Positions 1-64,000 of a stretch of 64,000 bases of DNA are shown in pieces. The DNA comes from Thermoplasmatales archaeon (lineage in GTDB: Archaea > Thermoplasmatota > Thermoplasmata > Thermoplasmatales > Thermoplasmataceae). Positions within the stretch are counted from its first letter, which is position 1; every line of letters starts with the position of its first letter. The stretch is taken from positions 22,302 to 86,301 of the forward strand of contig JAJSLM010000006.1 in assembly GCA_026127925.1 (NCBI GenBank). The letters run 5' to 3'. Under the pieces are notes generated by a model. The model was not told where the DNA came from. It ran no database searches and saw nothing but the letters and a program-made list of their open reading frames with translations. A program made the position numbers and the translations under genes.

Positions 1-461
1 TAGGTCCAGAAGGTATAGAGAAGAGCACTAATGAAATACTTAGACTGGTGAACACCCCTGACTCGTTTGATGTGTCCGTGAAATTTGTGGAAAACAAGGA
101 CTATGATGGGATTCTATTAGCGAGAGCAAATCACATAATCCCTGATAATTCTTACAGAGTCGAATCAGGAGGCAAGTCATTAGTTTACACCGGAGATACA
201 ACATATTCCACTTCTGTCGCGGAACTAGCAGAACGATCAGATTACCTCCTGCATGAATGCACTTATCCGGATCACATGGCCGATGTGGCTGCACGGTGGA
301 AGCATTCTACGGTTTCGGACGCAATACGTGTTCGTGCCGAATCGAGAAGTAGGACCCTTATTCCTATCCACCTTACACAAGAATCTCTAGAACAGCTTAC
401 TTCAATGAGAGAGCGCGAAATGATCAGGATTCCATTTGAAGGTAGTACACTAGATTTTTGA
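1..461 (+). CDS. MBL-fold metallo-hydrolase (RNase Z-like), 3' part; the reading frame is open to the window start
   Basis: Frame is open from nt 3. C-terminal region has HST and HxH-type MBL motifs (WKHSTVSDA...IPIHLTQE), as in RNase Z/ElaC C-termini. Confidence 0.5.
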   Translation, partial: GPEGIEKSTNEILRLVNTPDSFDVSVKFVENKDYDGILLARANHIIPDNSYRVESGGKSLVYTGDTTYSTSVAELAERSDYLLHECTYPDHMADVAARWKHSTVSDAIRVRAESRSRTLIPIHLTQESLEQLTSMREREMIRIPFEGSTLDF

Positions 462-483
462 CCTGAAACCACATTACTGATCC

Positions 484-1452
484 ATGAAGAAAGTTGCCAT
501 TACTCTTGGTGATCCTGCCGGGATAGGTACAGAAATAACCCTGAAAGCTTTGAAAAAATTAGATAGGGATGGCATTCAATTTTTCCTTATCGGCGACATT
601 TCGAATCTTGGGAAAACATGGAGTAGTATCCGCGTTGATCTAAATGACAATGTTGAACTTATCGATGCTGGAAGCAGCGACGCACTGCTGAAAGGTCCAT
701 CAGAATCAGGCGGGTTGGTGTCGATACATGCCATTGAACTCGCTACGAATATGGCACTGAAGGGCGAGATTGACGCAGTAGTAACTGCGCCTATAAGCAA
801 GGAATCTCTTCGATTGGCAGGCTCAAAGGACATCGACCACACACAATTATTTTCTAGGCTATCTGGCGAAAGGCATGTTTCAACGGTATTTGAGACGAAA
901 AATTTGAGAATTTTGTTTCTCACGAAACATGCTCCACTCCTGCAAGCGTTGAGGACCATAACCGTCGAAACAGTAATCAATGGCATAGAAAGTTCCTACA
1001 TCGCGCTCAGATTGCTTGGTATAGAAGGCAAAAGGATTGGGGTTGCTGCCATCAATCCGCATGCCGGAGAAAATGGATTGCTTGGAAGCGAGGAACTTAC
1101 GATAATAAGACCTGCGGTGGATGCTTTAAAAGAGAAGTATGAAGTCTCAGGACCATTTCCCGCGGACAGCGTGTTTTACCAGGCCGCAGAGGGAAAATTT
1201 GACATAGTGTTGTCGATGTACCATGACCAGGGCCATATCGCTGCTAAGATGCTTGATTTTCATGAGACGGTCAGCTTGAATACAGGCCTACCATTCCTGA
1301 GAACCTCGGTGGACCATGGAACGGCGTTCGATATAGCCGGCCATGGTATCGCAAATGAAAGCAGCATGATCAGCGCAATATACAAAGCCACAAAATATTG
1401 TACATTATACAGGCAGAATTTTATGGAACTGAAACACATCGGTATATTATAG
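484..1452 (+). CDS. PdxA-family NAD-dependent 4-hydroxythreonine-4-phosphate dehydrogenase-like protein
   Basis: N-terminal ITLGDPAGIGTEI signature and HDQGHIAAK motif typical of the PdxA/PdxA2 family. Confidence 0.7.
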   Translation: MKKVAITLGDPAGIGTEITLKALKKLDRDGIQFFLIGDISNLGKTWSSIRVDLNDNVELIDAGSSDALLKGPSESGGLVSIHAIELATNMALKGEIDAVVTAPISKESLRLAGSKDIDHTQLFSRLSGERHVSTVFETKNLRILFLTKHAPLLQALRTITVETVINGIESSYIALRLLGIEGKRIGVAAINPHAGENGLLGSEELTIIRPAVDALKEKYEVSGPFPADSVFYQAAEGKFDIVLSMYHDQGHIAAKMLDFHETVSLNTGLPFLRTSVDHGTAFDIAGHGIANESSMISAIYKATKYCTLYRQNFMELKHIGIL

Positions 1453-1472
1453 TCGTAGTTTCATTAAGGAAT

Positions 1473-2150
1473 CTAAACTATGGTGTCATGCTCCGAAGGG
1501 ATCCTTATGAAATTTACAAGATTGAATGGATTCTTTAGTAGATTATCGACTAAGGATGGTGTTCTCGGTGTTCTCATTTTCCACCCAGCTTCTTTTTTCA
1601 TGGCAATCATCTCTTGAAGGATGTAGCCATGTATTCTTGATAGCCCGTATCTTGACGAAGATGAAACCATGACCAGGAAATTGAAACGAACTCTCTTTAA
1701 TAACAATGTCCTCGCCGATCTGATTATGACCGTGTAGAGAAGCGGTGTTTCTTCGTCCATCTCTGAGAATTCAAGGAGATTTCTTGCAAATCTTGGGTAG
1801 TATTCTTCACGGTCTTTTCTGAAGTTTCTTAAGTTTGCAAGCACAAAACGATTTGAGAAATTGTTAAAATCAACATCTGCGTCTTCTGTTATTGCATCAT
1901 AGAGCCTGTAGAAGAAGAACCTCATCCTGTTTAGATCTTCAAGAGATGTGCTTGTTATGAAAAATCTCGTGGTGTTTCCATTGCACAGTGCATGAAACCT
2001 GTTTTCCTCGTTTACCTTCGGAATCAGGAGTTCGGCTTTTTCCTTGTATAACATTAGGTCAGTTTTCACTCTGTCCTTGGTGAATACGAGTTCGTTTGTT
2101 CTCTCCATCTTAGTTATAGAATTGTGAAATATTTTATAATACTTGTTCAA
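1473..2150 (-). CDS. hypothetical protein
   Basis: Long ORF with no motif I recognise. Confidence 0.35.
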   Translation of the reverse strand: MNKYYKIFHNSITKMERTNELVFTKDRVKTDLMLYKEKAELLIPKVNEENRFHALCNGNTTRFFITSTSLEDLNRMRFFFYRLYDAITEDADVDFNNFSNRFVLANLRNFRKDREEYYPRFARNLLEFSEMDEETPLLYTVIIRSARTLLLKRVRFNFLVMVSSSSRYGLSRIHGYILQEMIAMKKEAGWKMRTPRTPSLVDNLLKNPFNLVNFIRIPSEHDTIV

Positions 2151-2159
2151 TGACCCGCA

Positions 2160-4007
2160 ATGGATAATGAAGAATTTTTTGACAATTATTTTTCCTACAG
2201 AAACCTAGATACTGTGGATCTTAGGCTTAGCAGGGATATTGTGAGTTATGTGTCGTCGGCAACATTTAAAACAAAGAAAATGCAGACAGAGAGCTCAGTT
2301 ATCATACGGCAGATCAGCACCCATGGAATTGTAAAGAAATTCAGTGATCCGGGTGCCAGTTATTCCGACGCAAAACTCAACCCTTCAGGAACAAAAATAG
2401 CTATCGTGCAGAAGAAAGGAAAATCGGATTACCTGGTGATTCACCACCTGGAAACTCACAGGGAAGAAAAACTTGCGGTTGAAACTAGCATCCATTCAAT
2501 TGAATGGAAAGACGATGAATCATTGATACTTTTGATGTCAGATCCTATGGCAAAAGATAAGCTGGAAAGAAGAGCACTGGGAGACGATCCAATTTTTTTC
2601 GATAAAGAGGATCCATTCTGGTCACTGTATTTATACAATCCTTCCGACGGTATAGGAAAGATTACCTCCGATTTGCAGATTTGGGAATTCAATGTTTTAA
2701 GAAATACTATAGTGGCTGTCGGTTCGGACAATCCCACCGAAAGCTCATGGTACGAAGCAAAGCTCTATACCCTTAATATTTCTGACGGCGAGCGAACTCT
2801 TCTTTACGATCCAGGAAGGCGGCAGATAGCAAGGCCACGAATTTCCCCAGACGGGAAGAACATAGCTTTCCTCGAATCATTATGGAGCGATCGCGGTGTT
2901 AATTCTGGTGACATAATTGTAACCAATCTATCATCTAATAGTAGCTCCAATGTAACGAAAGGAATGGAAAAAAGCTACTCAGATCTCTCTTGGGGTAAAG
3001 ATGGCAGAATTTACGCGCTCTGGACAATGGAGTTGAATTTCGGAGTATCTGTGTTTGATGGAAGGTGGACCGACATATGGAAGGCACCTGGCACGGTGTA
3101 TCCCTTGGGATCTCCAGAGTTCTCTCTTTCCGAAGATCATTTGGCATTTGTTTTCTCCGATGATTTGCTACCTCAGGAAGTAATTCTTCTCTCACTGAGC
3201 GGATCTACCGATACAATAAGCTCCGATAATATGGGCATGAAAGAAAATCTAAAAAAATATCCATACGAAATTCTCAAATGGAAAGCAGATGATGGATTAG
3301 AGATATACGGACTCCTGAGGAGCCTGGGGCCAGATAAACCACTCGTAGTTGATGTTCATGGCGGGCCAACATCATTTTCCGGATTGGTATTCCTTAGCAG
3401 AAATAACTTGTATCTTGATAATGGCTTCTCCGTCTTTTCCCCGAACTACAGAGGGAGTATCGGGAAAGGGAGGAAGTATGCCGAATCGAACATCGGGGAT
3501 CTTGGTGGGAAAGACTTTCAGGACATACTGTCGGGGATTCAATTCCTCAGAACAACAGGTCGGCTGAAATCTAATAACATTTTCATAACTGGCGGATCAT
3601 ATGGAGGATTCATGAGCGCATGGGCCATCACGCAGACGGACATTTTCAAGGCAAGTGTTTCACTCTTCGGCATAAGCGACTGGTTGAGTTTCCACGGGAC
3701 TTCAAATCTTTCGACGTGGGATCGACTTCACATGGATGACGATCCTTACTCCCACAAACTTTATGAGAAATTCTCTCCAATAAATTATGTTGACAAAGTC
3801 AGGGCACCGATACTTCTGATGCACGGAGAGATGGATAAATATGTCCCGGTAGGACAGTACATACAGTTCTATAGGGCTCTAAAGGATCAGGGAAAAGATG
3901 CTGAGTTAATAATATTCCCGAGAGAAGGCCATGGCTTCAAGGAGAAGCTGCATCAGGAAACCTATCTTAAGAAAGCTGTTGAGTGGTTTGTGAAACATTC
4001 ATCATGA
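2160..4007 (+). CDS. S9 family serine peptidase (prolyl oligopeptidase/acylaminoacyl-peptidase type), beta-propeller plus alpha/beta-hydrolase
   Basis: GGSYGGF nucleophile elbow, downstream HGEMDKYVP and GHGF catalytic Asp/His context, long N-terminal propeller-like region. Confidence 0.8.
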   Translation: MDNEEFFDNYFSYRNLDTVDLRLSRDIVSYVSSATFKTKKMQTESSVIIRQISTHGIVKKFSDPGASYSDAKLNPSGTKIAIVQKKGKSDYLVIHHLETHREEKLAVETSIHSIEWKDDESLILLMSDPMAKDKLERRALGDDPIFFDKEDPFWSLYLYNPSDGIGKITSDLQIWEFNVLRNTIVAVGSDNPTESSWYEAKLYTLNISDGERTLLYDPGRRQIARPRISPDGKNIAFLESLWSDRGVNSGDIIVTNLSSNSSSNVTKGMEKSYSDLSWGKDGRIYALWTMELNFGVSVFDGRWTDIWKAPGTVYPLGSPEFSLSEDHLAFVFSDDLLPQEVILLSLSGSTDTISSDNMGMKENLKKYPYEILKWKADDGLEIYGLLRSLGPDKPLVVDVHGGPTSFSGLVFLSRNNLYLDNGFSVFSPNYRGSIGKGRKYAESNIGDLGGKDFQDILSGIQFLRTTGRLKSNNIFITGGSYGGFMSAWAITQTDIFKASVSLFGISDWLSFHGTSNLSTWDRLHMDDDPYSHKLYEKFSPINYVDKVRAPILLMHGEMDKYVPVGQYIQFYRALKDQGKDAELIIFPREGHGFKEKLHQETYLKKAVEWFVKHSS

Positions 4008-4982
4008 TTTTTTGGAAATTCCTCTCTGCTCCAGTATTTCTGCAGTTGCCTTGGTAACAGCCTCATCACTTGTGAATTTGTTCTTCCATCCCATACCTTC
4101 AAGTTTTTTAATGTCGAGCTGTGCAACTTTGACGTCCCCCTTCCATCCTCTTCCGTCCACGCCGCCGGTGAACACATATTTTACATTGTGAAGCCCCATC
4201 TGGGAAGTTACTGTGTCAGCTATTGTCCTAACTGAGGTTACGCCACTGTTTCCCAGATTTACAACGTCTGTCTTCTTGATCTTGCTGTGTACATAGATCA
4301 TTGAACCCACGCAGTCATCTACGTGCATATACGATTTTCTTTGCGTGCCATCTCCAAGGATTTCCAGCTCCTTCTTGTTGGCCATCAGCTTGTTGATAAA
4401 ATCATGGATAACGCCGTGAGTTGAATTTCTCCCGACTATGTTCGCAAAACGGAAAATGCTTCCTCTTATTCCATAATAATGCGAGTATGCAAATATGAAG
4501 CCCTCACCAGACATCTTGGAGGCGCCATAACTTGATATCGGCATATATGGGCCGTAATCTTCCGGTGTAGGCAGCACGTCTGTTTCACCATAAACTGTTG
4601 AGCTTGATGAAAACATGATCTCAGGAATTTCCTTTCTCCTCATGAATTCCAATACGTTGAAAGTGCCTTGAGTGTTGCTTTTGAAATCTATTGACGGATC
4701 TATTGAACCATTTCGGACATCAGAATTTGCTGCCAGGTGTATAACGAGATCAAAATTTATGGCGTCCTGAATATCAAATATGGAGTTTATGTCGTCCTTG
4801 ATGAACTTGAAGTTTCTGTTGCCTTCAAACTCTTCAATGTACCTTCTATCAACTCCCGAAAGATCATCCAGAACGGTGACCTCATTGTTCGGAAGCAGTC
4901 TTCTTACCATATTGGACCCAATAAAGCCAGCCCCACCAGTTATCAGTATCTTCTTGTTTTCCACGGAAAAGTTAGAAACCAT
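4002..4982 (-). CDS. NAD-dependent epimerase/dehydratase (UDP-sugar 4-epimerase family, extended SDR)
   Basis: ILITGGAGFIGSN Rossmann motif, YGASK catalytic YxxxK. Confidence 0.8.
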   Translation of the reverse strand: MVSNFSVENKKILITGGAGFIGSNMVRRLLPNNEVTVLDDLSGVDRRYIEEFEGNRNFKFIKDDINSIFDIQDAINFDLVIHLAANSDVRNGSIDPSIDFKSNTQGTFNVLEFMRRKEIPEIMFSSSSTVYGETDVLPTPEDYGPYMPISSYGASKMSGEGFIFAYSHYYGIRGSIFRFANIVGRNSTHGVIHDFINKLMANKKELEILGDGTQRKSYMHVDDCVGSMIYVHSKIKKTDVVNLGNSGVTSVRTIADTVTSQMGLHNVKYVFTGGVDGRGWKGDVKVAQLDIKKLEGMGWKNKFTSDEAVTKATAEILEQRGISKKS

Positions 4983-5096
4983 AATGGAAGATTATCACCC
5001 TAATGTAAATAAGTTTCTCCTAGCACTTCGGGTACTTTTCTTTTCCGGCTAGATTCGGCTGCTACGAAATATTTTTGTAAAAAATCAAGTTACACA

Positions 5097-6389
5097 TTGA
5101 ATTTAAATTCTAAAGGCCTTTTGATGAACAACAAAACAATCATAGCGCTGAGATCGTTCATTGTTGCAGTTGGAGCAACTGCAGCTTCAGCGTTTGTCGG
5201 GGTTTATGGTGCATTCCTTGGAGCTTCCCCTGCAGAAATGGGCTGGCTTCAGTCCGCTGCAAACTCTGTTGGAAACGGAGCTCAGCTGTTCTGGGGGAGA
5301 ATGAGCGATAGATTCGGTGTGAGAAAATTCTTTCTGGTGGTCGGCGGAGCGATACTTGCCCTTCTGTGGTTTCTAATGGGAGTTGTAAAAACACCAGTTG
5401 AGCTGATTATCGCATATGGCGGAATATCCTTTTTCGGTTCCATGATCACAGTAAATTGGTTCTCGTTGATTGCCGAGCAGGCTGAATCATCCTCCAGAGG
5501 AAAATTTCTATCTATAGTGAACAATCTCGCATCAGTTGGAACAATCATTTCCCTACTCTTAATGTCCATTTTCTTCACTGGCAAGGTTACAAGTGAAATC
5601 AGGATACCTTTCTTTGTCGCTGCAGTATCATACCTGATCTCTATCATAGTTGTTGCACTTATAAGGGAGAAAAAGCACTCTTCGGTCTCGAAAAAAAGCC
5701 TACTAGAAACCATGAAAACCTTGAAGGGGGAGAAACTGTTCTACAGATATTTCCTGGCCATGAACATCCAGGGCTATTTCTGGTCCATGGCCTGGCCCCT
5801 TTTCCCATTAACGATCGTGGATCTGATGCACTTTAACCTTTCTGAGATTGCTTACCTTACTGTTGCTGCATCTGCGACAACTGTGTTTTTCCAATTCATG
5901 GTTGGAAGGATAACGGACAAAATCAATCGACCTCCACTTATATTCCTCAACCGAGTAATGCTCAGTCTGATTCCAATATTCTATGCATTCTTTCACAACT
6001 TCCAGGAGTTCATAATACTTGAACTCTACAGTGGAGGACTTAGTGCCCTTCAAAACGTAGTCATGAATTCCTACTTGCTTGATATAATTCCCGTTGACAG
6101 GAGGGGCGAATTCATATCCATCCTAAACGGATTCAACGGCTTAGTTTACCTGTTTGGTGCTCTAACGGGGGGTTATCTGCTCCAGGCGTTCATATCTTTC
6201 ATGCCTCTGGGTATATCGCTAACGATTGCTTATTTGATTATATTTTCGGGTAGATTCCTTTCCTCTTTCCTCTTCTACAGACTCAAAGAACCACAGGATA
6301 GAGGGAAGGGACCACTCTCGCTATTTCAATTGATTCTACGGCAAAAACCGGCTGGGAGTCCGTCAGGTGGAACAATTAAAGTACGATGA
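5097..6389 (+). CDS. MFS transporter
   Basis: About 12 hydrophobic segments, G-rich MFS loop (WGRMSDRFGVRK). Confidence 0.7.
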   Translation: MNLNSKGLLMNNKTIIALRSFIVAVGATAASAFVGVYGAFLGASPAEMGWLQSAANSVGNGAQLFWGRMSDRFGVRKFFLVVGGAILALLWFLMGVVKTPVELIIAYGGISFFGSMITVNWFSLIAEQAESSSRGKFLSIVNNLASVGTIISLLLMSIFFTGKVTSEIRIPFFVAAVSYLISIIVVALIREKKHSSVSKKSLLETMKTLKGEKLFYRYFLAMNIQGYFWSMAWPLFPLTIVDLMHFNLSEIAYLTVAASATTVFFQFMVGRITDKINRPPLIFLNRVMLSLIPIFYAFFHNFQEFIILELYSGGLSALQNVVMNSYLLDIIPVDRRGEFISILNGFNGLVYLFGALTGGYLLQAFISFMPLGISLTIAYLIIFSGRFLSSFLFYRLKEPQDRGKGPLSLFQLILRQKPAGSPSGGTIKVR

Positions 6390-6443
6390 ATTAACAACCA
6401 TTAAAGGGCCATATTGACAAATACGGCATCAATTGCTTTATTC

Positions 6444-6866
6444 TCACAGCTTTTTCTGATTCAGGAAGTTCTCGACCTTTTCAAGCAAATCTTTCTGCGT
6501 TAGATATCGGAGTTCCTTCATTGCGGTTTTGTAATCAAGCCACTTGAATCCGATATGTTCGCTGGAAATTCTGGGCTTAGACCCGTTATTCGCTTCTCCA
6601 ACGAATACTATGACTTTTTTATTTACTGTGACGCCGTTTGACTTGAAATGGTAGTTTATCATTTCTCTGAAGCCAGGCATAGGTTCTATTTCTAGACCAG
6701 ATTCTTCCCTGGTTTCTCTTTTTGCAGCGGTTATTTCGCTTTCGCCTTTTTCAATATGCCCTTTGGGAAAGTCCAAATAATCTTCGCCTTTTTTAAGGAA
6801 AAGATACTCCCTTTTATCATTAACCTCGCGAAAGACAAGTATTCCACTGCTTACTTCGTTCCTCAT
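6444..6866 (-). CDS. NUDIX hydrolase
   Basis: Canonical Nudix box GHIEKGESEITAAKRETREESGL. Confidence 0.85.
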   Translation of the reverse strand: MRNEVSSGILVFREVNDKREYLFLKKGEDYLDFPKGHIEKGESEITAAKRETREESGLEIEPMPGFREMINYHFKSNGVTVNKKVIVFVGEANNGSKPRISSEHIGFKWLDYKTAMKELRYLTQKDLLEKVENFLNQKKL

Positions 6867-6980
6867 ATGATAATTAATGACTTAACTTGTAATAAACAAT
6901 TGCTAGGTTATATTCGATTCTTGAAAATATTGTTGTGGCATTATATATATCGCAATAATTTTATTCCTACATTTTCTGAC

Positions 6981-8306
6981 TCAGGCTGATACCTCCTCCA
7001 GCGTCATCCGTGTAGCTTTTGCCCCACCAACTATTACGAGTATACCTGCAATAAGTCCAGTGACCGCTATGAATTCAAAACCAATAGAAAACGAATATGT
7101 TGCCACAAGAAATGGGAGAAATAATGCACCGAAAGCTCCGCCAAGGTGCCCAATCCCGTCAGTTAAAGCAAATCCAGAACTCCTTGCTCTCGTTGGATAA
7201 TTCTCAGCAGTGTACGTGTAAGCAACCTGCAGGTACATGCCTAAAGCCAGTGATGCCATGAACGATCCAACGAACACAGCATCAGTAGTTTTTAGTGAGA
7301 AGATTATCAATCCCACAAACCATACAACAGTATCAACGAATATTATGTATTTCCTCTCAAACTTATCAGCTACGGCAATCATAATGGCTGCACCAACGGG
7401 ATATCCGACAGCTCCGACCGCGAGAAACAGGATAGATGAAGCGATAGTGAATCCCGCACTGGATAGCATGGTAGCAGCATCGCCTAGAAACGCATAATTA
7501 CCGATGTACCAGAAGAACCAAACAAAGACTAATAGTGCAAGTCGGCTTGAATATGGTTTCTTAAACAGATATAGGGTTGGGTACTTTTGTTTTTCGATTA
7601 CAACATCGCTCAAGACAGGTTCAGGCAACTTTTTGACCTTTTTCAATGCAGTCCTTTCCATCAATTCAAGAACTTTTCTTGCCTTTGGGATATCTTTCTT
7701 CTTTGTTGCCAGCCACCTTGGTGATTCCGGAAGTTCGAACCTCAGAATAAGAGCCACAAAGGCGATTATGGCACCTATACCGAAAAGCCATCTCCATCCA
7801 GTATAGAACACAGGAACGAGTGAAAGTCCCACAAATGGCGTTATAGATTGACCGAGAATCCCAACAAGGAATGCCCAAACAGTTATTTTTCCCCTTATTG
7901 CTGGGGGTGCAAACTCGCTTATGTAAGTTGAAACTAAGTTAAGATCTGCTCCAAGGCCAAGCCCAGTTATGAATCTAAAGATAGTCAGTTCTGGCACGTT
8001 GACAGAAATAGCATCCCCGAATGAACCCAGCGCTGTCAGGCCCATGGTCAGAATCATGGAGCGATACCTTCCAAAAAGATCAGCTGTGCTTCCTATTATG
8101 TAGGAACCGATTCCGTACCCGATCAGGCCCACAGAGAGCGCTATGAAAAGACTCATGGACGTGCCTATGTGGAACTGGGCAGAAATGGCAGGCATTGCTA
8201 GTCCTATATCTGATATGTCATAGAATGTGAAAAAAATACCCCAATCCCAATATTGCAAGGAAAGAAGCAGGGAGCGACCAAACTGGGATTCTGTTGACTC
8301 TGGCAA
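6981..8306 (-). CDS. MFS transporter (sugar-porter-like, PESPRWL motif)
   Basis: LPESPRWL and GRYRS MFS motifs, 12 TM pattern. Confidence 0.75.
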   Translation of the reverse strand: MPESTESQFGRSLLLSLQYWDWGIFFTFYDISDIGLAMPAISAQFHIGTSMSLFIALSVGLIGYGIGSYIIGSTADLFGRYRSMILTMGLTALGSFGDAISVNVPELTIFRFITGLGLGADLNLVSTYISEFAPPAIRGKITVWAFLVGILGQSITPFVGLSLVPVFYTGWRWLFGIGAIIAFVALILRFELPESPRWLATKKKDIPKARKVLELMERTALKKVKKLPEPVLSDVVIEKQKYPTLYLFKKPYSSRLALLVFVWFFWYIGNYAFLGDAATMLSSAGFTIASSILFLAVGAVGYPVGAAIMIAVADKFERKYIIFVDTVVWFVGLIIFSLKTTDAVFVGSFMASLALGMYLQVAYTYTAENYPTRARSSGFALTDGIGHLGGAFGALFLPFLVATYSFSIGFEFIAVTGLIAGILVIVGGAKATRMTLEEVSA

Positions 8307-8541
8307 TTATATCCTTAATTTCGTCATCTTCACTTTGCATGCTGAAAGGGACGCGAGATTTCTATATGAATATATTGACTGATATATTAGCCTACTATAG
8401 TTTAAAGAATAAAACTAACATCTTTTTTTACGCAGGCTTATCGCATACTATCTGAAGAAAAGCCATGGGACTTTAGATAAATTGAATTGATTCGTTTAGG
8501 ATATTACTAATGGAAATTAATTATTAAAAAAAAGTTAAATA

Positions 8542-9804
8542 GTGATACGTCTTAACGTGCTAGAAAGTATCATGGATGGACAAAAGAGTGATATAACAGT
8601 AATAAAAGAGGCAAGTACTATTGGAGGGTTGTTGAAGGTAGTCATACCTGTCGCTCTTGGAATGTTCCTTGTTGGTTTTGACGCTAACCTTTTCTTCTTT
8701 GGTGGGACGTTTATTGTCAGTGCCATACATCTCAGCCCGAATTCGATTTACATTGGAATTGCTGGCTCAGGATTTGCAGCTGGAATAGCGATATTCAGCG
8801 TGATTGGTGGGTACATCTTCGACAAGATTACAACAAGGGATGGCATTCTTATTTCCTTGGCAATAATATCTCTTTTTTCCACACTTACGGGTTTTGTTAC
8901 TAATAAATACGAATTGGTTGCATACAGATTCTTGGTTGGTTTTGGTACAGGAATGATCCAGCCTGAAATAATTGCATTCCTAGGTGACATTCGGCCTAGA
9001 GCAAGGCAGACAGTCATTGCATCTGAAGGGATTGCCTTTGGTCTTGGGCTGTTCGTGTCGCCTTATATCTATTCCCGGTTTTCAACAGTCTCCACGTTTG
9101 ATATACCATTTATAATCGCTGGTGTGGCAGGAGTGGCCCTGATAGCTACTGTTGTTGCCCTTGTTCCATCAAAGTACAAATTGTACAAAAAACCGAAAGG
9201 AAACATCCTGGAGATCCTTAACAGTTCACTGATTCTCATATCCATTTCCTTCCTGTTTTTCGGCATCGCCTTCTTTGCTTTCGAGAGCTATTTCACTCCT
9301 TACCTAATCAACTTCGGCTTCACTGAAACTGAAGCTACTTTCATATACTCTTTCTTTGGTCTTGCATACCTGATCCTAGTTCTGCCAGGAGGAATCCTTG
9401 GAGACAGAGTGATGAGGAAACTTGTCCTGATTATTTCGGGGTCAGTCCTTGTGGTGAGCTCTCTTATACTATTCCTAAAGACCCCGATAGTGCTGACGGC
9501 GGCCATAGGCACAATACTCTTCGGTGCGGGGTACGGTATTTATTCCAACACTGCAGCATTTGCACAGGAAACTGTTGAAGACCAATGGAGAGGGTCAGCA
9601 GTTGGATTCATGTTTCTTATATTCAATGTTGGAACAATTATCGGATCAAGCCTGATGGGAGCTATGATAAAAATAGTCGGTTACTATTTAGCTGGAATTT
9701 ACGTACTCATAATTCCACTTGTGCTTTGCCTGTTGTTCATTGTGGCCACTCCAAGGCCCTCCCATAACCTTTCGGAGGTTTCTGGTACGTCTGAAGAAGC
9801 ATAA
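8542..9804 (+). CDS. MFS transporter
   Basis: Polytopic membrane protein with MFS-like D/R-rich loops. Confidence 0.6.
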   Translation: MIRLNVLESIMDGQKSDITVIKEASTIGGLLKVVIPVALGMFLVGFDANLFFFGGTFIVSAIHLSPNSIYIGIAGSGFAAGIAIFSVIGGYIFDKITTRDGILISLAIISLFSTLTGFVTNKYELVAYRFLVGFGTGMIQPEIIAFLGDIRPRARQTVIASEGIAFGLGLFVSPYIYSRFSTVSTFDIPFIIAGVAGVALIATVVALVPSKYKLYKKPKGNILEILNSSLILISISFLFFGIAFFAFESYFTPYLINFGFTETEATFIYSFFGLAYLILVLPGGILGDRVMRKLVLIISGSVLVVSSLILFLKTPIVLTAAIGTILFGAGYGIYSNTAAFAQETVEDQWRGSAVGFMFLIFNVGTIIGSSLMGAMIKIVGYYLAGIYVLIIPLVLCLLFIVATPRPSHNLSEVSGTSEEA

Positions 9805-9917
9805 CAAAAATTCTCTCACGTTTTTTAATTAACTTTCAGAATACAAAATGTTTATCTCTCTCGTATTGAATACTACCTGAATAAAAGTTGAGTGCTTGAT
9901 TCAGGTGATACAGAAAA

Positions 9918-11144
9918 ATGATTCATAATCGCAGGACATCAGCAGAGAAAATATTTTCACGTGTAACCGGCAAAGACGTAACGGCGGGAGACTTTGTTTG
10001 GGCAAGTCCCGATCTGGTCTATCTTCACGATGTCCTTGGGCCAATGACAATTGAGAGTATGAAGCGGATAGACAATGGGAATGTGAGATTTGCTGGGCAG
10101 ATCGTTGTAGTTAATGATCACATTTTCCCACCAAAGGATGTTGCCAGTTCAAACAACGAGAAAAATCTTGTCGAATTTGCAAAAAATAGAGGCTGGACAG
10201 TTATCCCATGGGGTGAAGGGATCGAGCACACCCTCCTGATTGAGAATGGGATTATTCTACCCGGGATGCTTGTTGCGGGAACAGATTCTCATACTGTTAC
10301 TGCTGGCGCGGTTGGCGCAATGGGTATCGGTCTCGGTTCTACAGATATGGCCGCACTCATTTCAATCGGTAAATTGTGGTTCAAAGTTCCAGAAACTATT
10401 CTAGTTAGAGTGCATGGTAAAAGGGGTAAGTTCGTAACCGGAAAAGATGTAGTTTTAAAAATTCTATCTATCCTCGGGACAAACGGGGCAAATTACAAAT
10501 CAATAGAGGTAAGGCTTGATAAGGAATGCGACATGTCCCAGGACGACAACCTCGCCATAGCGAACATGACCGTTGAGGCTGGAGCGAAGACATCCATTAT
10601 CATGAACGAGGCTCTACACAATCTCGGCGCTGATGTTATTTCTGATTACGGATCGGATTACGAAGAACTGGATCTAGGAATGGAAGGAATGGTTCCACTT
10701 ATTGCAGCACCGTATTCACCTGGTAACGTAAAGCCAGTTGTGGACTATGAGGGAACAGATGTCGATCAGGTTTACATTGGAAACTGTTCAAACGGCACAC
10801 TCTCAGACATGAGAGAAACAGCAAAAATTTTAAAGGGGAATCGTGTGAAAAGCGGAGTTAAATTGATTATTGTTCCTGCTACAAGGAACATTTATAAACA
10901 TGCTCTAGAAGAAGGTCTTATAGGAATCTTCGTGGAATCAGGTGCAACGGTCGCTCCTCCAACTTGTGGAGCGTGTGCAGGTTTGCATATGGGCGTCTTG
11001 GCGAAAGATGAAGTATGCATAACGAACATAAACAGGAATTTTAGGGGGAGAATGGGCGATCCCACCAGTAAGGTATATATTGCAAATTCTTATGTTGCTG
11101 CGGCAAGTGCAATTTCAGGCAAGATAACTGTACCGGGTGAGTGA
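9918..11144 (+). CDS. leuC: Aconitase-family dehydratase large subunit (3-isopropylmalate dehydratase/homoaconitase LeuC/HacA type)
   Basis: GTDSHT motif and CGACAG Fe-S ligands; ~410 aa archaeal-type large subunit. Confidence 0.8.
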   Translation: MIHNRRTSAEKIFSRVTGKDVTAGDFVWASPDLVYLHDVLGPMTIESMKRIDNGNVRFAGQIVVVNDHIFPPKDVASSNNEKNLVEFAKNRGWTVIPWGEGIEHTLLIENGIILPGMLVAGTDSHTVTAGAVGAMGIGLGSTDMAALISIGKLWFKVPETILVRVHGKRGKFVTGKDVVLKILSILGTNGANYKSIEVRLDKECDMSQDDNLAIANMTVEAGAKTSIIMNEALHNLGADVISDYGSDYEELDLGMEGMVPLIAAPYSPGNVKPVVDYEGTDVDQVYIGNCSNGTLSDMRETAKILKGNRVKSGVKLIIVPATRNIYKHALEEGLIGIFVESGATVAPPTCGACAGLHMGVLAKDEVCITNINRNFRGRMGDPTSKVYIANSYVAAASAISGKITVPGE

Positions 11145-11649
11145 AATGGCAAGAATATTTCTGTTTGGAAATAACATTGATACAGACGTTATTGCGCCTG
11201 GCGGCTACTTGCATTTGCCTCTAGAGTCGCAAAAGGTTCACTGCTTTGAATCCATTTACCCGAACTTTTCGAAGCAGGTAAAAAGGGACGATATCATAAT
11301 AGCTGGGGAAAACTTTGGATCAGGATCATCTCGGGAACAGGCCCCAGCCCTGCTCAGGGAAATAGGAATAGGCGGGGTATTTGCAAAAAGTTTTTCGAGG
11401 CTTTTCTTCAGAAACGCTATTAATGTTGGGCTATTCGTAGGTACATATAATTTCGATACGTTATTCAGTGATTGTGACGAGGTAACAGTATCATTCGAGG
11501 ACGAGGAAATCCGTTCGCAGAATTCGGTGTTGCATTTCACCTCGCCGTCTGGTATACCAAGGGATATACTGATGGCTGGAGGTATGATCAACTTCGCTAA
11601 AAAAGTGATACAAAATGGAAGTGTGAATCGGGATAAGTTAACAGAATAA
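11137..11649 (+). CDS. leuD: Aconitase-family dehydratase small subunit (LeuD/HacB type)
   Basis: Starts right after the large subunit with a small overlap; GENFGSGSSREQA swivel-domain motif. Confidence 0.8.
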   Translation: MSEMARIFLFGNNIDTDVIAPGGYLHLPLESQKVHCFESIYPNFSKQVKRDDIIIAGENFGSGSSREQAPALLREIGIGGVFAKSFSRLFFRNAINVGLFVGTYNFDTLFSDCDEVTVSFEDEEIRSQNSVLHFTSPSGIPRDILMAGGMINFAKKVIQNGSVNRDKLTE

Positions 11650-11675
11650 AAAAGTGTTAAAAATTAGGAAAGGTC

Positions 11676-13046
11676 CTAATTTGCAATCTGCTCAACAAAT
11701 CTCCTTGTGCTTTTTGGACCCAGCAGTATTAGAACTAGGGAAACTATGACAACCAGAATCCACACAAACGTGAATATGCCAGGTGCGTTTTTGGCGCCTA
11801 TGAAAAATACAATAAACAGGACAAGAATTGTTGTTGAGATCCTGCTTATAGAATAGACGAACCCGGCTGCTGTGGTTCTGACCCTTGTAGGGAAGATCTC
11901 TGCGTTATATTGATGCATGAAGTTCGAGAAGTTCCACAGCATGAAAGCTGTTAGGAATCCAAAGATGACTGCTTCATCTAGCCCATGAATTATAGCAAAG
12001 AATGTTCCGAAAACTCCACCAAGGATGGCGAACATTATAATACCCCACTTTCTTTCTATTTTGTCTATAATGAAAATATTGAACACGCTTCCTACCAGGA
12101 AACCAGAGAATATCACCGCTGCAGCTCCTAATGGATCGCTCTTGGGATACGCTACTACGACCAATCCTGGGGCAAACGTGACGAATCCATAAAATATGCC
12201 AGACTGGAAAAACATAAAAATCGCCATCATTATAGTGGTCTTTCTCACGTCCTTTGCAAATATGTCCTTATATTTAGAAACCTGAATCGGGGTCTCAAGA
12301 GTGTCCGTAACAGGTGGGAGTTCTTTTAACCCGGTACTCTTCTTTACCTCATCTTCTATCTTGTCCATCATCTTTTCGGCTTCTTTCATCTTTCCATGAT
12401 TCGCCAGCCATCTCGGGGATTCCTTTAATCTGAATCTTACCAACCAGACAATTATCCCTGATATCCCCATGATCCAGAGTGGTATCCTGAAAGAGTAATA
12501 TGGGATACTGGCGGTCAGTGATGTGATGTATATTATCAAGGGTGCAGATGTAACCGCTATGGTATAGATCAGGGCAAGCCACGCTCCCCTGTTTTTTCCA
12601 GTGAAAACTTCAGTTCCATAACTGTCTACCAGTGGGAACTCCCCTCCAACTCCTATACCGCCTATCAATACGAATATTGCAACAAGTTGCCAATCGGTCA
12701 TGAATCCGGCAATAATCATTCCAAGACCGAATAACAATTGATTGATCAGGAACACTGCCCTTCTTCCTCTGGTATCTGCAAGCCTTCCGAATAGAATGGA
12801 ACCTATGAACTCGCCAACAAAGAAGAATGCCGGAAGTGCATATGTGGACAAATCTCCGGTTAAGGCAAAAGCTGTTGCAACAAGCCCAAGAATAGCTCCA
12901 TTTCCAAGCAACATTAAGCTCTCAGCCCACTCTCCGCTTGTAAGCATAAGAGCAAATTTTACATGAAAACTGCTACGCGGTAATCGTTCTAGCCTTCCTG
13001 CAATATTTTCAGGATCGTACCTAGGGTCTACCATATTAAGATGCAC
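11676..13046 (-). CDS. MFS transporter (metabolite:H+ symporter-like)
   Basis: GRLADTRGRR and LKESPRWL motifs, 12 TM. Confidence 0.75.
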   Translation of the reverse strand: MHLNMVDPRYDPENIAGRLERLPRSSFHVKFALMLTSGEWAESLMLLGNGAILGLVATAFALTGDLSTYALPAFFFVGEFIGSILFGRLADTRGRRAVFLINQLLFGLGMIIAGFMTDWQLVAIFVLIGGIGVGGEFPLVDSYGTEVFTGKNRGAWLALIYTIAVTSAPLIIYITSLTASIPYYSFRIPLWIMGISGIIVWLVRFRLKESPRWLANHGKMKEAEKMMDKIEDEVKKSTGLKELPPVTDTLETPIQVSKYKDIFAKDVRKTTIMMAIFMFFQSGIFYGFVTFAPGLVVVAYPKSDPLGAAAVIFSGFLVGSVFNIFIIDKIERKWGIIMFAILGGVFGTFFAIIHGLDEAVIFGFLTAFMLWNFSNFMHQYNAEIFPTRVRTTAAGFVYSISRISTTILVLFIVFFIGAKNAPGIFTFVWILVVIVSLVLILLGPKSTRRFVEQIAN

Positions 13047-13184
13047 TAGTTAGAAATATTTAAAGTTACCTTGTAACAGGTTAAAGTTTTACTCAGAATA
13101 TTTTGACCGTTGAGACATTTATTTTCCCACTGATAAAATTGCCAACGAAAAAGTTAGGCGAGGCTGTGTTACAGCAATGAATAA

Positions 13185-13838
13185 TTAATTTCCCAAGAAC
13201 TTCTGTAAAATCTTCCTCTCTCCATTTCTCAGGTGATACAGCACGCTGGTCTTAGAAGCGCCCACGGAATTTGATATCTTTGAAAGCTGTGCTGTCCTTG
13301 GCCACGAGTAATAGCCGGCAGAATAGGCAATTCTAAGAATCTTCCATTCCACAGGGGTAATATTAGCCAAAGGGTAATAGTGTAATATATTGAAAGAACT
13401 CAACAGAATGTTTTCATCATTTATTCGATCGTAATTCATTGTCTCGATCTTGTTGCCAGACTTTAAGACATTCTTTTCCACTGTTTCAATGCCTTCCAGA
13501 TCCTTGACAACGTATCCGAAGTTTTCGGTCCCATTTTTTGCTATCACGGGCATTAACAATAATCCACTCCCTTCCGATATGGCTGAGATCATCCCATGAC
13601 CTTTCTTTTCTCCGTATATGAAAACAGCTCTCTTCATTTTTGAAATATGGATATCAAGAAAATCCTTGGATAAATCATGCCTCATGGAATCCTTGTTCTT
13701 ATCATCACTGAAGGCAAATACCATATTTTTCCCATTTGATCTGTGGTTTACAGAAGTTGTTATTATACTGCTTTCAGAAGAATCTGCAGCTAGTGTCAAA
13801 CCGCACTGGCTTACAATTGTTAGGTTAACCAGGAGCAT
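13185..13838 (-). CDS. Transcriptional regulator with C-terminal Bat-type HTH_10 domain
   Basis: C-terminal TPVEWKILRIAYSAGYYSWPRTAQLSKISNSVGASKTSVLYHLRNGERKIL resembles the bacterio-opsin-activator HTH. Confidence 0.6.
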   Translation of the reverse strand: MLLVNLTIVSQCGLTLAADSSESSIITTSVNHRSNGKNMVFAFSDDKNKDSMRHDLSKDFLDIHISKMKRAVFIYGEKKGHGMISAISEGSGLLLMPVIAKNGTENFGYVVKDLEGIETVEKNVLKSGNKIETMNYDRINDENILLSSFNILHYYPLANITPVEWKILRIAYSAGYYSWPRTAQLSKISNSVGASKTSVLYHLRNGERKILQKFLGN

Positions 13839-13912
13839 AGTACTCTAATGGAAGCAACAAATAAAGATTTTCTATATTTTATATATTTTAATTCGTCATT
13901 TGCCGATGTAAT

Positions 13913-15076
13913 TCAAAGTAAAGTACTTATTTTTCTTAGATGATCAATTTTTTCCTGTGAGTAACCTAATGACTTAAGCACGGCATCAGTGTCCGCCCCT
14001 AAATCTGGTACCATGCCAGTATATTCATTTCCGTATACTGGAGTCGCAGGTACTCTTAGTATTTTCCCATCGTAATCAACTCTGACAAACTTGTCCTTTG
14101 CCTGATCGTCTTCCAGAAGCTCCCATGGTTTCTTAAGCATGGAGAAAACGATGTTGTTTTTTTCAAGAACTTCTATGACGTCTGAAGAATTGAGGCGCTT
14201 GATATTTTCAGCTATCCTTGGTATCAGAGTATCTCTGTTGAGGTATCTGCCATCATTGTGTTCGTAAATCCTTTCGGCGCAAAACCCCATGTTAAAGGAA
14301 AGGCAGAACTTCTTCCACTGATTATCTGTTGTTACCGCGATAAATATCTTTTTCCCATCCTTTGTATTAAAAAAGTCATAAATTCCCCAAGCAAACCCAC
14401 TCTCATTAATAGGATCGAGCTCTTTTCCTAGCATCTCTTCGGTCACGATGTGCTGCCCAACAAGGAACATAGCAGTTTCGAATAAACCGATTTCTATCTT
14501 TTTTGCTTCGTCACTTCCCCCCCTCTTAGAAAGAGCATCTAGAGCACCTACAACTCCAAATAGGGCAGAAGAGATGTCAACAACTGAGGCACCGACCCTA
14601 AGCGGGCGGTTCTTCAGGCCGTTCATGAAGGCCATACCACTATGCACTTCTATGGGGTAGTCAAGGGATTTTCTGTTCTGAAGCGGACCAGGGCCGTATC
14701 CATGTATTGATACGTAAATCAGATTATGCCGTATTTTTTTAAGATCCTTGAAGCCGAGTCCGAGAGAATCCATGGTACCGTTGCTAAGGTTGTCTATCAA
14801 GATATCCGAAGTCCTAACGATATCCTTGAACGCCTCCTTTCCCTCAGGCATCTTCAGATCTATAGCCACACTTTTTTTGTTCCTATTGAACGTTGGAAAA
14901 GCACCCTTACTTGATCCTTCTAACTTTCGAGCTATGTCTCCACCGTCAGGGTTTTCTATTTTTATTACCTCGTGCCCAAGATCTGCAAGAATTAGGCCTG
15001 CAGTTGGTCCAGCTACAATGTGACCAACTTCAATTACTCTTACCGTAAATGTCACCCCACATCTTTTTAAGTTCAA
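13913..15076 (-). CDS. Family III CoA-transferase (CaiB/BaiF/formyl-CoA transferase family)
   Basis: N-terminal VIEVGHIVAGPTAGLILADLGHEVIKIENP motif; the true start is probably internal, because the ORF overlaps the upstream gene by 47 nt. Confidence 0.75.
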   Translation of the reverse strand: MNLKRCGVTFTVRVIEVGHIVAGPTAGLILADLGHEVIKIENPDGGDIARKLEGSSKGAFPTFNRNKKSVAIDLKMPEGKEAFKDIVRTSDILIDNLSNGTMDSLGLGFKDLKKIRHNLIYVSIHGYGPGPLQNRKSLDYPIEVHSGMAFMNGLKNRPLRVGASVVDISSALFGVVGALDALSKRGGSDEAKKIEIGLFETAMFLVGQHIVTEEMLGKELDPINESGFAWGIYDFFNTKDGKKIFIAVTTDNQWKKFCLSFNMGFCAERIYEHNDGRYLNRDTLIPRIAENIKRLNSSDVIEVLEKNNIVFSMLKKPWELLEDDQAKDKFVRVDYDGKILRVPATPVYGNEYTGMVPDLGADTDAVLKSLGYSQEKIDHLRKISTLL

Positions 15077-16079
15077 TCAATGAGATCGGCTTCCCAGATT
15101 CAACGGATCTCCCCTTTGCAAGATCCATTAGTACCTTGAGTTTTCCCTCATCCACGGCAAGACCCTCTGACCTCAATATATTCTTTAACATGTTACGTCC
15201 CGTGTATACGTTAACCGAAAAGTTTTTTCCCACAAAAACATCGCCAAATGCTGCATGTGTGCCAGCGGTGTGGATCTTTACATTTTTTCCATACATCGGG
15301 AAATTGTCAGCAAAAAAACCTATTCCGATCTTTTCCACAATTAACGCTTTTAAATAATCATAGACGGCCATAAGCTTAGGCATTATTATACCTGTTGGAA
15401 CATTCATTGAAGATAGAATTGAAACCAGTGAGGCCGTGTCTGATATGCCGTTTCTTTCACCTATTCCAAATATAGTTGTATCAACATGATCCGCTCCTGC
15501 CTCGATCCCGGCCAGTGCATTTGCTATCGAGCTCCCAGAGTCGTTGTGACAGTGAACTTCAATCTCTGCATCCGTTATTCCTCTTACGAAATTAACAACC
15601 CTCCGTATCTTTTCCGGTGTTCCCTTTCCCATGGTATCTGGTAACTGTATTACGTCTGCACCGTTTTCCCTAAGCCCCCTAACAAGCTTTTCAATGTCTT
15701 CCAGAGAAAAATCTATAACGTCTACAATTGCAACTTCTACTTTTTTCCCGCTGTTAGAGGCGTACTTAACGGCATCATATACGCTACTTATGTCGTCGAT
15801 CTTGAATGGAAGATGCAGGGCTATATTTGCCCCTGTACGGAGAATTGTGTCAACATCTCCTCTGGTTGTACGACCAAGGGCAAACACTTCGTTAAATATG
15901 TTCTGTTCAACAATTTTTTTTGTTACAGCAACCTCACTTTCGTGCGCCGAAGGGTATGAAACAAGCGCGCTCTTAATTCCAGCCTCCTTCAGAAGCGACG
16001 CCAATTTTAGTTTCTCTTCAATTGTGAAAGCCATTCCAGGGGCCTGTAAGCCTTCCCTGAGGGTATCATCTTTAATCAT
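15030..16079 (-). CDS. DRE-TIM metallolyase (HMG-CoA lyase / citramalate-isopropylmalate synthase catalytic-domain-like) without a regulatory domain
   Basis: N-terminal DDTLREGLQ (DTxLRDGxQ-type) motif and HxH metal-site motif (EVHCHND); 349 aa. Confidence 0.7.
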   Translation of the reverse strand: MIKDDTLREGLQAPGMAFTIEEKLKLASLLKEAGIKSALVSYPSAHESEVAVTKKIVEQNIFNEVFALGRTTRGDVDTILRTGANIALHLPFKIDDISSVYDAVKYASNSGKKVEVAIVDVIDFSLEDIEKLVRGLRENGADVIQLPDTMGKGTPEKIRRVVNFVRGITDAEIEVHCHNDSGSSIANALAGIEAGADHVDTTIFGIGERNGISDTASLVSILSSMNVPTGIIMPKLMAVYDYLKALIVEKIGIGFFADNFPMYGKNVKIHTAGTHAAFGDVFVGKNFSVNVYTGRNMLKNILRSEGLAVDEGKLKVLMDLAKGRSVESGKPISLIELKKMWGDIYGKSN

Positions 16080-16135
16080 TGCAGGAATAACAACGCATAG
16101 GATTATTTGAAGTAGGCATATAATGTGTTAAAGTT

Positions 16136-17278
16136 TTACGGTCCGCCAGCATCCATCAGTAACGCAAGGACATCAATATTTTTAGCTGCTGTTTTTCTAA
16201 AGATCTCACTCACAGAGATTTCACTAAGTTCGATACCAGAAAGGCACTCCATAAAGCTTTCAAATGCAGTCTCTCTACTCTCCATGATTGTCTTGGTCAA
16301 TAAGTGTGAAAGCCTGTCCTCCTCCGTTAATCTCTTCTCAATTCGGCCTTCATACTTTCTGATTTTGCTGTTATTTTCTGTTCCCTGGCTTTCCACAATG
16401 AAATCAGCAGCAGCCATTGCTGTGGAGAATGCTTCATTGTACGATGTGAAAAAGAAGTGGTTGAAAAGTCCAGAAGCTAATCCTATGTTGAGGAATCTTC
16501 CGTTTCCGTAATCGATGTTTTGCAACGCCATAATTTTTTCACTCCCAGAGGTTACGCTATTTTCATAAAGTTCGCTTCTCTCTTTAACCATATCCACTGA
16601 GTCAACCGAAACATAGTTGATCCATTTTTTCGCTACGGGCATCTGATATTCTATTATCCTTGGATCGCCGGTACCCACGTGAATAGTGGGCTTTTGATTT
16701 TCTGTAGAATAGGCCTCTCTCTTGTACATGAAGTAAAAGTTGTCGAATTCTGCTGCATTGTGATAGCCGCTATTCAGTAGCAATGGTTTTATTCCACCTG
16801 TGGCATTTATAACATAATCCGCCTGTATGTTTCGGTACTTTCCCATCTTCAAGACGTGTAGGCCGTAACCATCTTTTTCCTTCAGGATATCTTTGACCTC
16901 TGATCTTATCTCAATTGCTGCTCCTTCTTCAACTGCAAGACTTGCCAGTTCCTTCTGGAATCTATCTCCAGCTATGACAGCATTGAAAACATCTTTTTCT
17001 GGCGTAGAATGCATGTAAAACGATGCCCCAGATTTATCAGAAGCAAAAGTTATTTCATTAATGTGGTCAAGTAATATGTTATCTGCGTTTACTCCTGTTT
17101 CCGTTAGCAACCTTGAATTTATGAGATCTGAGCACATGTCGGGAGCACCGATCTCAATTCTTTTGTCAAGCACAATCACTTTCAGGCCGTTTTCACTCAG
17201 CTTCCTAGCGGCTAAAGTGCCGGATGGGCCACCACCTATAATGGCAACATCGTATCTGGAATTTCCATTCTCTCCCAT
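16136..17278 (-). CDS. Geranylgeranyl-reductase-family FAD-dependent oxidoreductase
   Basis: YDVAIIGGGPSGTLAARKLSENGLKVIVLDK FAD-binding motif. Confidence 0.75.
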   Translation of the reverse strand: MGENGNSRYDVAIIGGGPSGTLAARKLSENGLKVIVLDKRIEIGAPDMCSDLINSRLLTETGVNADNILLDHINEITFASDKSGASFYMHSTPEKDVFNAVIAGDRFQKELASLAVEEGAAIEIRSEVKDILKEKDGYGLHVLKMGKYRNIQADYVINATGGIKPLLLNSGYHNAAEFDNFYFMYKREAYSTENQKPTIHVGTGDPRIIEYQMPVAKKWINYVSVDSVDMVKERSELYENSVTSGSEKIMALQNIDYGNGRFLNIGLASGLFNHFFFTSYNEAFSTAMAAADFIVESQGTENNSKIRKYEGRIEKRLTEEDRLSHLLTKTIMESRETAFESFMECLSGIELSEISVSEIFRKTAAKNIDVLALLMDAGGP

Positions 17279-17476
17279 GTGTAGGTCCTGATTGATAGTT
17301 TCATTAAAAGCATGACTGTTCGACTCTAAAACAAAAGAAGCGGTATTACGCTTAAATCTTTTTCAAATATTTGTAGCGTTCGGGGCTAAATGGAATGTTC
17401 ATAAAGGTTGGTGTTGACGTAAGGTTATCATCGGCAAATTTTAAATAAAATCTCGGATACGTGAGAGGACATTAAT

Positions 17477-18922
17477 ATGAAAGACAGCTATGATTACGAT
17501 ATTGTGGTCGCTGGCGGGGGACTATCAGGTACCGTTGCAGCGGCAATGGCAGCTAAAGCTGGTTTGAAGGTAATAATTCTTGACAGGAATGATCAAGATA
17601 ATGTGGGCCGAAAGACAATTTCCGGGTGGATATGTGGAGATGCTGTGGCCGGTTCTCATATAGATTATATAACAAGGAAGCTCGGGGTTTCTTTCGGAAA
17701 ACCTGAACTGGACAGGGAAGTCGACGGCGTCTATGCCATATCACCAGATCTCTCCACTCGCTTCAAGTTTGATGGCGTTGGATATACCCTTGATAGGCCA
17801 GAGTTCGAAACTAAGCTTTTGAACATAGCTCTTAAAGCCGGTGCTGATTACAAACCCCAGTTCGAAGTAGACGGCCCATTAATTGAATCAAACAGGATCG
17901 TTGGCGTGTATGGGCGAGACAAGGATAAAAACGAGATTAAGTTTCACTCAAAGGTAGTCATCGATGCCTTAGGTGTATCGACTGTCATCAGGAGGAAACT
18001 TCCAGAAAATCCATATGTCGATAGAACCGTAGATATAGACGATCTGGAGTATACTGGCCGTTACATCTATGAATTCGAGCTTGATCATACAGATCTGAGT
18101 TACTACGATCCGGATAACGCTCTGATCCACTTAAACAACGAAATTGCACCTGGAGGTTATGGCTGGGTCTTTCCTAAGAGCGACAACAAGATCAACATAG
18201 GTCTAGGCGTCCAGAAAACAAGCCTGGAGATAAGAAACAAAGCTATGGGGCGCTCTGACAATCTTCAGAGCCTTATTGATCAGTACGTGAAATGGAATCC
18301 AGTATTCAAGAACCTGAAATTGTTCAACAAGAACAACAACGGTAAGGGAAACTGGTCCGTTGCCGTTAGAAGGCAGATGGAATCGCTTGTCTACGAAGGT
18401 TATCTCGGTGCCGGGGACAGCATGGTAATGCCCAACCCTATAAGCGCAGGCGGTATAGGCCCTGCACTCATTTCAGGGGTTCTGGCTGGAGAGAATGCAG
18501 CTCTCGCTGTAGAGAGCAGAGATACAAGCGTAAAAGCAATGTGGAAATATAACCTTGAGTTCAATGAAGCATATGGAAAGAAAACCGCTGGAATGGAGAT
18601 ATTCAGGATATACCTGCAGTCTCTTAACAACAAGGTCCTCAACTATGGAATGAATAAGTTTCTTACTACAAAGGAAGCTTCTGACATAACACTGGGTCTT
18701 GTTCCCGAACTTAGTCTTGCATCAAAGTTCAAGTTTGTCCTCAAGGGAGCAAGCAACATTAATGCTTTCAGAAACCTTGTTTTCGTCATGTCAAAAATGA
18801 AGGAAATGAACGCCATATACGAGAACTACCCGAAGAGTCCTGATGAGTTTATATCCTTTAAAAGCAGGGTAAAAGAAAACATAGAGGACGCGAAGACCAG
18901 GTTCAAGCCTAACCCCGTTTAG
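17477..18922 (+). CDS. Geranylgeranyl-reductase-family FAD-dependent oxidoreductase (long paralog, 481 aa)
   Basis: YDIVVAGGGLSGTVAAAMAAKAGLKVIILDR FAD motif; divergently transcribed from the other GGR-like gene. Confidence 0.75.
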   Translation: MKDSYDYDIVVAGGGLSGTVAAAMAAKAGLKVIILDRNDQDNVGRKTISGWICGDAVAGSHIDYITRKLGVSFGKPELDREVDGVYAISPDLSTRFKFDGVGYTLDRPEFETKLLNIALKAGADYKPQFEVDGPLIESNRIVGVYGRDKDKNEIKFHSKVVIDALGVSTVIRRKLPENPYVDRTVDIDDLEYTGRYIYEFELDHTDLSYYDPDNALIHLNNEIAPGGYGWVFPKSDNKINIGLGVQKTSLEIRNKAMGRSDNLQSLIDQYVKWNPVFKNLKLFNKNNNGKGNWSVAVRRQMESLVYEGYLGAGDSMVMPNPISAGGIGPALISGVLAGENAALAVESRDTSVKAMWKYNLEFNEAYGKKTAGMEIFRIYLQSLNNKVLNYGMNKFLTTKEASDITLGLVPELSLASKFKFVLKGASNINAFRNLVFVMSKMKEMNAIYENYPKSPDEFISFKSRVKENIEDAKTRFKPNPV

Positions 18923-19553
18923 TCCCGCTATAATATTCACAATATTTGTTTATCCTGCATTTTTTGCATAACGGATGCACTGGCTTGCAAATAGTTTTTC
19001 CGAATTCCACCATTGTAGGGTTGAACCCAATCCACATTTTTTTTGGCACTATCTTTTCGAGAATACGTTCGGTTTCCTCTGGGTCAGATGATCTTGACCA
19101 CCCTACTCTGACGCTTATTCTCTGAACATGAGTGTCTACGGCTATGGCCGGAATTGACATGGAGTCCGAGAGAACAACATTTGCGGTCTTCCTGCCCACT
19201 CCCGGTATCCTGGTCATGTCTTCAAGGTTTTTCGGAACCTTTCCTCCAAATTCATTTACAATTAAGCGTGCAGCATTTATTATTCTCCCCGATTTAACAT
19301 TGCTGAATCCGACTCTTGCTATCAGTTCCTTTACGTCATTGACATCTGCACTGCTCAGGTTTTCTGCAGTTCTGTATTTGTTGTAGAGGCCCCTTGCAGC
19401 GGCATCTGTAACCTCATCCTTCGTCCTGTGCGAAAGCATTGTTGTGATAAGAACCCAGAATGGATCTCTGAATTCAAAATGATGAGGTGGACTCATCTTT
19501 CTTATTTCCTTGTATATTCGTGGAAACGTTTCAATTGCTTTTTTCCTGTTCAA
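18909..19553 (-). CDS. nth: Endonuclease III (HhH-GPD DNA glycosylase with 4Fe-4S cluster)
   Basis: HhH-GPD region (GVGRKTANVV) and C-terminal CKPVHPLCKKCRINKYC cluster loop. Confidence 0.85.
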   Translation of the reverse strand: MNRKKAIETFPRIYKEIRKMSPPHHFEFRDPFWVLITTMLSHRTKDEVTDAAARGLYNKYRTAENLSSADVNDVKELIARVGFSNVKSGRIINAARLIVNEFGGKVPKNLEDMTRIPGVGRKTANVVLSDSMSIPAIAVDTHVQRISVRVGWSRSSDPEETERILEKIVPKKMWIGFNPTMVEFGKTICKPVHPLCKKCRINKYCEYYSGTKRG

Positions 19554-22500
19554 TGTTCCAGTAGCTCCTTATTTCTCTGCTCTTCGTAGCAACACTGCTC
19601 GCCCCGATGAGGGTCGTCGTTGCAAGTTTTATGTTTGTTATCAACGGTATCCCGTATTTCACCGACAGCCTCCTTATCTGGTTTCCATCCCGGATAGGAC
19701 CAGAGCGAAGCGATGGCGTATTTATCACGATATCAGGCTTATGCTCCAGGATGAAATCTTCAACGTTTGGCTGGCGTAAATCCTCCATCTTATAGACCAC
19801 ATCGCAATTAACACCATTTTCCATCAAGACTTTTCTTGTTCCGGGTGTGGCGAAGATCTGGATGCCAATATTTGAAAACTCTTTTCCGATATTCACGATC
19901 TGATCCTTATCCTCGTCTCTAACTGATATGAGCGCAACAGAATTTCCATGTAGCGATATCTTGTGGAATTTTAGGTATTTTGCAACAGCCTCTTCAAGGG
20001 TTTTTCCGGGAAGCATGGCTTCCCCTGTGGATTTCATCTCCGGACCTAGGACAGCATCAACGTCAAGGAATCTGTTGAAAGGAAATGCCGGAATCTTAAC
20101 AAAGTATCCATGGTTGTTCTTATCTATTCTTCTTATTTTTCCCTCCATTATTGCGTAATATGCCTCATTGACCCAGTCTATGTCTGTCGCTTTGCATACA
20201 AAGGGTACAGATCGGCTCGCTCTGGCGTTCAGCTCTATGATCATAATTTCGCCATACTTAACTGCCAGTTGCAGGTTTGAAAGTCCAGTCAGATCGTACT
20301 CCCTGGAAAGCATGTCTACAATCTTCTGAATGCGCTTTACAAGTTTTGCATCCGGTATCCTCGGCCCCATCAGCATCGTTGCATCCCCGGAATGTGTACC
20401 TGCTTCCTCAACATGAATCAAAATTCCACATATTACCGATTTTCTTCCGTTCGAGATAAAATCAACGTCGATCTCCGTGGCGTTTTCTATATACTTGCTT
20501 ATGAGTATGTGGGAATCTGGTTTATCTTCAAACAAGTTGGCGAGCCTTTCGTGAAGGATTTCCCTATCCGTGATTATGTCCATTGCCCTTCCGCCTATGA
20601 TAAAGCTGCTCCTGACAATAACGGGTAACTCTATGTTTTGAGATACTTCGACGGCTTCCTGCATGTGGTTAACTATTATGAAATCAGGCTGTTTCAGTCC
20701 AAAAAATTTCAAGTTCCTTGAGAATTTCGTTCTGTCCTCGATCTTCTCAATATTCTCTGGAGACGTGCCAAGAAAAATATCTGGACCGAATATATCCTGC
20801 AGTGGCATAGCCATGTTCTGTCCCGTCTGACCTGAAAACTGCACAATAATCCTGCATGGGCTTTCTCTCCGTACTATATTTGACACATGTTCGATCGTCA
20901 ATGGCTCAAAGTAGAGCGTGTCTGATATGTCAAAGTCAGTTGAAACTGTTTCTGGGTTGCTGTTTATCATCACCGCCCTGTAGCCATGTTTCTTTAGTGA
21001 AGCTATCATCTTTACGGAGACATAATCAAACTCCAAGCCCTGCGATATCCTGTTTGGTCCGGATCCGATTATTAGCACGGTTCCTTTTTTGTCTGCCGGG
21101 GGTGGGAACTCGTCCTGCTGATCGTATGTAGAATAGAAGTAAGGCGTCTTTGCCTCAAACTCACCGGAACATGTATCTATGGCCTTATAGACTGGAAGAA
21201 TGCCCCCATCGAATCTTTTCTTCACGAGATCGGTCTCAGATATGCCAGTGAATACAGATATTACAGAATCCGGGATTCCAAGTTTCTTGATCTCCAGGAG
21301 GTCGGAAGGAATGAAACCACGTTTCATTCTTGAAATTCTATCGGTGAGATTCCTAAGCTTTTCTATGAAATAAGAATCTATTCTTGAAAGTTTTGCGATC
21401 CTCTCCGGATCCATATTATGGAGCAGCGCCTCGATTATGGCATAAATTCTAAGGTCCGATGGTTGGGACAATAAAAACTCAAGATCATGCTCGTGGTTCG
21501 ATAGAAGGATGCGGCCGGATTCGGGTGTGTCGAGGGAAGCGATAGCTTTCATGAACGCTTCTTCGAACGTCCTTCCAATGCCCATAACCTCGCCTATGGA
21601 TTTCATCTGTACGCCTATCGTCCTGTCAGTGGAAAACTTGTCGAATGGCCATCTTGGAATCTTTACAGTAACATAATCAAGCGACGGCTCAAACGCAGCA
21701 TATGTCGACCTTGTTATCGGATTGATGATTTCATTAAGGTTATAACCAATCGCAATCTTTGTTGCTATACGTGCGATTGGGTATCCGCTTGCCTTGGATG
21801 CAAGAGCGGATGATCTGGAAGTCCTCGGGTTGACCTCTATAACGTAGTATTTATTGAGGTCTTGATCGAGTGCGAACTGGACATTGCATGCGCCCCTTAT
21901 GCCTATAGCTGAAACTATTTTTATGGACGCGTCTCTGAGCATCTGGTAGTCCATGTCGCTCAATGTCTGAGAAGGCGTAACAACAACACTCTCACCCGTA
22001 TGAACGCCCATCGGATCGAGGTTTTCCATGTTGCAAACGATCACGCAATTGCCTTCATTATCCCTTACTACCTCGTATTCAATCTCCTTGAGCCCCTCTA
22101 TGGATTCTTCCAGTTCGAGTTCCTCTTCAGGGTGCGCATAGAAAAAGTCAGAGCATAATCTCATTAATTGATCCTTGTCTCTGACGATAAGTCCTCCTGA
22201 TCCGCCAAGTGAAAACGAGGTTCTTACAATAGCGGGAATGAATTTTAGTTCTTCAACCCCGGATTTAAAAGAATCTTTGCTGAGTCTGACGGAAGAAGTG
22301 ATAGGCTCTCCTATTCTGTTCATCAGGTCATGAAAACTTCTCCTATCCTCAGCGATCTCTATGGATCTTATCGACGTGCCCAGAACTCTTATCCCGTGGC
22401 TATCTAAAACATGTTTCTTGTCCAGTTCTATGGCGAGATTTAATGCAGTCTGGCCACCCATGGTTGGAAGGATCGCGTCGACATGCTCAGCCTCTATTAT

Positions 22501-22728
22501 ATCCAAGACAGAATCAACATTTATCGGTTCTATGTAAACGCGATCCGCTATCTCATGGTCGGTCTGAATGGTTGCAGGATTAGAGTTGAGGAGAACGACT
22601 TTGACCCCCTCCTCCTTCAGTGAAAGGCATGCCTGCGATCCAGAATAGTCGAATTCTGCTGCCTGGCCAATGATGACCGGGCCGGAACCCAGGACCAGGA
22701 CGGTTTTTATGCTCCTGTCAATCGGCAT
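19531..22728 (-). CDS. carB: Carbamoyl-phosphate synthase large subunit
   Basis: 1065 aa with duplicated ATP-grasp domains and C-terminal MGS-like domain; overlaps carA by 11 nt. Confidence 0.95.
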   Translation of the reverse strand: MPIDRSIKTVLVLGSGPVIIGQAAEFDYSGSQACLSLKEEGVKVVLLNSNPATIQTDHEIADRVYIEPINVDSVLDIIEAEHVDAILPTMGGQTALNLAIELDKKHVLDSHGIRVLGTSIRSIEIAEDRRSFHDLMNRIGEPITSSVRLSKDSFKSGVEELKFIPAIVRTSFSLGGSGGLIVRDKDQLMRLCSDFFYAHPEEELELEESIEGLKEIEYEVVRDNEGNCVIVCNMENLDPMGVHTGESVVVTPSQTLSDMDYQMLRDASIKIVSAIGIRGACNVQFALDQDLNKYYVIEVNPRTSRSSALASKASGYPIARIATKIAIGYNLNEIINPITRSTYAAFEPSLDYVTVKIPRWPFDKFSTDRTIGVQMKSIGEVMGIGRTFEEAFMKAIASLDTPESGRILLSNHEHDLEFLLSQPSDLRIYAIIEALLHNMDPERIAKLSRIDSYFIEKLRNLTDRISRMKRGFIPSDLLEIKKLGIPDSVISVFTGISETDLVKKRFDGGILPVYKAIDTCSGEFEAKTPYFYSTYDQQDEFPPPADKKGTVLIIGSGPNRISQGLEFDYVSVKMIASLKKHGYRAVMINSNPETVSTDFDISDTLYFEPLTIEHVSNIVRRESPCRIIVQFSGQTGQNMAMPLQDIFGPDIFLGTSPENIEKIEDRTKFSRNLKFFGLKQPDFIIVNHMQEAVEVSQNIELPVIVRSSFIIGGRAMDIITDREILHERLANLFEDKPDSHILISKYIENATEIDVDFISNGRKSVICGILIHVEEAGTHSGDATMLMGPRIPDAKLVKRIQKIVDMLSREYDLTGLSNLQLAVKYGEIMIIELNARASRSVPFVCKATDIDWVNEAYYAIMEGKIRRIDKNNHGYFVKIPAFPFNRFLDVDAVLGPEMKSTGEAMLPGKTLEEAVAKYLKFHKISLHGNSVALISVRDEDKDQIVNIGKEFSNIGIQIFATPGTRKVLMENGVNCDVVYKMEDLRQPNVEDFILEHKPDIVINTPSLRSGPIRDGNQIRRLSVKYGIPLITNIKLATTTLIGASSVATKSREIRSYWNIEQEKSN

Positions 22729-23776
22729 GCCGCTTTGCTACCTCCTTTTGAATAAATTCAAAGAAAACCCTCGCGTCATGCGGTCCGGGAGAAGCCTCAG
22801 GATGGTATTGAATTGAATATATGGGCAAAAATGCGTGCTTCAGGCCTTCAACGGTACCATCATTTACATCCTTCTGCGTGACCTGTAGCCCCGTGGATTT
22901 CATGGATGCTTCATCCACTGCATAGCCATGATTGTGTGTCGTTATCAGAATCTTGTTCCCGGCGGACACAGCATGGTTTGATCCTCTGTGTCCAAACTTC
23001 ATCTTCACAGTCTTCGCGCCAAAGGCAAGTGAAATGAGTTGGTGCCCTAAGCAGACACCAAATATTGGTACCGTTCCTGATTTATCCTTTATAAATTCTA
23101 CCACATTCCTCAGGGATTCGTGGCTTGGGTCACCTGGGCCGTTGGATATGAAGACAGCATCGTAATTCCACTCAAGTTCAGAAAAGTTATAATTGTATGG
23201 TACAACATAGAGATCTGCAATTTTAGAAATCTCGTTCAGGAGGCTTTTCTTTGTCCCAACGTCTATGTAGAGAATCTTATACTTTGAATCCGTGTTGACA
23301 CCGTAAGCCTTCTTGCATGAAACTTTTGACACAACATCTTCCGCCATCGGGTCTTCGAACTCTCTTTTTAGTTCCGGATAGGATGTTATGTACGCTCTTT
23401 CTACACCCCTGTCTCGAATTCTTCGGACAAGGGCTCTGGTGTCGATCATGTCTATCCCTGGCACATGATTCCTTATGAGGTAATCATTGAATGAATCCCA
23501 ACCTACCCCGGATTTTAGAATTGCATGGGCATCCTTTGTTACGAGGCCAGATACTTGAGCCTCGGAGCTTTCCTCTCTTCCATGTTCAAGGGGGTAATTT
23601 CCTATAGTTGGAGATGCAAAAATGAGTATCTGATTCCTGTATGATGGATCCGATAAGGATTCGAGGTAACCAGTCATTGAGGTTGTAAAAACAAGCTCAC
23701 CGTATCTCTCCCCCGTATATCCATATCCAGTACCTTCAAATATTGATCCATCCTGAAGCACAAGAAAGCGCTTCAT
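22718..23776 (-). CDS. carA: Carbamoyl-phosphate synthase small subunit (glutamine amidotransferase)
   Basis: GVCLGHQL class I GATase motif; immediately upstream of carB. Confidence 0.95.
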   Translation of the reverse strand: MKRFLVLQDGSIFEGTGYGYTGERYGELVFTTSMTGYLESLSDPSYRNQILIFASPTIGNYPLEHGREESSEAQVSGLVTKDAHAILKSGVGWDSFNDYLIRNHVPGIDMIDTRALVRRIRDRGVERAYITSYPELKREFEDPMAEDVVSKVSCKKAYGVNTDSKYKILYIDVGTKKSLLNEISKIADLYVVPYNYNFSELEWNYDAVFISNGPGDPSHESLRNVVEFIKDKSGTVPIFGVCLGHQLISLAFGAKTVKMKFGHRGSNHAVSAGNKILITTHNHGYAVDEASMKSTGLQVTQKDVNDGTVEGLKHAFLPIYSIQYHPEASPGPHDARVFFEFIQKEVAKRHAD

Positions 23777-23963
23777 GGAATCACATCCATCTGATCAAAG
23801 GAAATGGAAGAATAAATGCACCCAGAATTGTGAAAAAATATTGAGTTATTTATCTCGCTTATCACTGGTCTTCAAAAATAAGTATTACCAATATCAATAA
23901 AATACTTTTCAACTTTTTTGATCATGTACGTAATTTTTTTCGAGATGCTAAGCGAAATCTGGA

Positions 23964-24851
23964 TTAAAATTCTGATTGTCCGCTGGATAGATTGAACATA
24001 GTGCGTGATTTCTTCCTCTTTATTGCAGACTTTATGTCGTCTTCATTGAAACCTTCAGGAAGACCTTTTCCGTTTATGTAATCAAAGAGCACAAGCTTAA
24101 GAACGTTCATGTAAGTGTAATTAAGGACAACCCCAAAAGCCATAAGTGCAATCCCTGCGATTATGAGGGCCACCAAGATAAAGACTGGAAGTGCAACGGA
24201 TATGAGGAAAATTCCAAGCAATAACAGAGCAAAGCCACCGAGTGTAAATATTAGGGTGTAGAGATCGACATAGGCGACACCTCCAAACGTTGTTCCAAAA
24301 TTTCTCGTGATGGTAGATACGCTCTCTTTCACGGCTTTAATAGGCCCAGATTTATTGTCAAGTATCGATGGTATGGCAAAAAATGTCGCAATCGCTATCA
24401 TCATTGATCCCACAGCACCTATCACGAGCTGAGCGATCCCTCTTAATCGTGATTCAATTATCCTGAGTATGACTACCAGCATTGTGTAGAACAGTGCCCA
24501 TTCTAGGGCCTGAAGCCTGTAGGCCCATGCCCTGCCAAAAGCCTCTCTCAGTGATACTGGACTTCCCGAGTTATTAGCACGATATGCGATGAGCATTGCA
24601 AGAAGTATTAGCGTTGAGACGAAGCCTACAACTATGTAGGCCACCAGAAGGGACAATATGTAGATTTCTACAGAACCGCCGACAGTAAAATTCAGTGGAA
24701 ATGAAATAAAAAGAGAAACGAATGTAAATGCAAATACAGCTATGGCAACAATACCTGATATCAGAGGATAGTAAAACAGACTCTTGCTTCTGGAGACGCT
24801 TTCTCTTACTTGCCTTGCCAATCTCCAGCCAGCTTTCATCCTTTCAAACAT
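23964..24851 (-). CDS. Hypothetical polytopic membrane protein
   Basis: Multiple hydrophobic helices, no recognisable motif. Confidence 0.4.
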   Translation of the reverse strand: MFERMKAGWRLARQVRESVSRSKSLFYYPLISGIVAIAVFAFTFVSLFISFPLNFTVGGSVEIYILSLLVAYIVVGFVSTLILLAMLIAYRANNSGSPVSLREAFGRAWAYRLQALEWALFYTMLVVILRIIESRLRGIAQLVIGAVGSMMIAIATFFAIPSILDNKSGPIKAVKESVSTITRNFGTTFGGVAYVDLYTLIFTLGGFALLLLGIFLISVALPVFILVALIIAGIALMAFGVVLNYTYMNVLKLVLFDYINGKGLPEGFNEDDIKSAIKRKKSRTMFNLSSGQSEF

Positions 24852-24932
24852 ATTTTAGCCTATTAAGAATCATTACTAAAGCGTTACGCCACGTTAATTT
24901 TTCTTAAAAAAAATATTAATATTTATGTTCAA

Positions 24933-26141
24933 TCATTTAGTTATCCCGAGTTTTTTTCCTATATCGGAAAATGATGAGATTGCATAATCAAGATCCTTTT
25001 TCGAATGCAGAGCCGAAGGCATCAACCTTATTCTAGCTGTTCCAGATGGGACGGTCGGGTACACAATCGGTGATGCAAAAACATTCTTTTCCCTAAAAAG
25101 CCGATCGCTTAATTCCAGGGTCTTTTTCTCGTCTCCAACCATGACAGGCGTAATCGGTGTTTTACTGTGTCCTGTGTTGAATCCGGCTTCGCTGAGGCCC
25201 TTCTTAAGGTAGTCGGAATTTTCCCAGAGCTTTCTGACCAGGGAATCGTCGCTCTCCAAGATCTCTATTGATTTTAGAACCGCAGCTGCATCACCAGCAT
25301 TAAGCGCGCTGCTGAAAAGGAATGGTCTGGACTTTCTCTTAAGGTATTCTATGAGGTCATTGCTGCCAGCAACGAATCCTCCCATTGATCCTATCGCCTT
25401 CGAAAAGGTACCCATTTCAATATCTATCTTGTCTGAAACCTTGAAATAGTCGCATATGCCTCTTCCATGATCGCCGAGAACTCCTTCCCCATGGGCATCA
25501 TCAACATAACTCATGGCACCATATTTTTCGGAATTTTCAATGATTTCTGGTAGCGGTGTTATGTCTCCGTCCATGCTAAAAACTCCGTCGGATATGACCA
25601 GCTTTTTTCCGGAATTTCCCGAAGCTTCCATTAATTTTTTTTCAAGATCATTCATATCAAGGTGCTTATACACAACTCTCTGTGCCGAACTTAACCTGAC
25701 ACCGTCGATTATACTCGCATGGTTGAGTTCTTCGCTGAAAACAACATCTTCTTTTCCAACAAGGACAGGTATCGTACCAGTGTTTGCGAGCAATCCACCC
25801 TGATATACAAGTGCAGATTCCATATGTTTGAACTTCGCAACCTTTTCTTCGAGCTTAACATGTATTTCTTCAGTGCCTGCTATAGATCTTACTGCGCCTG
25901 CGCCGACACCATATTCCTCGATCGCGTCAATGGCTGCCTTCTTAACTCTTGGATCATTAGCTAAGCCGAGATAATTGTTCGAGCACATGTTTAGCATGTC
26001 TTTTCCATCAATCTTAACCCAAGCTCCCTGAGAGCTCTGCAAGATCTTTATCGGTATGAATCTTCCTGAACTCTTCAGTTCCTCAATTTCCCTGCTTACC
26101 CAATCAAGTCCTTTGGAAACCATGGATAAGTATTTCGCCAT
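24933..26141 (-). CDS. PLP-dependent alpha-oxoamine synthase (2-amino-3-ketobutyrate CoA ligase / 8-amino-7-oxononanoate synthase family)
   Basis: GTFSKA PLP-lysine motif and class II aminotransferase fold pattern. Confidence 0.8.
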   Translation of the reverse strand: MAKYLSMVSKGLDWVSREIEELKSSGRFIPIKILQSSQGAWVKIDGKDMLNMCSNNYLGLANDPRVKKAAIDAIEEYGVGAGAVRSIAGTEEIHVKLEEKVAKFKHMESALVYQGGLLANTGTIPVLVGKEDVVFSEELNHASIIDGVRLSSAQRVVYKHLDMNDLEKKLMEASGNSGKKLVISDGVFSMDGDITPLPEIIENSEKYGAMSYVDDAHGEGVLGDHGRGICDYFKVSDKIDIEMGTFSKAIGSMGGFVAGSNDLIEYLKRKSRPFLFSSALNAGDAAAVLKSIEILESDDSLVRKLWENSDYLKKGLSEAGFNTGHSKTPITPVMVGDEKKTLELSDRLFREKNVFASPIVYPTVPSGTARIRLMPSALHSKKDLDYAISSFSDIGKKLGITK

Positions 26142-26238
26142 GGAATTATAATTTTTGTAATTCTATAACCCAGTCCCTGAATTATTTACCATGCTATGGC
26201 TACATTGTGATTTTATACTTTATTAGCTTGCAGGCTTT

Positions 26239-26580
26239 ATGGCTGGAAAATTATTGGTAATAATTTCATCTGGAGAAGAGGCAAGAGAAAAGGCAGTTAC
26301 AGGATTGAGATTCGCAGTTTTATCTAAAAAATTCAAATGGATGGACGAAGTCGAGGTGGTGCTGTTTGGGCCGTCGGAAAAACTCGCTACCAAGGACGAG
26401 GAATTTAAGGATCTGATTAAAGAAGGCAGTGATATTGGTATTGTTCCTATCGCATGTTCAAACATCGCACAAAGGGACAATATAACTGAATCGCTCAAGC
26501 ATCTTGGTTTTTCCGTCGATCCTATCGGGCCAGTCATCACTGGCTTCATGAACAAGGGCTTCGTTCCAATGACATTTTGA
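26239..26580 (+). CDS. DsrE/DsrF-like small protein
   Basis: ~110 aa with an overall DsrE/YchN-like pattern (LLVIISSG...IVPIACSN); weak. Confidence 0.35.
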   Translation: MAGKLLVIISSGEEAREKAVTGLRFAVLSKKFKWMDEVEVVLFGPSEKLATKDEEFKDLIKEGSDIGIVPIACSNIAQRDNITESLKHLGFSVDPIGPVITGFMNKGFVPMTF

Positions 26581-26673
26581 TGATTCTTCAATTATTCCTT
26601 CCTTTTAGGTCATTGGTCCGGAAAAACAACTTCAAAGCAGAAATATAAAATAGATATTCCTGCATGTTATATT

Positions 26674-27270
26674 ATGCCAAAAGATCTAATAATATCCGGA
26701 ATAAAACCGCTTATTGGACGTGTGACAGTCTCATGGAAATGGTACGATCAGGTCAAAGGAACGGTCGAGTACACCTTTTCTAACGTTGGGCAGAAAGAGC
26801 GATCGGTAGTACTTTACCGATCCGGTTACTATTTTGGAAACGCGTATTTTCCTGTCTACCTCGCAAACAAGGGATTCAACACGTCATGGTCAGAAAACAA
26901 GGCGCTTGAGGATCTGGGTGCTGAAAACAATTCAGCCCCAGTTGCTCCGGTGAATTTCAATGGACAATATCTAATCGCATTTGTTTTTACGTTATCTCCA
27001 GGGCAGGTGTGGTCCATGCTTGAGGGTGGATTCCAGGGAGCCGAACCAACCGGCGTTGTAGCTTATCCTGTAAGTTCCAATGGGATGGCCGAATTTTGCG
27101 TCTTGTATGATAAAGAGCAGGTTGTAGACTGGGACGAACAGACGGGTACTTCCCTGAAAGGTTTTGCGCCAAACCCAAAATCGGTGAAGAGTGCGTATTA
27201 CGCATGCTCAGCTAATTACGTCCAACTTTTCAACGATGTCGTAACTAAAGGAAAATGTGGCGGACCTTGA
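26674..27270 (+). CDS. Hypothetical protein
   Basis: ORF only. Confidence 0.3.
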   Translation: MPKDLIISGIKPLIGRVTVSWKWYDQVKGTVEYTFSNVGQKERSVVLYRSGYYFGNAYFPVYLANKGFNTSWSENKALEDLGAENNSAPVAPVNFNGQYLIAFVFTLSPGQVWSMLEGGFQGAEPTGVVAYPVSSNGMAEFCVLYDKEQVVDWDEQTGTSLKGFAPNPKSVKSAYYACSANYVQLFNDVVTKGKCGGP

Positions 27271-27285
27271 TCGGCTAAAGGTATC

Positions 27286-27939
27286 CTAAGGCCTTTCTGG
27301 CGATAGGAAATAGACAGAGACAACTATGATCCAAACTGAAAGTGCCACTGCTTCTATCATCTCGAAAAGTCCCAGCCCGAATCCAGTATAAATAAAATCT
27401 GTAACACTTTGTATTATGCCCGTAATGATGGCAATAAGAGATATGGCTGCCATGACGAGCCCAACAGGAACTAGTGCCAGATGCTTCAATGCATATGTCA
27501 GACTGTAGTATATTATTCCTATAGGGAAGAATAGGAAATAGAACAGAGCAGATATAAGATGCACATGGGGGTCGGCGTTCTCGTTGAAGCGCCCAACCAT
27601 TGAAAGACCTATGGCTCCTATTATCAAAAGCACAGTTGTGGGTACATTCGAGAAACCTTTTCTGTACATTCCGTAGGCAAATACGGCTATCATCAGCCCC
27701 CCTGCAGTCACTGCGTAGTTGAAAAGATAAGAATAAGTATGAACGCCAAGGTCACTCAGTGCATTTTTGTACCATGAGAAACCACCAGGAAAAAGAAAAA
27801 TATTAATCCATATGAGCAAAAGTGTAAAAACAGGAGCAGCAATACCAAATACGATCAGCGCTTTAGATTTATCTTCTCTATTCTCCATGAATATGTATAT
27901 ACGTTTTTTAATATAAATTTTTGTTCTTATTGTGCTCAA
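27286..27939 (-). CDS. Hypothetical membrane protein
   Basis: Six or more hydrophobic segments. Confidence 0.4.
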   Translation of the reverse strand: MSTIRTKIYIKKRIYIFMENREDKSKALIVFGIAAPVFTLLLIWINIFLFPGGFSWYKNALSDLGVHTYSYLFNYAVTAGGLMIAVFAYGMYRKGFSNVPTTVLLIIGAIGLSMVGRFNENADPHVHLISALFYFLFFPIGIIYYSLTYALKHLALVPVGLVMAAISLIAIITGIIQSVTDFIYTGFGLGLFEMIEAVALSVWIIVVSVYFLSPERP

Positions 27940-28235
27940 GTGTTGAACTCATCTATGGGAACTGCAAGAGAATCTATGAAAAGTAAATGTTTGTGGACCT
28001 TTCTTTGTTTGTAGTTGAATTTCCCTTAAGTACTCAGTGGGATCTGATGCAGCAAAACGTTTATACTACATTGTTACATCGGAGAATGCATTCAACGTGC
28101 TTTAGCCGGCGTGTCGATAGGTTTGATGTATTATCGAAGCAAATGACACCGCATGAAAGGCAGTGGCATCAACTATCTGGGACAAAAATAGTTAAATGCA
28201 ATAGTTGGATTGTATTATCAAAGATGTGATTTCCC

Positions 28236-29057
28236 ATGGTTGAAGAAAATACAAATAAAGTTCCAGCTGTTAAGGTTGGCATAGATTTGAAAGGCAGAGT
28301 TGCTCTCGTCACAGGCTCAAGTTCCGGCTTAGGTATGGAGATTGCGAAGTACCTTGCAATGGCCGGCGCAACAGTTGCCATACATTATCATTCAGAGAAG
28401 CAGCAGGCGGATCAGGTAGCGGCAGAGATTAACAATAGTGGCGGAAAAGCAGCAGTTTTTGGCGGTGATGTATCAAACAAGAGCGAAGTGGAATCAATAT
28501 TCAATAGCATAGACGAAAAACTAGGAAGTATCGATGTACTCGTCAACAATGCAGGAATTGATGGTAAGAGAGAACTCTGCGGAGATGACATTCCCGAAGA
28601 CTGGGAGAAGGTCATAGCAATTAATCTCATGGGGCCTTACTACTGTGCAAGGGAAGCCGTCAAAAGGATGAAGAAATCCGGACATGGAGTCATAATCAAC
28701 ATCACTTCAGTTCACGAATATCTACCGTGGTCTGGATATACTGCGTACTGCAGCGCTAAAGCAGGTCTATCCATGTTCACGAAAACATTGGCTCAGGAAG
28801 TCTCAGATTTTGGAATCCGGGTTGTCGCTGTAGCTCCGGGCGCGATCAAGACTCCAATAAACAAGAATGTTTGGAATAACCCGGACACATACAAGGATCT
28901 GCTGGAAAAGATCGCTATGCCTCGAATGGGTGAACCTGTGGACATAGCCGAGGCAGTAACATTCCTGGCAAGTGATCTAGCTTCGTACATAACGGGAACG
29001 ACTCTTGTGGTAGACGGCGGCATGCTCCTTTATCCGGCGTTCAAGCACGGCGGTTAA
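28236..29057 (+). CDS. Short-chain dehydrogenase/reductase (glucose-1-dehydrogenase/3-oxoacyl reductase-like)
   Basis: VALVTGSSSGLG cofactor motif, NNAG, YxxxK (YCSAK). Confidence 0.85.
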   Translation: MVEENTNKVPAVKVGIDLKGRVALVTGSSSGLGMEIAKYLAMAGATVAIHYHSEKQQADQVAAEINNSGGKAAVFGGDVSNKSEVESIFNSIDEKLGSIDVLVNNAGIDGKRELCGDDIPEDWEKVIAINLMGPYYCAREAVKRMKKSGHGVIINITSVHEYLPWSGYTAYCSAKAGLSMFTKTLAQEVSDFGIRVVAVAPGAIKTPINKNVWNNPDTYKDLLEKIAMPRMGEPVDIAEAVTFLASDLASYITGTTLVVDGGMLLYPAFKHGG

Positions 29058-29066
29058 AAAGCAAAA

Positions 29067-29693
29067 TTATTTAGGCTGTGCCGGTGGTTCCGGAGGAACC
29101 ATGTTGGTTTCTACGTACAACTTATTGGCCGTAACTAGATTATTTGGATAGACCACTACTGTTTTATCTGCTCTCTCAACAAAACTGTACATGGCAGTTA
29201 CGTCTATGACTTTGCCGTCATCTCCAAGTAGGTTTATCCTATCATGTATTTTGAATGGTCTGCTTATCAGCACTATCAGGCCTGAAACAAGCTGGCCCAG
29301 AGTCGAGGCGAGAGCCATACCAATTACAATACCAAGGAATCCCCCAAATGCCACACCAGCAATAGCACCTGCAAACGAGCCGATAACTGCTGCTACAAGC
29401 GCACCTACCCCGATAATTCTGACTACATTCCTAACTGCCGCAGCAGTGCCATGATCATGTTTTATCCTCATGTTCCAGTATATGATCTGCGAAAAAGCAT
29501 TGATTATTAGATATCCGAAGAGTATTGCTAGAAGCACATCAACATAGCGTGTGTAAGAATAGGCAGAAATGTACACCTTTGCAATCAGTGGAATTATAAG
29601 GTTATCTATAACCGCTGTCACGGCAACAAACAAAACTATGTAGACAATAAGTTTCACTATGGAATCTCTGATGCCCTTAGTTACTTCAGACAT
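29067..29693 (-). CDS. Small-conductance mechanosensitive channel (MscS family)
   Basis: TM helices followed by MscS beta-domain-like ISRPFKIHDRINL...VIDVT. Confidence 0.6.
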   Translation of the reverse strand: MSEVTKGIRDSIVKLIVYIVLFVAVTAVIDNLIIPLIAKVYISAYSYTRYVDVLLAILFGYLIINAFSQIIYWNMRIKHDHGTAAAVRNVVRIIGVGALVAAVIGSFAGAIAGVAFGGFLGIVIGMALASTLGQLVSGLIVLISRPFKIHDRINLLGDDGKVIDVTAMYSFVERADKTVVVYPNNLVTANKLYVETNMVPPEPPAQPK

Positions 29694-29809
29694 TTACATG
29701 TTGACAACATTATCCTCTATTTAAATATAATTGTAGACAAAAAATAAATGTCATAAAACCAGATGATTTTAATATCGATACGGAAATACTGGTGTTCCTG
29801 TGGTTTTGC

Positions 29810-30742
29810 ATGAAAAGCATACTTATTGCACTTGGTGGTAACGCACTTCTTAGAAATGGAGACGAGGCAACATATGAGTCCCAATACAGGCGTGCTTTTG
29901 AGTCTTTTCAGAGAATGTCACACATCGTCTCTGAAAATGAGGTCGTCATTACACATGGCAATGGCCCCCAGGTTGGGAACATACTTCTGCAGAATGAATA
30001 TTCGAATAAGATAACTCCTTCAATGCCACTTCATGCATGCGGTTCAATGTCTCAAGGTCTCATAGGTGAAATACTTGTAAGCGCCTACGATTCTGTGAGG
30101 GCAATTTCCGGGATCTCCAAGGAAGCATCCGTGATAATAACACGCACTGTCGTAGATAAAAATGATCCAGCTTTCCAGAAACCGTCTAAACCAATAGGTC
30201 CCTATTATGATTCAGACGCATCAAAAAAATTGGTTGAGAAACGCGGATGGATCATGCGTGAGGAGAGCGGCAAGGGTTACCGGAGGCTGGTCCCATCACC
30301 TCAACCCATGGACATACTTGAAAGGAACTCCATATTTGGGCTACTGAAGGATGGATTCTTACCGATATGCGTCGGTGGCGGTGGAATTCCTGTTGTGAGA
30401 ACGGCGAAGGGATTCGAAGGCGTAGACGCTGTCATAGACAAGGATCTCGGTTCCTCACTGATAGCTACAATACTTGAGCTTGATAAGTTCGTGATTCTTA
30501 CTGACGTTGATGGCGTATACATCAATTATGGGAAGCCGGATCAGAAAATCATCAAGCACATCTCTGCGGACGATGCGGGAAACCTCGTTAACAGCGGGGC
30601 TCTTCCAAGTGGAAGTATGGGTCCAAAAGTATTGGCAGCGATTAATTTCGTAAAGAAGGGTGGCAAGGAAGCGATCATAGGATCACTGGATGACGCGGAA
30701 AACGTAATCTCCGGTTATTCCGGTACGGTTGTAGAAAGATGA
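29810..30742 (+). CDS. arcC: Carbamate kinase
   Basis: KSILIALGGNAL and VITHGNGPQVG signatures; ATG at 29810 is preferred over the upstream GTG. Confidence 0.85.
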   Translation: MKSILIALGGNALLRNGDEATYESQYRRAFESFQRMSHIVSENEVVITHGNGPQVGNILLQNEYSNKITPSMPLHACGSMSQGLIGEILVSAYDSVRAISGISKEASVIITRTVVDKNDPAFQKPSKPIGPYYDSDASKKLVEKRGWIMREESGKGYRRLVPSPQPMDILERNSIFGLLKDGFLPICVGGGGIPVVRTAKGFEGVDAVIDKDLGSSLIATILELDKFVILTDVDGVYINYGKPDQKIIKHISADDAGNLVNSGALPSGSMGPKVLAAINFVKKGGKEAIIGSLDDAENVISGYSGTVVER

Positions 30743-30747
30743 TGGAG

Positions 30748-31398
30748 TCAGTATGGTGGCCCGAAAAGACCGCTTGATGGCTTCTCTATCTTCTTCGCTG
30801 CTACAAGATCATTGAGTATGCTGTCAAGGTGACCTGATTCCAGCACAAGACCAAAGTTGTCTTCAAGCTTTTTTTCTATAAGCGCAGTCTCCATTTCCTG
30901 GGTGAGGACTTTCAAAACAAGATTGCCCATATCTTCGTATACGTTCCACGGGAATATGAACCAGGTCCAGTCTTTTTCCTCGATTTCTGAAGCATAGTAA
31001 TCCGGGTTGAAGGAAGATCTCGTTATGTGGAGCATGACAGCGGTCTTCAAAGCTTTCGATTGCTGCTTTACAACATAATCGTAAGCAAGCTTCATGCTCT
31101 GTCCCGTGTCTGTTATATCGTCAACTATGAGAACGTTCTTTCCGGAGAGGTCAAGGCTTCCTGGATCTTTCAAAGTTGCTTTTCCATCTCTCGTTGCCGT
31201 AACGCCCCAATGCTCAGTCTTCACTGCAACAAGATCTTTGATCCACAGCATGTCCGATAGAATCCTTCCTGGTACCAGGCCGCCGCGTGAAAGCGCTATT
31301 ATGATGTCCGGTTTGTAGGAATCGATAATTTTATCTCTCAGTTTCTTGCACCATTCTTCGATCTCGTTCCATGAAACAAGGTATGCCTTAAATTCCAT
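30748..31398 (-). CDS. Type I phosphoribosyltransferase (purine PRTase-like)
   Basis: PRPP-binding VLIVDDITDTGQS motif. Confidence 0.65.
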   Translation of the reverse strand: MEFKAYLVSWNEIEEWCKKLRDKIIDSYKPDIIIALSRGGLVPGRILSDMLWIKDLVAVKTEHWGVTATRDGKATLKDPGSLDLSGKNVLIVDDITDTGQSMKLAYDYVVKQQSKALKTAVMLHITRSSFNPDYYASEIEEKDWTWFIFPWNVYEDMGNLVLKVLTQEMETALIEKKLEDNFGLVLESGHLDSILNDLVAAKKIEKPSSGLFGPPY

Positions 31399-31580
31399 TA
31401 TTGATCAAACCAATATGTCTAGGTTTACTTAATTTCTTTTCAACAATTTCTATGGCACTATGGTGCGGTGATTAAGGTCTTTTCACTTATATATTATACC
31501 TTCTCTAAAAATTTCGATTTAATCCTGGACTACCAAAATTTCTTAGGAATCTATATATATAAAATTAACCATGCCTCTTC

Positions 31581-32420
31581 ATGGCAGTAATAAGTGGTGG
31601 AGACATAGCTCTCATTATTGTGGTTATTATCATATTGATAATATTCCTGAGTGGTTTGCACATTTTAAAGGAATGGGAAAGAGGAGCTGTATTCACTCTC
31701 GGCAGATTCTCAATGATGAAGGGTCCAGGTATCATATACGTGTGGCCTATAATCAGCAAGGTAAGTCCAATACTTTCCACGAGGGTGCAGGTTGTATCAT
31801 TCAAGACAGAGAGTACATTCACAAAAGATAACGTTCCGATAAATGTGGACGCGGTCATGTATTTCCAGATTATCGATCCCCAAAAATCGGTACTGAACGT
31901 TGAAAATTTTGGCTCAGCAACAAATTATTCAGCGCAGACAACACTGAGAGAAGTTCTTGGAAAGAGTTCATTTGACGAAGTCCTCTCTGAAAGGGAGAAG
32001 CTGGGGGAGGAAGCCAGAGAGATTATTGATGAAAAAACCGAGAACTGGGGCATAAAAGTATCTGCAGTCGAGATAAGGGATGTAATAGTTCCACAGAACT
32101 TGCAGGAAGCAATGTCAAGGCAGGCTTCTGCGGAAAGAGAAAGAAGGTCAAGAGTAACGCTGGCCCTGGCTGAGGTTGAGGCAGCGCAGAAAATGGTTGA
32201 AGCTGCAAATCAATACAAGGATGATCCAACGGCTTTCCAGTTGAGATGGTTAAACATACTTTACGAAATAGGTCTAGAAGGCAAAGGAACACTTATGATG
32301 GTTCCAACATTTGTTCCAACAGCCGGAATAGCCGGAAATCCGTTCACTGCCATGGGCATGATGGATGCGTCTGGTAAAAATCTCACTACTCCGGGAAAGA
32401 ATTCTGCAGACAATAAGTGA
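31581..32420 (+). CDS. SPFH/band-7 (stomatin/prohibitin-like) membrane protein
   Basis: N-terminal TM then band-7 domain; A/E-rich coiled C-terminus. Confidence 0.8.
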   Translation: MAVISGGDIALIIVVIIILIIFLSGLHILKEWERGAVFTLGRFSMMKGPGIIYVWPIISKVSPILSTRVQVVSFKTESTFTKDNVPINVDAVMYFQIIDPQKSVLNVENFGSATNYSAQTTLREVLGKSSFDEVLSEREKLGEEAREIIDEKTENWGIKVSAVEIRDVIVPQNLQEAMSRQASAERERRSRVTLALAEVEAAQKMVEAANQYKDDPTAFQLRWLNILYEIGLEGKGTLMMVPTFVPTAGIAGNPFTAMGMMDASGKNLTTPGKNSADNK

Positions 32421-33135
32421 GTTCTACATATTCTTCCGGGGTCAATTCCCCCGGCCTCATATCATGAAATTTCTCGGGAACATTGTTAAGAATAGTCCCT
32501 AATTTTTTTCTTCTGTTTGAAAAAACTGTTCTTAAAATATTGTCTACTTTTGAAAGTAAATCTTCGCCATATGTGTTTCTTAATTTCAGCATTATTATCT
32601 TGGAATTCACCTTCGGCTTCGGATGAAACTTTTCTCTTGAGACTTTTCTGACTGCTGTTATTTCATATCTTAATTGAGCATTTATGGATATCCTTGCATA
32701 GTCTCTGCTATTCGGCCTTGCGATTAGGCGGTCAGAGAATTCCTCCTGCACCATCAAAACTGCTTTGTCGAACTCGAAATCATTCAGTTTGAAAATTATG
32801 CCTGAAGAAATATGGTATGGAATGTTTCCAATGATCCCGTCAAAGGTGGCTTTTTCATGGCTAAGGAAATCCATTTTTTCTATGTTCAATCTTCTGTCAT
32901 TTATTTCGGAGGGAAATTTTTCTCGAAGGATTTCCACAAATCTATGATCGCTTTCTACGCATGTTACCATATAACCGCTATCCAGCAATATTTTCGTAAG
33001 AATTCCCTCGCCGGGCCCTATTTCAAGGATTCTTGATTCGGGTGGAAGCTCAAGCAGCAAAACCTCAAACCGTGCCACATTTCTGTCTTTCAGAAATACC
33101 TGGCCATATCTTCTTGTAAAAAGAGTAGGGTTCAT
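32386..33135 (-). CDS. ksgA: 16S rRNA (adenine1518/1519-N6)-dimethyltransferase KsgA/Dim1
   Basis: GQVFLKD (QNFL-type) and LEIGPGEGILT SAM motif; last gene of the conserved L21e-rpoF-DUF655-ksgA string. Confidence 0.85.
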   Translation of the reverse strand: MNPTLFTRRYGQVFLKDRNVARFEVLLLELPPESRILEIGPGEGILTKILLDSGYMVTCVESDHRFVEILREKFPSEINDRRLNIEKMDFLSHEKATFDGIIGNIPYHISSGIIFKLNDFEFDKAVLMVQEEFSDRLIARPNSRDYARISINAQLRYEITAVRKVSREKFHPKPKVNSKIIMLKLRNTYGEDLLSKVDNILRTVFSNRRKKLGTILNNVPEKFHDMRPGELTPEEYVELTYCLQNSFPE

Positions 33136-33680
33136 TTTGCGACAAAGAGCTTGTATTTCTCGTGGCGTTCCTTGAGTTCCTCTACTATCCTGTTCGCGAG
33201 CATCTTCTGCGGGTTGTGCAAAGTCTTCACTCTCTCGGTGAGATCATTGAAAGACTTGAATGGTTCCTTCTTTCTCTCATCAAGTATTCCCCACATGATC
33301 TTGTTTCCGAGTCCGGGAAGCAACTCCATGGAGTGAAGTCTTGAATTGATCGAATCGGCGGTGTTGAAAAACTTGACAAAATCCTGTTCTCTGGACTGAA
33401 TTATTGCTTCTAGAATATACGGAAGCTCATTTGTTGCGCCTGCAGTTAGTTCGGAATATGATATCCTTCTTCTCACAGAAAGTATCTTGGCTCTTTTTTC
33501 AGGTTCCTTGCCTATGTAAACGCGTTCCCCTATTGCAATAACAGCATCATTCTTGGGAATAAGTTCAAGAAGCTTGAATTCGGTTTCCCCTATCGCCAGA
33601 GCTATTGGTGTCTTATGATACCCCTTTTCTTCCGCTCTCCCCTGTGGCAAATAATCTAAAATGTAAGCATACGATTCCAA
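33132..33680 (-). CDS. DUF655-family RNA-binding protein (conserved archaeal partner of KsgA)
   Basis: Size, YILDYLPQG N-terminus and conserved position between rpoF and ksgA. Confidence 0.55.
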   Translation of the reverse strand: MESYAYILDYLPQGRAEEKGYHKTPIALAIGETEFKLLELIPKNDAVIAIGERVYIGKEPEKRAKILSVRRRISYSELTAGATNELPYILEAIIQSREQDFVKFFNTADSINSRLHSMELLPGLGNKIMWGILDERKKEPFKSFNDLTERVKTLHNPQKMLANRIVEELKERHEKYKLFVAK

Positions 33681-33700
33681 TAGCAGGCACCTCCGGCCAG

Positions 33701-34003
33701 TTAGTCATTAAAATAGTCCTCAACCTTATTTAAATCTTCCTCTGATAGCATAACGCCGTAGGTGGATAATATAACTGTAAGTTCTTCCTTTGTCCCGGGT
33801 TTGAGATCCACAAGCTTTACCGCGGCCTTTTCAGGTAACTTGAATTCACTCATAAGATAATTCACAGCCTTCCTGGCATCCTTTCCTTTGTACTTCAAAA
33901 AAGCCTCTGTATAGGAAAGATTTTCCTTTTCGAAATCGTTATGTTCCTTCTCCTTTGAAAGTATATCGAAAGCTTCCGAGTTGGTTGTGTATTTCGCCTT
34001 CAT
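33701..34003 (-). CDS. rpoF: DNA-directed RNA polymerase subunit Rpo4/F
   Basis: ~100 aa acidic protein immediately downstream of rpl21e, the conserved position of rpoF. Confidence 0.55.
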   Translation of the reverse strand: MKAKYTTNSEAFDILSKEKEHNDFEKENLSYTEAFLKYKGKDARKAVNYLMSEFKLPEKAAVKLVDLKPGTKEELTVILSTYGVMLSEEDLNKVEDYFND

Positions 34004-34005
34004 AC

Positions 34006-34302
34006 TTATCCCTCAATTTTCTTAAGGTGGACAGGTCCTGCAAGCAACTTTTTTTCAACTCCGCCCACTCTGACTGAAAGGATGTAACACTCTCCCTGTT
34101 TGTCTGTTATTCTCCCGGTTAGCCCCTGGAAACCATGATACGGCAGACCAGCGTGTATTGATGGTTCTATGTCTATTGCAGCAAGGTCCCCAATATTGAA
34201 TGATTTCATGAATCTTGAAACTGGAGGGAAACCTCTCTCGCTCTTCCTTTTCGTCATAGTTTTTCTTGATCCGGCCCTCGGGCCGTGTGACATTTTTACC
34301 AT
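34006..34302 (-). CDS. rpl21e: 50S ribosomal protein L21e
   Basis: SHGPRAGSRKTMTKRKSERGFPPVSRFM...GDLAAIDIEPS matches the L21e pattern. Confidence 0.85.
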   Translation of the reverse strand: MVKMSHGPRAGSRKTMTKRKSERGFPPVSRFMKSFNIGDLAAIDIEPSIHAGLPYHGFQGLTGRITDKQGECYILSVRVGGVEKKLLAGPVHLKKIEG

Positions 34303-35460
34303 TTAATCATTCTCCCTGTGTATCTCAACTACGTCAAGATAAAGTATCTCAGGCATTTCCCCGTATTCCCTAGAAATACTTGGTTCAGTTCGTCCATCAT
34401 CCCCATGGACTAACTCCTTAATGTATGTTCCGCTCTCTGCCCTGATCAGCAGAGTAACCTCGCTTTCCGTGGAATCTTCAAGTTCGAGTTTCCTGATGGT
34501 CCTTTTTCTGACTAGATCGGATCTTCTACTGGAAACCCTTAATGGTGTCCTTTGATAAATATCTTTTCCAGAAAATTTTTCTTCAAGCATTTTTAGTTTC
34601 GCCATGTCGACTGTTGTGGGAAATTTCAGTCCAAGGCGGTAGGTCTTGTCATTTTTTTCGGCTTTTATCATAACTACGCTTTCTTTTGATGAAGGCTTGA
34701 GGCCAAAAACTTCAACACCCTCTCCAGAGCCGTTTATCAGCGATTCAAGACCAGATAAACTGAACATCCTCTTCTTGGGATTCTCGACCTCGATTGCGAA
34801 TTCGCGGCCATTGCCGAGCATGAGCACGTCGACGTCCTCTCTTCCGGCTCCGTGCAGGAAAAAATTTGTTCCGTTAGCCAGAAGGTTGATTCTATTTCCG
34901 ATAATTGTCTCGACAGATGGAGAGGAAGGATCCCTATGAATCCATCTGGTTTGAGGGATGCCTCTTACAAGTTTTCTGTATGTTCCAGAGACAAACAGGC
35001 TCTTTATCTGCAGCGAAAAGGAATCGTACCTCATGTCCATTCGTATCATAATTTCCGGTTCCTTGAAGTTGACTTTTTTCTCTGTTTTCTCGGAAATAAA
35101 TTTTCCAAATTCGCGGTTAAATTCCTTTTTTATGCTTTCGCCTTTGTTTTGGAAAATTTCCTGGATTTCCTTTTCCTGTTCAATTGCAGAATCGTCAAAT
35201 GTGGAGCCAACAAGAAAATCATTGAACTCGTATTCTGACAGATCTTTCTGTATCATATCAAAATAATGTTGAAATTTGAGGAATATGCCATTGCAGAACT
35301 GGCAATCATCTTCGTCGACCATCTCATAACCTTTTGATGATAGGGCTTCGAAATGATCTATGAACTTCTCTCCACGTTCTAAATTAGATTCACCATGCCC
35401 TTCTAGAGCAAAACAGCGCCCGAAGCATCTTTTGCATATTTTACGGTAATTCGATGTCAA
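34303..35460 (-). CDS. pus10: tRNA pseudouridine(54/55) synthase Pus10
   Basis: N-terminal CxxC...CxxC zinc THUMP-like region and catalytic AGREDVDVLMLGNGREF motif. Confidence 0.8.
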   Translation of the reverse strand: MTSNYRKICKRCFGRCFALEGHGESNLERGEKFIDHFEALSSKGYEMVDEDDCQFCNGIFLKFQHYFDMIQKDLSEYEFNDFLVGSTFDDSAIEQEKEIQEIFQNKGESIKKEFNREFGKFISEKTEKKVNFKEPEIMIRMDMRYDSFSLQIKSLFVSGTYRKLVRGIPQTRWIHRDPSSPSVETIIGNRINLLANGTNFFLHGAGREDVDVLMLGNGREFAIEVENPKKRMFSLSGLESLINGSGEGVEVFGLKPSSKESVVMIKAEKNDKTYRLGLKFPTTVDMAKLKMLEEKFSGKDIYQRTPLRVSSRRSDLVRKRTIRKLELEDSTESEVTLLIRAESGTYIKELVHGDDGRTEPSISREYGEMPEILYLDVVEIHREND

Positions 35461-35472
35461 GAGATATGCTGA

Positions 35473-35604
35473 TCATTTTGTGTATACTACTTTCTCTATG
35501 CTTGGTCTTTCCTTAACAAAAACTCTGGAACCACATTCGCATTCTATATCGGATGTCCCGTACGACTTTTCCAGCGGGCGGCCACATCTGATACACTTAT
35601 ACAC
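35473..35604 (-). CDS. rpoP: DNA-directed RNA polymerase subunit Rpo12/P (zinc ribbon)
   Basis: YKCIRCG...[13 protein letters not shown] zinc ribbon directly after rpl37ae; a GTG at 35604 is the likely start, since the 62-aa ATG ORF would overlap rpl37ae by 65 nt. Confidence 0.6.
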
Positions 35605-35857
35605 TCTCTGCCACCTCTTGTTTCTTCGGTGCCTGGATAAATTCAGGAGTATAAGATCCACCGGCGAATTTGTATCCGCAATGTCTGCATTCCCAAATGC
35701 CAGAAGACAATCTCTTCACCTTTTTCTGCTTACACGATGGACACGTATAAGCAGCGATTTTCTGCTTTTCGATCTCATTCCACGCTTTTCTTATCGTTAC
35801 TCCGTAGCGAGGACCAAAACGGCCAGAAGCCCCTACCTTAATAGTTCTTTTAGACAT
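35597..35857 (-). CDS. rpl37ae: 50S ribosomal protein L37ae
   Basis: [19 protein letters not shown]...CPSCKQ...CRHCG zinc ribbon. Confidence 0.9.
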
Positions 35858-36214
35858 GTAAGCCACCATCGATCTAAACGATTGCGTTCAGATTCAGGAA
35901 ATACTGAAATTGTTACAAAGATTTAAACATGCCTATGGACGACGGTTGTTCATTTTAATTCGGTTAGAAGATTTCTATAGATATATTTTCTAATGGAATT
36001 TAAAAACAATTGATTTTCCGTTCCTCCCTATTTCGACGGAGGTCGAGCACCATGGAGCCTGTTAATGGTAGGGATATATTAAATCTAAGAATCGCGTATA
36101 AAATGTTCCTGAATTCGATAATGAATTGTTAGCGTGATTTTGCTGATGCAAAACAGGTCTATGATAGCTAATTAAGATAACTATTTATACAGATGATGTG
36201 TTATGTTACTAACT

Positions 36215-36811
36215 ATGAAAGCAAATGAGGTATTAAACCTGTTGCGTATTTCCAGAAAAACGCTTCATGTATATGCATCAACAGGCAAAATAAAATTTAC
36301 AGTTATGCCTAATGGCCATTATGATTACAATGATGAGGATGTTTATAAATTATTGAATAAAGATATTAAAAGAAAGACGATCATCTATGCAAGGGTATCA
36401 ACAACAAAGCAGAAGAATGATCTCGAGAACCAGATACAGCAGTTAAAACAATGGTGCTTTATGAATGGTTATACTATCAATGCGATATATTCAGATGTCG
36501 CGTCAGGAATATCGTTCAATAAGAGGAAAGGACTCTTTGAACTGCTCGATGAAATTATAAATTATAGAGTAGAAAAGGTAATAATAACATATAAAGATAG
36601 ATTAAGCAGAGTTGGCTTTGATTTATTTAAGCATCTTTTTGCTAAATTCGGTACAGAGATTGTTGTTATTTCCGATGTAGGTAGTATAAAATTAGATTCA
36701 GAAGAGATTTTTGAGGACATCATAAGTATGCTTCACTGCTATTCCATGAAGATGTATTCAAAGAGAAGAAAGAATTCAATTGAGGTTGGATATGAAGGTA
36801 ACGAGGACTGA
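36215..36811 (+). CDS. tnpA: IS607-type transposase TnpA (MerR-like HTH plus serine recombinase/resolvase domain)
   Basis: IYARVSTTKQ catalytic serine motif and resolvase core (DRLSR); N-terminal HTH. Confidence 0.85.
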   Translation: MKANEVLNLLRISRKTLHVYASTGKIKFTVMPNGHYDYNDEDVYKLLNKDIKRKTIIYARVSTTKQKNDLENQIQQLKQWCFMNGYTINAIYSDVASGISFNKRKGLFELLDEIINYRVEKVIITYKDRLSRVGFDLFKHLFAKFGTEIVVISDVGSIKLDSEEIFEDIISMLHCYSMKMYSKRRKNSIEVGYEGNED

Positions 36812-38036
36812 ACAGATCTTTATCCGAGACAATGGCACAGTATCTGAAATGTGCCATATATCGAAGAATCTCTATAATCAGGTCAATTACATTCTGAGAA
36901 ACCAGTTCTTCAATAAGGAGAAGATGTCTTCTTAGAAGGAACTTGCAAGACAATTCTCAAGGCCATCTGAGATAGAAGAAAACAACAACTTCCAGAAGCT
37001 CCCAGCACAGACAGCACAATGGACAATAAAGAAGGTAAAACAGTCATGGAATTCATTCTTCAAAGCCATGAGATCATGGAAGAAGCATCCGGAATTATTC
37101 AAGGGAGTTCCAAAACCACCAAGATACAAACATAAGGATGGAGAATTCATTCTCGTATTCACCAATCAGCAGTGTAGTATCCGCGATGGTATATTGAGAT
37201 TCCCAAAAATAATGAATCTGGAGGTTAAGACGAGACTAAAAGATGTGAATCTGAGAGAAGTGAGAATAATACCATTGGGGATCGGTTATAATATCGAGAT
37301 AGTGTATGTGAAAGAGATAACAGATACTTCTGAAATAAAGGCAGAGAGGATTATGGGTATTGATATCGGTGTGAGAAACCTCGCAACCATCGGTAACAAC
37401 ATTCCCGAACAGGGAATTGCTGTAAGGGCGGGATTGATCAAGTCAATAAATCAATACTTCAACAAAGAACTTGCAAGATACAGAAGCATAAACGATCTAC
37501 AGGGAAACGAAAGAAAGGACACAAAAAGGATACGAGAGCTCTTCATGAAACGGAACAACAAGATCAAAGACGTAATGCACAAGGTATCCAGATCAATAAT
37601 AGACTATGCAAAGTCGAAGAACATCGATACAATAGTCATAGGGCACAACGATGGATGGAAGCAATCGGTTAACATGGGAACGAAGAACAACCAGAATTTC
37701 GTTCAGCTCCCCTTCGATACATTGATCCATCAGATTAAGTACAAAGGGGAAGAGATCGGAATTAATGTAATTGTACAGAGAGAGGATCACACAAGCAGGT
37801 GTTCATTCCTTGACAATGAAACAATAGAACATCATGACACATACATGGGAAATAGAATAAGGAGAGGCACATTCAGATCGGCTAACGGAACTCTCATCCA
37901 TGCGGATCTCAATGCATCATACAACATAATAAAGAAGGCAATCCCTGAAGCTTTCGCGAACGGGATAGAGGATATCGGGTTATACCCAAGAAGTTTAAGC
38001 ATCAGACAGATGATAACTTCCAAAGGTGGATGTTAA
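36792..38036 (+). pseudogene. tnpB: TnpB (OrfB, RuvC-like RNA-guided nuclease family) interrupted by an in-frame TAG at 36933-36935; a 322-aa ORF resumes at the internal ATG 37068
   Basis: Manual translation from ATG 36792 gives MKVTRTEQIF...ILRNQFFNKEKMSS*KELARQFS...KLPAQTAQWTIKKVKQSWNSFFKAMRSWKK, continuous with the 322-aa ORF in one frame. RuvC-I GIDIGVRN and RuvC-III HADLNASYNI motifs are present. Confidence 0.75.
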
Positions 38037-38093
38037 CATGGTTAACGGAAATCATAACCTAGTGCGAAGCAATTGTGGTTATAGTGACATAGT

Positions 38094-38741
38094 TTGTTCA
38101 AAGACAGAAAGGAAGCTGGGATTAAACTTGTCAATATCCTCTCAAAAACTGTTCATGCTCCGTGTGTTATTTACGCAATTCCAAGAGGGGGTGTTCCAGT
38201 TGGTTTCGAGATAGCAATGAGAATGAAATGTCCTTTGGAGATCATAGCTGTAAAAAAAATAGGAGCACCTGGTGATGAGGAATTGGCTCTGGGAGCAGTA
38301 ACCGAAGGCAATCCAAAGGAACTGTTCCTGAATGAATATATTATAAGACAATTTCACATCGACAAAGCTCAGTTGGATAGCATCATCAACAGAAAGCATC
38401 ATGAGGCTGATGAACTCGGAAATATATACCGTCAAGGAAGACCAATGATTCTAAACCGCGATGCAGTATCAATTGTGGTCGATGATGGGATTGCTACAGG
38501 TGCAACGGTTATAGCTGCAGTGAACCTCCTGAAGAATCGTGGGCAGGAAAGAATCATAATAGCAACACCTGTTGTAGAGGAAAGTACCGCAGGGCGCCTG
38601 AGATCAATGGTCGATAACCTTGTCTCGGTGGATTTGCCCAAAGAAATGTATTCTGTTGGTGAGTTTTACCAAAATTTTCCGCAAGTTACGGATCAGGAAG
38701 TAATAGTGGCGATGGATAATTCAAGATATTTTATGAACTAG
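38094..38741 (+). CDS. Predicted phosphoribosyltransferase (type I PRTase domain)
   Basis: VSIVVDDGIATGATV PRPP-binding motif. Confidence 0.7.
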   Translation: MFKDRKEAGIKLVNILSKTVHAPCVIYAIPRGGVPVGFEIAMRMKCPLEIIAVKKIGAPGDEELALGAVTEGNPKELFLNEYIIRQFHIDKAQLDSIINRKHHEADELGNIYRQGRPMILNRDAVSIVVDDGIATGATVIAAVNLLKNRGQERIIIATPVVEESTAGRLRSMVDNLVSVDLPKEMYSVGEFYQNFPQVTDQEVIVAMDNSRYFMN

Positions 38742-38770
38742 ATTTAACGTCAGAAAATTCTCATCACTTT

Positions 38771-38850
38771 CGGATGCCAGGAACATCCGACTTCAAAACA
38801 TTTCAATTTCCGAAACGCGTTAGAAATTCTGTCAAAAAAATTTTTTTTGG
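38771..38850. terminator. Candidate bidirectional terminator between the convergent PRTase and rrp42 genes
   Basis: Hairpin CGGATG-ccaggaa-CATCCG at 38771-38789, then palindromic A7T9 tract at 38834-38849. Confidence 0.4.
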
Positions 38851-38859
38851 ACCAGCCCC

Positions 38860-39654
38860 TTATGCTGGTTCTTCCGAGAAAAATTTCTCTCTCAGGGTTT
38901 TACCGACCTGAAGAGAATTGTTAATGGCTGTTTTGACCTCATCCATCGTGAGATAACCTACCTCGCCTTTCTGCATGGCCCTGATATGCCCATCTTCCGT
39001 TGTTGTCACAGTAATCCTTGTAGAACCCATCTGCTCTTCCTCTGTATCGGGATCACATACCAGGACATCACCTATTTTTGACATGGTAACCGATATCGGA
39101 ATATGCTTCAGAACAAGCTTTGTATCTTTCCCACCCTCTTTCGAACCAGGAATAACAGCATTCCTCAGGGCGGATACAGCTGCAAGTGTGCACGCATCGA
39201 TGAGGTTCCCGTCAAAGTCCAGCACATCAATATCAACAAATACGATCCACACTTTTTCTCCGGGAGTTATGACGAGGCTATCCATGTCTATCATTTTACT
39301 CTCTCTGATTCCACGATCTACGACACGGGCAAGTTCAATTGTACCCTCACCTGGAGGTCCAGATTCAAACGTTGGGAACGCCATAGGAAGTAACTCTACA
39401 TTCGTAGTCAAAACACCACTGTCCGGGGTGTCGGGAAAAGGCTCTCCAGATTCTATTTTGACACCGGCGACAACTTTTGTCTTTCCGAGTTCAACTCTGG
39501 CAGAACCAGAAGCCCTTGGTACGTAACCAGGAAAGATCTTTATTTCCCTGAAATCAAGAGGTGATCTCCCATCTCCTCTCTTTCCCTCTTTCAATCTATT
39601 GATTATGTAACTTTTCTTGATCTCAGATAATACCCCTGCTTCATCTTTCGGCAT
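38860..39654 (-). CDS. rrp42: Exosome complex component Rrp42 (inactive RNase PH-like)
   Basis: RNase PH fold pattern, ~264 aa, directly downstream of rrp41. Confidence 0.8.
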   Translation of the reverse strand: MPKDEAGVLSEIKKSYIINRLKEGKRGDGRSPLDFREIKIFPGYVPRASGSARVELGKTKVVAGVKIESGEPFPDTPDSGVLTTNVELLPMAFPTFESGPPGEGTIELARVVDRGIRESKMIDMDSLVITPGEKVWIVFVDIDVLDFDGNLIDACTLAAVSALRNAVIPGSKEGGKDTKLVLKHIPISVTMSKIGDVLVCDPDTEEEQMGSTRITVTTTEDGHIRAMQKGEVGYLTMDEVKTAINNSLQVGKTLREKFFSEEPA

Positions 39655-40400
39655 TATTCACCACCTTCCTCAAGTGCTATATCTCTGTATTTCCCTGCAA
39701 GGGCTTCCCTCTGGATCTCGCTGATCCTTTTTATGGCATCGTCTATCATTTCGGTTGCCTTGTTGAATTCTTCAATCGTCAAGTCTCCATCCATCTGCAT
39801 CAGCACTATCTTCCCGGATTTCACCAGCTGCGCTATCGGGAGATCCGCTTCACCGAAGTTATCCTCCTCCTTGCCAAGATCCAGTACTATCTGTCCTGCC
39901 ACCTTCCCGGCTGTACATCCCGCGACCATATCCCTCATAGGAATGCCAGCGGCAGCCAGGGCTACGGCCGATGCTGTAAGGCCTGCTATCCTTGTCCCTG
40001 CATCTGCCTGGAGAACCTCGATAAAAACATCGATCTGGGTTCTCGGGAACTGCTCAGCAAGAATTGCAGTCTGCAGAGCTTCAGATACAACCTTTGAGAT
40101 CTCTATTGATCTCCTGTCAGGTCCAGGCCTCTTTCTTTCGTCGACTGAGAAAGCTGCCATGTTGTATCTCGCTTTAACTACTGCCATATCCATGTTCTGC
40201 GTGTGCTTAGGATATGCTTCCCTTGGTCCATACACGGAGGCAATAATCTTGTTGCCTCCCCATTCAATCATCGCTGATCCATCAGCATTTTCTAATACGT
40301 CCGTCTGTATCTTTATAGGTCTAAGTTCGCTGGGAGACCGGCCATCTAACCTGAGGCCGTTCTCGTCTATTAACTTTAGATCTGTTTTTGCTCCACCCAT
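39654..40400 (-). CDS. rrp41: Exosome complex exonuclease Rrp41 (RNase PH-like)
   Basis: LRLDGRSPSELRP N-terminus and RNase PH motifs, 248 aa. Confidence 0.85.
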   Translation of the reverse strand: MGGAKTDLKLIDENGLRLDGRSPSELRPIKIQTDVLENADGSAMIEWGGNKIIASVYGPREAYPKHTQNMDMAVVKARYNMAAFSVDERKRPGPDRRSIEISKVVSEALQTAILAEQFPRTQIDVFIEVLQADAGTRIAGLTASAVALAAAGIPMRDMVAGCTAGKVAGQIVLDLGKEEDNFGEADLPIAQLVKSGKIVLMQMDGDLTIEEFNKATEMIDDAIKRISEIQREALAGKYRDIALEEGGE

Positions 40401-41090
40401 CTAATTTCCTCCTTTCAATCCTTTCAAAAAATTCCCAACTCTATCTGTCAATCCATTTGTGTGCGCTTCCCTTTCAACCATCCTAATTGCAGAAACTGCA
40501 TTCATTATGTTCTCAGGACTTCCGTCTATCCAAATTAGGCCGTTTTGTCCAAGTACGATTCTTGTTGATGTCGCATCTTTTATCATGTTGACCATATTTC
40601 CACCCTTTCCTATGATCCTCGGGACCTTTGGGGAAGGAACGGATATAATGTGTCCACCTTCTAATTTCCTCAAGCCGACATCTCTCAGAGTGATCCAGCT
40701 CTCCTTAAGCTCGTTAACTGTCATAACTTTTGCATACACGTAGTCCCCCATGGAAAGGTATTTCTTCAGTTCGCCACTGTTTATGCGCCATGGGCTGTCA
40801 TTTGAATGCAGCATCGTAAGGTATGCTGAATTGATATCTATCGTCCACATGGAAGGTCCGATGTCTATGACTTTTCCAATAACCTTGTCGCCCCTTCTTG
40901 GCACATATCTTCCATAAAATGGAACTACGTCTACGAAACCATTTCCCGTTTGGACTACACCAAAATATGAGGAACAGAAATTATTCTCACTGCATTTATA
41001 GATCCCGTTTCTTGGTCTGTCCTGAGTTATCTCAATTACGTCTCCGGGAACCACTATTCTTTTTGTGTCCATTGTTTGTTCACCTGTCAA
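40401..41090 (-). CDS. rrp4: Exosome complex RNA-binding subunit Rrp4 (S1 + KH)
   Basis: S1 domain then KH motif IGKGGNMVNMIK. Confidence 0.85.
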   Translation of the reverse strand: MTGEQTMDTKRIVVPGDVIEITQDRPRNGIYKCSENNFCSSYFGVVQTGNGFVDVVPFYGRYVPRRGDKVIGKVIDIGPSMWTIDINSAYLTMLHSNDSPWRINSGELKKYLSMGDYVYAKVMTVNELKESWITLRDVGLRKLEGGHIISVPSPKVPRIIGKGGNMVNMIKDATSTRIVLGQNGLIWIDGSPENIMNAVSAIRMVEREAHTNGLTDRVGNFLKGLKGGN

Positions 41091-41344
41091 GTATCAAGCC
41101 AATTGCGCACTCAGAATCCAATGCATCCATAACGGACAGGACACAACTCCCGCCTTAAATATGTCTGGATGGAGTGATCAACTGGATATTTTTTACTCTC
41201 TTTTCGGTCTTATATGATACCTGACTATTTATTATTTATTTAACTCCATCTGATGTTCTTGAAAAGAGGTGACTTGGAGTCGAAGTATCGGCCTATGAAT
41301 CTAATTCGGACACGGTAGAAGCTGTTGAATCCAAACACAGGCAC

Positions 41345-42091
41345 TTACGGAATCACGCGGCTGTCCTTGAAATCTTTGATAAATCCCTCAGAGGTATTTT
41401 TCGAATCCGACGTAGGATTTCTGTTTATAAGAATGGCATTCATTCCAGATTCCCTGGCAGCCCTGATCTCCTTCTCAGAGTCAGATATGAAGATCAAATT
41501 TTTCTTATTTTTTCCTATTTTTTTAGCAATTCTGCTATAACTCTCAGGGTCTGTTTTCTTCCCAACGGACATATCGAAAAATCCATCTATGTACATCGCC
41601 AGGTCTCCGTACACAGTTGTGCTGAAAAGAAGTCTTTGCGACAGGGCGCTTCCTGATGAATATATGTATATCCCTATGCTTCCACCCCTCCATTTTTTAA
41701 ATGCCTCAGGTACGTCATCGTATACCTCGCCTCTTATGGATCCATTTCTGTACCCTTCTTCCCAGATGAATCCCTCTATCTCTTTCAATGGAGCTGTCTT
41801 ACTGTCCTTTTCCACCAGGTATCTTATTGCAGACGATACACGATTGAGAAAATTTTCTGTAGCATACTTATCTGCTGGAACAAATTCTAAAGGTAGATCT
41901 GGGAGTATTCTAAGTCTTTCAATACAACCAGCAATCTCAGGCCTACGGTAATTACTGTGCAAAAACGTTGCGACGTTTTCCTTGACGTAATCAAAAAGTG
42001 TGGAGTGAACAAATTCAATTGGGGTAGTAGTTCCTTCAATGTCCAGTATCACAGAGTTAATGCCAATATCCACCAGACCCATTAAGATCAT
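41345..42091 (-). CDS. mtnC: Enolase-phosphatase E1 (HAD hydrolase of methionine salvage)
   Basis: VILDIEGTTTPIEFV signature; likely start ATG at 42091 forms an ATGA overlap with the mtnD stop. Confidence 0.7.
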   Translation of the reverse strand: MILMGLVDIGINSVILDIEGTTTPIEFVHSTLFDYVKENVATFLHSNYRRPEIAGCIERLRILPDLPLEFVPADKYATENFLNRVSSAIRYLVEKDSKTAPLKEIEGFIWEEGYRNGSIRGEVYDDVPEAFKKWRGGSIGIYIYSSGSALSQRLLFSTTVYGDLAMYIDGFFDMSVGKKTDPESYSRIAKKIGKNKKNLIFISDSEKEIRAARESGMNAILINRNPTSDSKNTSEGFIKDFKDSRVIP

Positions 42092-42705
42092 CTTCGCTTT
42101 GTTGTAGGTATATACGAAGGCCCAAAACATACGGGCTCATATGATTGCTCCTTTCCACTTCCCGTGTAATAAGGAGTCCAGCCAGCTGGGTCCTGAAACA
42201 GCCTTATAGCCTTGATCCTTTTTTCGTTGCATAGATCAAACCAGTGTCTCGTTCCCCTGGGTATGCGGATAAGATCGCCTGTCTCAACCTCTACTGAAAC
42301 AACTTCATCCGTTTCAGTATGGATATAGAATATACCTCTGCCCTCTATTGCGTACCTCACTTCGTCTTCGCTGTGCGTATGTTCCTTCCTGAACTTTTGA
42401 AGCATAGAATCAAGATCAGGGGTATCTGGTTTCATATCAATTACGTCTGCCGTTGTGTAGCCACCTATTCTCTTGAGTCTCCGCACATCTTCATCGTATG
42501 CTTCAAGAATCTTTTCTGGATCGGTTTCATCACTGCTTAATTTGCCAGTATCCCACCTTTCGTAATGTATCCCTATATTTTCCAGAAAAACTTTTGCCTC
42601 TCCACTGCTTTCAATCTTTATACCTTTGTCAGGAACGCTTATAACTACCATTGAATCATCACCTTTTTCTCTTAAATTACATTCCGGAATTAACAAGCCT
42701 TCCAT
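42088..42705 (-). CDS. mtnD: Acireductone dioxygenase (cupin)
   Basis: HTHSEDEVRYAIEGRGIFYIH...IRIPRGTRHWF cupin metal-site pattern of the ARD family. Confidence 0.7.
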   Translation of the reverse strand: MEGLLIPECNLREKGDDSMVVISVPDKGIKIESSGEAKVFLENIGIHYERWDTGKLSSDETDPEKILEAYDEDVRRLKRIGGYTTADVIDMKPDTPDLDSMLQKFRKEHTHSEDEVRYAIEGRGIFYIHTETDEVVSVEVETGDLIRIPRGTRHWFDLCNEKRIKAIRLFQDPAGWTPYYTGSGKEQSYEPVCFGPSYIPTTKRR

Positions 42706-42766
42706 GGACCTCCAACAGGAACTCTAAGACTTCAGTATGCCTCTTTGCAGCCTCAACATTATTCCC

Positions 42767-43342
42767 TCATACATACAGGCCATGGCCGGAAAGAAGGAAA
42801 CAATGTAGGTTTTTATCATTTTTGAGTAAATCGTTGACCTTAGCGGAAAGGGAGAGCATGTCCTGCGAATTTTCTAAAACCGGGATCCATTCGGAATGAT
42901 CGTGAGATACTACGTTTTCAAGTCCTTTGAGCATTTCATATCCCTCCATCTGAAATCCCCCATCCTTGAGGTATTTCTTTGAGAGAATTGTTCCCCAAAT
43001 AGAGTGAGTGTGGAACACGGCGCTACAGTTCCTCTGTTTGATCGCAGCAACATGAAGCAATGTTTCACTTGATGGTTTTCTCTCCCCGGAGAGGATTCTT
43101 CCAAGATCATCAACGTAAACTATGTCTCGCAAGTTCAACATGCTTTTGTCAAGGCCGCTTCCCGTAATGGAAAGAACAAATGGAGATCTCGAGATCAGTG
43201 CACTCAGATTCCCGCTTGTGCCAAAAAGCCATCCTCTTCTGTAGAATTCGTACGCAATTTTTATTAGATCGAGTGAGACGTTAAGATTTGCTTCCCGAAT
43301 CCCCTGGTTTCCTACATTTACTTCCTGCAATTTATTTGTCAC
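42767..43342 (-). CDS. mtnB: Methylthioribulose-1-phosphate dehydratase / class II aldolase-adducin family
   Basis: SGNLS, HTHS and GHG motifs of class II aldolase/MtnB. Confidence 0.65.
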   Translation of the reverse strand: MTNKLQEVNVGNQGIREANLNVSLDLIKIAYEFYRRGWLFGTSGNLSALISRSPFVLSITGSGLDKSMLNLRDIVYVDDLGRILSGERKPSSETLLHVAAIKQRNCSAVFHTHSIWGTILSKKYLKDGGFQMEGYEMLKGLENVVSHDHSEWIPVLENSQDMLSLSAKVNDLLKNDKNLHCFLLSGHGLYV

Positions 43343-43591
43343 TCTAAGGTCCGATTAAGTCATGCTGTTTTAATTTTTTGTGCTAATTTATTACCATTGG
43401 TAATTTACATGATCCAAGCTAGTGTAATATAATTGCCCTATCGTAATATTAGAAACGGGCCGATCCAATGAAGATATTAAGGAGTGAAAAGACTTGGGTT
43501 GACTTGATGGTTATAAGCAGTAGAGGACTATTTGCTTAATTCTAATCCAAATGTTTCTGTAGGAGAATCTTTAGTTGATTTTGATATAAAT

Positions 43592-44284
43592 CTATGGCTT
43601 AAATTCTTGATGCTGAAATAAGTAGATGTAAGAAATGACCATTATTATTGCTAGGAAAGAGGCAGTGGCAAGGCCAAGAGAAGGATCCACGTTAATAATC
43701 CCCTTCTTATAATATTCGAAGCTAGTTAACGGGGTTAAGAAATAAAGTATCATCCCCATGGGCAATCCCGAGGTTATGCCAAGGCTTACATAATTTTCAA
43801 TCAATTCTACTGCAGCAATAGGGATCAAAAGAATAAACACTATACTGATCATAAATGCATTCAACTGAGAAGGCGATAGAGAGGATAAAATGGAAATCGA
43901 CGCATATACCAAAAGAGAAATTAAAATTGGGATAACGAGAAACGTGTTTTTTGTGATCAATAATATGGATACCTCTGTTACTATGAATGGTAAAAGGCCC
44001 AGTGCAAATACTATAAGTTTTGAAATTGCTATTCGTTTCCAACTTCCAAGGAAGGAAAGTTCGAAAACGGTCATAAGTTTATTACGAGTAAAGTGTGATC
44101 CGACAATTAAAATAATAAATGGAATCAGCAACATCTGAGTCAGCAATGAAAATTCCACAAGGCTCTTCAGATATTCAATAGTGTATAATTGTGTAAGAAT
44201 GATCATAGACAATATAGGAACATATATTGGCAGAGGGAATACCCCTTTTAGATACCACTTAACGGTCATTGTCAAATTGGCCAT
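43592..44284 (-). CDS. ABC-2-type transporter permease
   Basis: Six hydrophobic helices; overlaps the ATPase gene by 26 nt. Confidence 0.5.
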   Translation of the reverse strand: MANLTMTVKWYLKGVFPLPIYVPILSMIILTQLYTIEYLKSLVEFSLLTQMLLIPFIILIVGSHFTRNKLMTVFELSFLGSWKRIAISKLIVFALGLLPFIVTEVSILLITKNTFLVIPILISLLVYASISILSSLSPSQLNAFMISIVFILLIPIAAVELIENYVSLGITSGLPMGMILYFLTPLTSFEYYKKGIINVDPSLGLATASFLAIIMVISYIYLFQHQEFKP

Positions 44285-45095
44285 ATATTCTGCGCACTCC
44301 GGATTTTCTGAAACCTATTATTACGCCACTCTCTAACAGCTTCGCAAGTTTTTTTATGTCCGATTTAACAAGACAAATATCACCATACCTGAACAAGCAT
44401 TCCATTTTAATCTGTGCGCTTCTGGTCATGTACACTTCAAAAATGTCTGATGAAAATAGGTCACTTATTGTTCCGTTCCAGACTGCTCGTCCATTGTTAA
44501 GAATCACTATGTAGTCGGCTAGAGTTTCGGCTTCTTCAGGGACATGAGTTGAAAAAATCAAATCTCTATTCATACGGTACATGTCGTTCATTACATTTCC
44601 TGTCCTAGAAATGTCAATGTGAGTGAACGCTTCATCAGCTATTATTCTTGAAGTATTCCGTGAGAAGGCACTTAATAGAGTCATGAGTTGCTCTTGACCT
44701 GACGAGAGCTTAAATAGCCTTTCGTCATAAAATTCTTCAAGATCTAATTGTTTAAGCATGGGCTCAAAATCAGGCCCCAAATCAGGGGAACGGCGAGCAA
44801 AGTTAATAAATTCTTTTACTTTCATCCTGTAGGATAGTTTAGGCTTTTCAAAGAGAAATGTTGAACTTTTAAGTGCTTCGGCTCTGTTTTTATACGGTTC
44901 GATTCCGTTGATCTCCAGAGAACCTGTTGAGGGAGTCAAGATACCTGCTATTATAGAAAGAACTGTTGTTTTGCCACTTCCATTTTGTCCTAAAAAACAT
45001 AATCGGTTTGTTTCTACCTCAAGATTTAAAGTATCCAAGGCTTTTTTTTGCTCGCCAAACTTCTTTGTCAAGTTTTTGGCCTTTAATAAGAACAT
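44259..45095 (-). CDS. ABC transporter ATP-binding protein
   Basis: Walker A GQNGSGKTT, signature LSSGQEQ, Walker B IIADEA. Confidence 0.85.
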   Translation of the reverse strand: MFLLKAKNLTKKFGEQKKALDTLNLEVETNRLCFLGQNGSGKTTVLSIIAGILTPSTGSLEINGIEPYKNRAEALKSSTFLFEKPKLSYRMKVKEFINFARRSPDLGPDFEPMLKQLDLEEFYDERLFKLSSGQEQLMTLLSAFSRNTSRIIADEAFTHIDISRTGNVMNDMYRMNRDLIFSTHVPEEAETLADYIVILNNGRAVWNGTISDLFSSDIFEVYMTRSAQIKMECLFRYGDICLVKSDIKKLAKLLESGVIIGFRKSGVRRIYGQFDNDR

Positions 45096-45100
45096 TGAAT

Positions 45101-45925
45101 TCAGTTCGCCTTCCTATAGACGTATACAGCCAGAATTGCAGAAGAAAGCAATAATATTATGTTCAAAGGGAACGCAAAGCCAAAACCATAATATATCCAC
45201 CCAAACCAGTCTTGGGCGGGAACACCGTTTCCTGTACCAAGGTTCATAATCGTTAGGCCAGCTACATGTATAGCGCTCATGTTGAAAGTGAAGCTTGGAA
45301 ATATATATGTGAGTAAGTTTATCGTGTTATTTGATGCTTGGGTTAGAAACGCGGACATTGCGAGTTGAGAACCGAAGTGTACGTAACTAACCTCTATGTT
45401 TGTAAAATTAGGTTCGTTAAAATAATAATCTGGAAATCCAAGGTAGCCACTTGGGTTCATGTTTTCAGCGGAATGTGATATAGTAAAATTTAATATGCGA
45501 TCACTGACCGTGTTTCCGTTCGGAAACAGCATATTAATAAGACTGTATTCGCTTCTTGTAAAGTTTCCAGAATAGTTGGAAATCTCTACAACAGATGAAC
45601 CATAAAATGGTGGAGCAGGAAGCAATTTAGCATTAAATCCCGTGCCTGTTGGTGAAGGATACACTTTATAGAGTTTCGAGTCAACGTGGTAATATTCAGT
45701 TTTCATTTTCGTTATATTTACTGTTACCCCTAAATCGTACATTGTATAGTTCTTTTTCACAACCGTACCAAAAATACCGTAGTACTCCAGTGAGATCCCC
45801 GAAGAAAAACTATCCTTGTATTCTTTATGTATGTATGTACCAAAAGTATATGTTGATGCAGGGATGAAATTAACAGCGACTCCTATGATCACAAGTGCGA
45901 GTATAACTACTGTCAACTTTTTCAT
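45101..45925 (-). CDS. Hypothetical secreted/membrane-anchored protein
   Basis: N-terminal signal/TM and C-terminal TM helix; N/T/Y-rich. Confidence 0.4.
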   Translation of the reverse strand: MKKLTVVILALVIIGVAVNFIPASTYTFGTYIHKEYKDSFSSGISLEYYGIFGTVVKKNYTMYDLGVTVNITKMKTEYYHVDSKLYKVYPSPTGTGFNAKLLPAPPFYGSSVVEISNYSGNFTRSEYSLINMLFPNGNTVSDRILNFTISHSAENMNPSGYLGFPDYYFNEPNFTNIEVSYVHFGSQLAMSAFLTQASNNTINLLTYIFPSFTFNMSAIHVAGLTIMNLGTGNGVPAQDWFGWIYYGFGFAFPLNIILLLSSAILAVYVYRKAN

Positions 45926-45966
45926 TCATATCCACCAAATGAGAAAAATAATATATATTATTATAT

Positions 45967-46500
45967 CTATGCGTCAAAAGTTACGTCAAAATCAATTGGT
46001 ATGCCACCAACACCTGATTGATAGTAGCCGGTGCCGTAAATGTACACGTAATTCACGTACTGTCCATTACCCACATATTCCATTTGATTTACCAAAGTAC
46101 CTGTCAAATGTTGGCCAACGGCACTGTTTAAACTGTAGTCGACACTACTAGAAAGATCCGTTGAGCTTTCATGACTAGATGTACCCGTGATAGATCCACC
46201 GTCAGGCCAAACTCCACCGCTATTTGTAACTAATTTTGTATTCGTGTTCAGCTGAAAATCTCCATTGTTATAGGTAGCAAAATACTGCCAGTTATTGTTA
46301 ACCCATGCCATGTGGATTCCGAATATGTCTGTGGCATAAACCTGGCTGTACGCATGGTTGCCATAAGAGTCTGCGTGGGTCACACCTGAAATCACCAATA
46401 TAAGCAAAAGCCCAAACAATACTGAAAGTGTTGTTACGAGCAAATGCCACTTCTTTTTACTCTTTTGTGTTTTCATTATGTTGCTCACCAAATGGTTCAT
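45967..46500 (-). CDS. Hypothetical secreted protein
   Basis: K-rich N-terminus then TM/signal, G/Y/N/T-rich body. Confidence 0.4.
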   Translation of the reverse strand: MNHLVSNIMKTQKSKKKWHLLVTTLSVLFGLLLILVISGVTHADSYGNHAYSQVYATDIFGIHMAWVNNNWQYFATYNNGDFQLNTNTKLVTNSGGVWPDGGSITGTSSHESSTDLSSSVDYSLNSAVGQHLTGTLVNQMEYVGNGQYVNYVYIYGTGYYQSGVGGIPIDFDVTFDA

Positions 46501-46985
46501 GTCATATATATATATAATTTTCGTTTAAACTACGCCAATTATAAACCGCTGTTTCAACTTTTGTTGCAGTTTGAGAAATAACCTAACATCAACTCGTTGC
46601 TGTATGGACTATCCAGAATGTAATCCTTATCGACGAGAATGACTATCATTTTCCTTTCCATGTCTTATCTCTCGAAGACGATATTTCAGTATCTATGATT
46701 GTTCACATTCTGGAAGCGTATGAGTGTTTCTCCGTTTTGTGAAATTACATTAACCGTCACAATATTGCTGCGCCCCCCTCCTTGTGGAATAGTATACTCA
46801 TATTGCTGTTTGTCCCATCCATAGTCACTTTATGGTTCTGTGAAAAGACACTGGTCCTCTCTTACAGAATCGACTGGTAACAAATTTCGCTGATAGGAAT
46901 ATACATTATGGATTTACATAAATTTCTCTTGATAAAAGATACTTCTATGAAAATTAACGTATTTATTAATCTAGGGTTGGAGTGG

Positions 46986-47684
46986 CTAACGCGGTTTTAC
47001 GATCCGTATTTCCACGTTCTCCCTGGACTTCCTTGAAAGCTGACTCATTATGTCTCCAACAATTCCAGCAGGTACCTCCAGAAGGCCCATCCATGAGCCA
47101 TCTTTACCCCATTCTTCCTTGATCAGATAACCCGTTCTCAGAATATCGCCATAAACCTTTCCATAGGCATCTCCCGTTAGTTTCACTGCAAGTTTCGTCT
47201 TATCCATTCTAATGGGCAGTATTGGCTTTATTGCCTTTAATATGGTCTGAAGTTGATCCCCTGCGCTCTTGAAAGGGTCGACATGAACTTTTGCCTCTTC
47301 CATAGCCTGTGCAATCCTTACCGCAGGGTGTGGTGTATTTGTCTGCGGGTTTATGGATTCACGTACGATTAGTTCTATAATCTGTTTCTTTCGGCGTTCA
47401 AGCAGTTCTCTTCTCTGGTCTGTAGTGAGTTCAATTTGTCCCTTTCTGACAATCTCGGTTGCAATTTCCTTGATGTCTGCGGTTTTAAAGACTTCTTTTA
47501 TCGCTTCTTCTCCTGCCTTTTCTCCTTTACGAGCGTCTTTGTAAACTTCGTCTATTGCGAGGTCCTGGTCCGCGTCTATCTTTCCTTCCTTGATGCGATC
47601 TGTAGCATCCGGATCGACGAATATCTCGAACTTATGACCGTGTGATTCCAGTCTAGCAATTATCGCATCTTCCAACCTGACCAT
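46986..47684 (-). CDS. sdo1: SBDS-family ribosome maturation protein (Sdo1)
   Basis: MVRLEDAIIARLESHGHKFEIFVDPD N-terminal FYSH domain; conserved superoperon position; the ORF-track start (47756) is likely an upstream artefact. Confidence 0.8.
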   Translation of the reverse strand: MVRLEDAIIARLESHGHKFEIFVDPDATDRIKEGKIDADQDLAIDEVYKDARKGEKAGEEAIKEVFKTADIKEIATEIVRKGQIELTTDQRRELLERRKKQIIELIVRESINPQTNTPHPAVRIAQAMEEAKVHVDPFKSAGDQLQTILKAIKPILPIRMDKTKLAVKLTGDAYGKVYGDILRTGYLIKEEWGKDGSWMGLLEVPAGIVGDIMSQLSRKSRENVEIRIVKPR

Positions 47685-48038
47685 ACGATCCGTTATTTTT
47701 CTATAAGAGAAAAAATTTGCGTATATATTAATTCTGAAAAAAATAGGTGGAATCAAGTTTAGGAAAATTAAAAAGCGAAGATGAATGAGAACAAAGCGTC
47801 ATGTTCCAGACTCAGGAATTAGAGTTTGATTTGCAAAGTTTATGGAATGTGTAATTTATTCATCTATTCTTAATGATTCGTTTACAAAAAGTAATAGCGT
47901 GGCCATCACTGAAGAATCAAGCGGCATTTCGATGAGTTAAAAAATTTAAAAATATAGGGCATATACTTGTTGCAATAGATCTATAAGTCTTATATTGTCA
48001 TTCACTATTAACAATATTGTAAAACTGGACGGATAATA

Positions 48039-48611
48039 ATGAAAGAACTTACACTTTACAGAATCCGGGAAATGGCGCTAGAATCGAAAAGGGCAGTTTA
48101 TACAACACCTCAGTTGTCTAATCTGATTGGCAAAGAATACACTACCGCGTCCGTTTATATGACAAGGCTCTGGAAAAGTGGTCTTGCTAAACATTTGGTA
48201 AGAGGAAAAATTTCTTTCATAGATAACGACTTTGTGAATGCATCTCAGCTAATTGAACCATCTTACATATCCTTATCCTCTGCCTTATTGTTTTACAATG
48301 CATCGCAGCAGGTTCCACGTAGGGTTCAGTCCGTAACTCCTGTCAATTCTATGACGTTCGAAGACCTTGGTTTAGAATATCATAAGATTCCTCCAGGACT
48401 TATGTTCGGTTACGAACGTCACTTAGTAGGGGGAAGTTACTGCTTTGTCGCAACTGTGGAAAAAGCTCTCCTTGATGGGTATTATCTCAACTATTTCTCA
48501 GCAGGGGATCTTGATTCGTATGTAGGGAGTAAAAGAATGAAAGAATTCAGACCTTATTTGGACAAATTTAAGGGCAAAGGAAAATTAAAGCTGCTCGAGG
48601 TGGTCAGATGA
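48039..48611 (+). CDS. AbiEi-family antitoxin / transcriptional regulator (type IV TA)
   Basis: SYISLSSALLFY motif typical of AbiEi; 4-nt overlap with the AbiEii gene. Confidence 0.55.
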   Translation: MKELTLYRIREMALESKRAVYTTPQLSNLIGKEYTTASVYMTRLWKSGLAKHLVRGKISFIDNDFVNASQLIEPSYISLSSALLFYNASQQVPRRVQSVTPVNSMTFEDLGLEYHKIPPGLMFGYERHLVGGSYCFVATVEKALLDGYYLNYFSAGDLDSYVGSKRMKEFRPYLDKFKGKGKLKLLEVVR

Positions 48612-49360
48612 TTGATTCAAAGAAGATAATGGAAATTTCCCAACTATCACACTTGAGGCCATGGCAGCAGGAAAAGCATTATCTGCAGAGTTTAATCCTC
48701 ACAACCATTTCGGACTATCCTCTCGTGTTTAAAGGGGGAACATATCTATGGTTTTTTCACGGGCTTAACAGATTTTCTGAGGATTTAGATTTCACCGCAA
48801 AAGGCCTATTCAAAAGAGAATTGCCTGAATTTGTTTCAAGATCCTTGAGACTATACGGTTATGAAAACAAGTTAAAGATCATAAATGAGAATAATTTCAA
48901 TGTATCAGCAAGATTCATGATCGATGGTCCCCTGCACACGAATGAAAAGGATAGATGCATAGTGTACGTTGAGATCAGCATGAGGGAAAAGGTCATTCTT
49001 CCAGGTATACCATTGAGTATAAATCTTCCCCAATATGATATTCCTGTTCGAACAATCACCGGAATGAACCTTGATGAAGTAGGAGCAGAAAAAGTCAGGG
49101 CAATTCTTACACGAAACAAGGACAGAGACGTATACGATTTATTTTATCTCATTCGTCTAAAGAACATTCTGTTCGATCAGGAATTAATCAACAGAAAGCT
49201 CGACTATTACAATAAAAAATTTGACCCTGCTGAATTTCTCAATAGATTAGGCCAAGCTCAAAAAACGTATAAAAAGGAATTAAGGCAAACAGTTCTGGGC
49301 GAGCTACCTGATTTTGATGTAGTCCGAGCCTATATAGAGAACTGGGTGAAAGGGGGATAA
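48608..49360 (+). CDS. AbiEii/AbiGii-family nucleotidyltransferase toxin (DUF1814)
   Basis: FKGGTYLWFFHGLNRFSEDLDFTA matches the GGTAL...RFSEDIDF signature. Confidence 0.75.
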   Translation: MIDSKKIMEISQLSHLRPWQQEKHYLQSLILTTISDYPLVFKGGTYLWFFHGLNRFSEDLDFTAKGLFKRELPEFVSRSLRLYGYENKLKIINENNFNVSARFMIDGPLHTNEKDRCIVYVEISMREKVILPGIPLSINLPQYDIPVRTITGMNLDEVGAEKVRAILTRNKDRDVYDLFYLIRLKNILFDQELINRKLDYYNKKFDPAEFLNRLGQAQKTYKKELRQTVLGELPDFDVVRAYIENWVKGG

Positions 49361-49530
49361 GGAAATATTTTTGAGAATTGCATTTGATTAAAGCAGAAAC
49401 AACTTTACTTGAATTTCTTACATAAACGTAATTTGTTACCACACTTCTTCCGTATGAACTGCTGCATAGGAATGTTGATGTAAGCAATATATCTAAAAAA
49501 AATTGGTATTGTCGAGAAGCTCTCGAATCT

Positions 49531-50241
49531 TTATGCTTCCTTGAAGACCTTATCAACTTCTTCCTTTGAATAGATGTGGAATTTCTTCCCTTTAACTATC
49601 GTCGCGACCTCGGGACTCCTTATCTCTGATCCTTCTTCACTTACAGATTTAAGTGCCCTTATGCCCAGCAAAACAGCTTCGCTTTCTGACATCCCTTCCT
49701 TGTATTCTTTCTCAAGGAATGCTGTAACCTGATCCTTAAGCGCGCCTATGATCACTGCCCTGTACTCATTGATAGTTCCCGCGGGATCGCAGTCAAAAAG
49801 TTTTGGTGCAATACTGTCTATACCGGCGAAAATCATGGATACACCATACGGTCTTACGCCTCCGTACTGTGTGTATTGCTGCATCTGATCGGCAACTCTC
49901 TTGACAAGGTTCTCAAGGTTCACGAGAGACCCATATGTGATCTTCTCCTGCTGTGCCGCAACCCTTGCAAAATCAACAAGAACTCTCGCATCAGCAACAA
50001 GGCCAGATGTAACGGTTGCAACATTATCATCTATGAGCTGGATCTTTTCCATCGAATTCTGCTCAACCAGTTTACTCTTGAATTTCTTATCAGATATCAG
50101 TGCCACGCCATCTCCAAATTTTATTCCTAAGGCAGTCGAACCTTTCTTAACAGCTTCCCTTGCATACTCTACCTGAAATAACCTGCCATCAGGGGAAAAT
50201 ACAGTTATAGCTCTATCATACGCCATTTGGGCTTGTTGCAT
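49531..50241 (-). CDS. psmA: Proteasome subunit alpha
   Basis: [21 protein letters not shown]-terminal alpha-subunit signature. Confidence 0.9.
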
Positions 50242-50347
50242 TTAATTCACCTTTCTATTCAGTAGGATAATCGAATAATAAATGTTTTCTACAAATTTTC
50301 CTGACGTTATAAAACCTTTTTGTAGTTACCTTTTCATGAATCCAGGT

Positions 50348-50363
50348 GCAAATTTTGTTGTGA
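50348..50363 (-). terminator. Candidate hairpin terminator just downstream of the rad50 stop
   Basis: GCGGAA-(T-rich loop)-TTCCGC inverted repeat 20 nt after the rad50 stop, on the coding strand. Confidence 0.3.
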
Positions 50364-50382
50364 GATGCGGAAAAAATTCCGC

Positions 50383-53106
50383 TCATATTACCGATGATAC
50401 CATTGAGTTTCCATTCTGCTTCACAACCTCGAATACGTTATCTGCAGCCGTGTAAAGATCGGTGTGATGTGTAACTATGATCATCTGTGGAACAGGAGTA
50501 TCCTCGCTGCTAAACGTGTACTGTATTATATCCTTCAAGTTGCTCCTTCGATCCTGATCCAGGTAAGTGGTTGGTTCATCCATGATCATTGTTTTTATGT
50601 TTTCCATAACGTATTTTGCAAGTGCTAGTCTCAGGGCAATCGAGAGTGCTGTTTTTTCTCCGCCACTCAGCATATCTACGCTTTCTGTCTGGCCATTCTG
50701 GGATATCTCTATGTTCATGTCCTCGCTGACTTTAACGTCATCAAAATTAAGATTGAAAGAATCTGCGTAATCCATTACTTTTAAGGTTAGAAATTCCGCA
50801 GAATCCTTCCTTATTGCTTTCTGTATGCCGTCACGATCAAAGCACTGCCTGAGTTTTTCCATCTCTGTAATTGCATCGGCCAATCTCTCAAGTTTTTCCT
50901 GTTTAATTTTCAGATCAGATATTTTCACATCAAGTTCTTCGATCTGTTTTTCATAAACCTCTTTTCTTGTCTCTAATTTTGAAATATTTCCTAAGGCATC
51001 CTCATGGTTTTTTTGTGAATCTACTAACATCTTGTCCGTGTTCTTGAACTCGGTTTGGATACTGGGGTAAGATGCGACCGACTTATAAAGTTCCTCGATC
51101 TCCTTGTTCAGATCTGATAATGACGCACTATCTGCTTCTACCCGAGCTCTCACGGATGTAACGTCTGTCTTTATGCCCTGGATCTTTTTATCAAGTCCCT
51201 CCATTTTTTGAATTGTTTCTAACGTAAAACGACCCGGGATAAAACCCAGCTCCAGCTCTATTGTCATGAGATCCTTTTCAATCTCCTCAATGTTTGATAC
51301 TAAGGCACCAGTTTCTTCCTGGATTTTTCCTATATCCATATGAGATAGGCTAATCTTCAGGGATTCATATTTCTGGTAGCTCATTTCCAAATTTTTGAGC
51401 TCTTCTTTCTTCAGATCCTTCTGTTTCTGCTTTTCTGTATAACTCAAATATTCGAATTCAAGTTTCTTGGTATCGTCATTTAATTTCTCGTATTTTTCTC
51501 TGTGAGACTTCAGGTTCTCTGTATCTCTGTAAAAATCGTTAATCTTCCTGCTGTTGAGGAAATCGTTAATTTTGTTAAGTTCTTTCAGTTCATTATTAAT
51601 TTTTTTTACCAGATTATTGTTATCCCCGATCTCGCCATCTATTTTAGAGATTTCATTATTATAGCCTTCCAGGATCACAGCCCTATGTTCGTCGGTTATT
51701 GGTTGCTGGCATAGGGGGCATGTAGTGATGCCTGATATTGTCCCGATTTTCTCTTTAATTATTTTTACCTGATCTTCAAGGCCTCTTATTTCGGAATCTA
51801 GGACCGATTTTTGTTTCTGGTTCTCCTGGAAAAGCTCTCTCTTCTGATTTACTATATCCTCAAGCTTTTCACGGCTATCTATCTCTACACCCAGTACTGC
51901 CTGAATCTCAACTTTCTCGCTAGAAATCCGTTTTTCTATCTTATCTATCTCTTCTTTCTCACTCGATGCGAGTTCCAGTTTCCTCCTGTAATTTTCATAC
52001 GCATCTTTCAGTTCGTCCAATTCCGCTTCAATGGAATCCATCTCTTTTTTGAGAATCAGGTATCTTTCATGCGGTTTTTCGAGTTGTTGAAGTTCGGACT
52101 TCATTTCATTGTATGAGTTAATCTGCTCTTCATTTTTCTTCAGGCGTTCCCTTTTGTCGCTGATCTTATCCTTCTTGCTTAAGTATTCATTTACTCTATC
52201 TTTCTTCTGCAGAAGGGCGCGATCGATGTTCTTCTCGAGGCTATCAGCTCTGGAAGAGAATTCCTCTGTTTTCTGTAAATCTTCCTTGATTCTTTTCTCG
52301 AGCTCTAATCTTTTGTTCTTTTTCTGCTCCAGGGTGTCTGAATCCGCTTTAATTTTATTCAGCTTGCCGAGAAGTCCGTCCCTTTTCTCTTTTGTAATAT
52401 CGAGCTGCGCCTTAATATCTGACGCCTTTTGTGTCGCGGTGGCCAGTTCGGCTAAAGTGTCCTGTACGGACTGATCGATATCGTTCCTTTGATCCTTGGT
52501 TAATTTCAACTCATCCGGTATTCCAAGGAGCAAACTCCTTTTCAAGTCAAGGTCCTTCTTTAGCGTTTTAAGTTCGTCTGCATATTCTGTGAGTACGTCA
52601 AGACCAACAATTTTTCCGAATATCTTTTCGCGCTCAGATTTCGCACTTGACACCAGAGCGTCTATTTCTCCCTGTTCAACAAATACTGAATTAAGGAATA
52701 CTTCTTTATTTATTCCCACGTAATTAGGATCTTCTATGGCTTTGTCTACACCGGAAACATGCCGTGCGATCTCTATTCCGTCCCGAACAAGAACGGCGTC
52801 CCTATCCTTAACATTGCCGTTTTTTCCTATGCTCATCTGCCTTGTTATGAGATAATTGTGATTTCCTATAGTAAAATCCAGAGAGACAGAACAGTCTGTT
52901 TTTCCCCTCTTTACAAGATCCTCTATTTTAGATCCCCGACGTTCGCCAAGGAAAGCGAATTTCATTCCGTCTATTATGCTGCTCTTCCCGGCTCCATTCT
53001 TTCCTATGATTATGTTTACGCCTTTCTCCAGAGATATTTCGGTGTCGTTGTGGGACAGGAAATTATGCAGCTTCAGCCTATTGATTATCATCGTCCTCCA
53101 CTCCAA
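50383..53106 (-). CDS. rad50: DNA double-strand break repair ATPase Rad50
   Basis: Walker A GKNGAGKSS, long coiled coil with CPLCQQPI zinc hook, C-terminal signature/D-loop. Confidence 0.9.
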   Translation of the reverse strand: MEWRTMIINRLKLHNFLSHNDTEISLEKGVNIIIGKNGAGKSSIIDGMKFAFLGERRGSKIEDLVKRGKTDCSVSLDFTIGNHNYLITRQMSIGKNGNVKDRDAVLVRDGIEIARHVSGVDKAIEDPNYVGINKEVFLNSVFVEQGEIDALVSSAKSEREKIFGKIVGLDVLTEYADELKTLKKDLDLKRSLLLGIPDELKLTKDQRNDIDQSVQDTLAELATATQKASDIKAQLDITKEKRDGLLGKLNKIKADSDTLEQKKNKRLELEKRIKEDLQKTEEFSSRADSLEKNIDRALLQKKDRVNEYLSKKDKISDKRERLKKNEEQINSYNEMKSELQQLEKPHERYLILKKEMDSIEAELDELKDAYENYRRKLELASSEKEEIDKIEKRISSEKVEIQAVLGVEIDSREKLEDIVNQKRELFQENQKQKSVLDSEIRGLEDQVKIIKEKIGTISGITTCPLCQQPITDEHRAVILEGYNNEISKIDGEIGDNNNLVKKINNELKELNKINDFLNSRKINDFYRDTENLKSHREKYEKLNDDTKKLEFEYLSYTEKQKQKDLKKEELKNLEMSYQKYESLKISLSHMDIGKIQEETGALVSNIEEIEKDLMTIELELGFIPGRFTLETIQKMEGLDKKIQGIKTDVTSVRARVEADSASLSDLNKEIEELYKSVASYPSIQTEFKNTDKMLVDSQKNHEDALGNISKLETRKEVYEKQIEELDVKISDLKIKQEKLERLADAITEMEKLRQCFDRDGIQKAIRKDSAEFLTLKVMDYADSFNLNFDDVKVSEDMNIEISQNGQTESVDMLSGGEKTALSIALRLALAKYVMENIKTMIMDEPTTYLDQDRRSNLKDIIQYTFSSEDTPVPQMIIVTHHTDLYTAADNVFEVVKQNGNSMVSSVI

Positions 53107-54295
53107 GGGTTCTCTTGAGCCATTTTATTCCATCTTCCTTGGTATTTGCATCCCTTCCGCCCATGTTTGCATAGAAATCCACTGCAAGTTTCGCAGTTTC
53201 AGGACTGTCTGAAAAATAGGAGTTGATGTAATCGCTTATCTTTTCCATGCCAGGTTTTATCTCAACTGTACGCTCTATGCTGTGAAATTCTGGATTCCTG
53301 AAAATTATGTTATCGTAGGTTGCGAGTTTCTCCTTGACTGATTCCCTGCTTCCCTCTCCTGTTATCCTCACCGAGACTACAGGTTTCTTTGTTTCAAAGT
53401 TCATCGAATATTTGTTGATCATGGTATCAATGTCACTGGCATAATTGGAGAAATCAGAATCTATCCTGTACTGGAATCTCACGCTCTTCAGGATCCTTCT
53501 CTCAACCTTTACGTTTCCATCGTCCATCGTCACTATATTTATGGATTTCCCGTTCTTGAGGAAGCCAGAGATCTCGTTTGTGGATTTCATCTCTGTCGAT
53601 CCAGCATATGAAAAAACGGGGTAGGTGCTGTCCCTTAATGCCCAGTCGTGAACGTGGCCAAAGGCGAGGTAGCTGAAGTGCTGCGGCAGTTCCTCGTACC
53701 TGGCCTCACAGGCCTCATCATAAAGAAAGCCCTCTATAGCCTGGTGTGACATCAGAATTGAGTTCTTATAACCTAAAGCCAGTTTGTCGGCCTGCTGATA
53801 AGCCTCGAGTAGTTCAGGTTTTCTCATACCCTTGAGGTTAGATATGCCGGCAATCAGGACTTGTTCATCGTTGATCTCTACAACGTGGTGCTCCAGGCTA
53901 TCCATTCCCAGAAGCTTGATTCCAGCGAAGTCAAATATGCGCGCAGCTGGATAATCCTTTCTCTTCGGGCGGTCGTGGTCACCGAGGATCAGGAAAAAAG
54001 GGATCTTGCGTTCCATGATCGGAAGTATACTGTCTTTGAACTCAGTAAGCGCCCTGTTGCTAGGGCTCCAGGTATCAAAAAGATCCCCCGTATGAATGAT
54101 GAAATCAACATTTTCACGAAGAGCTATATCCATTGCTTCACGGAAAGCATCGTAGAAGTCCTGTTCCCTCTCATCGATCATGTACTGCCTGCTTCCAAGG
54201 TGCGTATCAGAAACATGCATGAACTTGAGCATCCTAATCACCAAGTATTCTTGAGACGCGCTTGAGGTCTTCCTGTGCAGATTTCTTCTTTTCAC
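53078..54295 (-). CDS. mre11: DNA double-strand break repair nuclease Mre11
   Basis: Calcineurin-like phosphoesterase motifs MHVSDTHLG, GDLFD, GDHD; the true start is probably near 54232. Confidence 0.9.
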   Translation of the reverse strand: MKRRNLHRKTSSASQEYLVIRMLKFMHVSDTHLGSRQYMIDEREQDFYDAFREAMDIALRENVDFIIHTGDLFDTWSPSNRALTEFKDSILPIMERKIPFFLILGDHDRPKRKDYPAARIFDFAGIKLLGMDSLEHHVVEINDEQVLIAGISNLKGMRKPELLEAYQQADKLALGYKNSILMSHQAIEGFLYDEACEARYEELPQHFSYLAFGHVHDWALRDSTYPVFSYAGSTEMKSTNEISGFLKNGKSINIVTMDDGNVKVERRILKSVRFQYRIDSDFSNYASDIDTMINKYSMNFETKKPVVSVRITGEGSRESVKEKLATYDNIIFRNPEFHSIERTVEIKPGMEKISDYINSYFSDSPETAKLAVDFYANMGGRDANTKEDGIKWLKRTLGVEDDDNQ

Positions 54296-55787
54296 GCTCT
54301 TCCAGGGCTTCTTTAAGGAGTGGAACGAGGTTCACATCGCCTCCACCTTCCATGCTCTCCCTCTGCCTTATCCTCACGTTCACAGGCATCTTAACAAACT
54401 GTCCAACTAATATCGCTTCACCTATATTCAGTGATGGCAGATCCTGCAGAATCGATTCGCTTATGCTCTCACCGCTCTCTATTATTGCATTTTGATCCAG
54501 AGGGTTTGTTACTCTTAGTATTATTTCGGAATTGCACTGGCTGAGGATATCCTGATCAATCTTTCCGGGTCTCTGCGTTATTATCACAAGAAACAGACCG
54601 AATTTCCTGCCCTCCGATGCGATTTTTCTAATGATCTGTGCTATCTCCGTCTGAGACTTTGGAGGTATGAAATTATGTGCCTCCTCTATGAAGACGAATA
54701 TAGGGTATTTGTACTGGCCTGACATTTTCGCTTCCATCATGGCTGTAAGTACCCTGAGGGAGAAGTAGTTCGCCAGGAACTGGTCGAGGCCAGAGAGATC
54801 GAGAACGGACATAAGTCCGGGTGAAAGATAATCGGTCATGTCGGTCGTTCTTTCTGAAAATATGGATTTTACCTTGGACAGAAATCTCAGTCTTCCAGCC
54901 AGCTTCTTATAATCCTCTGGATCAAGGTTTTCCACCGTGTTCATGAACTCCTGGAAATCCTTCCTACCATGCATTTTTGAAAGTGCGTTCTCAACTGCTT
55001 TTCTCAGTGAGACCCATGATTCCTTTATGCCCATGATCTGGGACAGATCATCTGCGTCAAGATCCGAGAATTTCAGGGTGAACTGATCCACAACACCGTT
55101 CTGGATCGTGTCGTACCTCCCGGTGCTAAGAGGAGTTCTGAATACCTTTATATCGTTCTGGTAGTGTTTCCCAGAGCGGTCCCTCCTCATTAGGACATAA
55201 TCTGCATGTGGATCTAGAACGACTATAGATGCACCCTTCTTGAGAAGTTCCTCCATGATCACGCCTGCTGTGTGGCTCTTTCCTGCCCCGGTCTGTGCAA
55301 TTATTGCGACGTGCCTTCTCATACCGTTTATATTCACCGATACTCTGACATCCGGCCTGTCAGCAAGATAGCCGATATCCAGGGCTTCTTCATCCGATGT
55401 TCGGAATACCCTCTCAAGCAGATCGGAGGGAGCACGGTAGACAGGCGTTCCGGGCTTTACGAGTTCCCTAGAGAGTTCTATATTGTCTCCATCCACTAGT
55501 CCTAAAGTTTTCGCAATACACACGCTTGTTGAGTACTCAAGGTGTGTGGAAACATACTTCGAAACACTTTCGTAGTCAAGTCCTTCATTCAGCAGGTCGC
55601 TCTTCGACTGTATCCCCTCGATCCTTCCCAGGATCTTGCGGTCCTTAAGGTCGATGTATACGTATTCCCATTTTCTCACGTTCAAGTCCTCTGGAATCAC
55701 GAACCTGAAGGAGTCCGAAGTGTTAATGCCAACGACGTAGCCCAGCTTATATTCTGATTCTTGCACGTCTCTCCCCCCTGGTTTCAT
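54234..55787 (-). CDS. herA: HerA-type FtsK/HerA-family DNA helicase
   Basis: Walker A QTGAGKSHT, HAS-barrel N-terminus. Confidence 0.85.
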   Translation of the reverse strand: MKPGGRDVQESEYKLGYVVGINTSDSFRFVIPEDLNVRKWEYVYIDLKDRKILGRIEGIQSKSDLLNEGLDYESVSKYVSTHLEYSTSVCIAKTLGLVDGDNIELSRELVKPGTPVYRAPSDLLERVFRTSDEEALDIGYLADRPDVRVSVNINGMRRHVAIIAQTGAGKSHTAGVIMEELLKKGASIVVLDPHADYVLMRRDRSGKHYQNDIKVFRTPLSTGRYDTIQNGVVDQFTLKFSDLDADDLSQIMGIKESWVSLRKAVENALSKMHGRKDFQEFMNTVENLDPEDYKKLAGRLRFLSKVKSIFSERTTDMTDYLSPGLMSVLDLSGLDQFLANYFSLRVLTAMMEAKMSGQYKYPIFVFIEEAHNFIPPKSQTEIAQIIRKIASEGRKFGLFLVIITQRPGKIDQDILSQCNSEIILRVTNPLDQNAIIESGESISESILQDLPSLNIGEAILVGQFVKMPVNVRIRQRESMEGGGDVNLVPLLKEALEEREKKKSAQEDLKRVSRILGD

Positions 55788-56802
55788 AGAGGCTTATGCC
55801 TATCTCCTTTTCAAATGCACGCATAAAAACATTCTCCGTTTCTTCGCTCCTGAATTTTACTAGATCATCGACCCTTGAGAGCCAGATATTGTGTACCTTA
55901 AGCCCGCCATATCCCCAGAATAGCAGGCTGCGTATATCCTCCCTTAGATCTTCATTTCCGTCGTTTTTTGATGCAACGATCTCCACCTTAAATGGTAAAT
56001 CCCTTGTATCCGGCAGTATGTGTGTCGTAATTATAGGGATCTCCATCTGTCGATCGCCAGTGGCAAGCTTCATAGTGTGGGATACTGGAAATGAATATCC
56101 GGGATAAGTGGCCATGGACTTTATTATGAAATGGTCAGTGCTGCGGCTCTTCCTCTCAAGATCGATTTTTTTACCTTCCGCCTGCACCTGGGACAGAAGG
56201 AAATTCCTGAATATGGAACTGTCAGAACTCTTTGCTATAAATATCAGGGGTATATTTTTTCTAACAGCAAGATCGACCATCGTTAAGAGCGACGTGAAAT
56301 ATTCATTCCTAAACTCCTTAAAATCATCAGCATCTATGGCAATCTCTTCCGAAAATATTCTTCCGCTTAATGAACCATCCACCAAAATATAATCCGGACT
56401 CTCGTTTTCAAGCATTTTCAGTATGCTCAGGTGTTCGGAGTGCTCCATGCTCATTATGGTGTATCTCTGCACATCCTCACGGGCGACAACCTGCAACTTT
56501 GTCAGAAAACTTTCGTAGTTTTTGTTCTGGATGCTTGTAAGGGAGCGGAAAAGCATCAGTTTTTTTCCATTGTATAACTCTCTTATGATTTCAGAGCTAT
56601 CCGTTGCTGAGATCATGCCATGTGGTTCGGAATAATTTGGCATAGGGAAGAAATACTTGTCGAAGATCTCGGAATACAGTGATCTTCTCCAGGAATCTTT
56701 TGGTATCATCAGGTCGCCTTTGATCTGCTCCCTGTTCTTTCGTAAAAATTCAACATAATCGTAGAATCCTGTACTCATTTCTGCAATGATTATGAACACC
56801 AC
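55747..56802 (-). CDS. nurA: NurA 5'-3' nuclease
   Basis: Position immediately upstream of and overlapping herA; size and general NurA-like pattern. Confidence 0.6.
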   Translation of the reverse strand: MVFIIIAEMSTGFYDYVEFLRKNREQIKGDLMIPKDSWRRSLYSEIFDKYFFPMPNYSEPHGMISATDSSEIIRELYNGKKLMLFRSLTSIQNKNYESFLTKLQVVAREDVQRYTIMSMEHSEHLSILKMLENESPDYILVDGSLSGRIFSEEIAIDADDFKEFRNEYFTSLLTMVDLAVRKNIPLIFIAKSSDSSIFRNFLLSQVQAEGKKIDLERKSRSTDHFIIKSMATYPGYSFPVSHTMKLATGDRQMEIPIITTHILPDTRDLPFKVEIVASKNDGNEDLREDIRSLLFWGYGGLKVHNIWLSRVDDLVKFRSEETENVFMRAFEKEIGISLYETRGERRARIRI

Positions 56803-56842
56803 GGTTATAAAGTGTTCTCTGCATACTCAGCACAAGGCGAGC

Positions 56843-57928
56843 TCAAGGAAGTGCGCTAATAGGGATTATAGTGAATGTTACTGCAAACATTAGAAGCGCT
56901 ATAACACCAAGGGCAATGTCTCTGGACTTTATGTTTGAGTAATCGTCAAGCGCCGGAGGATGTGTGAGTCCCATCAGTACTACCAGAATCGCGATGATCC
57001 ACCACCCCGTATAATAAAACCCCGCAATAAATAGAAAACCAACAAATATGTAATCTACGTAATTCGCCTTCTTTCCCAACAAGCCTCTTATAACGTGGCC
57101 ACCATCAAGCTGGCCTGCAGGTATGAGGTTCATGGCGGTAGCAAACATTCCTACCCACACCGCAAGTACCATTGGAAACACAGGCCTTGTCGATATGTAA
57201 TGAAGATGGAAAAGGGAATAGATCAACGGGTAATTTATCACAAATGGATATGGAGACGGAATTCCTGGAATTGGAGCGTAGATATGGGAGAAGTAGTTAG
57301 CAACGAACAGCAGTGGAAGAGCTGTGACAAAGCCAAATATGGGGCCTGCTATTCCTATCTCAGTCATCACCTTTCTGTTAGGCATTGGATCTCTCAGCGA
57401 AATGAAAGCGCCAAAGGTTCCGATTTCATATGGTATGGGTATAAAAAAAGGGAGAGAAGCTCTCACCTTATGGAGTCTCGCTACGATAAAATGTCCGGTT
57501 TCATGTATGCCAAGAATCGCCATAATGGGGAGGGAGAAAAATACGAAACCGTAGAATATCCTTGACTGTAAACCTCTGAAAAATGGTTCGGCCCACAGAG
57601 TGCCGACATAAATGGTAGATGCAAGTGTTGCTATAAGCAATATGATGTTTATAATCACGCCACGAAAGTGAGTTTCAGGCCTTCTTGTAACTTCTAGGAA
57701 GTGCTCCTGACTCTCGTTCAGGAAAGGTACGTAATTCTTTGGAACAAGCTCCTTCCTTATCTCGTCAAAAGCTTCGGTAAGATCAAGATTGTCGCTATTG
57801 AAATAATAAAACTTTATTGAAATCGGGTCAACTACCACATCATATGTAACAAGTTTTGATTTCACAAAATCTACAACATACTCAAGATCATCGCTTTGCA
57901 CCTTAATTTGACTTGTTCCTGCTTCCAT
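56843..57928 (-). CDS. Site-2 protease (M50 family) membrane metalloprotease
   Basis: HETGHF HExxH motif within a polytopic membrane protein. Confidence 0.75.
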   Translation of the reverse strand: MEAGTSQIKVQSDDLEYVVDFVKSKLVTYDVVVDPISIKFYYFNSDNLDLTEAFDEIRKELVPKNYVPFLNESQEHFLEVTRRPETHFRGVIINIILLIATLASTIYVGTLWAEPFFRGLQSRIFYGFVFFSLPIMAILGIHETGHFIVARLHKVRASLPFFIPIPYEIGTFGAFISLRDPMPNRKVMTEIGIAGPIFGFVTALPLLFVANYFSHIYAPIPGIPSPYPFVINYPLIYSLFHLHYISTRPVFPMVLAVWVGMFATAMNLIPAGQLDGGHVIRGLLGKKANYVDYIFVGFLFIAGFYYTGWWIIAILVVLMGLTHPPALDDYSNIKSRDIALGVIALLMFAVTFTIIPISALP

Positions 57929-58258
57929 CAGACACCTTTAATGATTTAATTTTCCCCAGTTTAACGAGAGCTAATCACGTTTCATAGTTCTACTGACCCC
58001 TGGGGAATTTTTCGCCCACCGCTGATCGAGTGATCACTGCCTGGATTTCGGCCAGCTGCTGAACTCGAGGCCCATGGTTGGGCGAATTTTATTCCCATGT
58101 CGTCATATGTGATCATGAATCACACATACTATTTTATGGGACAAATACCAGAGCGTAATCGCATAATAATAATTTACCCCAGTCAATCAAGTATATCTAT
58201 TAACGATAACGAAGAAAAATTATAATGATAATAACTATGTCGTCTGGTTGAAAAGGGG

Positions 58259-58331
58259 CTTGTGGTCTAGCGGTTATGACATCGCTCTCACACAGCGAAG
58301 GTCGCCGGTTCAAATCCGGCCAAGCCCATTC
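58259..58331 (+). tRNA. tRNA-Val (anticodon CAC), no encoded CCA
   Basis: Manual fold: acceptor GGGCTTG/CAAGCCC plus discriminator A, anticodon stem TCGCT/AGCGA with loop CTCACAC, T-arm GCCGG-TTCAAAT-CCGGC. Confidence 0.85.
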
Positions 58332-58550
58332 TATATACGGTTTAGTTTTTTACAATATTACCTAAAATACTAGACCTGCAATCAACTAAATGGTACATGT
58401 ATCAAGGAGTATTTTCAGGTTTGCTTATATACTCACGGTTTACATTTTGAAATATAATAATGGTCGAATACAAGGACACAGAACATTAAACATCACCAGT
58501 ATCTTTTGTTTCATCGTGTGTCCTTTAATAGCCTATTAGGTTATTGAATA

Positions 58551-58961
58551 CTAACTTCTAAAATTAGGGAACTTACCCCTGTGATGCAGTTCAAATTGTT
58601 TCTTTGGAGGTTCAGTTTTTTGGTTGGTGTTATATTTAGGTTTATTCTCATAAATTAACTGCTTCTCTATTTTGAATGCAACGTCCTTTGGCACCTCTGT
58701 TATGTAAACTGACTTTCCTGTCCCTTCCATACATGCATCTAAAACTGTCCAGTCATGGTAATAACGGGCTCTTATACCTCCTGCCCACAATTTTCCATCC
58801 TTCTCTCTTTGTTTTTGAGTGGTGGCACCGATGTAAAGCGGTACATTATTTGAATCCGCAACCACATATACGCAAGGGAATTCATATTTCCCTTCATCAT
58901 TTTCTATTATTTCCTTCCAACTGGAAAACCTCAACCACTTCAATTCTATCCGAGCTGCCAC
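58551..58961 (-). CDS. GIY-YIG nuclease-domain protein
   Basis: CVYVVADSNNVPLYIGATT (GIY-x10-YIG), then conserved R (GGIRARYYH) and E/N (IYENKPKYN). Confidence 0.55.
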   Translation of the reverse strand: MAARIELKWLRFSSWKEIIENDEGKYEFPCVYVVADSNNVPLYIGATTQKQREKDGKLWAGGIRARYYHDWTVLDACMEGTGKSVYITEVPKDVAFKIEKQLIYENKPKYNTNQKTEPPKKQFELHHRGKFPNFRS

Positions 58962-59130
58962 TGACTGTTCAATATTCTTGAGACATATAAATCCTTCCTC
59001 TTAAAATAGGACCAAAATCTAATAGCCATTAACATAAGCGTTCTCGGATATATTCCTATCATTAAAAATAAGCAGACACATCGGTTGCGTCAATAACCAA
59101 TGAATAAATAGGTTCATAAGATTCATTTGC

Positions 59131-59652
59131 ATGGAAGCTTCAGAGAAAGTAGTAGAAAGTTATTTCAGATATGTGAAAGGATACTTCACAATTCCCAATC
59201 TAAGATGTAGGGGTCAAAAAGAAGTTGACCTAATAGGAATGAAGGAAAGTGATGGAAAAATTCAAAGAATTCATGTAGAAGTGAGCGTAACAACATCCGG
59301 TGAATTCAATAAAATAAACGCTAAGCCTTATTCTGAAGCTAAGAAAAAAACTAGAGGTGGATCTGCATCGGAGAGAGTTAAGATAGGTTACTTCACCGAT
59401 AGCAAATTTAACGATTCAAATGTGTTGTCGACGCTAAAAGGTTATGGATTTTCAAAAGATAATTACGAAAAGATAATTGTATCATGGGACTGGGAACCGG
59501 CAGTAGAACCCATTTCTAAAAAAAAGGAGATCAAGCTCCTAAGATTTAAGGATATACTGAAAGAGATGATGGATGTATTTGGAAAGAAGGAATCCTATTT
59601 CTCAGATGATACGGTCAGATTGCTGCAACTTCTAAAAAAAAGCAGGGTTTAA
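59131..59652 (+). CDS. Hypothetical protein, possible Hjc/PD-(D/E)xK-like nuclease fold
   Basis: KEVDLIGMKESDGKIQRIHVEVSV resembles the Hjc xDLIA...IEVK core, but the lysine is replaced by serine. Confidence 0.3.
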   Translation: MEASEKVVESYFRYVKGYFTIPNLRCRGQKEVDLIGMKESDGKIQRIHVEVSVTTSGEFNKINAKPYSEAKKKTRGGSASERVKIGYFTDSKFNDSNVLSTLKGYGFSKDNYEKIIVSWDWEPAVEPISKKKEIKLLRFKDILKEMMDVFGKKESYFSDDTVRLLQLLKKSRV

Positions 59653-59724
59653 TTGAAAGACCTTTGTGAAATTTAGCTTCTTCTTATATGATATGAGCAG
59701 GATTAATATTACTTCAAAAGAAGG

Positions 59725-59886
59725 TCACTCAATCTTCCTAACCACAATCTCCCCTTTAATTTCATAAAATCCTATATGTTCCGATTCTGAAACATTCAAC
59801 TTCTCTGCTATCTCTTTTGGTAAAGTGATCCTCAATGATGAGCCCCTGGAAGATGTCTTCGATACTGCGATTAGTTTATCTGACAT
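59725..59886 (-). CDS. Small AbrB/MazE/SpoVT-type (swapped-hairpin) DNA-binding protein, 53 aa; not in the ORF track
   Basis: Manual translation: MSDKLIAVSKTSSRGSSLRITLPKEIAEKLNVSESEHIGFYEIKGEIVVRKIE; the RGSSLRITLPKEIAEKL pattern is typical of AbrB-like antitoxins/regulators. Confidence 0.5.
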   Translation of the reverse strand: MSDKLIAVSKTSSRGSSLRITLPKEIAEKLNVSESEHIGFYEIKGEIVVRKIE

Positions 59887-60144
59887 TGGGAGGGTAATAA
59901 ATTAAACTTTTCATTAAAATTTTTCCAGTAAAAAGTAGTTTCTACACTTACCTATTTAGAGATGGATGAAGAGGTTCCATTTTCTTAGGTTCCTCTATTT
60001 CCAAGATTGTCTTAAGGAAAGACCAATTTAGTTCAAAAATAGGCGCGGCAGACCATGAACATAGAAATTATCATGAAGGTTGACGCTTTATTGACAAAAT
60101 TTATGTTCAGATACCGGACATGTTCATGGAAGGTTACCTTAATC

Positions 60145-60693
60145 TTACACAGAATTATGGAAACTACGATCATTCTTGAATGAATTTATCCAGTTATCGT
60201 AAATGTTCTTATTTATTTGCTTAGGGGAGTCAACTGATCGGCAAACATAGTATTCGGATTCTTTGTGTTTTCCGATGTAAAACTGTTTTTTGTTCATATT
60301 GTATTGCTCGACTTCTTCTCTACGGAATAAGAAGATCTTGGTGTCTATCGATATTCTTGAATTTTCTCCTTTTTCTCCTTTGGGGATGAAAGGGAAGTAC
60401 ACAGTAAGAACAAGGAAATCTAGGTGTTGATCGATTTTGACAGGTTTGCTAAACCAGCCATGAAATTCTACTTTGTATTTCTTTTGATCTGATGGGGATG
60501 TATCATAAGACCTTGAACTTTTTATCTGAAAGGTTACACTTTTTCTGGTTTCTATATTGAGTAATGCTACATCAAAGTACTTCTGTTGCCTGCTGGTCGG
60601 AATAACCACAGAATACTTATCTTTGTCGAAGCTCTTTGAGAGAGTATCAGCAAATTCAAACTCAGAATACTCTAAAGTAAAAAATGGCTTCAA
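60145..60693 (-). CDS. Hypothetical protein downstream of the methyltransferase (candidate nuclease/accessory subunit)
   Basis: ORF only; weak D...E.K-like FDVALLNIETRK stretch. Confidence 0.3.
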   Translation of the reverse strand: MKPFFTLEYSEFEFADTLSKSFDKDKYSVVIPTSRQQKYFDVALLNIETRKSVTFQIKSSRSYDTSPSDQKKYKVEFHGWFSKPVKIDQHLDFLVLTVYFPFIPKGEKGENSRISIDTKIFLFRREEVEQYNMNKKQFYIGKHKESEYYVCRSVDSPKQINKNIYDNWINSFKNDRSFHNSV

Positions 60694-61028
60694 GAGAATG
60701 TTCTCCCGTATTCTAACATATCAACAGTCATAATGTTTAGCAATTTAACTCTTCTCATACCCTTATCTTACGTTGACCTGAGTAAGAAAGTAGGCTTATC
60801 TTTCCATATAACTGGCTTTCATTGGCAAAATGACATTGGTGCCCTAATGGACCATTTTACTCTTTTATTTATTACAAACACATACTGATAGGACATTAAC
60901 CATAATTATGTGTAGGACTAACGATACCTCTATTTTCTTCCAATATCAAGAATATCGTTGAGTTTCCTACATTCTCTAATGGCATTTTTACAGTTTCTAT
61001 TCTTTTTACGATACGATTCTTAAAGGCA

Positions 61029-61931
61029 TCAAGTGGATATGTTCTCTCCGTTTAAATTCTTACTAAATAAAAATTCTCTATCTAAATCTGCATTTCGAGG
61101 AGTCCACAAATTATTGAGATTTTCAGTGAAATAATAATCCCTGCGGTATTTATCTATGCTATCGCTTGGTCTTAATTCCCTTAATCTTTCTTCTATCTTT
61201 TTAGTATTTACTGGGTCGATTTCAATTCCAATATACTTTCTCGATAGCTGTTTCGCTACCACTAGAGTCGTACCCGTCCCTGCAAACGGATCAAAAACCA
61301 AATCTCCAATATTGCTGGAAGATAATATTATCCTCAGCAGAAGAGCTACAGGAGATTGTTGTTTGTGAAATCTTTCACCATTTTCCATCCTTAGTGCTTC
61401 ATCACCAGCAAAATATCCTGATGTTAGTTCCCTAATATCATCCCATACGTCAGTAACATACATACCATTTGGTCTCTCATACCTTTCCGTAATTAATCTT
61501 GGTGGATTTATCCTAAGTTTATTAAAAACTCTTGGTTTATCGCCCTTTGTAGCAAATACAATTATTTGATAATGCAATCCAAATTTGTTATTCTGTGGAA
61601 CAGCAGACGTTTTCTTTTTCCATATAATTAAGTTCTGGTAAGTCCAGCCGGTATCTTCAAGAACCTTCATTACTCGAGCTGTATTCTTCTCTCTTTGCAT
61701 AAAATATATTGAACCACCATCAGAAGTCCTATTATATATCAATCTGCAAACCCTTTTCATGAATATCCAATATTCCTCTTCCGGGATATCATCATCGCTA
61801 ACTCTGTAATCTTTTCCTTGATTGAAAGGGGGGTCTAAAAAAGATAGATCTATTTGAAGGTCTTTTTTTGGAGTTTTCGATAGAAACTTTACGCAATCGT
61901 CATTAATTATCATGTTTTCCTTCATTATCAT
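61029..61931 (-). CDS. Beta-class DNA methyltransferase (N6-adenine or N4-cytosine)
   Basis: Motif IV DPPF near the N-terminus and motif I LVFDPFAGTGTT near the C-terminus (the IV-then-I order defines the beta class). Confidence 0.85.
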   Translation of the reverse strand: MIMKENMIINDDCVKFLSKTPKKDLQIDLSFLDPPFNQGKDYRVSDDDIPEEEYWIFMKRVCRLIYNRTSDGGSIYFMQREKNTARVMKVLEDTGWTYQNLIIWKKKTSAVPQNNKFGLHYQIIVFATKGDKPRVFNKLRINPPRLITERYERPNGMYVTDVWDDIRELTSGYFAGDEALRMENGERFHKQQSPVALLLRIILSSSNIGDLVFDPFAGTGTTLVVAKQLSRKYIGIEIDPVNTKKIEERLRELRPSDSIDKYRRDYYFTENLNNLWTPRNADLDREFLFSKNLNGENIST

Positions 61932-63418
61932 GCCTCACCTAACAACGTTTTTAAGTCTAACTTGAAGAATTCTCCCTCTTTTATTATCAATTTATACTGT
62001 AATAGCTTTTCAATTATACTTTCACCGTTTGTCATAGGAAATATTTCTGAAAGCTTTTCCTTTAACTCTGGTTCGGTATGTTTCCTATCAGACAGATAAT
62101 AAAGAACCATTGCACATAGAAAGTCAGAAGTTTCTATAACGTTCTTGTTTTTATTGAATTTTTTTATCAAGATAGAGGCGTATCTCCCTATTTGATAAAG
62201 ATTCCTTTTTAAATTTATGTCGCTTCTCACTATCACTCTGCTAAATAAATTCCTCACATCCTTATCTGGCTTGACTCCGTATACCTTGAAAATAGATACA
62301 GCATAATCTTCTTCTTTTTCAGATAAATAATTTAGCAACTGGATAGAATCGTCAAAAATATTGTCATAATCAGCTTGAGCTTTTCTAATGACGTCCAAAT
62401 TCGATTCAATAGTTATGGTTTCAGTATTTGCTCTCCAAAGAGCCTTCTTCTTGGCATATCCTAAATTCATCTTATTGAGATTCACCGAGCTTACAACGAC
62501 TCTCTTTTCAGTAATTATAAGCTTTGCATGAAGGGGATGCTTTGGTTTTCTTAGTTCAATGTTATTAGCCATCAATCTTGGGTATAGTTCTCTTATCCGT
62601 TCATTGAAATCTTGGCTTTCGCTACCTGTAAGTATTTTGATTGTTTTACCCTTTATAGAATTAGTAATCAAAAATGGTATGATTGCTGTATCTGTGAAAC
62701 TTTCCGTGGATATATAAACATAATCAGAGGCTTCGCTTATTACCATCTCCCATAAATCTCTGGCTTTGCACTCAATAGGTGCAATGTAAACCTTGTCTTC
62801 AATAGATGTAATGTTCTTACATATCTCTGCGGGATAATCCCTAATCCAATGTAACTTCACTTCCGGTTCGGTTATTGTCCTTGGTGCAACGAACAAAGCT
62901 TCTTTACTGTCATATGTCGTCTGCTCTACTAAATTCTTAATACTCCCTTCTCCAAATAATGCCAATAAAGTCAGAAATTTTTCATTAAACTCTTTGATTT
63001 TTCCTTCTTCTTTGTATATTAGCATGGCGTCTAGTTCCGGTTCTTCCGTAAGATTGGCAGATAAGGATATCGCTACGTTATCCGTTACTAAAAATTTACC
63101 ATGAAATGAATACCACCGACCTATCGCCGTTGTTGTTCTCTCAGGGTCTCCTATTCCCCATTTTGAAAAATATACCTTAGCTCCATTGGTCTTTATTCTT
63201 TCAATCCTGTCCTTTACTTTGTCCCTAATATCCTCATTTATACTATCGTATGGTAAAGTAAAAATCTCAACTTCGATACCCTTTGTCAAAATGCTGTCAA
63301 TAGCGTCATATATAAATTCATTATGAATTTGAAATACAGCTATCCTAACGTATTTTTTTGCCTCTTTAATCTCTTTAACCACGCGGTCAATCACATCTAG
63401 ACTAAACTCGAATTCCAT
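61928..63418 (-). CDS. Phospholipase-D-superfamily nuclease with two HKD motifs and a ~190-aa C-terminal extension (candidate restriction endonuclease)
   Basis: HGKFLVTDNVAISLSANLT and HAKLIITEKRVVVSSVNLN (HxKx4D/Ex6SxN twice); no TM segments; 4-nt overlap with the MTase gene. Confidence 0.75.
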   Translation of the reverse strand: MEFEFSLDVIDRVVKEIKEAKKYVRIAVFQIHNEFIYDAIDSILTKGIEVEIFTLPYDSINEDIRDKVKDRIERIKTNGAKVYFSKWGIGDPERTTTAIGRWYSFHGKFLVTDNVAISLSANLTEEPELDAMLIYKEEGKIKEFNEKFLTLLALFGEGSIKNLVEQTTYDSKEALFVAPRTITEPEVKLHWIRDYPAEICKNITSIEDKVYIAPIECKARDLWEMVISEASDYVYISTESFTDTAIIPFLITNSIKGKTIKILTGSESQDFNERIRELYPRLMANNIELRKPKHPLHAKLIITEKRVVVSSVNLNKMNLGYAKKKALWRANTETITIESNLDVIRKAQADYDNIFDDSIQLLNYLSEKEEDYAVSIFKVYGVKPDKDVRNLFSRVIVRSDINLKRNLYQIGRYASILIKKFNKNKNVIETSDFLCAMVLYYLSDRKHTEPELKEKLSEIFPMTNGESIIEKLLQYKLIIKEGEFFKLDLKTLLGEA

Positions 63419-63475
63419 TGTTATCCCTTTATCTATTGTTTTTACAATTAATTGTAGTTAAACTCGATGATACGG

Positions 63476-63799
63476 TTACCTAGTACAAGATTTCTTAATA
63501 TAGTATGTTTCAGACCTATTTACTGTCTCAACATAACGAGTTTCTATTTTACTATCAGAAACCATACTATCTAAAAGCTTACCAAAAGAGAATCCTGTCA
63601 TTAACGCGTCAAACATTTTCCAACCTATAGTATCTCTAGGCTTTGTAAAAGACAAATTTGCGTTCAGTGCCATTTGTATTTCTGTCTGAGTCCGAGCTTT
63701 GCAATCACCAAGTAATTTTTCAATAGCGCCCTTTAAAGTGGTTTCAGTATATCCTTTCTTAAATTCGTCAGAACTTATTGCCATGAATAGCCATAACAT
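63476..63799 (-). CDS. Hypothetical protein
   Basis: ORF 57 nt upstream of the PLD-nuclease gene on the same strand. Confidence 0.3.
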   Translation of the reverse strand: MLWLFMAISSDEFKKGYTETTLKGAIEKLLGDCKARTQTEIQMALNANLSFTKPRDTIGWKMFDALMTGFSFGKLLDSMVSDSKIETRYVETVNRSETYYIKKSCTR

Positions 63800-64000
63800 T
63801 ATTAAATAAAATGCTTACTTACGATGCTTAATACAATTTATTTCCCTTTGAGGTTGTCTCCAAAAATTATATCAGCACCAGAAAAATCTTTCACCAATCT
63901 TGGTCATCATCCTCATCATCAGAGCCTAGATGGTCGATTATCCATGCTAACCCCTTCGCAATATCCTTATTCTTCTGCCATTGAAGTTTTTCCTTTTCCA

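Follow-up and report, generated by a model that had tools for sequence, protein, structure and literature searches.

A conserved DRE-TIM enzyme/CoA-transferase unit, putatively for organic-acid catabolism, adjoins an independent flavoprotein gene pair in a Thermoplasmatales archaeon

The region at 13185-18922 of the window (the 64,000-nt stretch of Thermoplasmatales DNA analysed here) is made up of two independent units side by side and not of a single five-gene module. The first unit is a putative organic-acid regulon of about 9.9-16.13 kb, widely conserved among acidophilic archaea, and the second, at 16136-18922, is a pair of flavoprotein genes that merely adjoins the regulon in this lineage without being part of it. 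The chances are somewhat better than even that the regulon is substrate-inducible and catabolic, serving to import an organic acid, transfer CoA to it and cleave the product to acetyl-CoA and a 2-oxoacid. All five ORFs and the domains given for them in the initial annotation were found again by ORF calling and Pfam searches, and the proteins correspond to NCBI MCW6170788-92 of a Thermoplasmatales archaeon MAG. Two further partners, an MFS transporter gene and the genes of a LeuCD-like hydro-lyase, lie outside the interval which that annotation covered and had been missed. The features are as follows.

9918-11649, plus strand: LeuCD/homoaconitase-type hydro-lyase (large subunit 9918-11144, small subunit 11137-11649)
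11676-13034, minus strand: MFS transporter, Sugar_tr / metabolite:H+ symporter-like (PF00083 and PF07690)
13074-13083, no strand assigned: predicted palindromic operator, second copy, at the MFS promoter (TAACCTGTTA on the minus strand)
13185-13838, minus strand: HTH_10 regulator, 217 aa (PF04967, 57.8 bits, residues 160-211)
13913-15076, minus strand: family III (CaiB/BaiF) CoA-transferase, 387 aa (PF02515, 281 bits)
15030-16079, minus strand: HMGL-like DRE-TIM enzyme without regulatory domain, 349 aa (PF00682, 158 bits)
16121-16130, no strand assigned: predicted palindromic operator at the DRE-TIM promoter (TAACACATTA read on the minus strand)
16136-17278, minus strand: divergent GGR-derived flavoprotein, 380 aa (profile match to TaGGR 3oz2)
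17477-18922, plus strand: GGR-family reductase, 481 aa (PF22578 GGR_cat)

The extent of the regulon was derived from 62 non-redundant loci of Thermoplasmata, Caldisphaera, Thermocladium, Acidilobaceae and Nitrososphaeria. The DRE-TIM and CoA-transferase genes are adjacent and on the same strand in 59 of them, which is far beyond chance for loci from three archaeal phyla. The usual companions of the pair are the HTH_10 regulator, with orthologues in 49 of the 62 loci (43 of these within 3 kb), and the MFS transporter, found in 43. These counts support the view that the DRE-TIM enzyme and the CoA-transferase form a tightly coupled, conserved functional pair to which the regulator belongs, as had been supposed. 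A LeuCD-like hydro-lyase adjoins the module in about a third of the loci (21/62), including those of Oxyplasma, Thermocladium, Acidilobaceae and Nitrososphaeria MAGs, and the pairs of T. volcanium and Ferroplasma have no hydro-lyase nearby. TcuA was found in 14 loci, where it reaches the equivalog level (571 bits against the NF006130 cutoff of 369), and TcuB in 11; neither was found in the window. The CoA-transferase ORF overlaps the end of the DRE-TIM gene, as first described, by 47 nt if it starts at TTG 15076 or by 26 nt if it starts at GTG 15055, these being the two likely starts. An overlap or a 4-nt coupling also occurs in orthologous loci (the overlap in T. volcanium, Ferroplasma and Oxyplasma), and the gene arrangement suggests that the two genes are translationally coupled.

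The conserved neighbourhood does not extend to the flavoproteins. The initial annotation had joined all five genes in one module, possibly a lipid or isoprenoid side-chain pathway combining flavin reduction, C-C cleavage and CoA transfer, with the 380-aa flavoprotein gene at the head of the operon. Physical adjacency speaks for such an arrangement, as does the 56-nt gap which separates the co-oriented 380-aa flavoprotein and DRE-TIM genes in the window and its closest relatives. However, flavoprotein genes adjoin the module only in the three non-redundant loci nearest the window and are missing from the other 59. The module occurs without them in T. volcanium, Ferroplasma and Oxyplasma, and conversely the order carA-carB-nth-GGR481/FAD383 is kept in loci L007 and L008 with no DRE-TIM or CoA-transferase gene, the gene for the 481-aa protein remaining beside nth-carB-carA in L007. 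In addition, the gene for the 380-aa protein diverges far faster than its neighbours and is the fastest-evolving of the neighbourhood: its product is 40% identical where the DRE-TIM enzyme is 73% and the 481-aa protein 87% identical, and its dN/dS is 0.23 against at most 0.07 for the two module enzymes. Distant relatives of the 380-aa protein adjoin SRP54. The five-gene pathway is thus largely refuted by comparative context, and we consider it highly improbable; of the two kinds of pathway that had been considered, lipid/isoprenoid or organic-acid-CoA, the second is the better one.

The proposed position of the 380-aa flavoprotein gene as operon head was not borne out by the promoter sequences either. 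Both the DRE-TIM and the MFS genes are preceded, at about 47-51 nt, by the palindrome TAAYNNRTTA with a TATA-like box after it. In the window, the DRE-TIM copy is located 42-51 nt upstream of the ATG, with the TATA-like box TTCAAATAAT next to it (about 16102-16111), and falls inside the 56-nt gap downstream of the 380-aa flavoprotein gene. Since operator and TATA box are placed between the two genes, the flavoprotein gene does not head the operon. The MFS copy begins 49 nt upstream of ATG 13034, which is most likely the start of this gene rather than GTG 13046, and is likewise followed by a TATA-like box, CTTTAAATATTT. When the 150 nt upstream of each gene are considered, 35 of 59 loci carry the pattern before the DRE-TIM gene and 33 of 49 before the MFS gene. 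Its starts cluster between -46 and -52 in the first case and between -47 and -50 in the second, with a sharp peak around -47 for both genes, while the pattern occurs in the background once per 5.2 kb. The strict pattern is missing from about 40% of the DRE-TIM promoters, and it is not enriched over the window as a whole (8 copies, 6.3 expected). The same operator at the same distance suggests that the MFS and DRE-TIM genes share a regulon. Upstream of the LeuCD-like genes the operator was found in just 1 of 19 cases, and these genes are therefore tied to the module by position only.

The protein proposed to regulate the module had been called Bat-type. The HTH_10 domain was confirmed, but the GAF and PAS sensor domains were not detected, HTH_10 being the only match at E<=0.01, and the N-terminal portion of about 155 aa matched no Pfam family and no PDB chain. 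This protein may act on the TAAYNNRTTA element just upstream of each TATA box and so regulate both the enzyme operon and the MFS gene. The MFS transporter would be the importer of the substrate acid. The LeuCD-like subunits (NCBIfam NF001614, 460 bits; TIGR02087, 151 bits) retain the conserved small-subunit loop APGGYLH-L, and this enzyme is proposed to be an accessory feeder of the module in those loci that possess it.

The 387-aa protein shows both marks of a family III CoA-transferase, a full-length PF02515 match (profile positions 4-366) and a conserved aspartate. At least 95% of 58 orthologues have the presumed catalytic residue, D167, and in the alignment with Frc (query 12-207, chain 8-209) it is placed at Asp169, which we take to be the catalytic residue of Frc. 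All seven NCBIfam CoA-transferase matches were far below their cutoffs, the best being succinate-glutarate (172/750 bits) and another scoring 139/700, and none of the named specificities considered (Frc, YfdE, SUGCT-like, mesaconate, carnitine) could be assigned. Relatives in the PDB are Frc, SUGCT and YfdE, with human SUGCT (9br6) matched at 2.2e-33, and the nearest relatives as a group use dicarboxylates: SUGCT, YfdE, Frc, and the succinate-glutarate and succinyl-CoA:mesaconate transferases.

For the 349-aa DRE-TIM protein, an AF2 model (pLDDT 89.9) gave HCS, MAMS and IPMS, all of them DRE-TIM enzymes, as the best Foldseek matches, and a PDB profile search gave SaHCS 6ktq as the top match (1.1e-46). 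A (beta/alpha)8 barrel, the Arg of the active-site helix and the HxH metal motif place the protein in the DRE-TIM superfamily, and it is predicted to have an HCS/IPMS-like fold consisting of the catalytic core; the initial statement that a regulatory domain is missing holds for this gene. The residues R8, E9, Q12, T149, H176, H178 and H275 are kept, equivalent to Arg89, Asp90, Gln93, Thr257, His288, His290 and His388 of MAMS, and among the orthologues R8 is conserved in 60/61 and H176, H178 and H275 in 61/61. The general-base His (H275) and the entire 2-oxoacid/metal site are retained. Three Glu sites of the synthases are replaced. The Glu of the GEQ motif (L/M11) and that of beta2 (L39) have given way to Leu or Met in about 59 of the 61 orthologues, and position 119, equivalent to Glu227 of MAMS, is Val in the window protein and Val or Ile in 57 of 61. 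The equivalent of MAMS Tyr399 is doubtful, with F, Y or M at position 287 in a shortened segment. In MAMS, the set Glu227-Tyr399-His388 is needed for synthase activity, and both E227A and E227D are inactive (PMC11532901); in the Glu-Tyr-His arrangement of the Claisen-condensing subgroup the archaeal protein has kept the His and lost the Glu. The protein also scored far below every NCBIfam synthase and HMGL equivalog cutoff (IPMS 164/517, the best; HCS 157/414; citramalate synthase 95/450 bits). By these scores and by the replaced Glu, it is not an ordinary isopropylmalate or citramalate synthase.

The direction of the reaction has to be weighed against this background. If the enzyme condensed an acyl-CoA with a 2-oxoacid, the transferase could make an unusual acyl-CoA from the imported acid or recycle CoA, in a methylcitrate- or citramalate-type pathway or as part of a CoA-conserving "synthase", with CoA transfer taking the place of thioester hydrolysis, and the LeuCD-like enzyme would isomerise the product. 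The nearest relatives by fold and sequence are all Claisen synthases, the 2-oxoacid/metal site and His275 are intact, and LeuCD-like genes are co-located in a third of the loci, all of which would fit condensation. On the other hand, the Glu227 equivalent and two further conserved Glu are lost, no isopropylmalate- or isocitrate-type dehydrogenase occurs among the recurrent neighbours, the T. volcanium and Ferroplasma pairs manage with no hydro-lyase close by, and genes regulated together with a transporter gene, under a regulator of their own, typically serve catabolism, which leaves condensation a rather unlikely direction. We infer the lyase direction instead because of this context (transporter, regulator and coupled CoA-transferase) and the loss of the synthase residues, and we propose that the enzyme is a candidate 2-substituted-malyl-CoA lyase, which would have descended from homocitrate/isopropylmalate-type synthases with loss of the glutamates that support synthesis.

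A lyase of another kind was also considered. HMG-CoA is a central lipid precursor in archaea, and the pair could be an archaeal SUGCT together with an HMG-CoA lyase analogue, converting HMG (3-hydroxy-3-methylglutarate) to HMG-CoA and this to acetoacetate and acetyl-CoA, as in leucine catabolism or HMG salvage, or else supplying HMG-CoA to the mevalonate pathway. The HMGL-like Pfam class of the DRE-TIM protein and the match of the transferase to human SUGCT are in line with this route. Against it, the protein scored 58 bits with the HMGL equivalog PRK05692 (cutoff 246), and the HMGL structures match no more than residues 127-253 and come after HCS, IPMS and DmpG in the ranking. The catalytic Cys loop, which we take to follow beta8 in HMGL, is absent, the loop reading GIGERNG without Cys as in HCS, and the LeuCD-like and TcuA neighbours would have no role in HMG metabolism. 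The HMG route is accordingly judged improbable, and the malyl-CoA-type cleavage is retained as the preferred reading, although the missing Cys loop counts against a lyase of this kind as well.

In that preferred pathway, a hydroxy di- or tricarboxylic acid would be brought in by the MFS symporter, CoA would be moved onto it from succinyl-CoA or acetyl-CoA by the family III CoA-transferase, and the resulting 2-substituted malyl-CoA would undergo retro-Claisen cleavage by the DRE-TIM enzyme to acetyl-CoA and a 2-oxoacid. Citramalyl-CoA, which would yield pyruvate, and citryl-CoA, which would yield oxaloacetate, are candidates for the compound cleaved. Where present, the LeuCD-like hydro-lyase could feed the pathway by hydrating cis-unsaturated acids, and TcuA/TcuB by dehydrogenating saturated ones. 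The clues to the substrate conflict, as the TcuA equivalog points to tricarboxylates and the IPMS-like pocket (L68, E115, A/G/S117, P147) to a non-carboxylate side chain.

The two flavoprotein genes are divergent, with the 198-nt intergenic spacer (17279-17476) that had been reported. Their description as paralogous GGR-family enzymes stands for the 481-aa protein, which has GGYGWVFP and GAGD, corresponding to what we take to be the GGR motifs YxWxFP and GD, and the GGR_cat domain (PF22578, 53.8 bits, cutoff 27). Its match to TIGR02032 is borderline (150.5 against 158.8 bits) and that to NF041080 is below cutoff (331 against 580). The top 120 homologues are 61-88% identical, about 480 aa long and spread across Thermoplasmatales, suggesting a conserved GGR paralogue of the housekeeping type. 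The 380-aa protein is related to GGR at the profile level only. It matches TaGGR 3oz2 (E=1.7e-23) over residues 8-161, the N-terminal FAD domain, and 261-371, the C-terminal helices, and BLASTP with the 481-aa protein gave only a 31-residue Rossmann match. Cys49 is kept, but VGDAA is changed to GLASG, the Asp of the GD motif is lost throughout its 20-member family, and GGR_cat (Pfam) was not detected. The family is small: a search of 1.84 billion proteins at E<=1e-30 gave only 21 cluster representatives.

Compared with the archaeal digeranylgeranylglycerophospholipid reductases (TaGGR 3oz2, SaGGR 3atq), the 481-aa protein shares the catalytic domain and the 380-aa protein the N-terminal FAD fold and the conserved Cys. 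The 380-aa family differs in lacking the GD-motif Asp and GGR_cat, and neither flavoprotein qualifies for NF041160, the Thermoplasmatales GGR equivalog (103 and 71 bits, cutoff 780).

The organic-acid unit resembles several known systems in part. As in the Salmonella TcuRABC system for tricarballylate, TcuA, a TcuB-like protein and an MFS transporter are encoded beside the module in 11-14 loci, for example in Oxyplasma meridianum, although TcuA/TcuB are missing from the window. The Salmonella pathway delivers its product, cis-aconitate, straight to the TCA cycle and has no CoA-transferase or lyase step. The chemical logic of the proposed pathway would be that of the bacterial citrate and citramalate lyase complexes (acyl-ACP:acid transferase and acyl-ACP lyase), in which a thioester is passed onto the hydroxy acid and the product is cleaved to an acetyl-thioester and a 2-oxoacid, the acetyl-thioester being reusable as donor so that no ATP is needed. 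The CitF/CitE/ACP families are unrelated, however, and in the archaea the intermediates would be free CoA esters. With the Claisen synthases (homocitrate, isopropylmalate, citramalate, methylthioalkylmalate and Re-citrate) the DRE-TIM enzyme shares the TIM barrel and C-terminal subdomain, the Arg/Gln active-site helix, the HxH metal site, the Thr for the 2-oxoacid carboxylate and the general-base His. It differs from them in having Leu/Met, Leu and Val at the Glu sites, a shortened stacking-Tyr segment, no regulatory domain, equivalog scores far below cutoff and a gene coupled to that of a CoA-transferase. The closest analogy may be the pair of Chloroflexus aurantiacus, in which the transferase and lyase genes are presumably adjacent. 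A DRE-TIM gene adjoining a family III CoA-transferase gene, overlapping with it, is likewise what was found here. In Chloroflexus, a family III CoA-transferase, succinyl-CoA:(R)-citramalate CoA-transferase (EC 2.8.3.20), and a DRE-TIM (HMGL-like) acyl-CoA lyase, (R)-citramalyl-CoA lyase (EC 4.1.3.46), act together to convert a free 2-hydroxy dicarboxylate to acetyl-CoA and a 2-oxoacid (PMC8307300; Friedmann et al. 2007, as cited in PMC3832036). The archaeal pair would do the same. Unlike that of Chloroflexus, the archaeal lyase candidate is nearest to the HCS/IPMS/MAMS synthase subgroup and not to the HMG-CoA lyases, and the archaeal unit comes with an HTH_10 regulator, an MFS importer and an operator of its own.

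The five genes at this locus and the domain assignments given to them in the initial annotation were all reproduced using a six-frame ORF list together with Pfam and NCBIfam, and four of the five proteins were identical to NCBI entries MCW6170788, MCW6170790, MCW6170791 and MCW6170792, encoded on a 111-kb contig of a Thermoplasmatales archaeon MAG. The features are the following.

13185-13838, minus strand: HTH_10 protein
13913-15076, minus strand: CoA-transferase
15030-16079, minus strand: DRE-TIM protein
16136-17278, minus strand: 380-aa FAD protein
17279-17476: divergent spacer between the flavoprotein genes, 198 nt
17477-18922, plus strand: 481-aa protein similar to geranylgeranyl reductases (GGR)

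The divergent spacer was borne out, as was the overlap of the CoA-transferase and DRE-TIM reading frames, the former covering the DRE-TIM stop codon with either candidate start (TTG 15076 or GTG 15055). Since ORFs, domains, spacer and overlap were all recovered in the window, the observation is real and confirmed; its interpretation was supported in part. The description of the two flavoproteins as paralogous was overstated, as their similarity by BLASTP is restricted to a Rossmann segment of 31 residues. The regulator, named 'Bat-type', does have an HTH_10 domain, but the GAF and PAS domains that define Bat were not detected in it. Its N-terminal domain of about 155 aa, with invariant C12, D59, K78, H81, P97, G103, E105 and N129 in an alignment of the HTH_10 regulators (A4), matched no Pfam family and, in a PDB profile search, no PDB chain, and probably represents a new domain for the sensing of a ligand.

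Orthologues of the DRE-TIM protein, about 345 aa long and 45-57% identical, occur throughout the Thermoplasmatales. In three complete genomes (T. volcanium GSS1, a Ferroplasma genome and Oxyplasma meridianum) the DRE-TIM gene is followed by an overlapping CoA_transf_3 gene, an MFS transporter gene of the Sugar_tr family and an HTH_10 gene lie near this pair, and no flavoprotein gene was found at the locus. A survey by tblastn and clustering of neighbouring ORFs, with one genome per species scanned, returned 69 loci, and counts were taken over 62 non-redundant loci having a DRE-TIM orthologue of at least 38% identity. The CoA-transferase gene was directly adjacent to the DRE-TIM gene and on the same strand in 59 of the 62 (with the order inverted in two of the 59), an HTH_10 orthologue was near it in 49/62, an MFS orthologue in 43/62, and the large and small subunits of a LeuCD-like hydro-lyase in 21/62. 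Either flavoprotein was present in only 3/62, these being the closest relatives of the window. Conservation of the neighbourhood across archaea, the check first proposed, holds for the DRE-TIM/CoA-transferase pair but not for the flavoproteins. The module is carried by Thermoplasma, Ferroplasma, Acidiplasma, Cuniculiplasma, Oxyplasma and many Thermoplasmata MAGs, and also by Caldisphaera, Thermocladium, Acidilobaceae and some Nitrososphaeria MAGs, taxa which we take to be mainly acidophilic. A literature search found no publication on the DRE-TIM/CoA-transferase module, and nothing relevant on tricarballylate in Thermoplasmatales or on CaiB together with isopropylmalate synthase.

At one surveyed locus (L076, Thermogymnomonas acidicola JCM 13583, 10001-14305) none of the DRE-TIM, CoA-transferase, HTH_10 and MFS genes is missing, but they are broken across several frames, reflecting either pseudogenisation or frameshift errors of a draft assembly. 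Loci from Desulfobacterales MAGs (L070-L075) contain bacterial DRE-TIM homologues of 28-33% identity whose motifs near the N-terminus are similar (TLREGMQ or TIREGMQ, and YP(P/S)AH); one of these genes adjoins genes that, by their N-terminal sequences only, resemble those for subunits of 2-oxoacid:ferredoxin oxidoreductases. No CoA-transferase neighbour was found at these loci; they gave no lead to function, and they may represent a related clade put to a different use.

The arrangement of the flavoprotein genes was found again in two other loci, L007 and L008, which match the window in the order aminotransferase-DUF6159-carA-carB-nth-GGR481(-)/FAD383(+), GGR481 being the 481-aa reductase and FAD383 the counterpart of the 380-aa protein. 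There the pair is followed by MFS transporter genes, and no DRE-TIM, CoA-transferase or HTH_10 gene lies next to it. The five-gene model accounts for the adjacency seen in the window and its closest relatives, but is very unlikely; the flavoproteins very probably are separate from the module. The 481-aa protein has the GGR catalytic domain and is strongly conserved, its best 120 homologues sharing 61-88% identity with it at a length of about 480 aa. Homologues of 61-65% identity are assigned not only to Thermoplasmatales but also to Micrarchaeota and Marsarchaeota MAGs, which could be due to gene transfer among co-occurring acidophiles or to cross-contamination in binning. The convergent endonuclease III gene nth (18909-19553, minus strand) overlaps the 3' end of the GGR481 gene by 14 nt (18909-18922), an arrangement also present in L007 and L009. 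The family of the 380-aa protein is small, with only 21 cluster representatives at E<=1e-30 among 1.84 billion proteins; these were revealed by exhaustive HMMER searching, the word-indexed search having given only three clusters. It aligns to the T. acidophilum GGR only in the N-terminal FAD domain and the C-terminal helices, and in the family alignment (A3) the conserved Cys is kept while the FAD-binding Asp of the GD motif, family-wide, and the YxWxFP motif are lost. The 380-aa gene is the fastest-evolving of the neighbourhood, at 40% identity where GGR481 shows 87% and DRE-TIM 73%, and with a dN/dS of 0.23 versus 0.014-0.14 for neighbouring genes; the ratio is also put at 3-16 times that of its neighbours. 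Distant members adjoin SRP54, the sole neighbour visible on contigs of 1.4-2.4 kb. The AF2 prediction of the 380-aa protein from an alignment of three sequences (pLDDT 33.7) was unusable.

When the stretches preceding the DRE-TIM genes were aligned, a palindrome emerged, TAAYNNRTTA, often within CTAAC-NN-GTTAG and with a TATA-like box about 10 nt further on. With 150 nt scanned upstream of DRE-TIM and MFS genes, and against a background rate of one per 5.2 kb, it was found upstream of the DRE-TIM gene in 35/59 loci, with a sharp peak at -46 to -52, and upstream of the MFS gene in 33/49, with a peak at -47 to -50. Only 1/60 CoA-transferase genes was preceded by it, as expected for a gene internal to an operon, and only 1/19 LeuCD-like genes; where it preceded HTH_10 and TcuA genes, its position always fitted a shared divergent region. 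The two operator copies in the window are:

16121-16130: in the 56-nt gap between the stop of the 380-aa gene and the DRE-TIM ATG
13074-13083: starting 49 nt upstream of ATG 13034 of the MFS gene

From the position of the second copy, ATG 13034 is the likely MFS start. The 380-aa gene is not at the head of the operon, contrary to the first interpretation, since the DRE-TIM operon has its own operator and promoter in the 56-nt gap. The palindrome is not enriched across the window as a whole, and the evidence for an operator lies in its positional conservation across loci. As this operator and the TATA box are shared and conserved in position, the DRE-TIM/CoA-transferase operon can be regarded, with good confidence, as forming a regulon with the transporter gene, under promoters of their own. 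The neighbouring HTH_10 protein is the putative palindrome-binding protein, and a palindrome placed immediately ahead of the TATA box would imply activation. Four of the eight copies in the window fall within 13-17 kb; two further exact copies, 15186-15195 inside the DRE-TIM gene and 17072-17081 inside the 380-aa gene, could be chance or internal sites. The window has four MFS genes within 8 kb (5097-6389, 6981-8306, 8542-9804 and 11676-13034), only the last bearing the module operator, and the stretch 5097-13034 looks like a solute-uptake island.

The DRE-TIM family profile matched homocitrate synthases and isopropylmalate synthases best (SaHCS 6ktq at 1.1e-46), and HMG-CoA lyases aligned to it over residues 127-253 only. 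The AF2 model (pLDDT 89.9) retrieved homocitrate, methylthioalkylmalate (MAMS) and isopropylmalate synthases first, then DmpG-type aldolases and then HMG-CoA lyases. An HMG-CoA route is unlikely. Catalytic residues were read across 61 orthologues with a MAMS study (PMC11532901) as reference.

Catalytic residues of MAMS and their state in the DRE-TIM family
Arg89/Asp90/Gln93: R8/E9/Q12, kept
Thr257: T149, kept
His288/His290: H176/H178, kept
His388 (general base): H275, kept
Glu227: V/I119, replaced

The mapping of Glu227 was checked by spacing, the position preceding the Thr of the DT motif by exactly 30 residues in MAMS and the DRE-TIM protein alike; the MAMS mutants E227A and E227D were inactive (PMC11532901). 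Two further glutamates, present in all four PDB synthases compared, are also replaced, that of 'GEQ' by L or M at position 11 and that of the beta2 'iEaG' by Leu (or I/M/V) at position 39, and the segment bearing the stacking Tyr is shortened. Substrate assignment from pocket residues, mapped onto those of LiCMS and MtIPMS, was considered and set aside, as the clues conflict. The main rival reading is that the enzyme works in the condensing, synthase direction, as its closest relatives and its intact metal/2-oxoacid site and general base would suggest; the loss of the glutamates and the nearly constant CoA-transferase partner are set against it.

The CoA-transferase belongs to family III over its full length, and its Asp167 is conserved; its nearest relatives act on dicarboxylates, and it approached no NCBIfam equivalog cutoff. 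The LeuD-like small subunits (window 11137-11649 and 25 related loci) have an unusual substrate loop, 'APGGYLH-L', with a one-residue deletion, presumably different from the loops of isopropylmalate isomerase and homoaconitase; in the crenarchaeal proteins (L058, L060) the loop, 'RYL(T/M)', is closer to the canonical form. Because of this loop, and because no isopropylmalate- or isocitrate-type dehydrogenase was found among the recurrent neighbours, the hydro-lyase is probably dedicated to the module rather than a biosynthetic LeuCD. TcuA (tricarballylate dehydrogenase) recurs as a neighbour in 14/68 loci (counted before dereplication), scoring 571 bits versus an equivalog cutoff of 369, and TcuB-like genes are near the module in 11 loci, which suggests that TcuA/TcuB channel saturated tri- or dicarboxylates into the pathway. 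Both are absent from the window. They adjoin the DRE-TIM/CoA-transferase pair in Oxyplasma meridianum CP133772 (L004/L052, 3659-6080) and lie next to the module also in L016, L020, L022, L026, L038 and L053, usually with LeuCD-like genes alongside.

In the proposed pathway the MFS protein would import an acid and the CoA-transferase would load CoA on a 2-hydroxy di- or tricarboxylate, whose CoA ester would then be split by a retro-Claisen reaction into a 2-oxoacid and acetyl-CoA; the latter could serve again as CoA donor, and the LeuCD-like enzyme and TcuAB would be optional feeder steps. We lean slightly towards this transferase-then-lyase mechanism; any single substrate, whether citramalate-like or citrate-like, is unlikely when taken by itself. 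A wider claim, somewhat doubtful as a whole, is that the 349-aa protein founds a new class of acyl-CoA lyase, which may descend from Claisen synthases of the homocitrate/isopropylmalate type through the loss of supporting glutamates and, with its dedicated family III CoA-transferase, may constitute an ATP-independent, CoA-based 'citramalate/citrate lyase'. This system may be specific to acidophilic archaea, controlled by a new HTH_10 sensor-regulator and palindromic operator, and may let its carriers consume organic acids toxic at low pH.

In acid mine drainage and acidic hot springs, heterotrophic scavenging is mainly the work of Thermoplasmatales and other acidophilic archaea; to our knowledge, which organic acids they remove, and by what means, is poorly known. 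What emerges here is a compact regulon, conserved widely and as yet unstudied, in which a transporter, a CoA-transferase and a lyase-like DRE-TIM enzyme come with a regulator and an operator; it is well delimited, apparently catabolic, and open to direct testing in cultivated T. volcanium, Ferroplasma, Acidiplasma, Cuniculiplasma and Oxyplasma. The enzymologically unusual DRE-TIM clade is a natural experiment, in which a Claisen-synthase scaffold has kept the metal/2-oxoacid site and general base and lost the synthase-linked glutamates, and it may shed light on how enzymes of the superfamily pass between synthase and lyase activity. Few operator-regulator pairs are, as far as we know, predicted for HTH_10 proteins outside haloarchaea, and the module adds one. 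Annotations such as '2-isopropylmalate synthase' and 'hypothetical protein' can be corrected in many genomes.

The proposed pathway mirrors the logic of the citrate and citramalate lyase complexes. It likewise mirrors (R)-citramalyl-CoA lyase acting with succinyl-CoA:(R)-citramalate CoA-transferase (PMC8307300). The pairing of a CoA-transferase with an acyl-CoA lyase on hydroxy acids is familiar; new are a lyase candidate that, judged from its sequence, stems from the Claisen-synthase branch and has lost glutamates in a distinctive way, and a unit with its own HTH_10 regulator and operator that is confined to mainly acidophilic archaea.

Follow-up and report, generated by a model that had tools for sequence, protein, structure and literature searches.

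The archaeal exosome/proteasome superoperon was reportedly predicted by comparative genomics by Koonin, Wolf and Aravind in 2001. In the 64,000-nucleotide stretch of a Thermoplasmatales genome analyzed here (the window), the same genes, psmA through ksgA, keep their order and orientation, but the row is broken at three joints by accessory genes. A first-pass annotation took this for one ancestral superoperon split by three insertions, with new promoters arising for rrp4 (41091-41344) and rpl37ae (35870-36150), a reading against which the same arrangement in close relatives, as a lineage norm, would count. The locus raises the question of how many events interrupted the row, how old they are, and whether the genes downstream would have needed new promoters. 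Our comparison with relatives makes it probable that the row is a chain of units in which accessory DNA came to lie at the joints, through at least five events.

The gene row and its joints

All 12 genes lie on the minus strand in the order psmA, SBDS, rrp4, rrp41, rrp42, rpl37ae, rpoP, pus10, rpl21e, rpoF, DUF655, ksgA (Pfam and NCBIfam matches above curated cut-offs), and the first-pass positions hold for the AbiE pair, the block of ABC and mtnBDC genes, the phosphoribosyltransferase-like (PRTase) gene and the copy of IS607 (Table 1). The match to the archaeal superoperon likewise holds; this neighborhood is a group of predicted overlapping operons (PMC2588523), and the exosome superoperon includes SBDS and L37AE (PMC2695463). 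Unlike the superoperon of some other archaea, the window row is without RNase P subunit, Brix/IMP4 and prefoldin genes, and it has Rad50-Mre11-HerA-NurA directly upstream of psmA. These genes on one side, and Band7, PRT0 and an amino-acid kinase on the other, flank the row as in relatives.

Across 80 species representatives from Thermoplasmatales and related Thermoplasmata, the row from rrp4 to ksgA is tight, with median gaps of 8 to 41 nt; the order rpl37ae to ksgA recurs in 56 to 76 relatives (gaps, 2 to 41 nt), and Rrp41 homologues within Thermoplasmatales are 70 to 98% identical. In all 76 other loci rpl37ae directly follows rrp42 (median gap, 10 nt), so that a row without interruption is the norm, and the proposed synteny check bears out the interruptions as derived. 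DNA between these two genes is confined among the 80 representatives to the window's own clade, with a large gap in L002 only. The psmA-SBDS gap has a median of 28 nt and the SBDS-rrp4 gap one of 202 nt among relatives; SBDS is missing upstream of rrp4 in 16 of 68 loci, and this joint is a recurrent breakpoint across Thermoplasmatales. Congener L002 reads Rad50-psmA-SBDS-rrp4-rrp41-rrp42-PRTase-L37ae and on to ksgA, without AbiE, cargo or insertion sequence.

In Methanococcus maripaludis, rpl37Ae-rpoP and rpl21e-rpoF form separate operons in which transcription terminates internally (PMC10450193). Both are adjacent pairs in the window too, which supports a row built of smaller expression units; unlike there, rpl37ae of the window's clade stands apart from rrp42, behind a TATA-bearing upstream region of its own. 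Judging by conservation, TATA-like boxes and T-runs, the neighborhood would be a chain of transcription units rather than one operon (psmA; SBDS; rrp4-rrp41-rrp42; rpl37ae to ksgA), and accessory DNA would have gathered only at the joints between them.

Table 1. Positions of the row genes, accessory genes and predicted signals in the window
Feature	Position	Strand	Evidence or remark
ksgA	32386-33135	-	Pfam/NCBIfam
DUF655	33132-33680	-	Pfam/NCBIfam
rpoF	33701-34003	-	Pfam/NCBIfam
rpl21e	34006-34302	-	Pfam/NCBIfam
pus10	34303-35460	-	Pfam/NCBIfam
rpoP	inside ORF 35473-35661	-	NF001605, 71.9 bits, cut-off 63
rpl37ae	35597-35857/35869	-	Pfam/NCBIfam
Putative downstream transcription unit (rpl37ae, rpoP, pus10, rpl21e, rpoF, DUF655, ksgA)	32386-35869	-	tightly packed
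rpl37ae promoter region (predicted), clade-specific	35858-35940	-	TATA-like TTTAAAT 35921-35927
IS607-family insertion sequence, about 1.9 kb	36163-38061	+	NCBIfam
tnpA	36203-36811	+	NF033518, 187 bits, cut-off 110
tnpB	about 36792-38036	+	NF040570, 134 bits, model positions 94-389 only
PRTase gene, TTG start, convergent with rrp42	38094-38741	+	Pfam Pribosyltran
A8T7 tract between convergent rrp42 and PRTase	38834-38848	.	oligo-T run on both strands
rrp42	38860-39654	-	Pfam/NCBIfam
rrp41	39654-40400	-	Pfam/NCBIfam
rrp4	40401-41072	-	NF003181, 254 bits
Putative exosome core unit (rrp4, rrp41, rrp42)	38860-41072	-	Pfam, NCBIfam
rrp4 promoter and leader region (predicted)	41073-41243	-	TAAATA box 41226-41231 within TAAATAAATAATAAATAG 41225-41242
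mtnC	41345-42082/42130	-	TIGR01691, 198 bits, cut-off 128
mtnD	42088-42705	-	Pfam ARD, 114 bits
mtnB	42767-43342	-	TIGR03328, 150 bits, cut-off 137
mtnBDC methionine-salvage module	41345-43412	-	includes about 70 nt of own upstream sequence
Low-GC module (ABC module)	43413-46976	-	GC 0.35-0.39; Pfam ABC_tran
6-TM permease	43592-44284	-	hydrophobicity
ABC ATPase	44259-45095	-	Pfam ABC_tran
u274	45101-45925	-	signal peptide and C-terminal membrane anchor (hydrophobicity)
u177	45967-46500	-	N-terminal membrane anchor (hydrophobicity)
SBDS	46986-47684	-	TIGR00291, 258 bits
SBDS and own promoter region (predicted)	46986-47806	-	TTAATATATA box about 47722-47731
AbiE segment	47807-49530	+	between psmA terminator (predicted) and SBDS promoter (predicted)
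Palindrome just upstream of abiEi	47993-48038	+ (segment)	sequence
abiEi	48039-48611	+	PADLOC 78 bits
abiEii	48608-49360	+	PADLOC 222 bits
psmA and T8 run	49495-50241	-	T8 run 49495-49502
psmA	49531-50241	-	Pfam Proteasome, Proteasome_A_N

Predicted promoters and terminators at the joints

The start of rrp4 is most likely ATG 41072, with GGTG in front, and with this start the gap to mtnC is 272 nt rather than the 254 nt first given. Homology to L002, L003 (sister species), L084 (same species) and L091 (another congener) reaches 170 nt upstream of this ATG, as far as the TATA box and no further; neither L002 nor L091 has an insertion between SBDS and rrp4. Against L002 the region is 85% identical, compared with about 50% at third codon positions, and it evolves more slowly than coding sequence. 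The same box lies about 155 to 165 nt upstream of rrp4 in L004-L021, and an SBDS-rrp4 gap of about 200 to 290 nt carrying it is the norm in the order. The rrp4 promoter thus appears to be ancestral, the cargo having landed upstream of its box, and a new promoter would not have been needed, given that the region and box are already in place in insertion-free relatives. The untranslated leader is conserved, roughly 130 to 150 nt long with the GGTG ribosome-binding site at its end, and may be structured (rod-like predicted fold, z −1.4 to −2.5).

For rpl37ae, the claim of a new promoter stands in part. Both regions proposed by the first-pass annotation contain TATA-like boxes, and the rpl37ae upstream region is 80% identical to that of L002 (third codon positions, about 50%), with CCATAGGCATGTTTAAATCTTTG conserved in the window, L002 and L086 and a GGTGG ribosome-binding site before ATG 35857. 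The promoter element is absent in other genera, where L37ae abuts rrp42. By this comparison the predicted promoter counts as new when set against other genera, but congeners without IS607 have it too, and it appears older than that element. SBDS, severed from psmA, would likewise need a promoter of its own, which was overlooked at first reading; a strong TTAATATATA box is found there, and the 120 nt upstream of SBDS are conserved with L003, box included, while L002 is without the box. The T8 run after psmA is likely a terminator, with T-runs after psmA in L002 and L003 too, and the A8T7 tract is likely a bidirectional one. At two joints, then, the insertions appear to lie upstream of preexisting promoters.

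Accessory genes at the three joints

Between rrp42 and rpl37ae, the PRTase gene has the same place and orientation in every congener with readable sequence at this joint (L002, 59% amino acid identity; L086-L090, contigs of the L003 type, about 80%; L091, 58%) and is absent from the joint in the 76 other loci; a 50% homologue sits in a different neighborhood elsewhere. The L084 and L003 contigs stop in rrp42, short of this site. Since the PRTase is only 59% identical between the window and L002, against about 90% for neighboring proteins, the gene may have been acquired independently at this site or replaced there by another allele. The first-pass annotation counted the PRTase gene together with the IS607 copy as one interruption; they do share the joint, but they are separate events, with IS607 the later, as L086-L090 preserve the exact empty site (window 38062 joined to 36162; blastn). 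L091 has an IS110-type fragment in the PRTase-L37ae spacer.

IS607-family elements encode a serine-recombinase TnpA and an RNA-guided nuclease TnpB. The window copy resembles them in several ways: its TnpA matches the IS607 model of NCBIfam, a tnpB gene follows on the same strand, its length fits, and the empty-site comparison shows no clear target duplication. It differs in its broken tnpB and its position 32 nt before a host gene's start codon. The in-frame stop at 36933-36935 (codon 52) suggests that it is probably decaying, and the window holds no second copy. With the TATA box of rpl37ae about 235 nt downstream, the gene that the element probably affects is the PRTase gene rather than rpl37ae.

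The 5.6-kb block between SBDS and rrp4 has the contents and position first described but is composite. Its mtnBDC part, contiguous and matching NCBIfam equivalog models (MtnB, MtnC) and Pfam ARD as expected for methionine salvage, is also found in L003 and L086-L090 (79 to 92% amino acid identity, homology beginning at 43412) and is absent from L002 and L091. Outside the clade, its closest homologues (from other Thermoplasmatales, Nitrososphaeraceae and bacteria) reach no more than 48% identity, and the module therefore appears to be a copy that either diverged or was transferred. In L003 and L086-L090 a QueA-like gene and an SDR gene take the place of the ABC module, while L084 and L085 share a deletion junction (46734|41838) that keeps its left end. 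The cargo genes are co-oriented with the row and T-runs after mtnC are only weak; read-through into rrp4 could alter exosome expression.

AbiE is a type IV toxin-antitoxin, or abortive-infection, system in which AbiEi represses its own promoter via inverted repeats. The predicted pair between psmA and SBDS resembles such systems in its 4-nt gene overlap, its AbiEi-like regulator followed by an AbiEii nucleotidyltransferase, and the palindrome before abiEi; unlike them it lies in the chromosome of an archaeon, among housekeeping genes. It is present in L084 (99.4% identical) and absent from L003, L002 and L091, the last of which has different cargo at this joint. No att-like repeats were found flanking the inserted blocks.

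Number and age of the events

Presence and absence in L002, L003 and L084-L091 point to five or more events that differ in age rather than to three insertions. The PRTase gene would have entered first, on the opposite strand, in the ancestor of the genus-level clade; this would be the sole event to sever a formerly coupled gene pair, with rpl37ae gaining its clade-specific TATA-bearing promoter. The mtnBDC genes would have followed in the common ancestor of the window's species and the L003/L086 species, landing between the rrp4 promoter and SBDS, and then variable cargo upstream of mtnB: here the ABC-transporter and surface-protein module, in the sister species the QueA-like and SDR genes, with 4.9 kb deleted afterwards in some strains. 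In the window's species, the AbiE pair would have been inserted past the psmA terminator and ahead of the SBDS promoter; IS607, its tnpB broken, would have gone in 32 nt before the PRTase start codon.

We regard as improbable that one ancestral operon was split by three recent insertions that called forth new promoters. The insertions do exist and are derived in comparison with other genera, and TATA-like boxes do occur where they were proposed, but the conserved region upstream of rrp4 contradicts this reading for that gene, as do the usual gap and box of the order; the events are too many and too unequal in age, and congeners without IS607 share the L37ae promoter. That the interrupted arrangement is instead a fixed lineage norm, with all inserts old and stable, is very unlikely. 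The PRTase gene and mtnBDC are indeed shared with close relatives, so in this genome neither is recent. The AbiE pair, the ABC module and IS607 are polymorphic, which refutes a fixed norm for these three: AbiE is confined to the window and its 99.4% identical strain, relatives at 86 to 99% identity have lost the ABC module or carry other genes in its place, IS607 has its empty site, and L002 and L091 are without cargo between SBDS and rrp4.

A chimeric metagenome-assembled contig, with inserts misjoined at repeats, is extremely unlikely. An independent contig from a Logan assembly (L001) does break at the IS607 right end (window 38034), which suggests a multicopy repeat in the genome, but it is 100% identical over window 38034-50400, across all junctions. 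ENA contig L084 runs at 99.4% identity across Rad50-psmA-AbiE-SBDS, the IS607 flanks are contiguous in L086-L090, as a true insertion predicts, and synteny agrees with relatives on both sides. The arrangement is not an assembly artifact. With insertions apparently lying upstream of preexisting promoters at two joints, the finding is real and mostly ordinary: the exosome genes would keep an ancestral promoter and a long conserved leader, and their expression could have stayed as it was.

Gene order in the row and its norm across the Thermoplasmatales

An ORF list combined with Pfam and NCBIfam HMM searches recovered 12 genes, psmA through ksgA, on the minus strand of the window (see table). psmA, SBDS, rrp4, rrp41, rrp42, rpl37ae, and rpoP are co-oriented in superoperon order by HMM hits and coordinates, and Pfam identified the downstream extension pus10, rpl21e, rpoF, DUF655 (COG1491), and ksgA, which is also present in 56 to 68 relatives; the row thus has both the core order and the pus10-to-ksgA extension of the exosome superoperon. 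Every curated cutoff was passed wherever a model exists (NCBIfam scores: Rrp4, 254 bits; SBDS, 258 bits; RpoP, 71.9 bits, cutoff 63), and the start of rrp4 is most likely ATG 41072, with GGTG before the start codon. HMM hits and coordinates for all genes confirmed the order proposed in the first-pass annotation, and the HMM searches placed the interruptions where it had put them: an AbiE pair between psmA and SBDS, a block between SBDS and rrp4, and a phosphoribosyltransferase-domain gene (PRTase) with an IS607 copy between rrp42 and rpl37ae. Published accounts treat the exosome superoperon as a set of predicted operons that overlap (PMC2588523; PMC2695463), and in Methanococcus both rpl37Ae-rpoP and rpl21e-rpoF form known operons in which termination occurs internally (PMC10450193). 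Directly upstream of psmA on the same strand is a NurA-HerA-Mre11-Rad50 cluster, found also in the congener L002 (966-7361) and in other congeners; Rad50 is 54% identical between the window and L002 and psmA 94%, so that evolutionary rates are very uneven between adjacent genes.

Homologues of Rrp41 place the window in the Thermoplasmatales, and we mapped its proteins by tblastn onto loci fetched around rrp41 from 80 species representatives. The rrp4-to-ksgA row is tight everywhere (median gaps, 8 to 41 nt), and rpl37ae directly follows rrp42 in 75 of 76 loci (median gap, 10 nt), the sole exception being L002, a member of the window's own clade. The uninterrupted row is thus the norm, and the synteny comparison supports interruption as a departure from it. 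The psmA-SBDS gap has a median of 28 nt. The gap between SBDS and rrp4 is the largest and most variable (median, 202 nt; more than 500 nt in 7 of 59 loci); of the 68 loci extending more than 3 kb upstream, 16 lack SBDS before rrp4, and in more distant Thermoplasmata SBDS abuts rrp4. SBDS|rrp4 is therefore a natural, recurrent breakpoint of this acidophilic order. In two loci from another genus (L016 3109-9324; L013 3376-9315), SBDS and the rrp4 promoter are separated by a formate dehydrogenase-like cassette comprising a 980-aa molybdopterin oxidoreductase, DUF1641, and FdhD, and the junction therefore holds unrelated cargo. At the neighboring joint, the E-plasma group (L028 7538-8458; also L027, L029, and L059) has a 306-aa ORF without a Pfam match between psmA and SBDS. 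A metagenome scan with Rrp4 returned one distant partial locus and nothing else.

Features of the interrupted row, in window positions
Feature	Position	Strand	Evidence or comparison
NurA-HerA-Mre11-Rad50 cluster	50383-53106 and upstream	minus	
psmA to ksgA, 12 genes	50241 down to 32386	minus	ORF list; Pfam and NCBIfam HMM searches
AbiE segment	47807-49530		breakpoints by blastn
AbiEi/AbiEii	48039-49360	plus	PADLOC, 78.1 and 221.6 bits; Pfam AbiEii, 88.8 bits
Imperfect palindrome	47993-48038		
SBDS|rrp4 cargo block	41242-46992	minus	blastn against L002
ABC module	43413-46976	minus	low GC; specific to window type (blastn against L003)
Putative rrp4 promoter and leader	41073-41243 (minus)		aligns with every congener
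IS607-family transposase, TnpB gene, PRTase	between rrp42 and rpl37ae	plus	HMM hits
PRTase gene	38094-38741	plus	L002 11641-12294
IS607	36163-38061		ends taken from empty site in L086
tnpB	36780-38036	plus	

Content and relative ages of the insertions

The interrupted arrangement is not an assembly artefact. Logan assembly L001, built independently, matches positions 38034-50400 at 100% identity and breaks at the right end of the IS, and an ENA contig (L084) is 99.4% identical through Rad50-psmA-AbiE-SBDS. IS607, AbiE, and mtnBDC belong to standard families and show the testable features of membership, with the exception of a broken tnpB.

The IS607 transposase, a serine recombinase with an N-terminal HTH, scores 187.2 bits against NF033518 (cutoff, 110), with Pfam Resolvase and weak MerR/HTH_17 matches, and the empty site in loci L086-L090 joins 38062 to 36162. 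The window holds only one copy, and an exact-protein look-up of TnpA gave no match. An in-frame stop (36933-36935) follows 51 codons of typical TnpB N terminus in tnpB, and the TnpB model NF040570 matches the downstream ORF at 134 bits over model positions 94-389 only; this is probably a decaying copy whose tnpA looks intact. The element ends 32 nt upstream of the PRTase start (38062-38096), displacing the original PRTase upstream region, and the PRTase start codon is TTG in the window and ATG in L002 and L086. With tnpB and PRTase co-oriented, read-out from the IS may now drive PRTase. Named homologues of PRTase are mostly bacterial, and one that is 50% identical lies in a different neighborhood in another organism. 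Against L002, the window's PRTase shows 59% identity and its flanking rrp42 and rpl37ae about 92%, which suggests either fast evolution or gene replacement at a fixed site. PADLOC scores for this gene were marginal (ShosT, E = 0.0017; PRTase_III-A, E = 0.006), and we did not take them as evidence of a defense role.

A regulator gene, abiEi, and a nucleotidyltransferase gene, abiEii, lie side by side, the arrangement of an AbiE type IV toxin-antitoxin pair, and share 4 nt. Just before the abiEi start codon is the imperfect palindrome listed in the table. AbiEi is a repressor of its own promoter, acting through inverted repeats, and this palindrome may be the AbiEi operator.

The SBDS|rrp4 cargo is co-oriented with the row and encodes a membrane-anchored protein, a signal-peptide protein with a C-terminal anchor, an ABC ATPase, a six-TM permease, MtnB, MtnD, and MtnC. 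Aligned by blastn to the relative L003, the window regains homology at 43412, 70 nt before mtnB, and the block is therefore composite, consisting of mtnBDC and an ABC module. The methionine salvage genes mtnBDC are common to the window and to the L003/L086-L090 type (79 to 92% amino acid identity). MtnB and MtnC match equivalog models (TIGR03328, 150.1 bits, cutoff 137; TIGR01691, 198.1 bits, cutoff 128), and MtnD matches Pfam ARD at 114 bits. MtnC homologues are 70 to 80% identical within the clade and at most 48% identical outside it; an exact-protein look-up of the 245-aa MtnC gave no match.

Five kinds of close relatives were used for dating: L002; L091/L092; L003 with L086-L090; L084; and L085. 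L002 (GCA_975651075.1; about 75 to 79% nucleotide identity) has Rad50-psmA-SBDS-rrp4-41-42, PRTase on the opposite strand, and then L37ae through ksgA, without AbiE, cargo, or IS. The L091/L092 type (73 to 79% identical) also has PRTase, carries SDR and QueA-like genes between psmA and SBDS, and has an IS110-type transposase fragment and a DUF2080 gene between PRTase and L37ae. The PRTase|rpl37ae spacer was hit independently in this congener (L091 4614-5726, Transposase_20), where the window has IS607. In L003 and L086-L090 (86 to 89%), SBDS is followed by QueA-like and SDR genes on the opposite strand and then by mtnB-D-C-rrp4-41-42; L086-L090 run on through PRTase to L37ae, and neither AbiE nor IS was found in this group, the L003 contig ending in rrp42.

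The ENA contig L084 has AbiE and then jumps from 46734 to 41838, which eliminates mtnB and mtnD along with the ABC module and the 5' portion of mtnC. It is essentially the same strain left of the junction (99.4%) and 89.7% identical on the right, and the more diverged contig L085 has the identical junction. This 4.9-kb deletion (L084 9757-10344; L085 341-928) joins the region downstream of SBDS to the 3' portion of mtnC, creating a 195-aa chimeric ORF, with no microhomology longer than 1 to 2 nt at the junction. The mosaic structure of L084 and a deletion common to two differently diverged contigs point to inter-strain recombination at the locus.

The SDR and QueA-like (Queuosine_synth) pair lies opposite in strand to the row (L003 5021-6788; L086 757-2458; L091 10741-12425), at SBDS|mtnB in one sister species and at psmA|SBDS in another; none was found within the window's 64 kb. 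Its versions are only 35 to 37% identical and so look like similar pairs that were acquired independently. Judged by presence and absence among congeners, accessory and mobile genes have gathered at the joints in a minimum of five events that differ in age; the first-pass annotation's interruptions are real, and its count of three insertions does not hold. Searching the flanks of the inserted blocks for att-like direct repeats gave only short chance matches, and no integrase or tRNA gene lies nearby; there is thus no sign of a site-specific integration mechanism.

Putative promoters and the rrp4 leader

We placed transcription unit boundaries by conserved TATA boxes, T-runs, and recurrent breakpoints, and all promoter and terminator functions here are accordingly putative, read from sequence. 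Every congener, L002 and L091 among them although they lack the insertion, aligns over the 170 nt that precede the rrp4 ATG, and homology stops exactly at a TAAATAAATAATAAATAG box. The same TAAATA box (41226-41231 in the window) also occurs about 155 to 165 nt upstream of rrp4 in other genera (loci L004-L021). Identity across the promoter and leader is 85% with L002 and 97% with L003, compared with about 50% and 80%, respectively, at third codon positions of rrp4 and rrp41. The putative rrp4 promoter and long leader are thus ancestral and constrained, changing more slowly than the neighboring coding sequence, and the cargo landed upstream of them; the earlier proposal that the insertion implied a new rrp4 promoter was wrong.

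For rpl37ae the same proposal was right in kind but not in age. About 65 nt upstream of the rpl37ae ATG (35857), the sequence CCATAGGCATGTTTAAATCTTTG, with its box at 35921-35927, is conserved among the window, L002, and L086, and it has no counterpart in genera where rrp42 abuts rpl37ae; IS607 lies about 235 nt further upstream. This putative promoter is therefore a clade-level novelty tied to the PRTase insertion and older than IS607. SBDS has a TTAATATATA box about 40 nt upstream (about 47722-47731), common to L003 but not L002, which the first-pass annotation had not mentioned. A T8 run (49495-49502) follows psmA, and an A8T7 tract (38834-38848) separates rrp42 and PRTase. The psmA|SBDS and SBDS|rrp4 inserts adjoin putative regulatory boundaries that were already in place.

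Many acidophilic Thermoplasmatales have a leader of comparable length after a box in the equivalent position, and single-sequence folds give a rod-like multi-helix hairpin in several lineages (z, -1.4 to -2.5). The sister-clade counterpart lies at L004 9183-9326 and in its relatives. For the L004/L008 clades, RNAalifold predicted 27 pairs, 10 with double changes, and 92.6% of cells were paired versus 84% in shuffles (0 of 500) and 40 to 52% with slid partners. A covariance model, R1, built from these leaders finds the unseeded members L009, L021 at an E value of 1e-5, and, weakly, L019. It does not clearly recover the window's clade: with filters off the score is 18 bits over 601 nt and 11 to 15 bits, among spurious hits, over 88 kb, and with default filters none of the leaders of the window, L002, and L003 is picked up. 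When all leader groups were aligned by sequence, RNAalifold returned no consensus structure; the L004/L008 subgroup alone yielded one. We do not claim homology between the L004/L008 and window leader types. Within the window's clade 95.5% of cells are paired, with one double-change pair and 108 of 500 shuffles reaching the observed count, variation being too low for the test. One position of the hairpin GGCGGGA/TCCTGTC in this clade is G-U, A-U, U-A, and, when L091 is re-registered by hand, G-C. Scanning 30000-53500 against Rfam at E values up to 1 returned nothing relevant, and a tRNA scan of the region found no tRNA. We rejected a 16-codon ORF in the leader as a conserved uORF: of its four substitutions relative to L002, three are nonsynonymous, and the L013-type leader lacks it.

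The leader, considered as a structured RNA over 41073-41205, is strongly conserved, and its modeled structure is plausible but unproven. It is possible, at somewhat less than even probability in our judgment, that the roughly 130- to 150-nt stretch from TATA box to rrp4 is an undescribed structured 5' leader or small RNA controlling expression of the exosome core genes, with its own promoter insulating rrp4-41-42 from upstream arrivals. Such insulation, if true, would explain why metabolic cassettes have repeatedly landed at SBDS|rrp4: mtnBDC with the ABC module in the window, QueA-like and SDR genes in a sister species, and FdhA-FdhD in another genus.

Disruption of a conserved housekeeping neighborhood

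The finding is real but largely ordinary, a known neighborhood with accessory and mobile genes at its joints. Its most interesting remainder is the use of SBDS|rrp4 as a repeated landing site for unrelated metabolic cassettes across the order, together with the conserved long leader. The practical gain is modest: unit annotation is corrected, the insertion series is dated, a candidate regulatory leader is placed upstream of the exosome genes, and concrete positions are supplied for mapping transcription starts in Thermoplasmatales. The locus is a clean natural experiment on the tolerance of disruption in a deeply conserved housekeeping neighborhood. Inserts at psmA|SBDS and SBDS|rrp4 occupy places where a putative terminator or promoter was already present, and the only event that cuts a translationally coupled pair (rrp42|rpl37ae) comes with a conserved, clade-specific putative promoter. 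This pattern supports a view of "superoperons" as chains of independent units.

Follow-up and report, generated by a model that had tools for sequence, protein, structure and literature searches.

An IS607-family element of a Thermoplasmatales archaeon whose zinc-finger-less tnpB is a probable pseudogene

IS607-family elements such as IS607 of Helicobacter pylori and ISXfa1 encode a TnpA that combines a MerR-type helix-turn-helix (HTH) with a resolvase-type catalytic domain, carry an overlapping tnpB downstream, and have an omegaRNA (reRNA) encoded by the tnpB 3' end together with the element's right end. The RuvC-II-rearranged TnpBs, termed Ealt, 'TnpB2', or RIIr, have glycine in place of the canonical RuvC-II glutamate, an alternative glutamate just before an H/Y-T-S motif, and [N/H]ADxN in RuvC-III. 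TvTnpB of Thermoplasma volcanium, a protein of this Ealt class from a Thermoplasmatales host with its alternative glutamate at position 323, was shown to be active as a nuclease (Jiang et al. 2023, PMC10530073). Zinc-finger loss in large TnpB branches is also already published, and the account of these branches describes conserved catalytic residues but, between RuvC-II and RuvC-III, no C4 zinc finger (Altae-Tran et al. 2023, PNAS, PMC10691335). The pro-Fanzor TnpBs and Fanzor2 are associated with IS607 elements and possess an alternative RuvC-II glutamate. The locus described here resembles each of these systems, and in it tnpB is interrupted by an in-frame amber codon. In the window, that is, the whole 64-kb stretch of DNA that was analysed, it is flanked by rpl37ae on one side and by a phosphoribosyltransferase gene on the other, and its features are as follows.

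36160..38060, plus strand: whole IS607-family element, 1901 bp, starting TATGATAGC (36160) and ending ...CATAACCT (38060), from the bounds of similarity to the sibling copy L001
36160..36202, plus strand: left end (LE), starting TATGAT / TATAGT; TAT[AG][AG]T is conserved in 14 independent insertions with unrelated upstream DNA
36203..36811, plus strand: intact tnpA for a serine recombinase with a MerR-like HTH and a catalytic domain of resolvase type, from Pfam and alignment
36792..38036, plus strand: tnpB pseudogene, 414 codons with one internal stop on translation
36933..36935, plus strand: in-frame amber TAG, codon 48, presumed ancestral Tyr TAC, from translation, the sibling copy, and archaeal relatives
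37068..38036, plus strand: residual 322-aa ORF, residues 93-414, from the first in-frame ATG after the stop, missing most of REC as well as the first strand of WED
37362..37364, plus strand: RuvC-I Asp191 (GIDIG), invariant in alignments
37641..37643, plus strand: invariant Gly284 (IVIGHN) in place of the canonical RuvC-II Glu
37782..37784, plus strand: alternative RuvC-II Glu331 (Q-x-E-x-H-T-S-K), invariant in 52 sequences
37791..37898, plus strand: remnant of the TNB domain, residues 334-369, that lacks zinc ligands; no CxxC in relatives, Pfam TNB profile still matching
37905..37907, plus strand: RuvC-III Asp372 (HADLN), invariant in alignments
37931..38060, plus strand: smallest extent of the omegaRNA (reRNA) scaffold, beginning inside the 3' part of tnpB and reaching the right end, from conservation and covariation
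38061..38080, plus strand: predicted guide segment AGTGCGAAGCAATTGTGGTT in the flank after the scaffold, from the scaffold/flank boundary and known TnpB biology

The IS607-type assignment made in the original prediction was borne out by the serine-recombinase TnpA, by the overlap of the tnpB ATG at 36792 with the end of tnpA, which runs to 36811, and by ends common to independent insertions. In Pfam searches TnpA matched Resolvase (E=4.9e-22) and, weakly over residues 5-50, MerR_1 and HTH_17; the catalytic-serine context YARVSTTKQ was present, and all 202 aa aligned free of stops to the corresponding proteins of loci L008, L011, L001, and L010 at 86-88% identity. The true start of tnpA may be the ATG at 36215, as called in L001. 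The tnpB gene lay directly downstream on the same strand, as it did in L001, L008, L011, L010, L015, L024, L002, and L003. Identity between the window copy and L001 was 95-98% inside the element and approximately 39% in the flanks, and the right end was shared by 26 insertions whose flanks were unrelated. Unlike IS607 and ISXfa1, the element has an archaeal (Thermoplasmatales) host, and its ends read TATAGT... and ...TAACCT in contrast to the GG core described for those elements (PMC10711439). No GG was present at the ends, no core dinucleotide common to both junctions was identified, no target duplication was obvious at the junctions, and the 14 left flanks gave no TAM consensus beyond an A-rich last base.

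A search for a conserved omegaRNA scaffold across the tnpB 3' end and the DNA downstream of it, suggested as a check in the original prediction, uncovered a covarying scaffold at 37931..38060. Its 130 nt were near-invariant in 26 loci, third codon positions included, and similarity among these loci was lost abruptly after AACCT. The consensus structure contains 32 pairs and was 98% paired, compared with 35-47% when the structure was slid along the sequence; compensatory changes were observed in 23 of the 32 pairs across 58 model-aligned matches, and none of 500 shuffles reached the observed values. The covariance model scored the window scaffold at 154.5 bits, as high as intact copies, and no Rfam family matched the 3' RNA. 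The scaffold of IS607 elements has been described as possibly including the first base of the flank (PMC10711439), which bears on where the predicted guide begins.

The amber codon, TAG at 36933-36935, interrupts tnpB at codon 48 of 414 as had been noted. The tnpB translation matched the Pfam families OrfB_IS605 (E=2.2e-16) and Cas12f1-like_TNB (E=1.6e-8), and more than 100 homologues in Thermoplasmatales (67-82% identity, 412-418 aa, without a break at the amber site) covered 100% of the 414-residue frame, including the segment 5' of the stop, which is homologous to TnpB N-termini. The proposal of a TAY-to-TAG change at a conserved aromatic position also held: the amber column was occupied by Tyr in 17/17 full-length homologues in the protein alignment, and the codon was TAT in 17, TAC in 12, and TTT in one of the archaeal relatives compared at the DNA level (TAT/TAC in 29/30). 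The closest copy, the sibling L001, has TAC at this site, which points to a single C-to-G change of Tyr48 TAC; the ancestral TAC would here be taken from a sibling that is itself frameshifted and not from an otherwise intact gene. With the amber at codon 48 and no full-length ORF, the tnpB at 36792-38036 is a pseudogene as the sequence stands, in agreement with the first of the two readings, decay or N-terminal truncation, that had been offered.

The G at 36935 is known from this single assembly of the exact copy, and several features of the data would suit a TAG that arose as an error of consensus or assembly, or that belongs to a minority allele, with TAC as the dominant sequence and the gene intact. 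The source is a MAG (GenBank annotates P0121 as 'MAG: transposase') and the window is its consensus, IS copies are repeats prone to collapse by assemblers, the independent Logan assembly of the same population (L065) is interrupted 27 nt into the IS, counted from its right end, and the remainder of tnpB looks functional, with intact catalytic residues and a low dN/dS. Substitution errors are nevertheless rare in a short-read consensus, the truncated ORF was also seen by the GenBank annotators, and the lesion of the sibling L001, reproduced in three assemblies, is a real inactivation within this subfamily; on balance we regard an artefact as unlikely. Exact-protein look-ups with the 322-aa ORF or the 336-aa GenBank version revealed no other assembly of this copy, those with TnpA (two starts), the 47-aa N-terminal fragment, or L37ae gave no match, and that with the downstream neighbour returned one contig, which was broken inside the IS. 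The exact 24-mer spanning the lesion had no match in JGI metagenomes. The best locus among GTDB representative genomes, which do not include the source genome, was 84% identical.

An in-frame TAG is odd within a gene that looks otherwise intact, and some Thermoplasmata, the Methanomassiliicoccales, decode TAG as pyrrolysine. Were the amber decoded, whether as pyrrolysine, through a suppressor tRNA, or in programmed read-through, a full-length TnpB would result. TAG, however, ends 14 of the 61 long ORFs in the window (23%), the neighbouring gene included, and recoding is therefore improbable; the only tRNA in the 64-kb window is Val(CAC), with no tRNA-Pyl within it. The hosts of the close homologues are acidophilic, non-methanogenic Thermoplasmatales (Thermoplasma, Ferroplasma, and Acidiplasma), none of the 30 relatives has TAG at codon 48, and the lesion of the sibling copy is a frameshift and not a TAG. 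Recoding of tnpB was accordingly dropped on the grounds of stop-codon usage and taxonomy, and we give it the least credence of the alternatives considered.

We return to the amber as an inactivating mutation and to the sibling copy L001, which is 97% identical and lies in a different genomic context. Alignment with other copies had been put forward as a check of the amber, and L001 answered it in two ways: it retains TAC, and it carries a +1 frameshift (an extra A) 5 nt downstream of the amber site. Both the TAC and the extra A were seen in three independent assemblies. Between the window copy and the sibling, dN/dS was 0.17 for the 322-aa part (13.5 synonymous and 9.5 non-synonymous differences) and 0.10 for codons 1-47 (4 synonymous and 2 non-synonymous), the latter counts having p~0.013 under neutrality by our own binomial estimate. 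Values of 0.1-0.17 between the copies indicate that both lesions, the amber and the sibling frameshift, are probably recent, and the two appear to be mutually independent. The mostly synonymous differences in codons 1-47 further suggest that full-length TnpB was the selected unit until recently. No intact copy of the IS subfamily (>95% identity) was found anywhere searched, blastn, tblastn, and a covariance model detected no further copies within the 64-kb window, and a plasmid collection gave just distant IS607/TnpB matches of 60-80% identity.

That two independent lesions fall within 6 nt of each other in the only two known insertions of the subfamily could mean that the site is a mutational hotspot, or that loss of TnpB is a selected off-switch, leaving an element of tnpA and omegaRNA that is served by TnpB in trans. 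The tnpA gene, the ends, and the omegaRNA are still intact, and the scaffolds of the two copies are near-identical, so use in trans is conceivable. A rationale offered for an off-switch is that an active nuclease is perhaps costly. The sibling, however, was found via the common 322-aa ORF, a route that would have picked up a lesion anywhere in codons 1-92; after allowing for this, such closeness is somewhat unexpected, with a chance of approximately 4-5%, and the figure comes from just two events. The lesion site showed neither a repeat nor structure nor a homopolymer of more than 3, and other relatives are intact there. We consider a hotspot or off-switch quite improbable, less so than recoding and more so than an artefact.

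The second reading in the original prediction was that the locus expresses an N-truncated, zinc-finger-less TnpB from ATG 37068. GenBank entry P0121 is a 336-aa version of the same residual ORF with a non-canonical ATA start. A functional protein, 322 aa long if begun at ATG 37068 and 336 aa if begun at the ATA, would be in keeping with an open residual ORF, with unaltered D191, E331, and D372, and with a low dN/dS against a sibling that carries the same residual ORF. Residues 1-92, however, are conserved in all homologues, and in the AlphaFold prediction they make up the initial WED strand and the bulk of the REC helices with a pLDDT of ~90, the best-predicted part of a model that was good over residues 1-175 and fell below 50 in the TNB remnant and the C-terminus. 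Published TnpB structures assign to WED and REC both recognition of the TAM and binding of the guide-target duplex. Purifying selection on codons 1-47 between the copies would be unexpected if the truncated ORF alone mattered, and no homologue group naturally starting at this point was seen in the searches run; the short matches that were looked at either came from close copies sharing this residual ORF or were truncated at contig ends. An N-truncated TnpB is thus very unlikely, only slightly less so than recoding, and the residual ORF is presumably without function. As a separate observation, the low dN/dS of the 322-aa part would also fit ongoing selection on the residual ORF, and the overlapping RNA explains it in part.

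A further claim was that the C-terminal region retains a single cysteine where TnpB usually has CxxC...CxxC. This description is accurate: the region TSRCSFLD...RGTFRSANGTLIHADLN has one Cys (C337) and no CxxC. Its use as a second sign of decay did not survive comparison with relatives, as full-length, conserved relatives lack CxxC as well (112/113 scorable cluster representatives), and CxxC...CxxC was absent from every close or distant relative compared. C337 itself is not conserved in the wider clade, where Ala, Thr, or Val occupies the position. The missing zinc-finger cysteines are the ancestral, stable state of a large, multi-phylum TnpB clade and not damage. At 50% identity this zinc-finger-less clade comprises more than 110 clusters, from Thermoplasmatales, Altiarchaeales, Asgard archaea, cyanobacteria, and Bacillota, and no assay of any member was found in the literature. 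An alternative Cys/His metal site (C337, H347/H348, and H370) was considered and dropped, since neither C337 nor H347 is constant across the clade. The one zinc-finger-less branch named in the account of Altae-Tran et al. (2023), RIIIr-4, has His in place of the RuvC-III Asp; that Asp is intact here, which suggests that the present clade is among the unnamed 'some large branches' of that account.

The motifs of RuvC-I and RuvC-III are intact as predicted, and a relocated RuvC-II glutamate, Glu331, which had gone unmentioned, accompanies Gly284 at the canonical position. The position of Glu331 is that described for Ealt or rearranged TnpBs (PMC10711439; PMC10530073). Fold matches were to Cas12f, ISDra2 TnpB, ISFba1 TnpB, and Fanzor2 (9b0l), and profile alignment to AsCas12f (8j12) placed a stretch with a conserved E-D-L opposite a gap beside GHN, the glutamate of this AsCas12f stretch being presumably the catalytic one. 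Compared by description, TvTnpB differs in its IS605 (Y1) TnpA and TGAC TAM, against a serine recombinase here, and in having Glu 323 where this protein has Glu331 (PMC10530073). The defining pattern of the pro-Fanzor TnpBs as described by Yoon et al. (2023; PMC10711439) is unmatched, RuvC-I being D-I-G and not D-P-G and CxxC...CxxC being absent.

We propose that the serine-recombinase TnpA would move the element and that the omegaRNA scaffold, formed by the tnpB 3' end and the right end, would be extended by approximately 20 nt of flanking DNA as guide. In the intact relatives, which are presumably active nucleases, the TnpB-omegaRNA complex would be expected to cleave the site where the element is absent or has been excised, so that the element is kept in the population. 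In the window copy a single C-to-G change would have turned Tyr48 TAC into an amber codon, full-length TnpB would not be made, and tnpA, both ends, and the omegaRNA scaffold would have been left intact. On the whole we judge it probable that this is an IS607 element with a recently pseudogenised, zinc-finger-less, RuvC-II-rearranged tnpB and with intact TnpA, ends, and omegaRNA scaffold.

The locus is best annotated as an IS607-family element with a tnpB pseudogene and not as a 336-aa 'transposase' with a non-canonical start. The missing zinc finger is normal for the whole branch, and the broken copy itself therefore adds little, being an ordinary case of known kinds of element. If a hotspot or off-switch did operate at the lesion site, the clade of Ealt TnpBs without a zinc finger, which occurs in acidophilic archaea and further afield and has a highly conserved omegaRNA of 130 nt, would constitute a natural test of whether the zinc finger is dispensable in RNA-guided cleavage. 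The absence of zinc-finger cysteines in a TnpB is no sign of decay unless its relatives have them, and the zinc-finger-less clade is of possible interest for compact nucleases and for the role of the zinc finger.

The tnpB gene of the window copy has recently been knocked out by a TAC-to-TAG change. Translation bore out the original prediction of an amber-interrupted frame followed by a 322-aa ORF, in its coordinates as in its description. The start ATG of tnpB overlaps the 3' end of the upstream 202-aa ORF.

Features of the IS607-family element
36160 (TATGATAGC...) to 38060 (...CATAACCT), forward strand: IS607-family element, delimited by similarity to L001, a contig with a sibling copy
36203-36811, forward strand: tnpA, serine recombinase of 202 aa (Pfam Resolvase, E=4.9e-22; weak MerR/HTH matches)
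36792-38036, forward strand: tnpB frame, 414 codons with a single internal stop (translation)
36933-36935, forward strand: in-frame amber TAG, codon 48 (translation of 36792-38036)
From 37068, forward strand: residual 322-aa ORF, opening at ATG, the first in-frame start past the stop (ORF list)
37931-38060, forward strand: putative omegaRNA scaffold, sole window match of a 130-nt covariance model (154.5 bits, on a par with intact copies)

The interrupted frame gave OrfB_IS605 and Cas12f1-like TNB matches in Pfam, and a protein search with it returned 1816 matches. Nearly all of the best 120 were 412-418 aa long and 67-82% identical and covered 100% of the 414-residue frame, confirming that the N-terminal piece is homologous to TnpB. 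The amber column held Tyr in 17 of 17 full-length homologues in the protein alignment, Tyr48 was at least 90% conserved in a 52-sequence alignment, and the DNA codon at this site in archaeal relatives down to ∼37% identity was TAT (17), TAC (12), or TTT (1). The conserved Tyr and these codons, 29 of 30 of which are TAT or TAC, agree with the predicted TAY-to-TAG change and indicate that the lesion is one third-position change within a conserved Tyr codon. The main uncertainty is the reality of the G at 36935, because the sequence is a MAG consensus. There was no sign of amber recoding in the window, where TAG terminates 14 of 61 non-overlapping long ORFs and the sole tRNA is Val(CAC). This tRNA (58256-58328) lies in a stretch (58001-64000) with a GC content of 0.34-0.36, compared to ∼0.42 elsewhere in the window, that may be a foreign island. 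The element has archaeal housekeeping genes for neighbours (by Pfam, L37ae, Pus10, and exosome RNase PH subunits), and the nearest TnpB homologues are from Thermoplasma, Ferroplasma, Acidiplasma, Oxyplasma, and many Thermoplasmata MAGs.

The one match at 97% identity, P0019, likewise consists of a 322-aa ORF. The contig on which it lies, L001 (MAG GCA_021846745.1), carries the same IS at another location, adjoining a pyridoxal-dependent decarboxylase gene. Alignment of the two copies, as the original prediction had proposed, revealed that the sibling keeps TAC at the amber site but has its own lesion, an extra A 5 bases downstream (AAGGAAACTT against AAGGAACTT) that throws the frame into a stop. 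Two ENA assemblies from other samples (L062 and L063) have the same insertion with the identical extra A, so the sibling lesion is genuine. The combination of TAC plus the extra A in the sibling, whereas the window copy has TAG, shows that the two copies were inactivated independently. Over the 322-aa part the copies show 13.5 synonymous and 9.5 non-synonymous differences (dN/dS 0.17), and over codons 1-47 they show 4 and 2, respectively (dN/dS 0.10); by our own binomial estimate, which ignores transition bias, at least 4 synonymous changes of 6 would occur with P ∼0.013 under neutrality with ∼19% synonymous sites. The low dN/dS values in both parts indicate that selection was acting on the full-length protein as the copies diverged and that both lesions are recent. 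The closeness of the two independent lesions is the only loose thread; it is mildly odd (∼4-5% by chance, by our estimate), and we treat it as unexplained rather than meaningful. The sibling was discovered via the shared residual ORF, so any lesion within codons 1-92 would have qualified.

The missing zinc-finger cysteines had also been taken as a possible sign of decay. The region from the H-T-S motif to RuvC-III, TSRCSFLDNETIEHHDTYMGNRIRRGTFRSANGTLIHADLN, does contain a single Cys and no CxxC, but the same pattern, TSK[C/A/T]SFLD...RG.F.S..G..I[H/N]AD.N, was seen in every close homologue aligned, and it recurs in the distant relatives retrieved from Altiarchaeales, Heimdall- and Hodarchaeota, Dehalococcoidia, Bacteroidetes, Nostoc, and Bacilli. 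A profile searched against 1.84 billion cluster representatives yielded 1635 matches at E≤1e-30; among the best 150, a RuvC-III motif was recognisable in 113, of which 112 had no CxxC pair. The absence of CxxC in close and distant relatives shows that the cysteine loss is ancestral and clade-wide and hence no sign that the window copy is decaying. Cys337 was ruled out as a residual zinc ligand because some clade members carry Ala, Thr, or Val in its place. Zinc-finger loss in large TnpB branches was published by Altae-Tran et al. (PMC10691335).

Motifs RuvC-I and RuvC-III are intact, as predicted, with D191 (GIDIG) and D372 (HADLN) invariant in the clade. The canonical RuvC-II position is an invariant Gly284 (IVIGHN), and Glu331, directly ahead of H-T-S-K, is invariant. 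In a profile alignment, the conserved E-D-L stretch of AsCas12f (8j12) faces a gap beside GHN, and we infer that its Glu is the catalytic one. The clade thus has the "alternative glutamate" arrangement, which has been reported in Fanzors and in some TnpBs (PMC10711439; PMC10530073). A Thermoplasma volcanium TnpB of this class is an active TAM-dependent nuclease with no collateral activity (PMC10530073); it was described with an IS605 TnpA and has Glu323, whereas the window clade has Glu331. The RuvC-I of the window protein reads D-I-G rather than D-P-G, which rules out a "pro-Fanzor" identity. For this clade the lack of a zinc finger and the relocated RuvC-II glutamate are the norm, and both are already known from the literature.

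An N-truncated TnpB expressed from ATG 37068 had been offered as the alternative to a decaying gene. The AlphaFold model (52 sequences) had a mean pLDDT of 71, with ∼90 for residues 1-175 and <50 for 333-361 and 389-414. Foldseek matched it to AsCas12f, the ISFba1 and ISDra2 TnpBs, and Fanzor2 in the PDB, where matches by sequence were remote only (∼E=1e-7). In the model, residues 1-98 comprise one strand, the first of WED, and four helices, those of REC; the residual ORF begins at residue 93, without them. In published TnpB structures these regions hold the guide-target duplex in place and make contacts with the TAM, and a working 322-aa enzyme is unlikely because they are missing.

A search for an omega/reRNA scaffold at the tnpB 3' end, also proposed originally, yielded a candidate. 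The last ∼130 nt of tnpB plus 27 nt past the stop are nearly invariant in nucleotides among 26 loci, and similarity stops abruptly after AACCT. RNAalifold predicted five hairpins or stem segments; on an unbiased MAFFT alignment 98% of cells pair, versus 35-47% with slid partners, with double changes at 7 pairs. In a model-fitted alignment, which leans towards the structure of the covariance model, compensatory changes occur at 23 of 32 pairs and no shuffle attains the observed values. The covariance model also matches behind distant homologues, and Rfam has no family matching the 3' RNA. The conserved stretch thus appears to be the expected omegaRNA scaffold. Four loci (L009, L014, L042, and L027) have 9-nt insertions in hairpin CATC-AGACA-GATG (38001-38012) that lengthen its stem or loop and are translated as 3 extra TnpB residues (e.g., SIPEFIRMIT in the homologue P0103); the hairpin bases serve RNA and protein alike. 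The covariance model also picks out a second omegaRNA-like copy, lying a few kb from the main copy, in L054 (5748-5877), L016 (476-605), and L039 (577-707), at 84-116 bits; these may be neighbouring or remnant elements. The predicted guide would be the flanking sequence that begins at 38061 (AGTGCGAAGC...), and in IS607 elements the scaffold may extend to include the first flanking base (PMC10711439). Only 33 nt (interval 38061-38094) separate the right end from the annotated TTG start of a downstream phosphoribosyltransferase gene, so the predicted guide overlaps the likely promoter region of that gene (TTATAG, ∼38080).

The element is of the IS607 family and seems to have kept its tnpA, ends, and omegaRNA scaffold intact. 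Its flanks are ∼39% identical to those of L001. The left-end motif TAT[AG][AG]T opens 14 independent insertions, and no TAM was readable from their left flanks. In the window copy and sibling, TATGAT (36160-36165) recurs as the reverse complement ATCATA (38051-38056) just before ACCT, a 6-bp inverted repeat only partly kept in other family members. The 3' half of tnpA (36501-36791) is only 82.5% identical to L001, compared to 95-98% for the rest of the IS, a pattern suggestive of recombination between IS variants in this patch; the nearest relatives differ for TnpA (loci L008, L011, and L010) and TnpB (L001 and L002). Many relatives (L004, L005, L006, L009, L013, L014, L016, L031, and L042) retain an intact tnpB and omegaRNA with tnpA absent, frameshifted, or remnant; the opposite holds for the window copy, where tnpA is intact but tnpB is broken. 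The same population was also assembled independently (L065; Logan SRR15116022); that contig is 100% identical over 5.7 kb (38034-43741) and begins 27 nt within the right end of the IS, so the IS is either repeated or polymorphic in that sample.

The GenBank annotators likewise recorded only a truncated gene: MCW6170814.1 ("MAG: transposase [Thermoplasmatales archaeon]", 336 aa) is the window frame from ...KKVKQSW on (37026-38036), started at the ATA codon for Ile79 of the full frame, with Met replacing Ile. This entry ought to carry a pseudogene label.

Follow-up and report, generated by a model that had tools for sequence, protein, structure and literature searches.

A compact mtnB-mtnD-mtnC cassette of methionine salvage, inherited within its clade and anciently acquired from bacteria, has in this Thermoplasmatales archaeon been cut at its first gene by a TGA at codon 192, where the relatives encode tryptophan, with the dehydratase step blocked as the outcome; taken as a whole, we consider this reading likely. 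The genes are tightly packed on the minus strand at 41345-43342 of the window, that is, of the whole 64,000-nucleotide stretch analyzed here, and similarity to known enzymes suggests that they would encode the O2-dependent back end of the pathway as a single operon. In this pathway, MtnB dehydrates 5-methylthioribulose-1-P to 2,3-diketo-5-methylthiopentyl-1-P, the enolase-phosphatase E1 (MtnC) converts this product to acireductone, Fe-containing MtnD and O2 turn acireductone into 2-keto-4-methylthiobutyrate (KMTB) and formate, and a transaminase finally yields methionine. The trio is a real, ordinary and previously annotated cassette that is common to many acid-loving Thermoplasmatales archaea, and the names of its products are already in GenBank (MCW6170819-MCW6170821). 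An earlier note on this DNA had described a complete back end of the MTA cycle, a description that fails on the in-frame stop codon of mtnB.

Features of the mtnBDC locus and its neighbourhood (window coordinates)
Feature	Coordinates	Strand	Basis or remark
rrp42	38860-39654	-	after rrp41
rrp41	39654-40400	-	after rrp4
rrp4, first exosome gene	40401..41090	-	downstream neighbour of mtnC; Pfam on L003; synteny in L004-L007, L010
mtnC, enolase-phosphatase E1 / acireductone synthase (HAD family), 248 aa	41345..42091	-	TIGR01691
mtnD, acireductone dioxygenase (ARD cupin), 187 aa	42088..42651	-	PF03079, 1zrr
mtnB 3' remnant, 29 in-frame codons GNNVEAAKRHTEVLEFLLEVHGRLVNSGM + TAA	42677..42766	-	C-terminal helix homology
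In-frame TGA at the Trp192 codon of mtnB	42767..42769	-	TGG in relatives; nonsense mutation
mtnB codons 1-191, GTG start	42770..43342	-	TIGR03328, PF00596; class II aldolase fold
A/T-rich element TAATAAATTAGCACAAAAAATTAAAACAGCATGACTTAAT upstream of mtnB	43354..43393	-	kept among relatives
SBDS	46986..47684	-	upstream neighbour of mtnB in relatives; Pfam SBDS_N/SBDS_domain_II/SBDS_C on L003

The three identities proposed in the earlier note were upheld by the profile searches that it had recommended, each protein scoring above the curated cut-off and retaining all of its catalytic metal ligands. Despite its length of 191 aa, MtnB matched the equivalog model TIGR03328 with 150.1 bits (cut-off 137.05; E=5e-44), whereas FucA, AraD and related aldolase/epimerase models, with cut-offs of at least 250 bits, gave at most 53 bits. 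The best solved relatives of MtnB are 2irp (Aquifex aq_1979) and 4m6r (human APIP/MtnB), and its residues E93, H111, H113 and H187, which we take from the FucA and APIP structures to be the Zn ligands, are invariant in two alignments (A1 and A6). MtnD matched the Pfam ARD family PF03079 with 114.1 bits (cut-off 27; E=9e-33) and the structures 1zrr (Klebsiella ARD; E=1.6e-32) and 4qgl (E=1.8e-30). Its metal ligands H91, H93, E97 and H136 lie in the segments EHTHSEDE and RHWF, align with H96/H98/E102/H140 of the Klebsiella enzyme and are invariant in alignment A4; an NCBIfam profile search of MtnD returned no ARD equivalog match, and the GenBank entry (MCW6170820.1, 187 aa) is titled only "cupin domain-containing protein". 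MtnC matched TIGR01691 with 198.1 bits (cut-off 128.1; E=1e-58) and human E1 (1yns) with E=5e-40. All four HAD motifs were found in it: motif I as the DIEGTTTPI signature already recognized in the earlier note, with D17-x-E19, motif II as SSGS, motif III as the lysine of GKK and motif IV as SD. Residues D17, E19, S145-S148, K179 and D204 are invariant in alignment A5.

The longest minus-strand open reading frames span 42767-43342 (191 aa), 42088-42705 (205 aa) and 41345-42130 (261 aa). For mtnD, the ATG at 42651 is the likely start rather than that of the 205-aa frame, and a Shine-Dalgarno-like GGTGA precedes it at 42663-42659. The ATGA overlap of mtnD and mtnC, of the translational-coupling type, was confirmed, with the mtnD stop TGA at 42090-42088 and the in-frame mtnC ATG at 42091-42089; the NCBI start of MtnC is 9 nt downstream of this ATG and gives a protein of 245 aa.

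The stop codon of mtnB falls within the GHGLY(T/V)WG motif, at a tryptophan that is present in 118/118 homologues and is encoded by TGG in the loci L001 and L002, and the full-length frame, with the GHGLYxWG strand and the C-terminal helix, is thus interrupted. Within the 90%-identity cluster, the truncated protein belongs to this allele only among the 15 members listed of 18, the 14 others listed all being 221 aa long with the tryptophan, and all other relatives examined have an intact MtnB of 215-267 aa with this residue. Past the stop, the 29 codons continue undamaged and in frame with all conserved residues kept, align residue for residue with 2irp, 4m6r and archaeal homologues, and run to the TAA (42679-42677) that closes the homologous frame. 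The lost segment (residues 192-221) includes the invariant R201, E204, E207 and F208, and its residues 196-219 are modelled as a helix with pLDDT of ~98 in the AlphaFold prediction for P0001, a protein with 90% identity. We propose that a G-to-A change converted the TGG codon of Trp192 to TGA and that the MtnB C-terminal helix would thereby be lost, leaving mtnB as a putative gene fragment or pseudogene. Because the TGA removes this confidently predicted helix, the first step of the salvage back end, that of MtnB, is probably blocked in this genome. Since neither mtnD nor mtnC shows a disabling lesion and the 29 codons beyond the stop have remained undamaged, the inactivation, if real, must be very recent. 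As regards dating the mutation, the collections hold no closer full-length mtnB allele, all others being ~90% identical.

Alternatively, the pathway may be fully functional, with the TGA being a sequencing or consensus error or a minority allele, or being read as tryptophan by a near-cognate tRNA-Trp; we regard this as unlikely, though it accounts for several observations. The stop codon is positioned exactly at a tryptophan codon, a single transition away from TGG, and is carried by one genome only, and the preservation of the 29 downstream codons and of the catalytic residues of MtnD and MtnC is as would be expected of working genes. A minority variant or a mistake in the consensus could account for the stop, and low-level UGA read-through via tRNA-Trp could save some MtnB. 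Against this, the Logan assembly of SRR15116022 is identical base by base, including the same TGA, although the two assemblies may share the same reads. TGA is, moreover, the commonest genuine stop codon of the window and ends mtnD only 680 nt downstream, no other gene contains an in-frame TGA flanked by homology, and neither a recoding signal nor a known RNA element was found. A reassignment of TGA to tryptophan in the genetic code was rejected, as TGA ends 31/68 long open reading frames, including mtnD, and only mtnB is split in this manner. That the UGA at codon 192 is decoded as tryptophan often enough to sustain methionine salvage appears quite improbable. If true, this Thermoplasmatales archaeon, whose code is otherwise standard, would provide a case of natural site-specific UGA-to-Trp suppression, and read-through would possibly throttle an O2-dependent pathway.

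The amino acid changes in the cassette also speak against an intact pathway. With L005 as the outgroup, the branch leading to the window carries 42 unique changes in the Mtn proteins against 21 on the L010 branch (chi-square = 7.0, calculated by hand), an approximately twofold and modest excess that comes from a three-taxon parsimony count and is seen in all three proteins. These changes include a window-specific substitution in MtnC, T174M, at a site that is 98% conserved, and the excess is compatible with relaxed constraint. Across the genus, pairwise dN/dS values of 0.05-0.20 show that the cassette is under purifying selection.

The earlier note had also placed the trio in an apparent insertion in the superoperon, and the trio does break the canonical SBDS-rrp4-rrp41-rrp42 exosome operon. 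The order SBDS-mtnBDC-rrp4 is shared, however, by congeneric lineages (L002, L004-L007 and L010), whose loci have 78-89% nucleotide identity, and the recent insertion at this site is a 3.6-kb low-GC block (43410-46987) that adjoins the trio and parts SBDS from mtnB. Neither target-site duplications nor terminal repeats were detected at this block, which has only short, low-identity chance repeats. Mobile-type features, an AbiE pair and an IS607-like element, are located nearby. The locus shows that insertions have a hot spot within the exosome gene array, itself highly conserved. It also shows for the cassette a sequence history unlike that of its flanks, one of recombination-driven allele exchange. 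The SBDS protein of the window is 97-99% identical to those of L010 and L005.

That the trio itself entered the exosome superoperon of this genome recently from bacteria, as the earlier note would have it, is very improbable. The interrupted SBDS-rrp4 adjacency, the mobile-type insertions close by, the 43410-46987 block among them, and the Acidobacteriota as the nearest named non-archaeal relatives would all be in keeping with such an event, but the congeneric synteny contradicts it, and the GC content of the trio (0.41-0.42) equals the window average. In addition, the closest homologues of all three genes are archaeal, with 57/57-59/45% identity as compared with 47-48/49/40% for Pyrinomonadaceae. 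A rough neighbour-joining (NJ) distance tree of MtnB, in which few taxa (11 proteins and 3 loci) carry a label, unites the archaeal sequences that have labels in one clade and keeps them separate from every labelled member of the Acidobacteriota; this first answer to the call for a phylogeny fits an old bacterial origin and not a recent gain. What survives of the proposed lateral acquisition is hence an ultimately bacterial origin, and not a recent or private one.

The same three-gene cassette is found at other archaeal loci (L008 of Oxyplasma, L011, L014, L015 and L016), outside this genus in four different neighbourhoods, and it recurs in Thermoplasmatales/Thermoplasmatota, namely in Oxyplasma meridianum, the B_DKE cluster and several MAG lineages. 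The assertion that such a back end is uncommon in archaea therefore needs qualifying, given this recurrence under names already in GenBank. A single-protein scan of genome contigs gave 4 loci, and the majority of the metagenomic homologues lack a taxon label. An old bacterial origin of the cassette is plausible because it is a self-contained three-gene unit, occurs in differing neighbourhoods and has its nearest named non-archaeal homologues, in the same B-D-C order, in Acidobacteriota; the direction of transfer is read from this distribution alone. We envisage that the cassette was probably gained from bacteria in a single ancient transfer of the whole unit and then inherited in acidophilic Thermoplasmatales/Thermoplasmatota, and that in this genus it would have settled between SBDS and rrp4 with its own promoter-like element.

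This element stops 11 nt short of the mtnB GTG and is near-identical in the window, L010, L005 and L001, in contrast to the 78-89% identity of the coding DNA; farther upstream, the DNA of these four loci cannot be aligned. It is likely a BRE/TATA promoter that would give rise to a leaderless or very-short-leader mRNA. A riboswitch or other known RNA in the leader or the spacers was considered and rejected, as an Rfam search of 41000-43700 returned no RNA match at E<=1.

The upstream steps of the pathway, MTA phosphorylase and MTR-1-P isomerase, were said in the earlier note not to be encoded in the window, and indeed neither mtnP nor mtnA is among its open reading frames; nor are mtnP, mtnA or mtnK beside the cassette in any locus of the archaeal relatives. 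A KMTB transaminase was likewise not found among the genes of the window, but its role could be filled by generic transaminases encoded elsewhere in the genome. The sole open reading frame of the window with a class I/II aminotransferase fold (24933-26141, 402 aa), a candidate for this role by its "aminotransferase class I/II" label, was rejected as a Kbl/BioF acyltransferase (TIGR01825, 553 bits). The absence of mtnP, mtnA and mtnK from all these archaeal neighbourhoods would be in line with the genes serving another sugar phosphate, such as 5-deoxyribulose-1-P derived from radical-SAM 5'-deoxyadenosine, with MtnB as a DrdA/Ald2-like aldolase of the DHAP shunt, and its structural neighbours include enzymes of the 5-deoxyribose pathway that have the class II aldolase fold (6btd/6btg). 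This idea is scarcely credible: MtnB orthologues give the best structural matches, mtnB strictly co-occurs with the genes of ARD and enolase-phosphatase E1, neither of which has a role in the DHAP shunt, and this gene company together with the profile scores led us to reject the class II aldolase reading.

The preferred reading, an E1-type methionine-salvage cassette with an interrupted mtnB, can be compared with several known systems. The mtnB-mtnD-mtnC operons of the "universal" aerobic salvage pathway in Pyrinomonadaceae/Blastocatellia (Acidobacteriota; L012 and L013) have the same families, order and tight spacing and the same E1-type bifunctional MtnC, with 47-55% amino acid identity in MtnB and MtnD; the window copy differs from them in being archaeal, in its A/T-rich, archaeal-type putative promoter element and GTG start, in its position between SBDS and rrp4 and in its stop-interrupted mtnB. 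Pseudomonas aeruginosa PA1683-PA1685 has the same order as well. The cassettes of Oxyplasma meridianum (CP133772), the Thermoplasmatales archaeon B_DKE cluster, YS3.bin24 and FK3.bin88 are orthologous and identically ordered (45-91% amino acid identity), and placement in the exosome operon is unique to the genus of the window. The characterized enzymes, namely human APIP (4m6r), ADI1 and ENOPH1 (1yns), Klebsiella oxytoca ARD (1zrr) and E1, and Aquifex aq_1979 (2irp), have the same folds and catalytic residues, with E values of 1e-12 to 1e-40 and a TM-score of ~0.8 but only 26-35% identity. The Bacillus-type, anaerobic and DHAP-shunt routes have the same purpose, the recycling of the methylthio group of MTA. 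In place of the MtnW RuBisCO-like enolase and MtnX phosphatase of the Bacillus-type variant, a single E1-type enolase-phosphatase (TIGR01691) is found here, and the presence of the O2-dependent ARD step therefore identifies the aerobic E1 variant rather than any of these routes.

We know of no experimental data on archaeal members of the MtnB, MtnD and MtnC families. A search of the accessible literature for mtn genes in Thermoplasmatales or other archaea found nothing relevant, in the MSP review, archaea appear only under MTA phosphorylase, and no paper was found to mention the accession SRR15116022. The pseudogene and the recombination are modest points, and neither overturns current understanding. 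The main value of this analysis is a clean annotation, in which the aerobic MtnB/C/D route recurs in acidophilic Thermoplasmatales. In the genome studied here, a Thermoplasmatales MAG, a blocked dehydratase step would represent an early stage of gene loss with mtnD and mtnC still intact, and the locus may thus offer a snapshot of incipient pathway loss, in which an otherwise pristine operon is interrupted by just one nonsense codon, at a position where tryptophan is invariant.

An ORF scan of the window gave three tightly packed minus-strand ORFs (table), and profile, structure-relative and motif matches agree, confirming their earlier identification as mtnB, mtnD and mtnC. In the profile searches that had been called for, the mtnB ORF scored 150.1 bits against TIGR03328 (the MtnB equivalog; cut-off 137.05) and MtnC 198.1 bits against TIGR01691 (enolase-phosphatase E1; cut-off 128.1), while MtnD matched Pfam ARD (acireductone dioxygenase) at 114 bits; the fuculose-aldolase and ribulose-epimerase models all scored far under their own cut-offs with MtnB. 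MtnD aligned with Klebsiella ARD 1zrr (E=1.6e-32), whose metal ligands H96/H98/E102/H140 recur as H/H/E/H in EHTHSEDE...RHWF, and MtnC with human E1 1yns (E=5e-40), carrying DIEGTTTPI, SSGS, the motif III Lys and SD. The mtnD start is likely ATG 42651, preceded by GGTGA, which yields 187 aa and matches the GenBank length; an in-frame mtnC ATG does overlap the stop of mtnD, as ATGA (42091-42088). MtnD and MtnC thus show all the features tested for membership in their families, whereas MtnB has the profile score and the ligands but lacks an intact ORF.

Features of the window in and around the mtn cassette
Feature	Position	Strand	Remarks
mtnB-mtnD-mtnC cassette	41345-43342	-	
mtnB	42767-43342	-	GTG start, 191 codons; TIGR03328 match
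A/T-rich element	43354-43393	-	~40 nt; ends 11 nt ahead of mtnB GTG
Lower-GC block	43410-46987		3.6 kb, GC 0.36-0.38; between SBDS and mtnB promoter region
ABC-transporter ATPase	44259-45095		in block
Three membrane/secreted proteins	43592-44284, 45101-45925, 45967-46500		in block; no Pfam match
AbiEii-family toxin	48608-49360		
Toxin plus upstream partner	48039-49360		partner 190 aa, no Pfam match; between psmA and SBDS
IS607-like element	36203-38036		
Serine recombinase (Resolvase)	36203-36811		in IS607-like element
TnpB/OrfB_IS605-Cas12f-like	37068-38036		in IS607-like element
tRNA-Val	58256-58328		adjoins low-GC region
Low-GC region	59000-64000		GC falls to 0.34-0.35
N6/N4 DNA methylase	61029-61931		overlaps next gene
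PLD-like nuclease-family gene	61928-63418		

The complete methionine-salvage back end proposed in the earlier note does not hold as stated, since mtnB is broken by a nonsense codon at an invariant Trp, which that note had missed. The ORF stops at TGA 42769-42767, and reading through gives ...SGHGLYV(stop)GNNVEAAKRHTEVLEFLLEVHGRLVNSGM(stop), with the stop exactly at the Trp of the GHGLY(T/V)WG motif; the 29 post-stop codons match Aquifex aq_1979 (2irp), human APIP (4m6r) and all archaeal homologues residue for residue. This Trp is present in 118/118 homologues, is invariant in a 46-sequence alignment, and is encoded by TGG in the DNA of the two closest relatives. In the 90%-identity protein cluster, the window allele (GenBank MCW6170821.1, 191 aa) is the one short entry among those listed; the 14 others are all 221 aa with Trp. 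In an AlphaFold model (pLDDT 91.5) of a 90% identical full-length orthologue, for which two MtnB orthologues, 2irp and 4m6r, are the top matches among solved structures, residues 188-193 form the last beta-strand and 196-219 a long helix (pLDDT ~98); on this model, the truncation takes away an integral structural element. The lost segment carries the invariant R201, E204, E207 and F208.

We read this as very recent inactivation of the first step of the pathway in the window lineage, with readthrough of the TGA or a consensus error as live alternatives. Across 12.4 kb, TGA included, the window matches a Logan assembly of SRR15116022 at 100% identity, although that assembly may come from the same reads. 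A genetic-code change is rejected because TGA is the commonest stop (31 of 68 long window ORFs) and also ends mtnD; no other gene in the window is split by an in-frame TGA. Genus-wide, pairwise dN/dS of 0.05-0.20 indicates purifying selection on all three genes. With L005, a related locus, as outgroup, the window branch has 42 private amino acid changes in MtnB, MtnD and MtnC combined and the sister branch, L010 (Thermoplasmata archaeon YS3.bin24), 21 (chi-square = 7.0, calculated by hand), a sign of relaxed constraint. One of these, MtnC T174M in the FDT motif (41570-41572), replaces a Thr that L010 and 98% of 116 homologues have, and could be a further, less severe lesion of the pathway; apart from such changes, the window proteins hold essentially all residues at least 90% conserved.

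As the earlier note stated, MTA phosphorylase and MTR-1-P isomerase are absent from the 64-kb window, as is MTR kinase; its sole aminotransferase-fold gene is a Kbl/BioF acyltransferase, and not the aminotransferase of the pathway. The system is predicted to work in the manner of the aerobic, E1-type methionine salvage known from Klebsiella, Pseudomonas and eukaryotes, unlike the Bacillus MtnW/MtnX variant and the anaerobic and DHAP-shunt routes.

The window order is NurA-HerA-Mre11-Rad50, psmA, SBDS, the trio and rrp4-rrp41-rrp42, and since SBDS and exosome genes are normally co-operonic (PMC2890523), the trio indeed interrupts the exosome array, between SBDS and rrp4. The suggestion of a recent lateral insertion does not hold as stated, because congeneric lineages hold the same site (psmA, a 65-aa ORF, SBDS, mtnB, mtnD, mtnC and rrp4 in L002 and L004-L007) and the trio, at a GC of 0.41-0.42, is no different from the window average. 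Upstream of mtnB, the A/T-rich element is near-invariant over four lineages and more conserved than coding DNA, with CATGACTTAAT between a TATA-like run and the start codon, and sequence further upstream is unalignable. The element is a putative promoter or operator; we infer that it acts as a BRE/TATA promoter from which mtnBDC is transcribed as a (near-)leaderless mRNA.

The lower-GC block is private to the window, being missing from L002 and L004-L007, and has no flanking repeats that we could find. L010 shares the congeneric order but has two different, opposite-strand genes at this spot, and the SBDS/mtnB gap is therefore an insertion hot spot. In one sister-lineage population (L004, 11359-12374), an IS with DDE_3 transposase and HTH genes lies between mtnC and rrp4, missing in L005 and L006, a further sign that the borders of the cassette are prone to insertion. 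Elsewhere, the psmA/SBDS gap occupied by the toxin pair holds only the 65-aa ORF in relatives, and the IS607-like element, at whose edge the Logan contig ends, separates a phosphoribosyltransferase gene from that part of the superoperon which holds L37ae and Pus10. The low-GC region, which includes several ORFs without Pfam match, may be a restriction-modification or defence island that has integrated here.

Contigs that are clearly archaeal carry the same compact mtnB-mtnD-mtnC cassette in four further settings, adjoining a complex-I-like cluster in Oxyplasma meridianum (L008), RadA/XPB genes in a Thermoplasmatota lineage (L014), CDC48 in the B_DKE-type cluster (L015), and thermopsin, S3Ae and NMD3 in a further lineage (L016), none with mtnA, mtnP or mtnK adjacent; FK3.bin88 (L011) also has the cassette. 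Identities of the three proteins to the window are 57/57-59/45% for the archaeal copies versus 47-48/49/40% for Pyrinomonadaceae, the nearest named bacteria, which share the B-D-C order. A neighbour-joining tree of 124 MtnB sequences places all labelled archaeal sequences in one clade and all labelled Acidobacteriota in the other. Identities, gene order and tree fit an old lateral acquisition in which the cassette came from bacteria as a block and was then inherited vertically, and moved to new sites, within Thermoplasmatota; this direction of transfer is suggested by the far broader spread of the genes among bacteria.

When the cassette was set against its flanks (38860-41090 and 46986-50241) in L010 and L005, the histories differed. 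In psmA, SBDS, rrp4 and rrp41, L010 pairs most closely with L005 (dS 0.12-0.21), which leaves the window as the outlier (dS 0.31-0.76). In mtnB, mtnD and mtnC, the closest pair is L010 and the window (dS 0.33-0.69), and L005 stands well apart (dS 0.9-1.6; 81/79/70% amino acid identity). Recombination between congeneric lineages thus seems, from these sequence distances, to have swapped the cassette independently of the 95-99% identical flanks.

The identification of the trio is correct but ordinary. All three products already have names in GenBank (MCW6170819-21), as do their orthologues in Oxyplasma and other MAGs; our literature search found no paper discussing these archaeal mtn genes. What is truly curious here is that a nonsense codon stands at an invariant Trp, that the cassette lies within the exosome operon, and that its history is discordant with that of its flanks.
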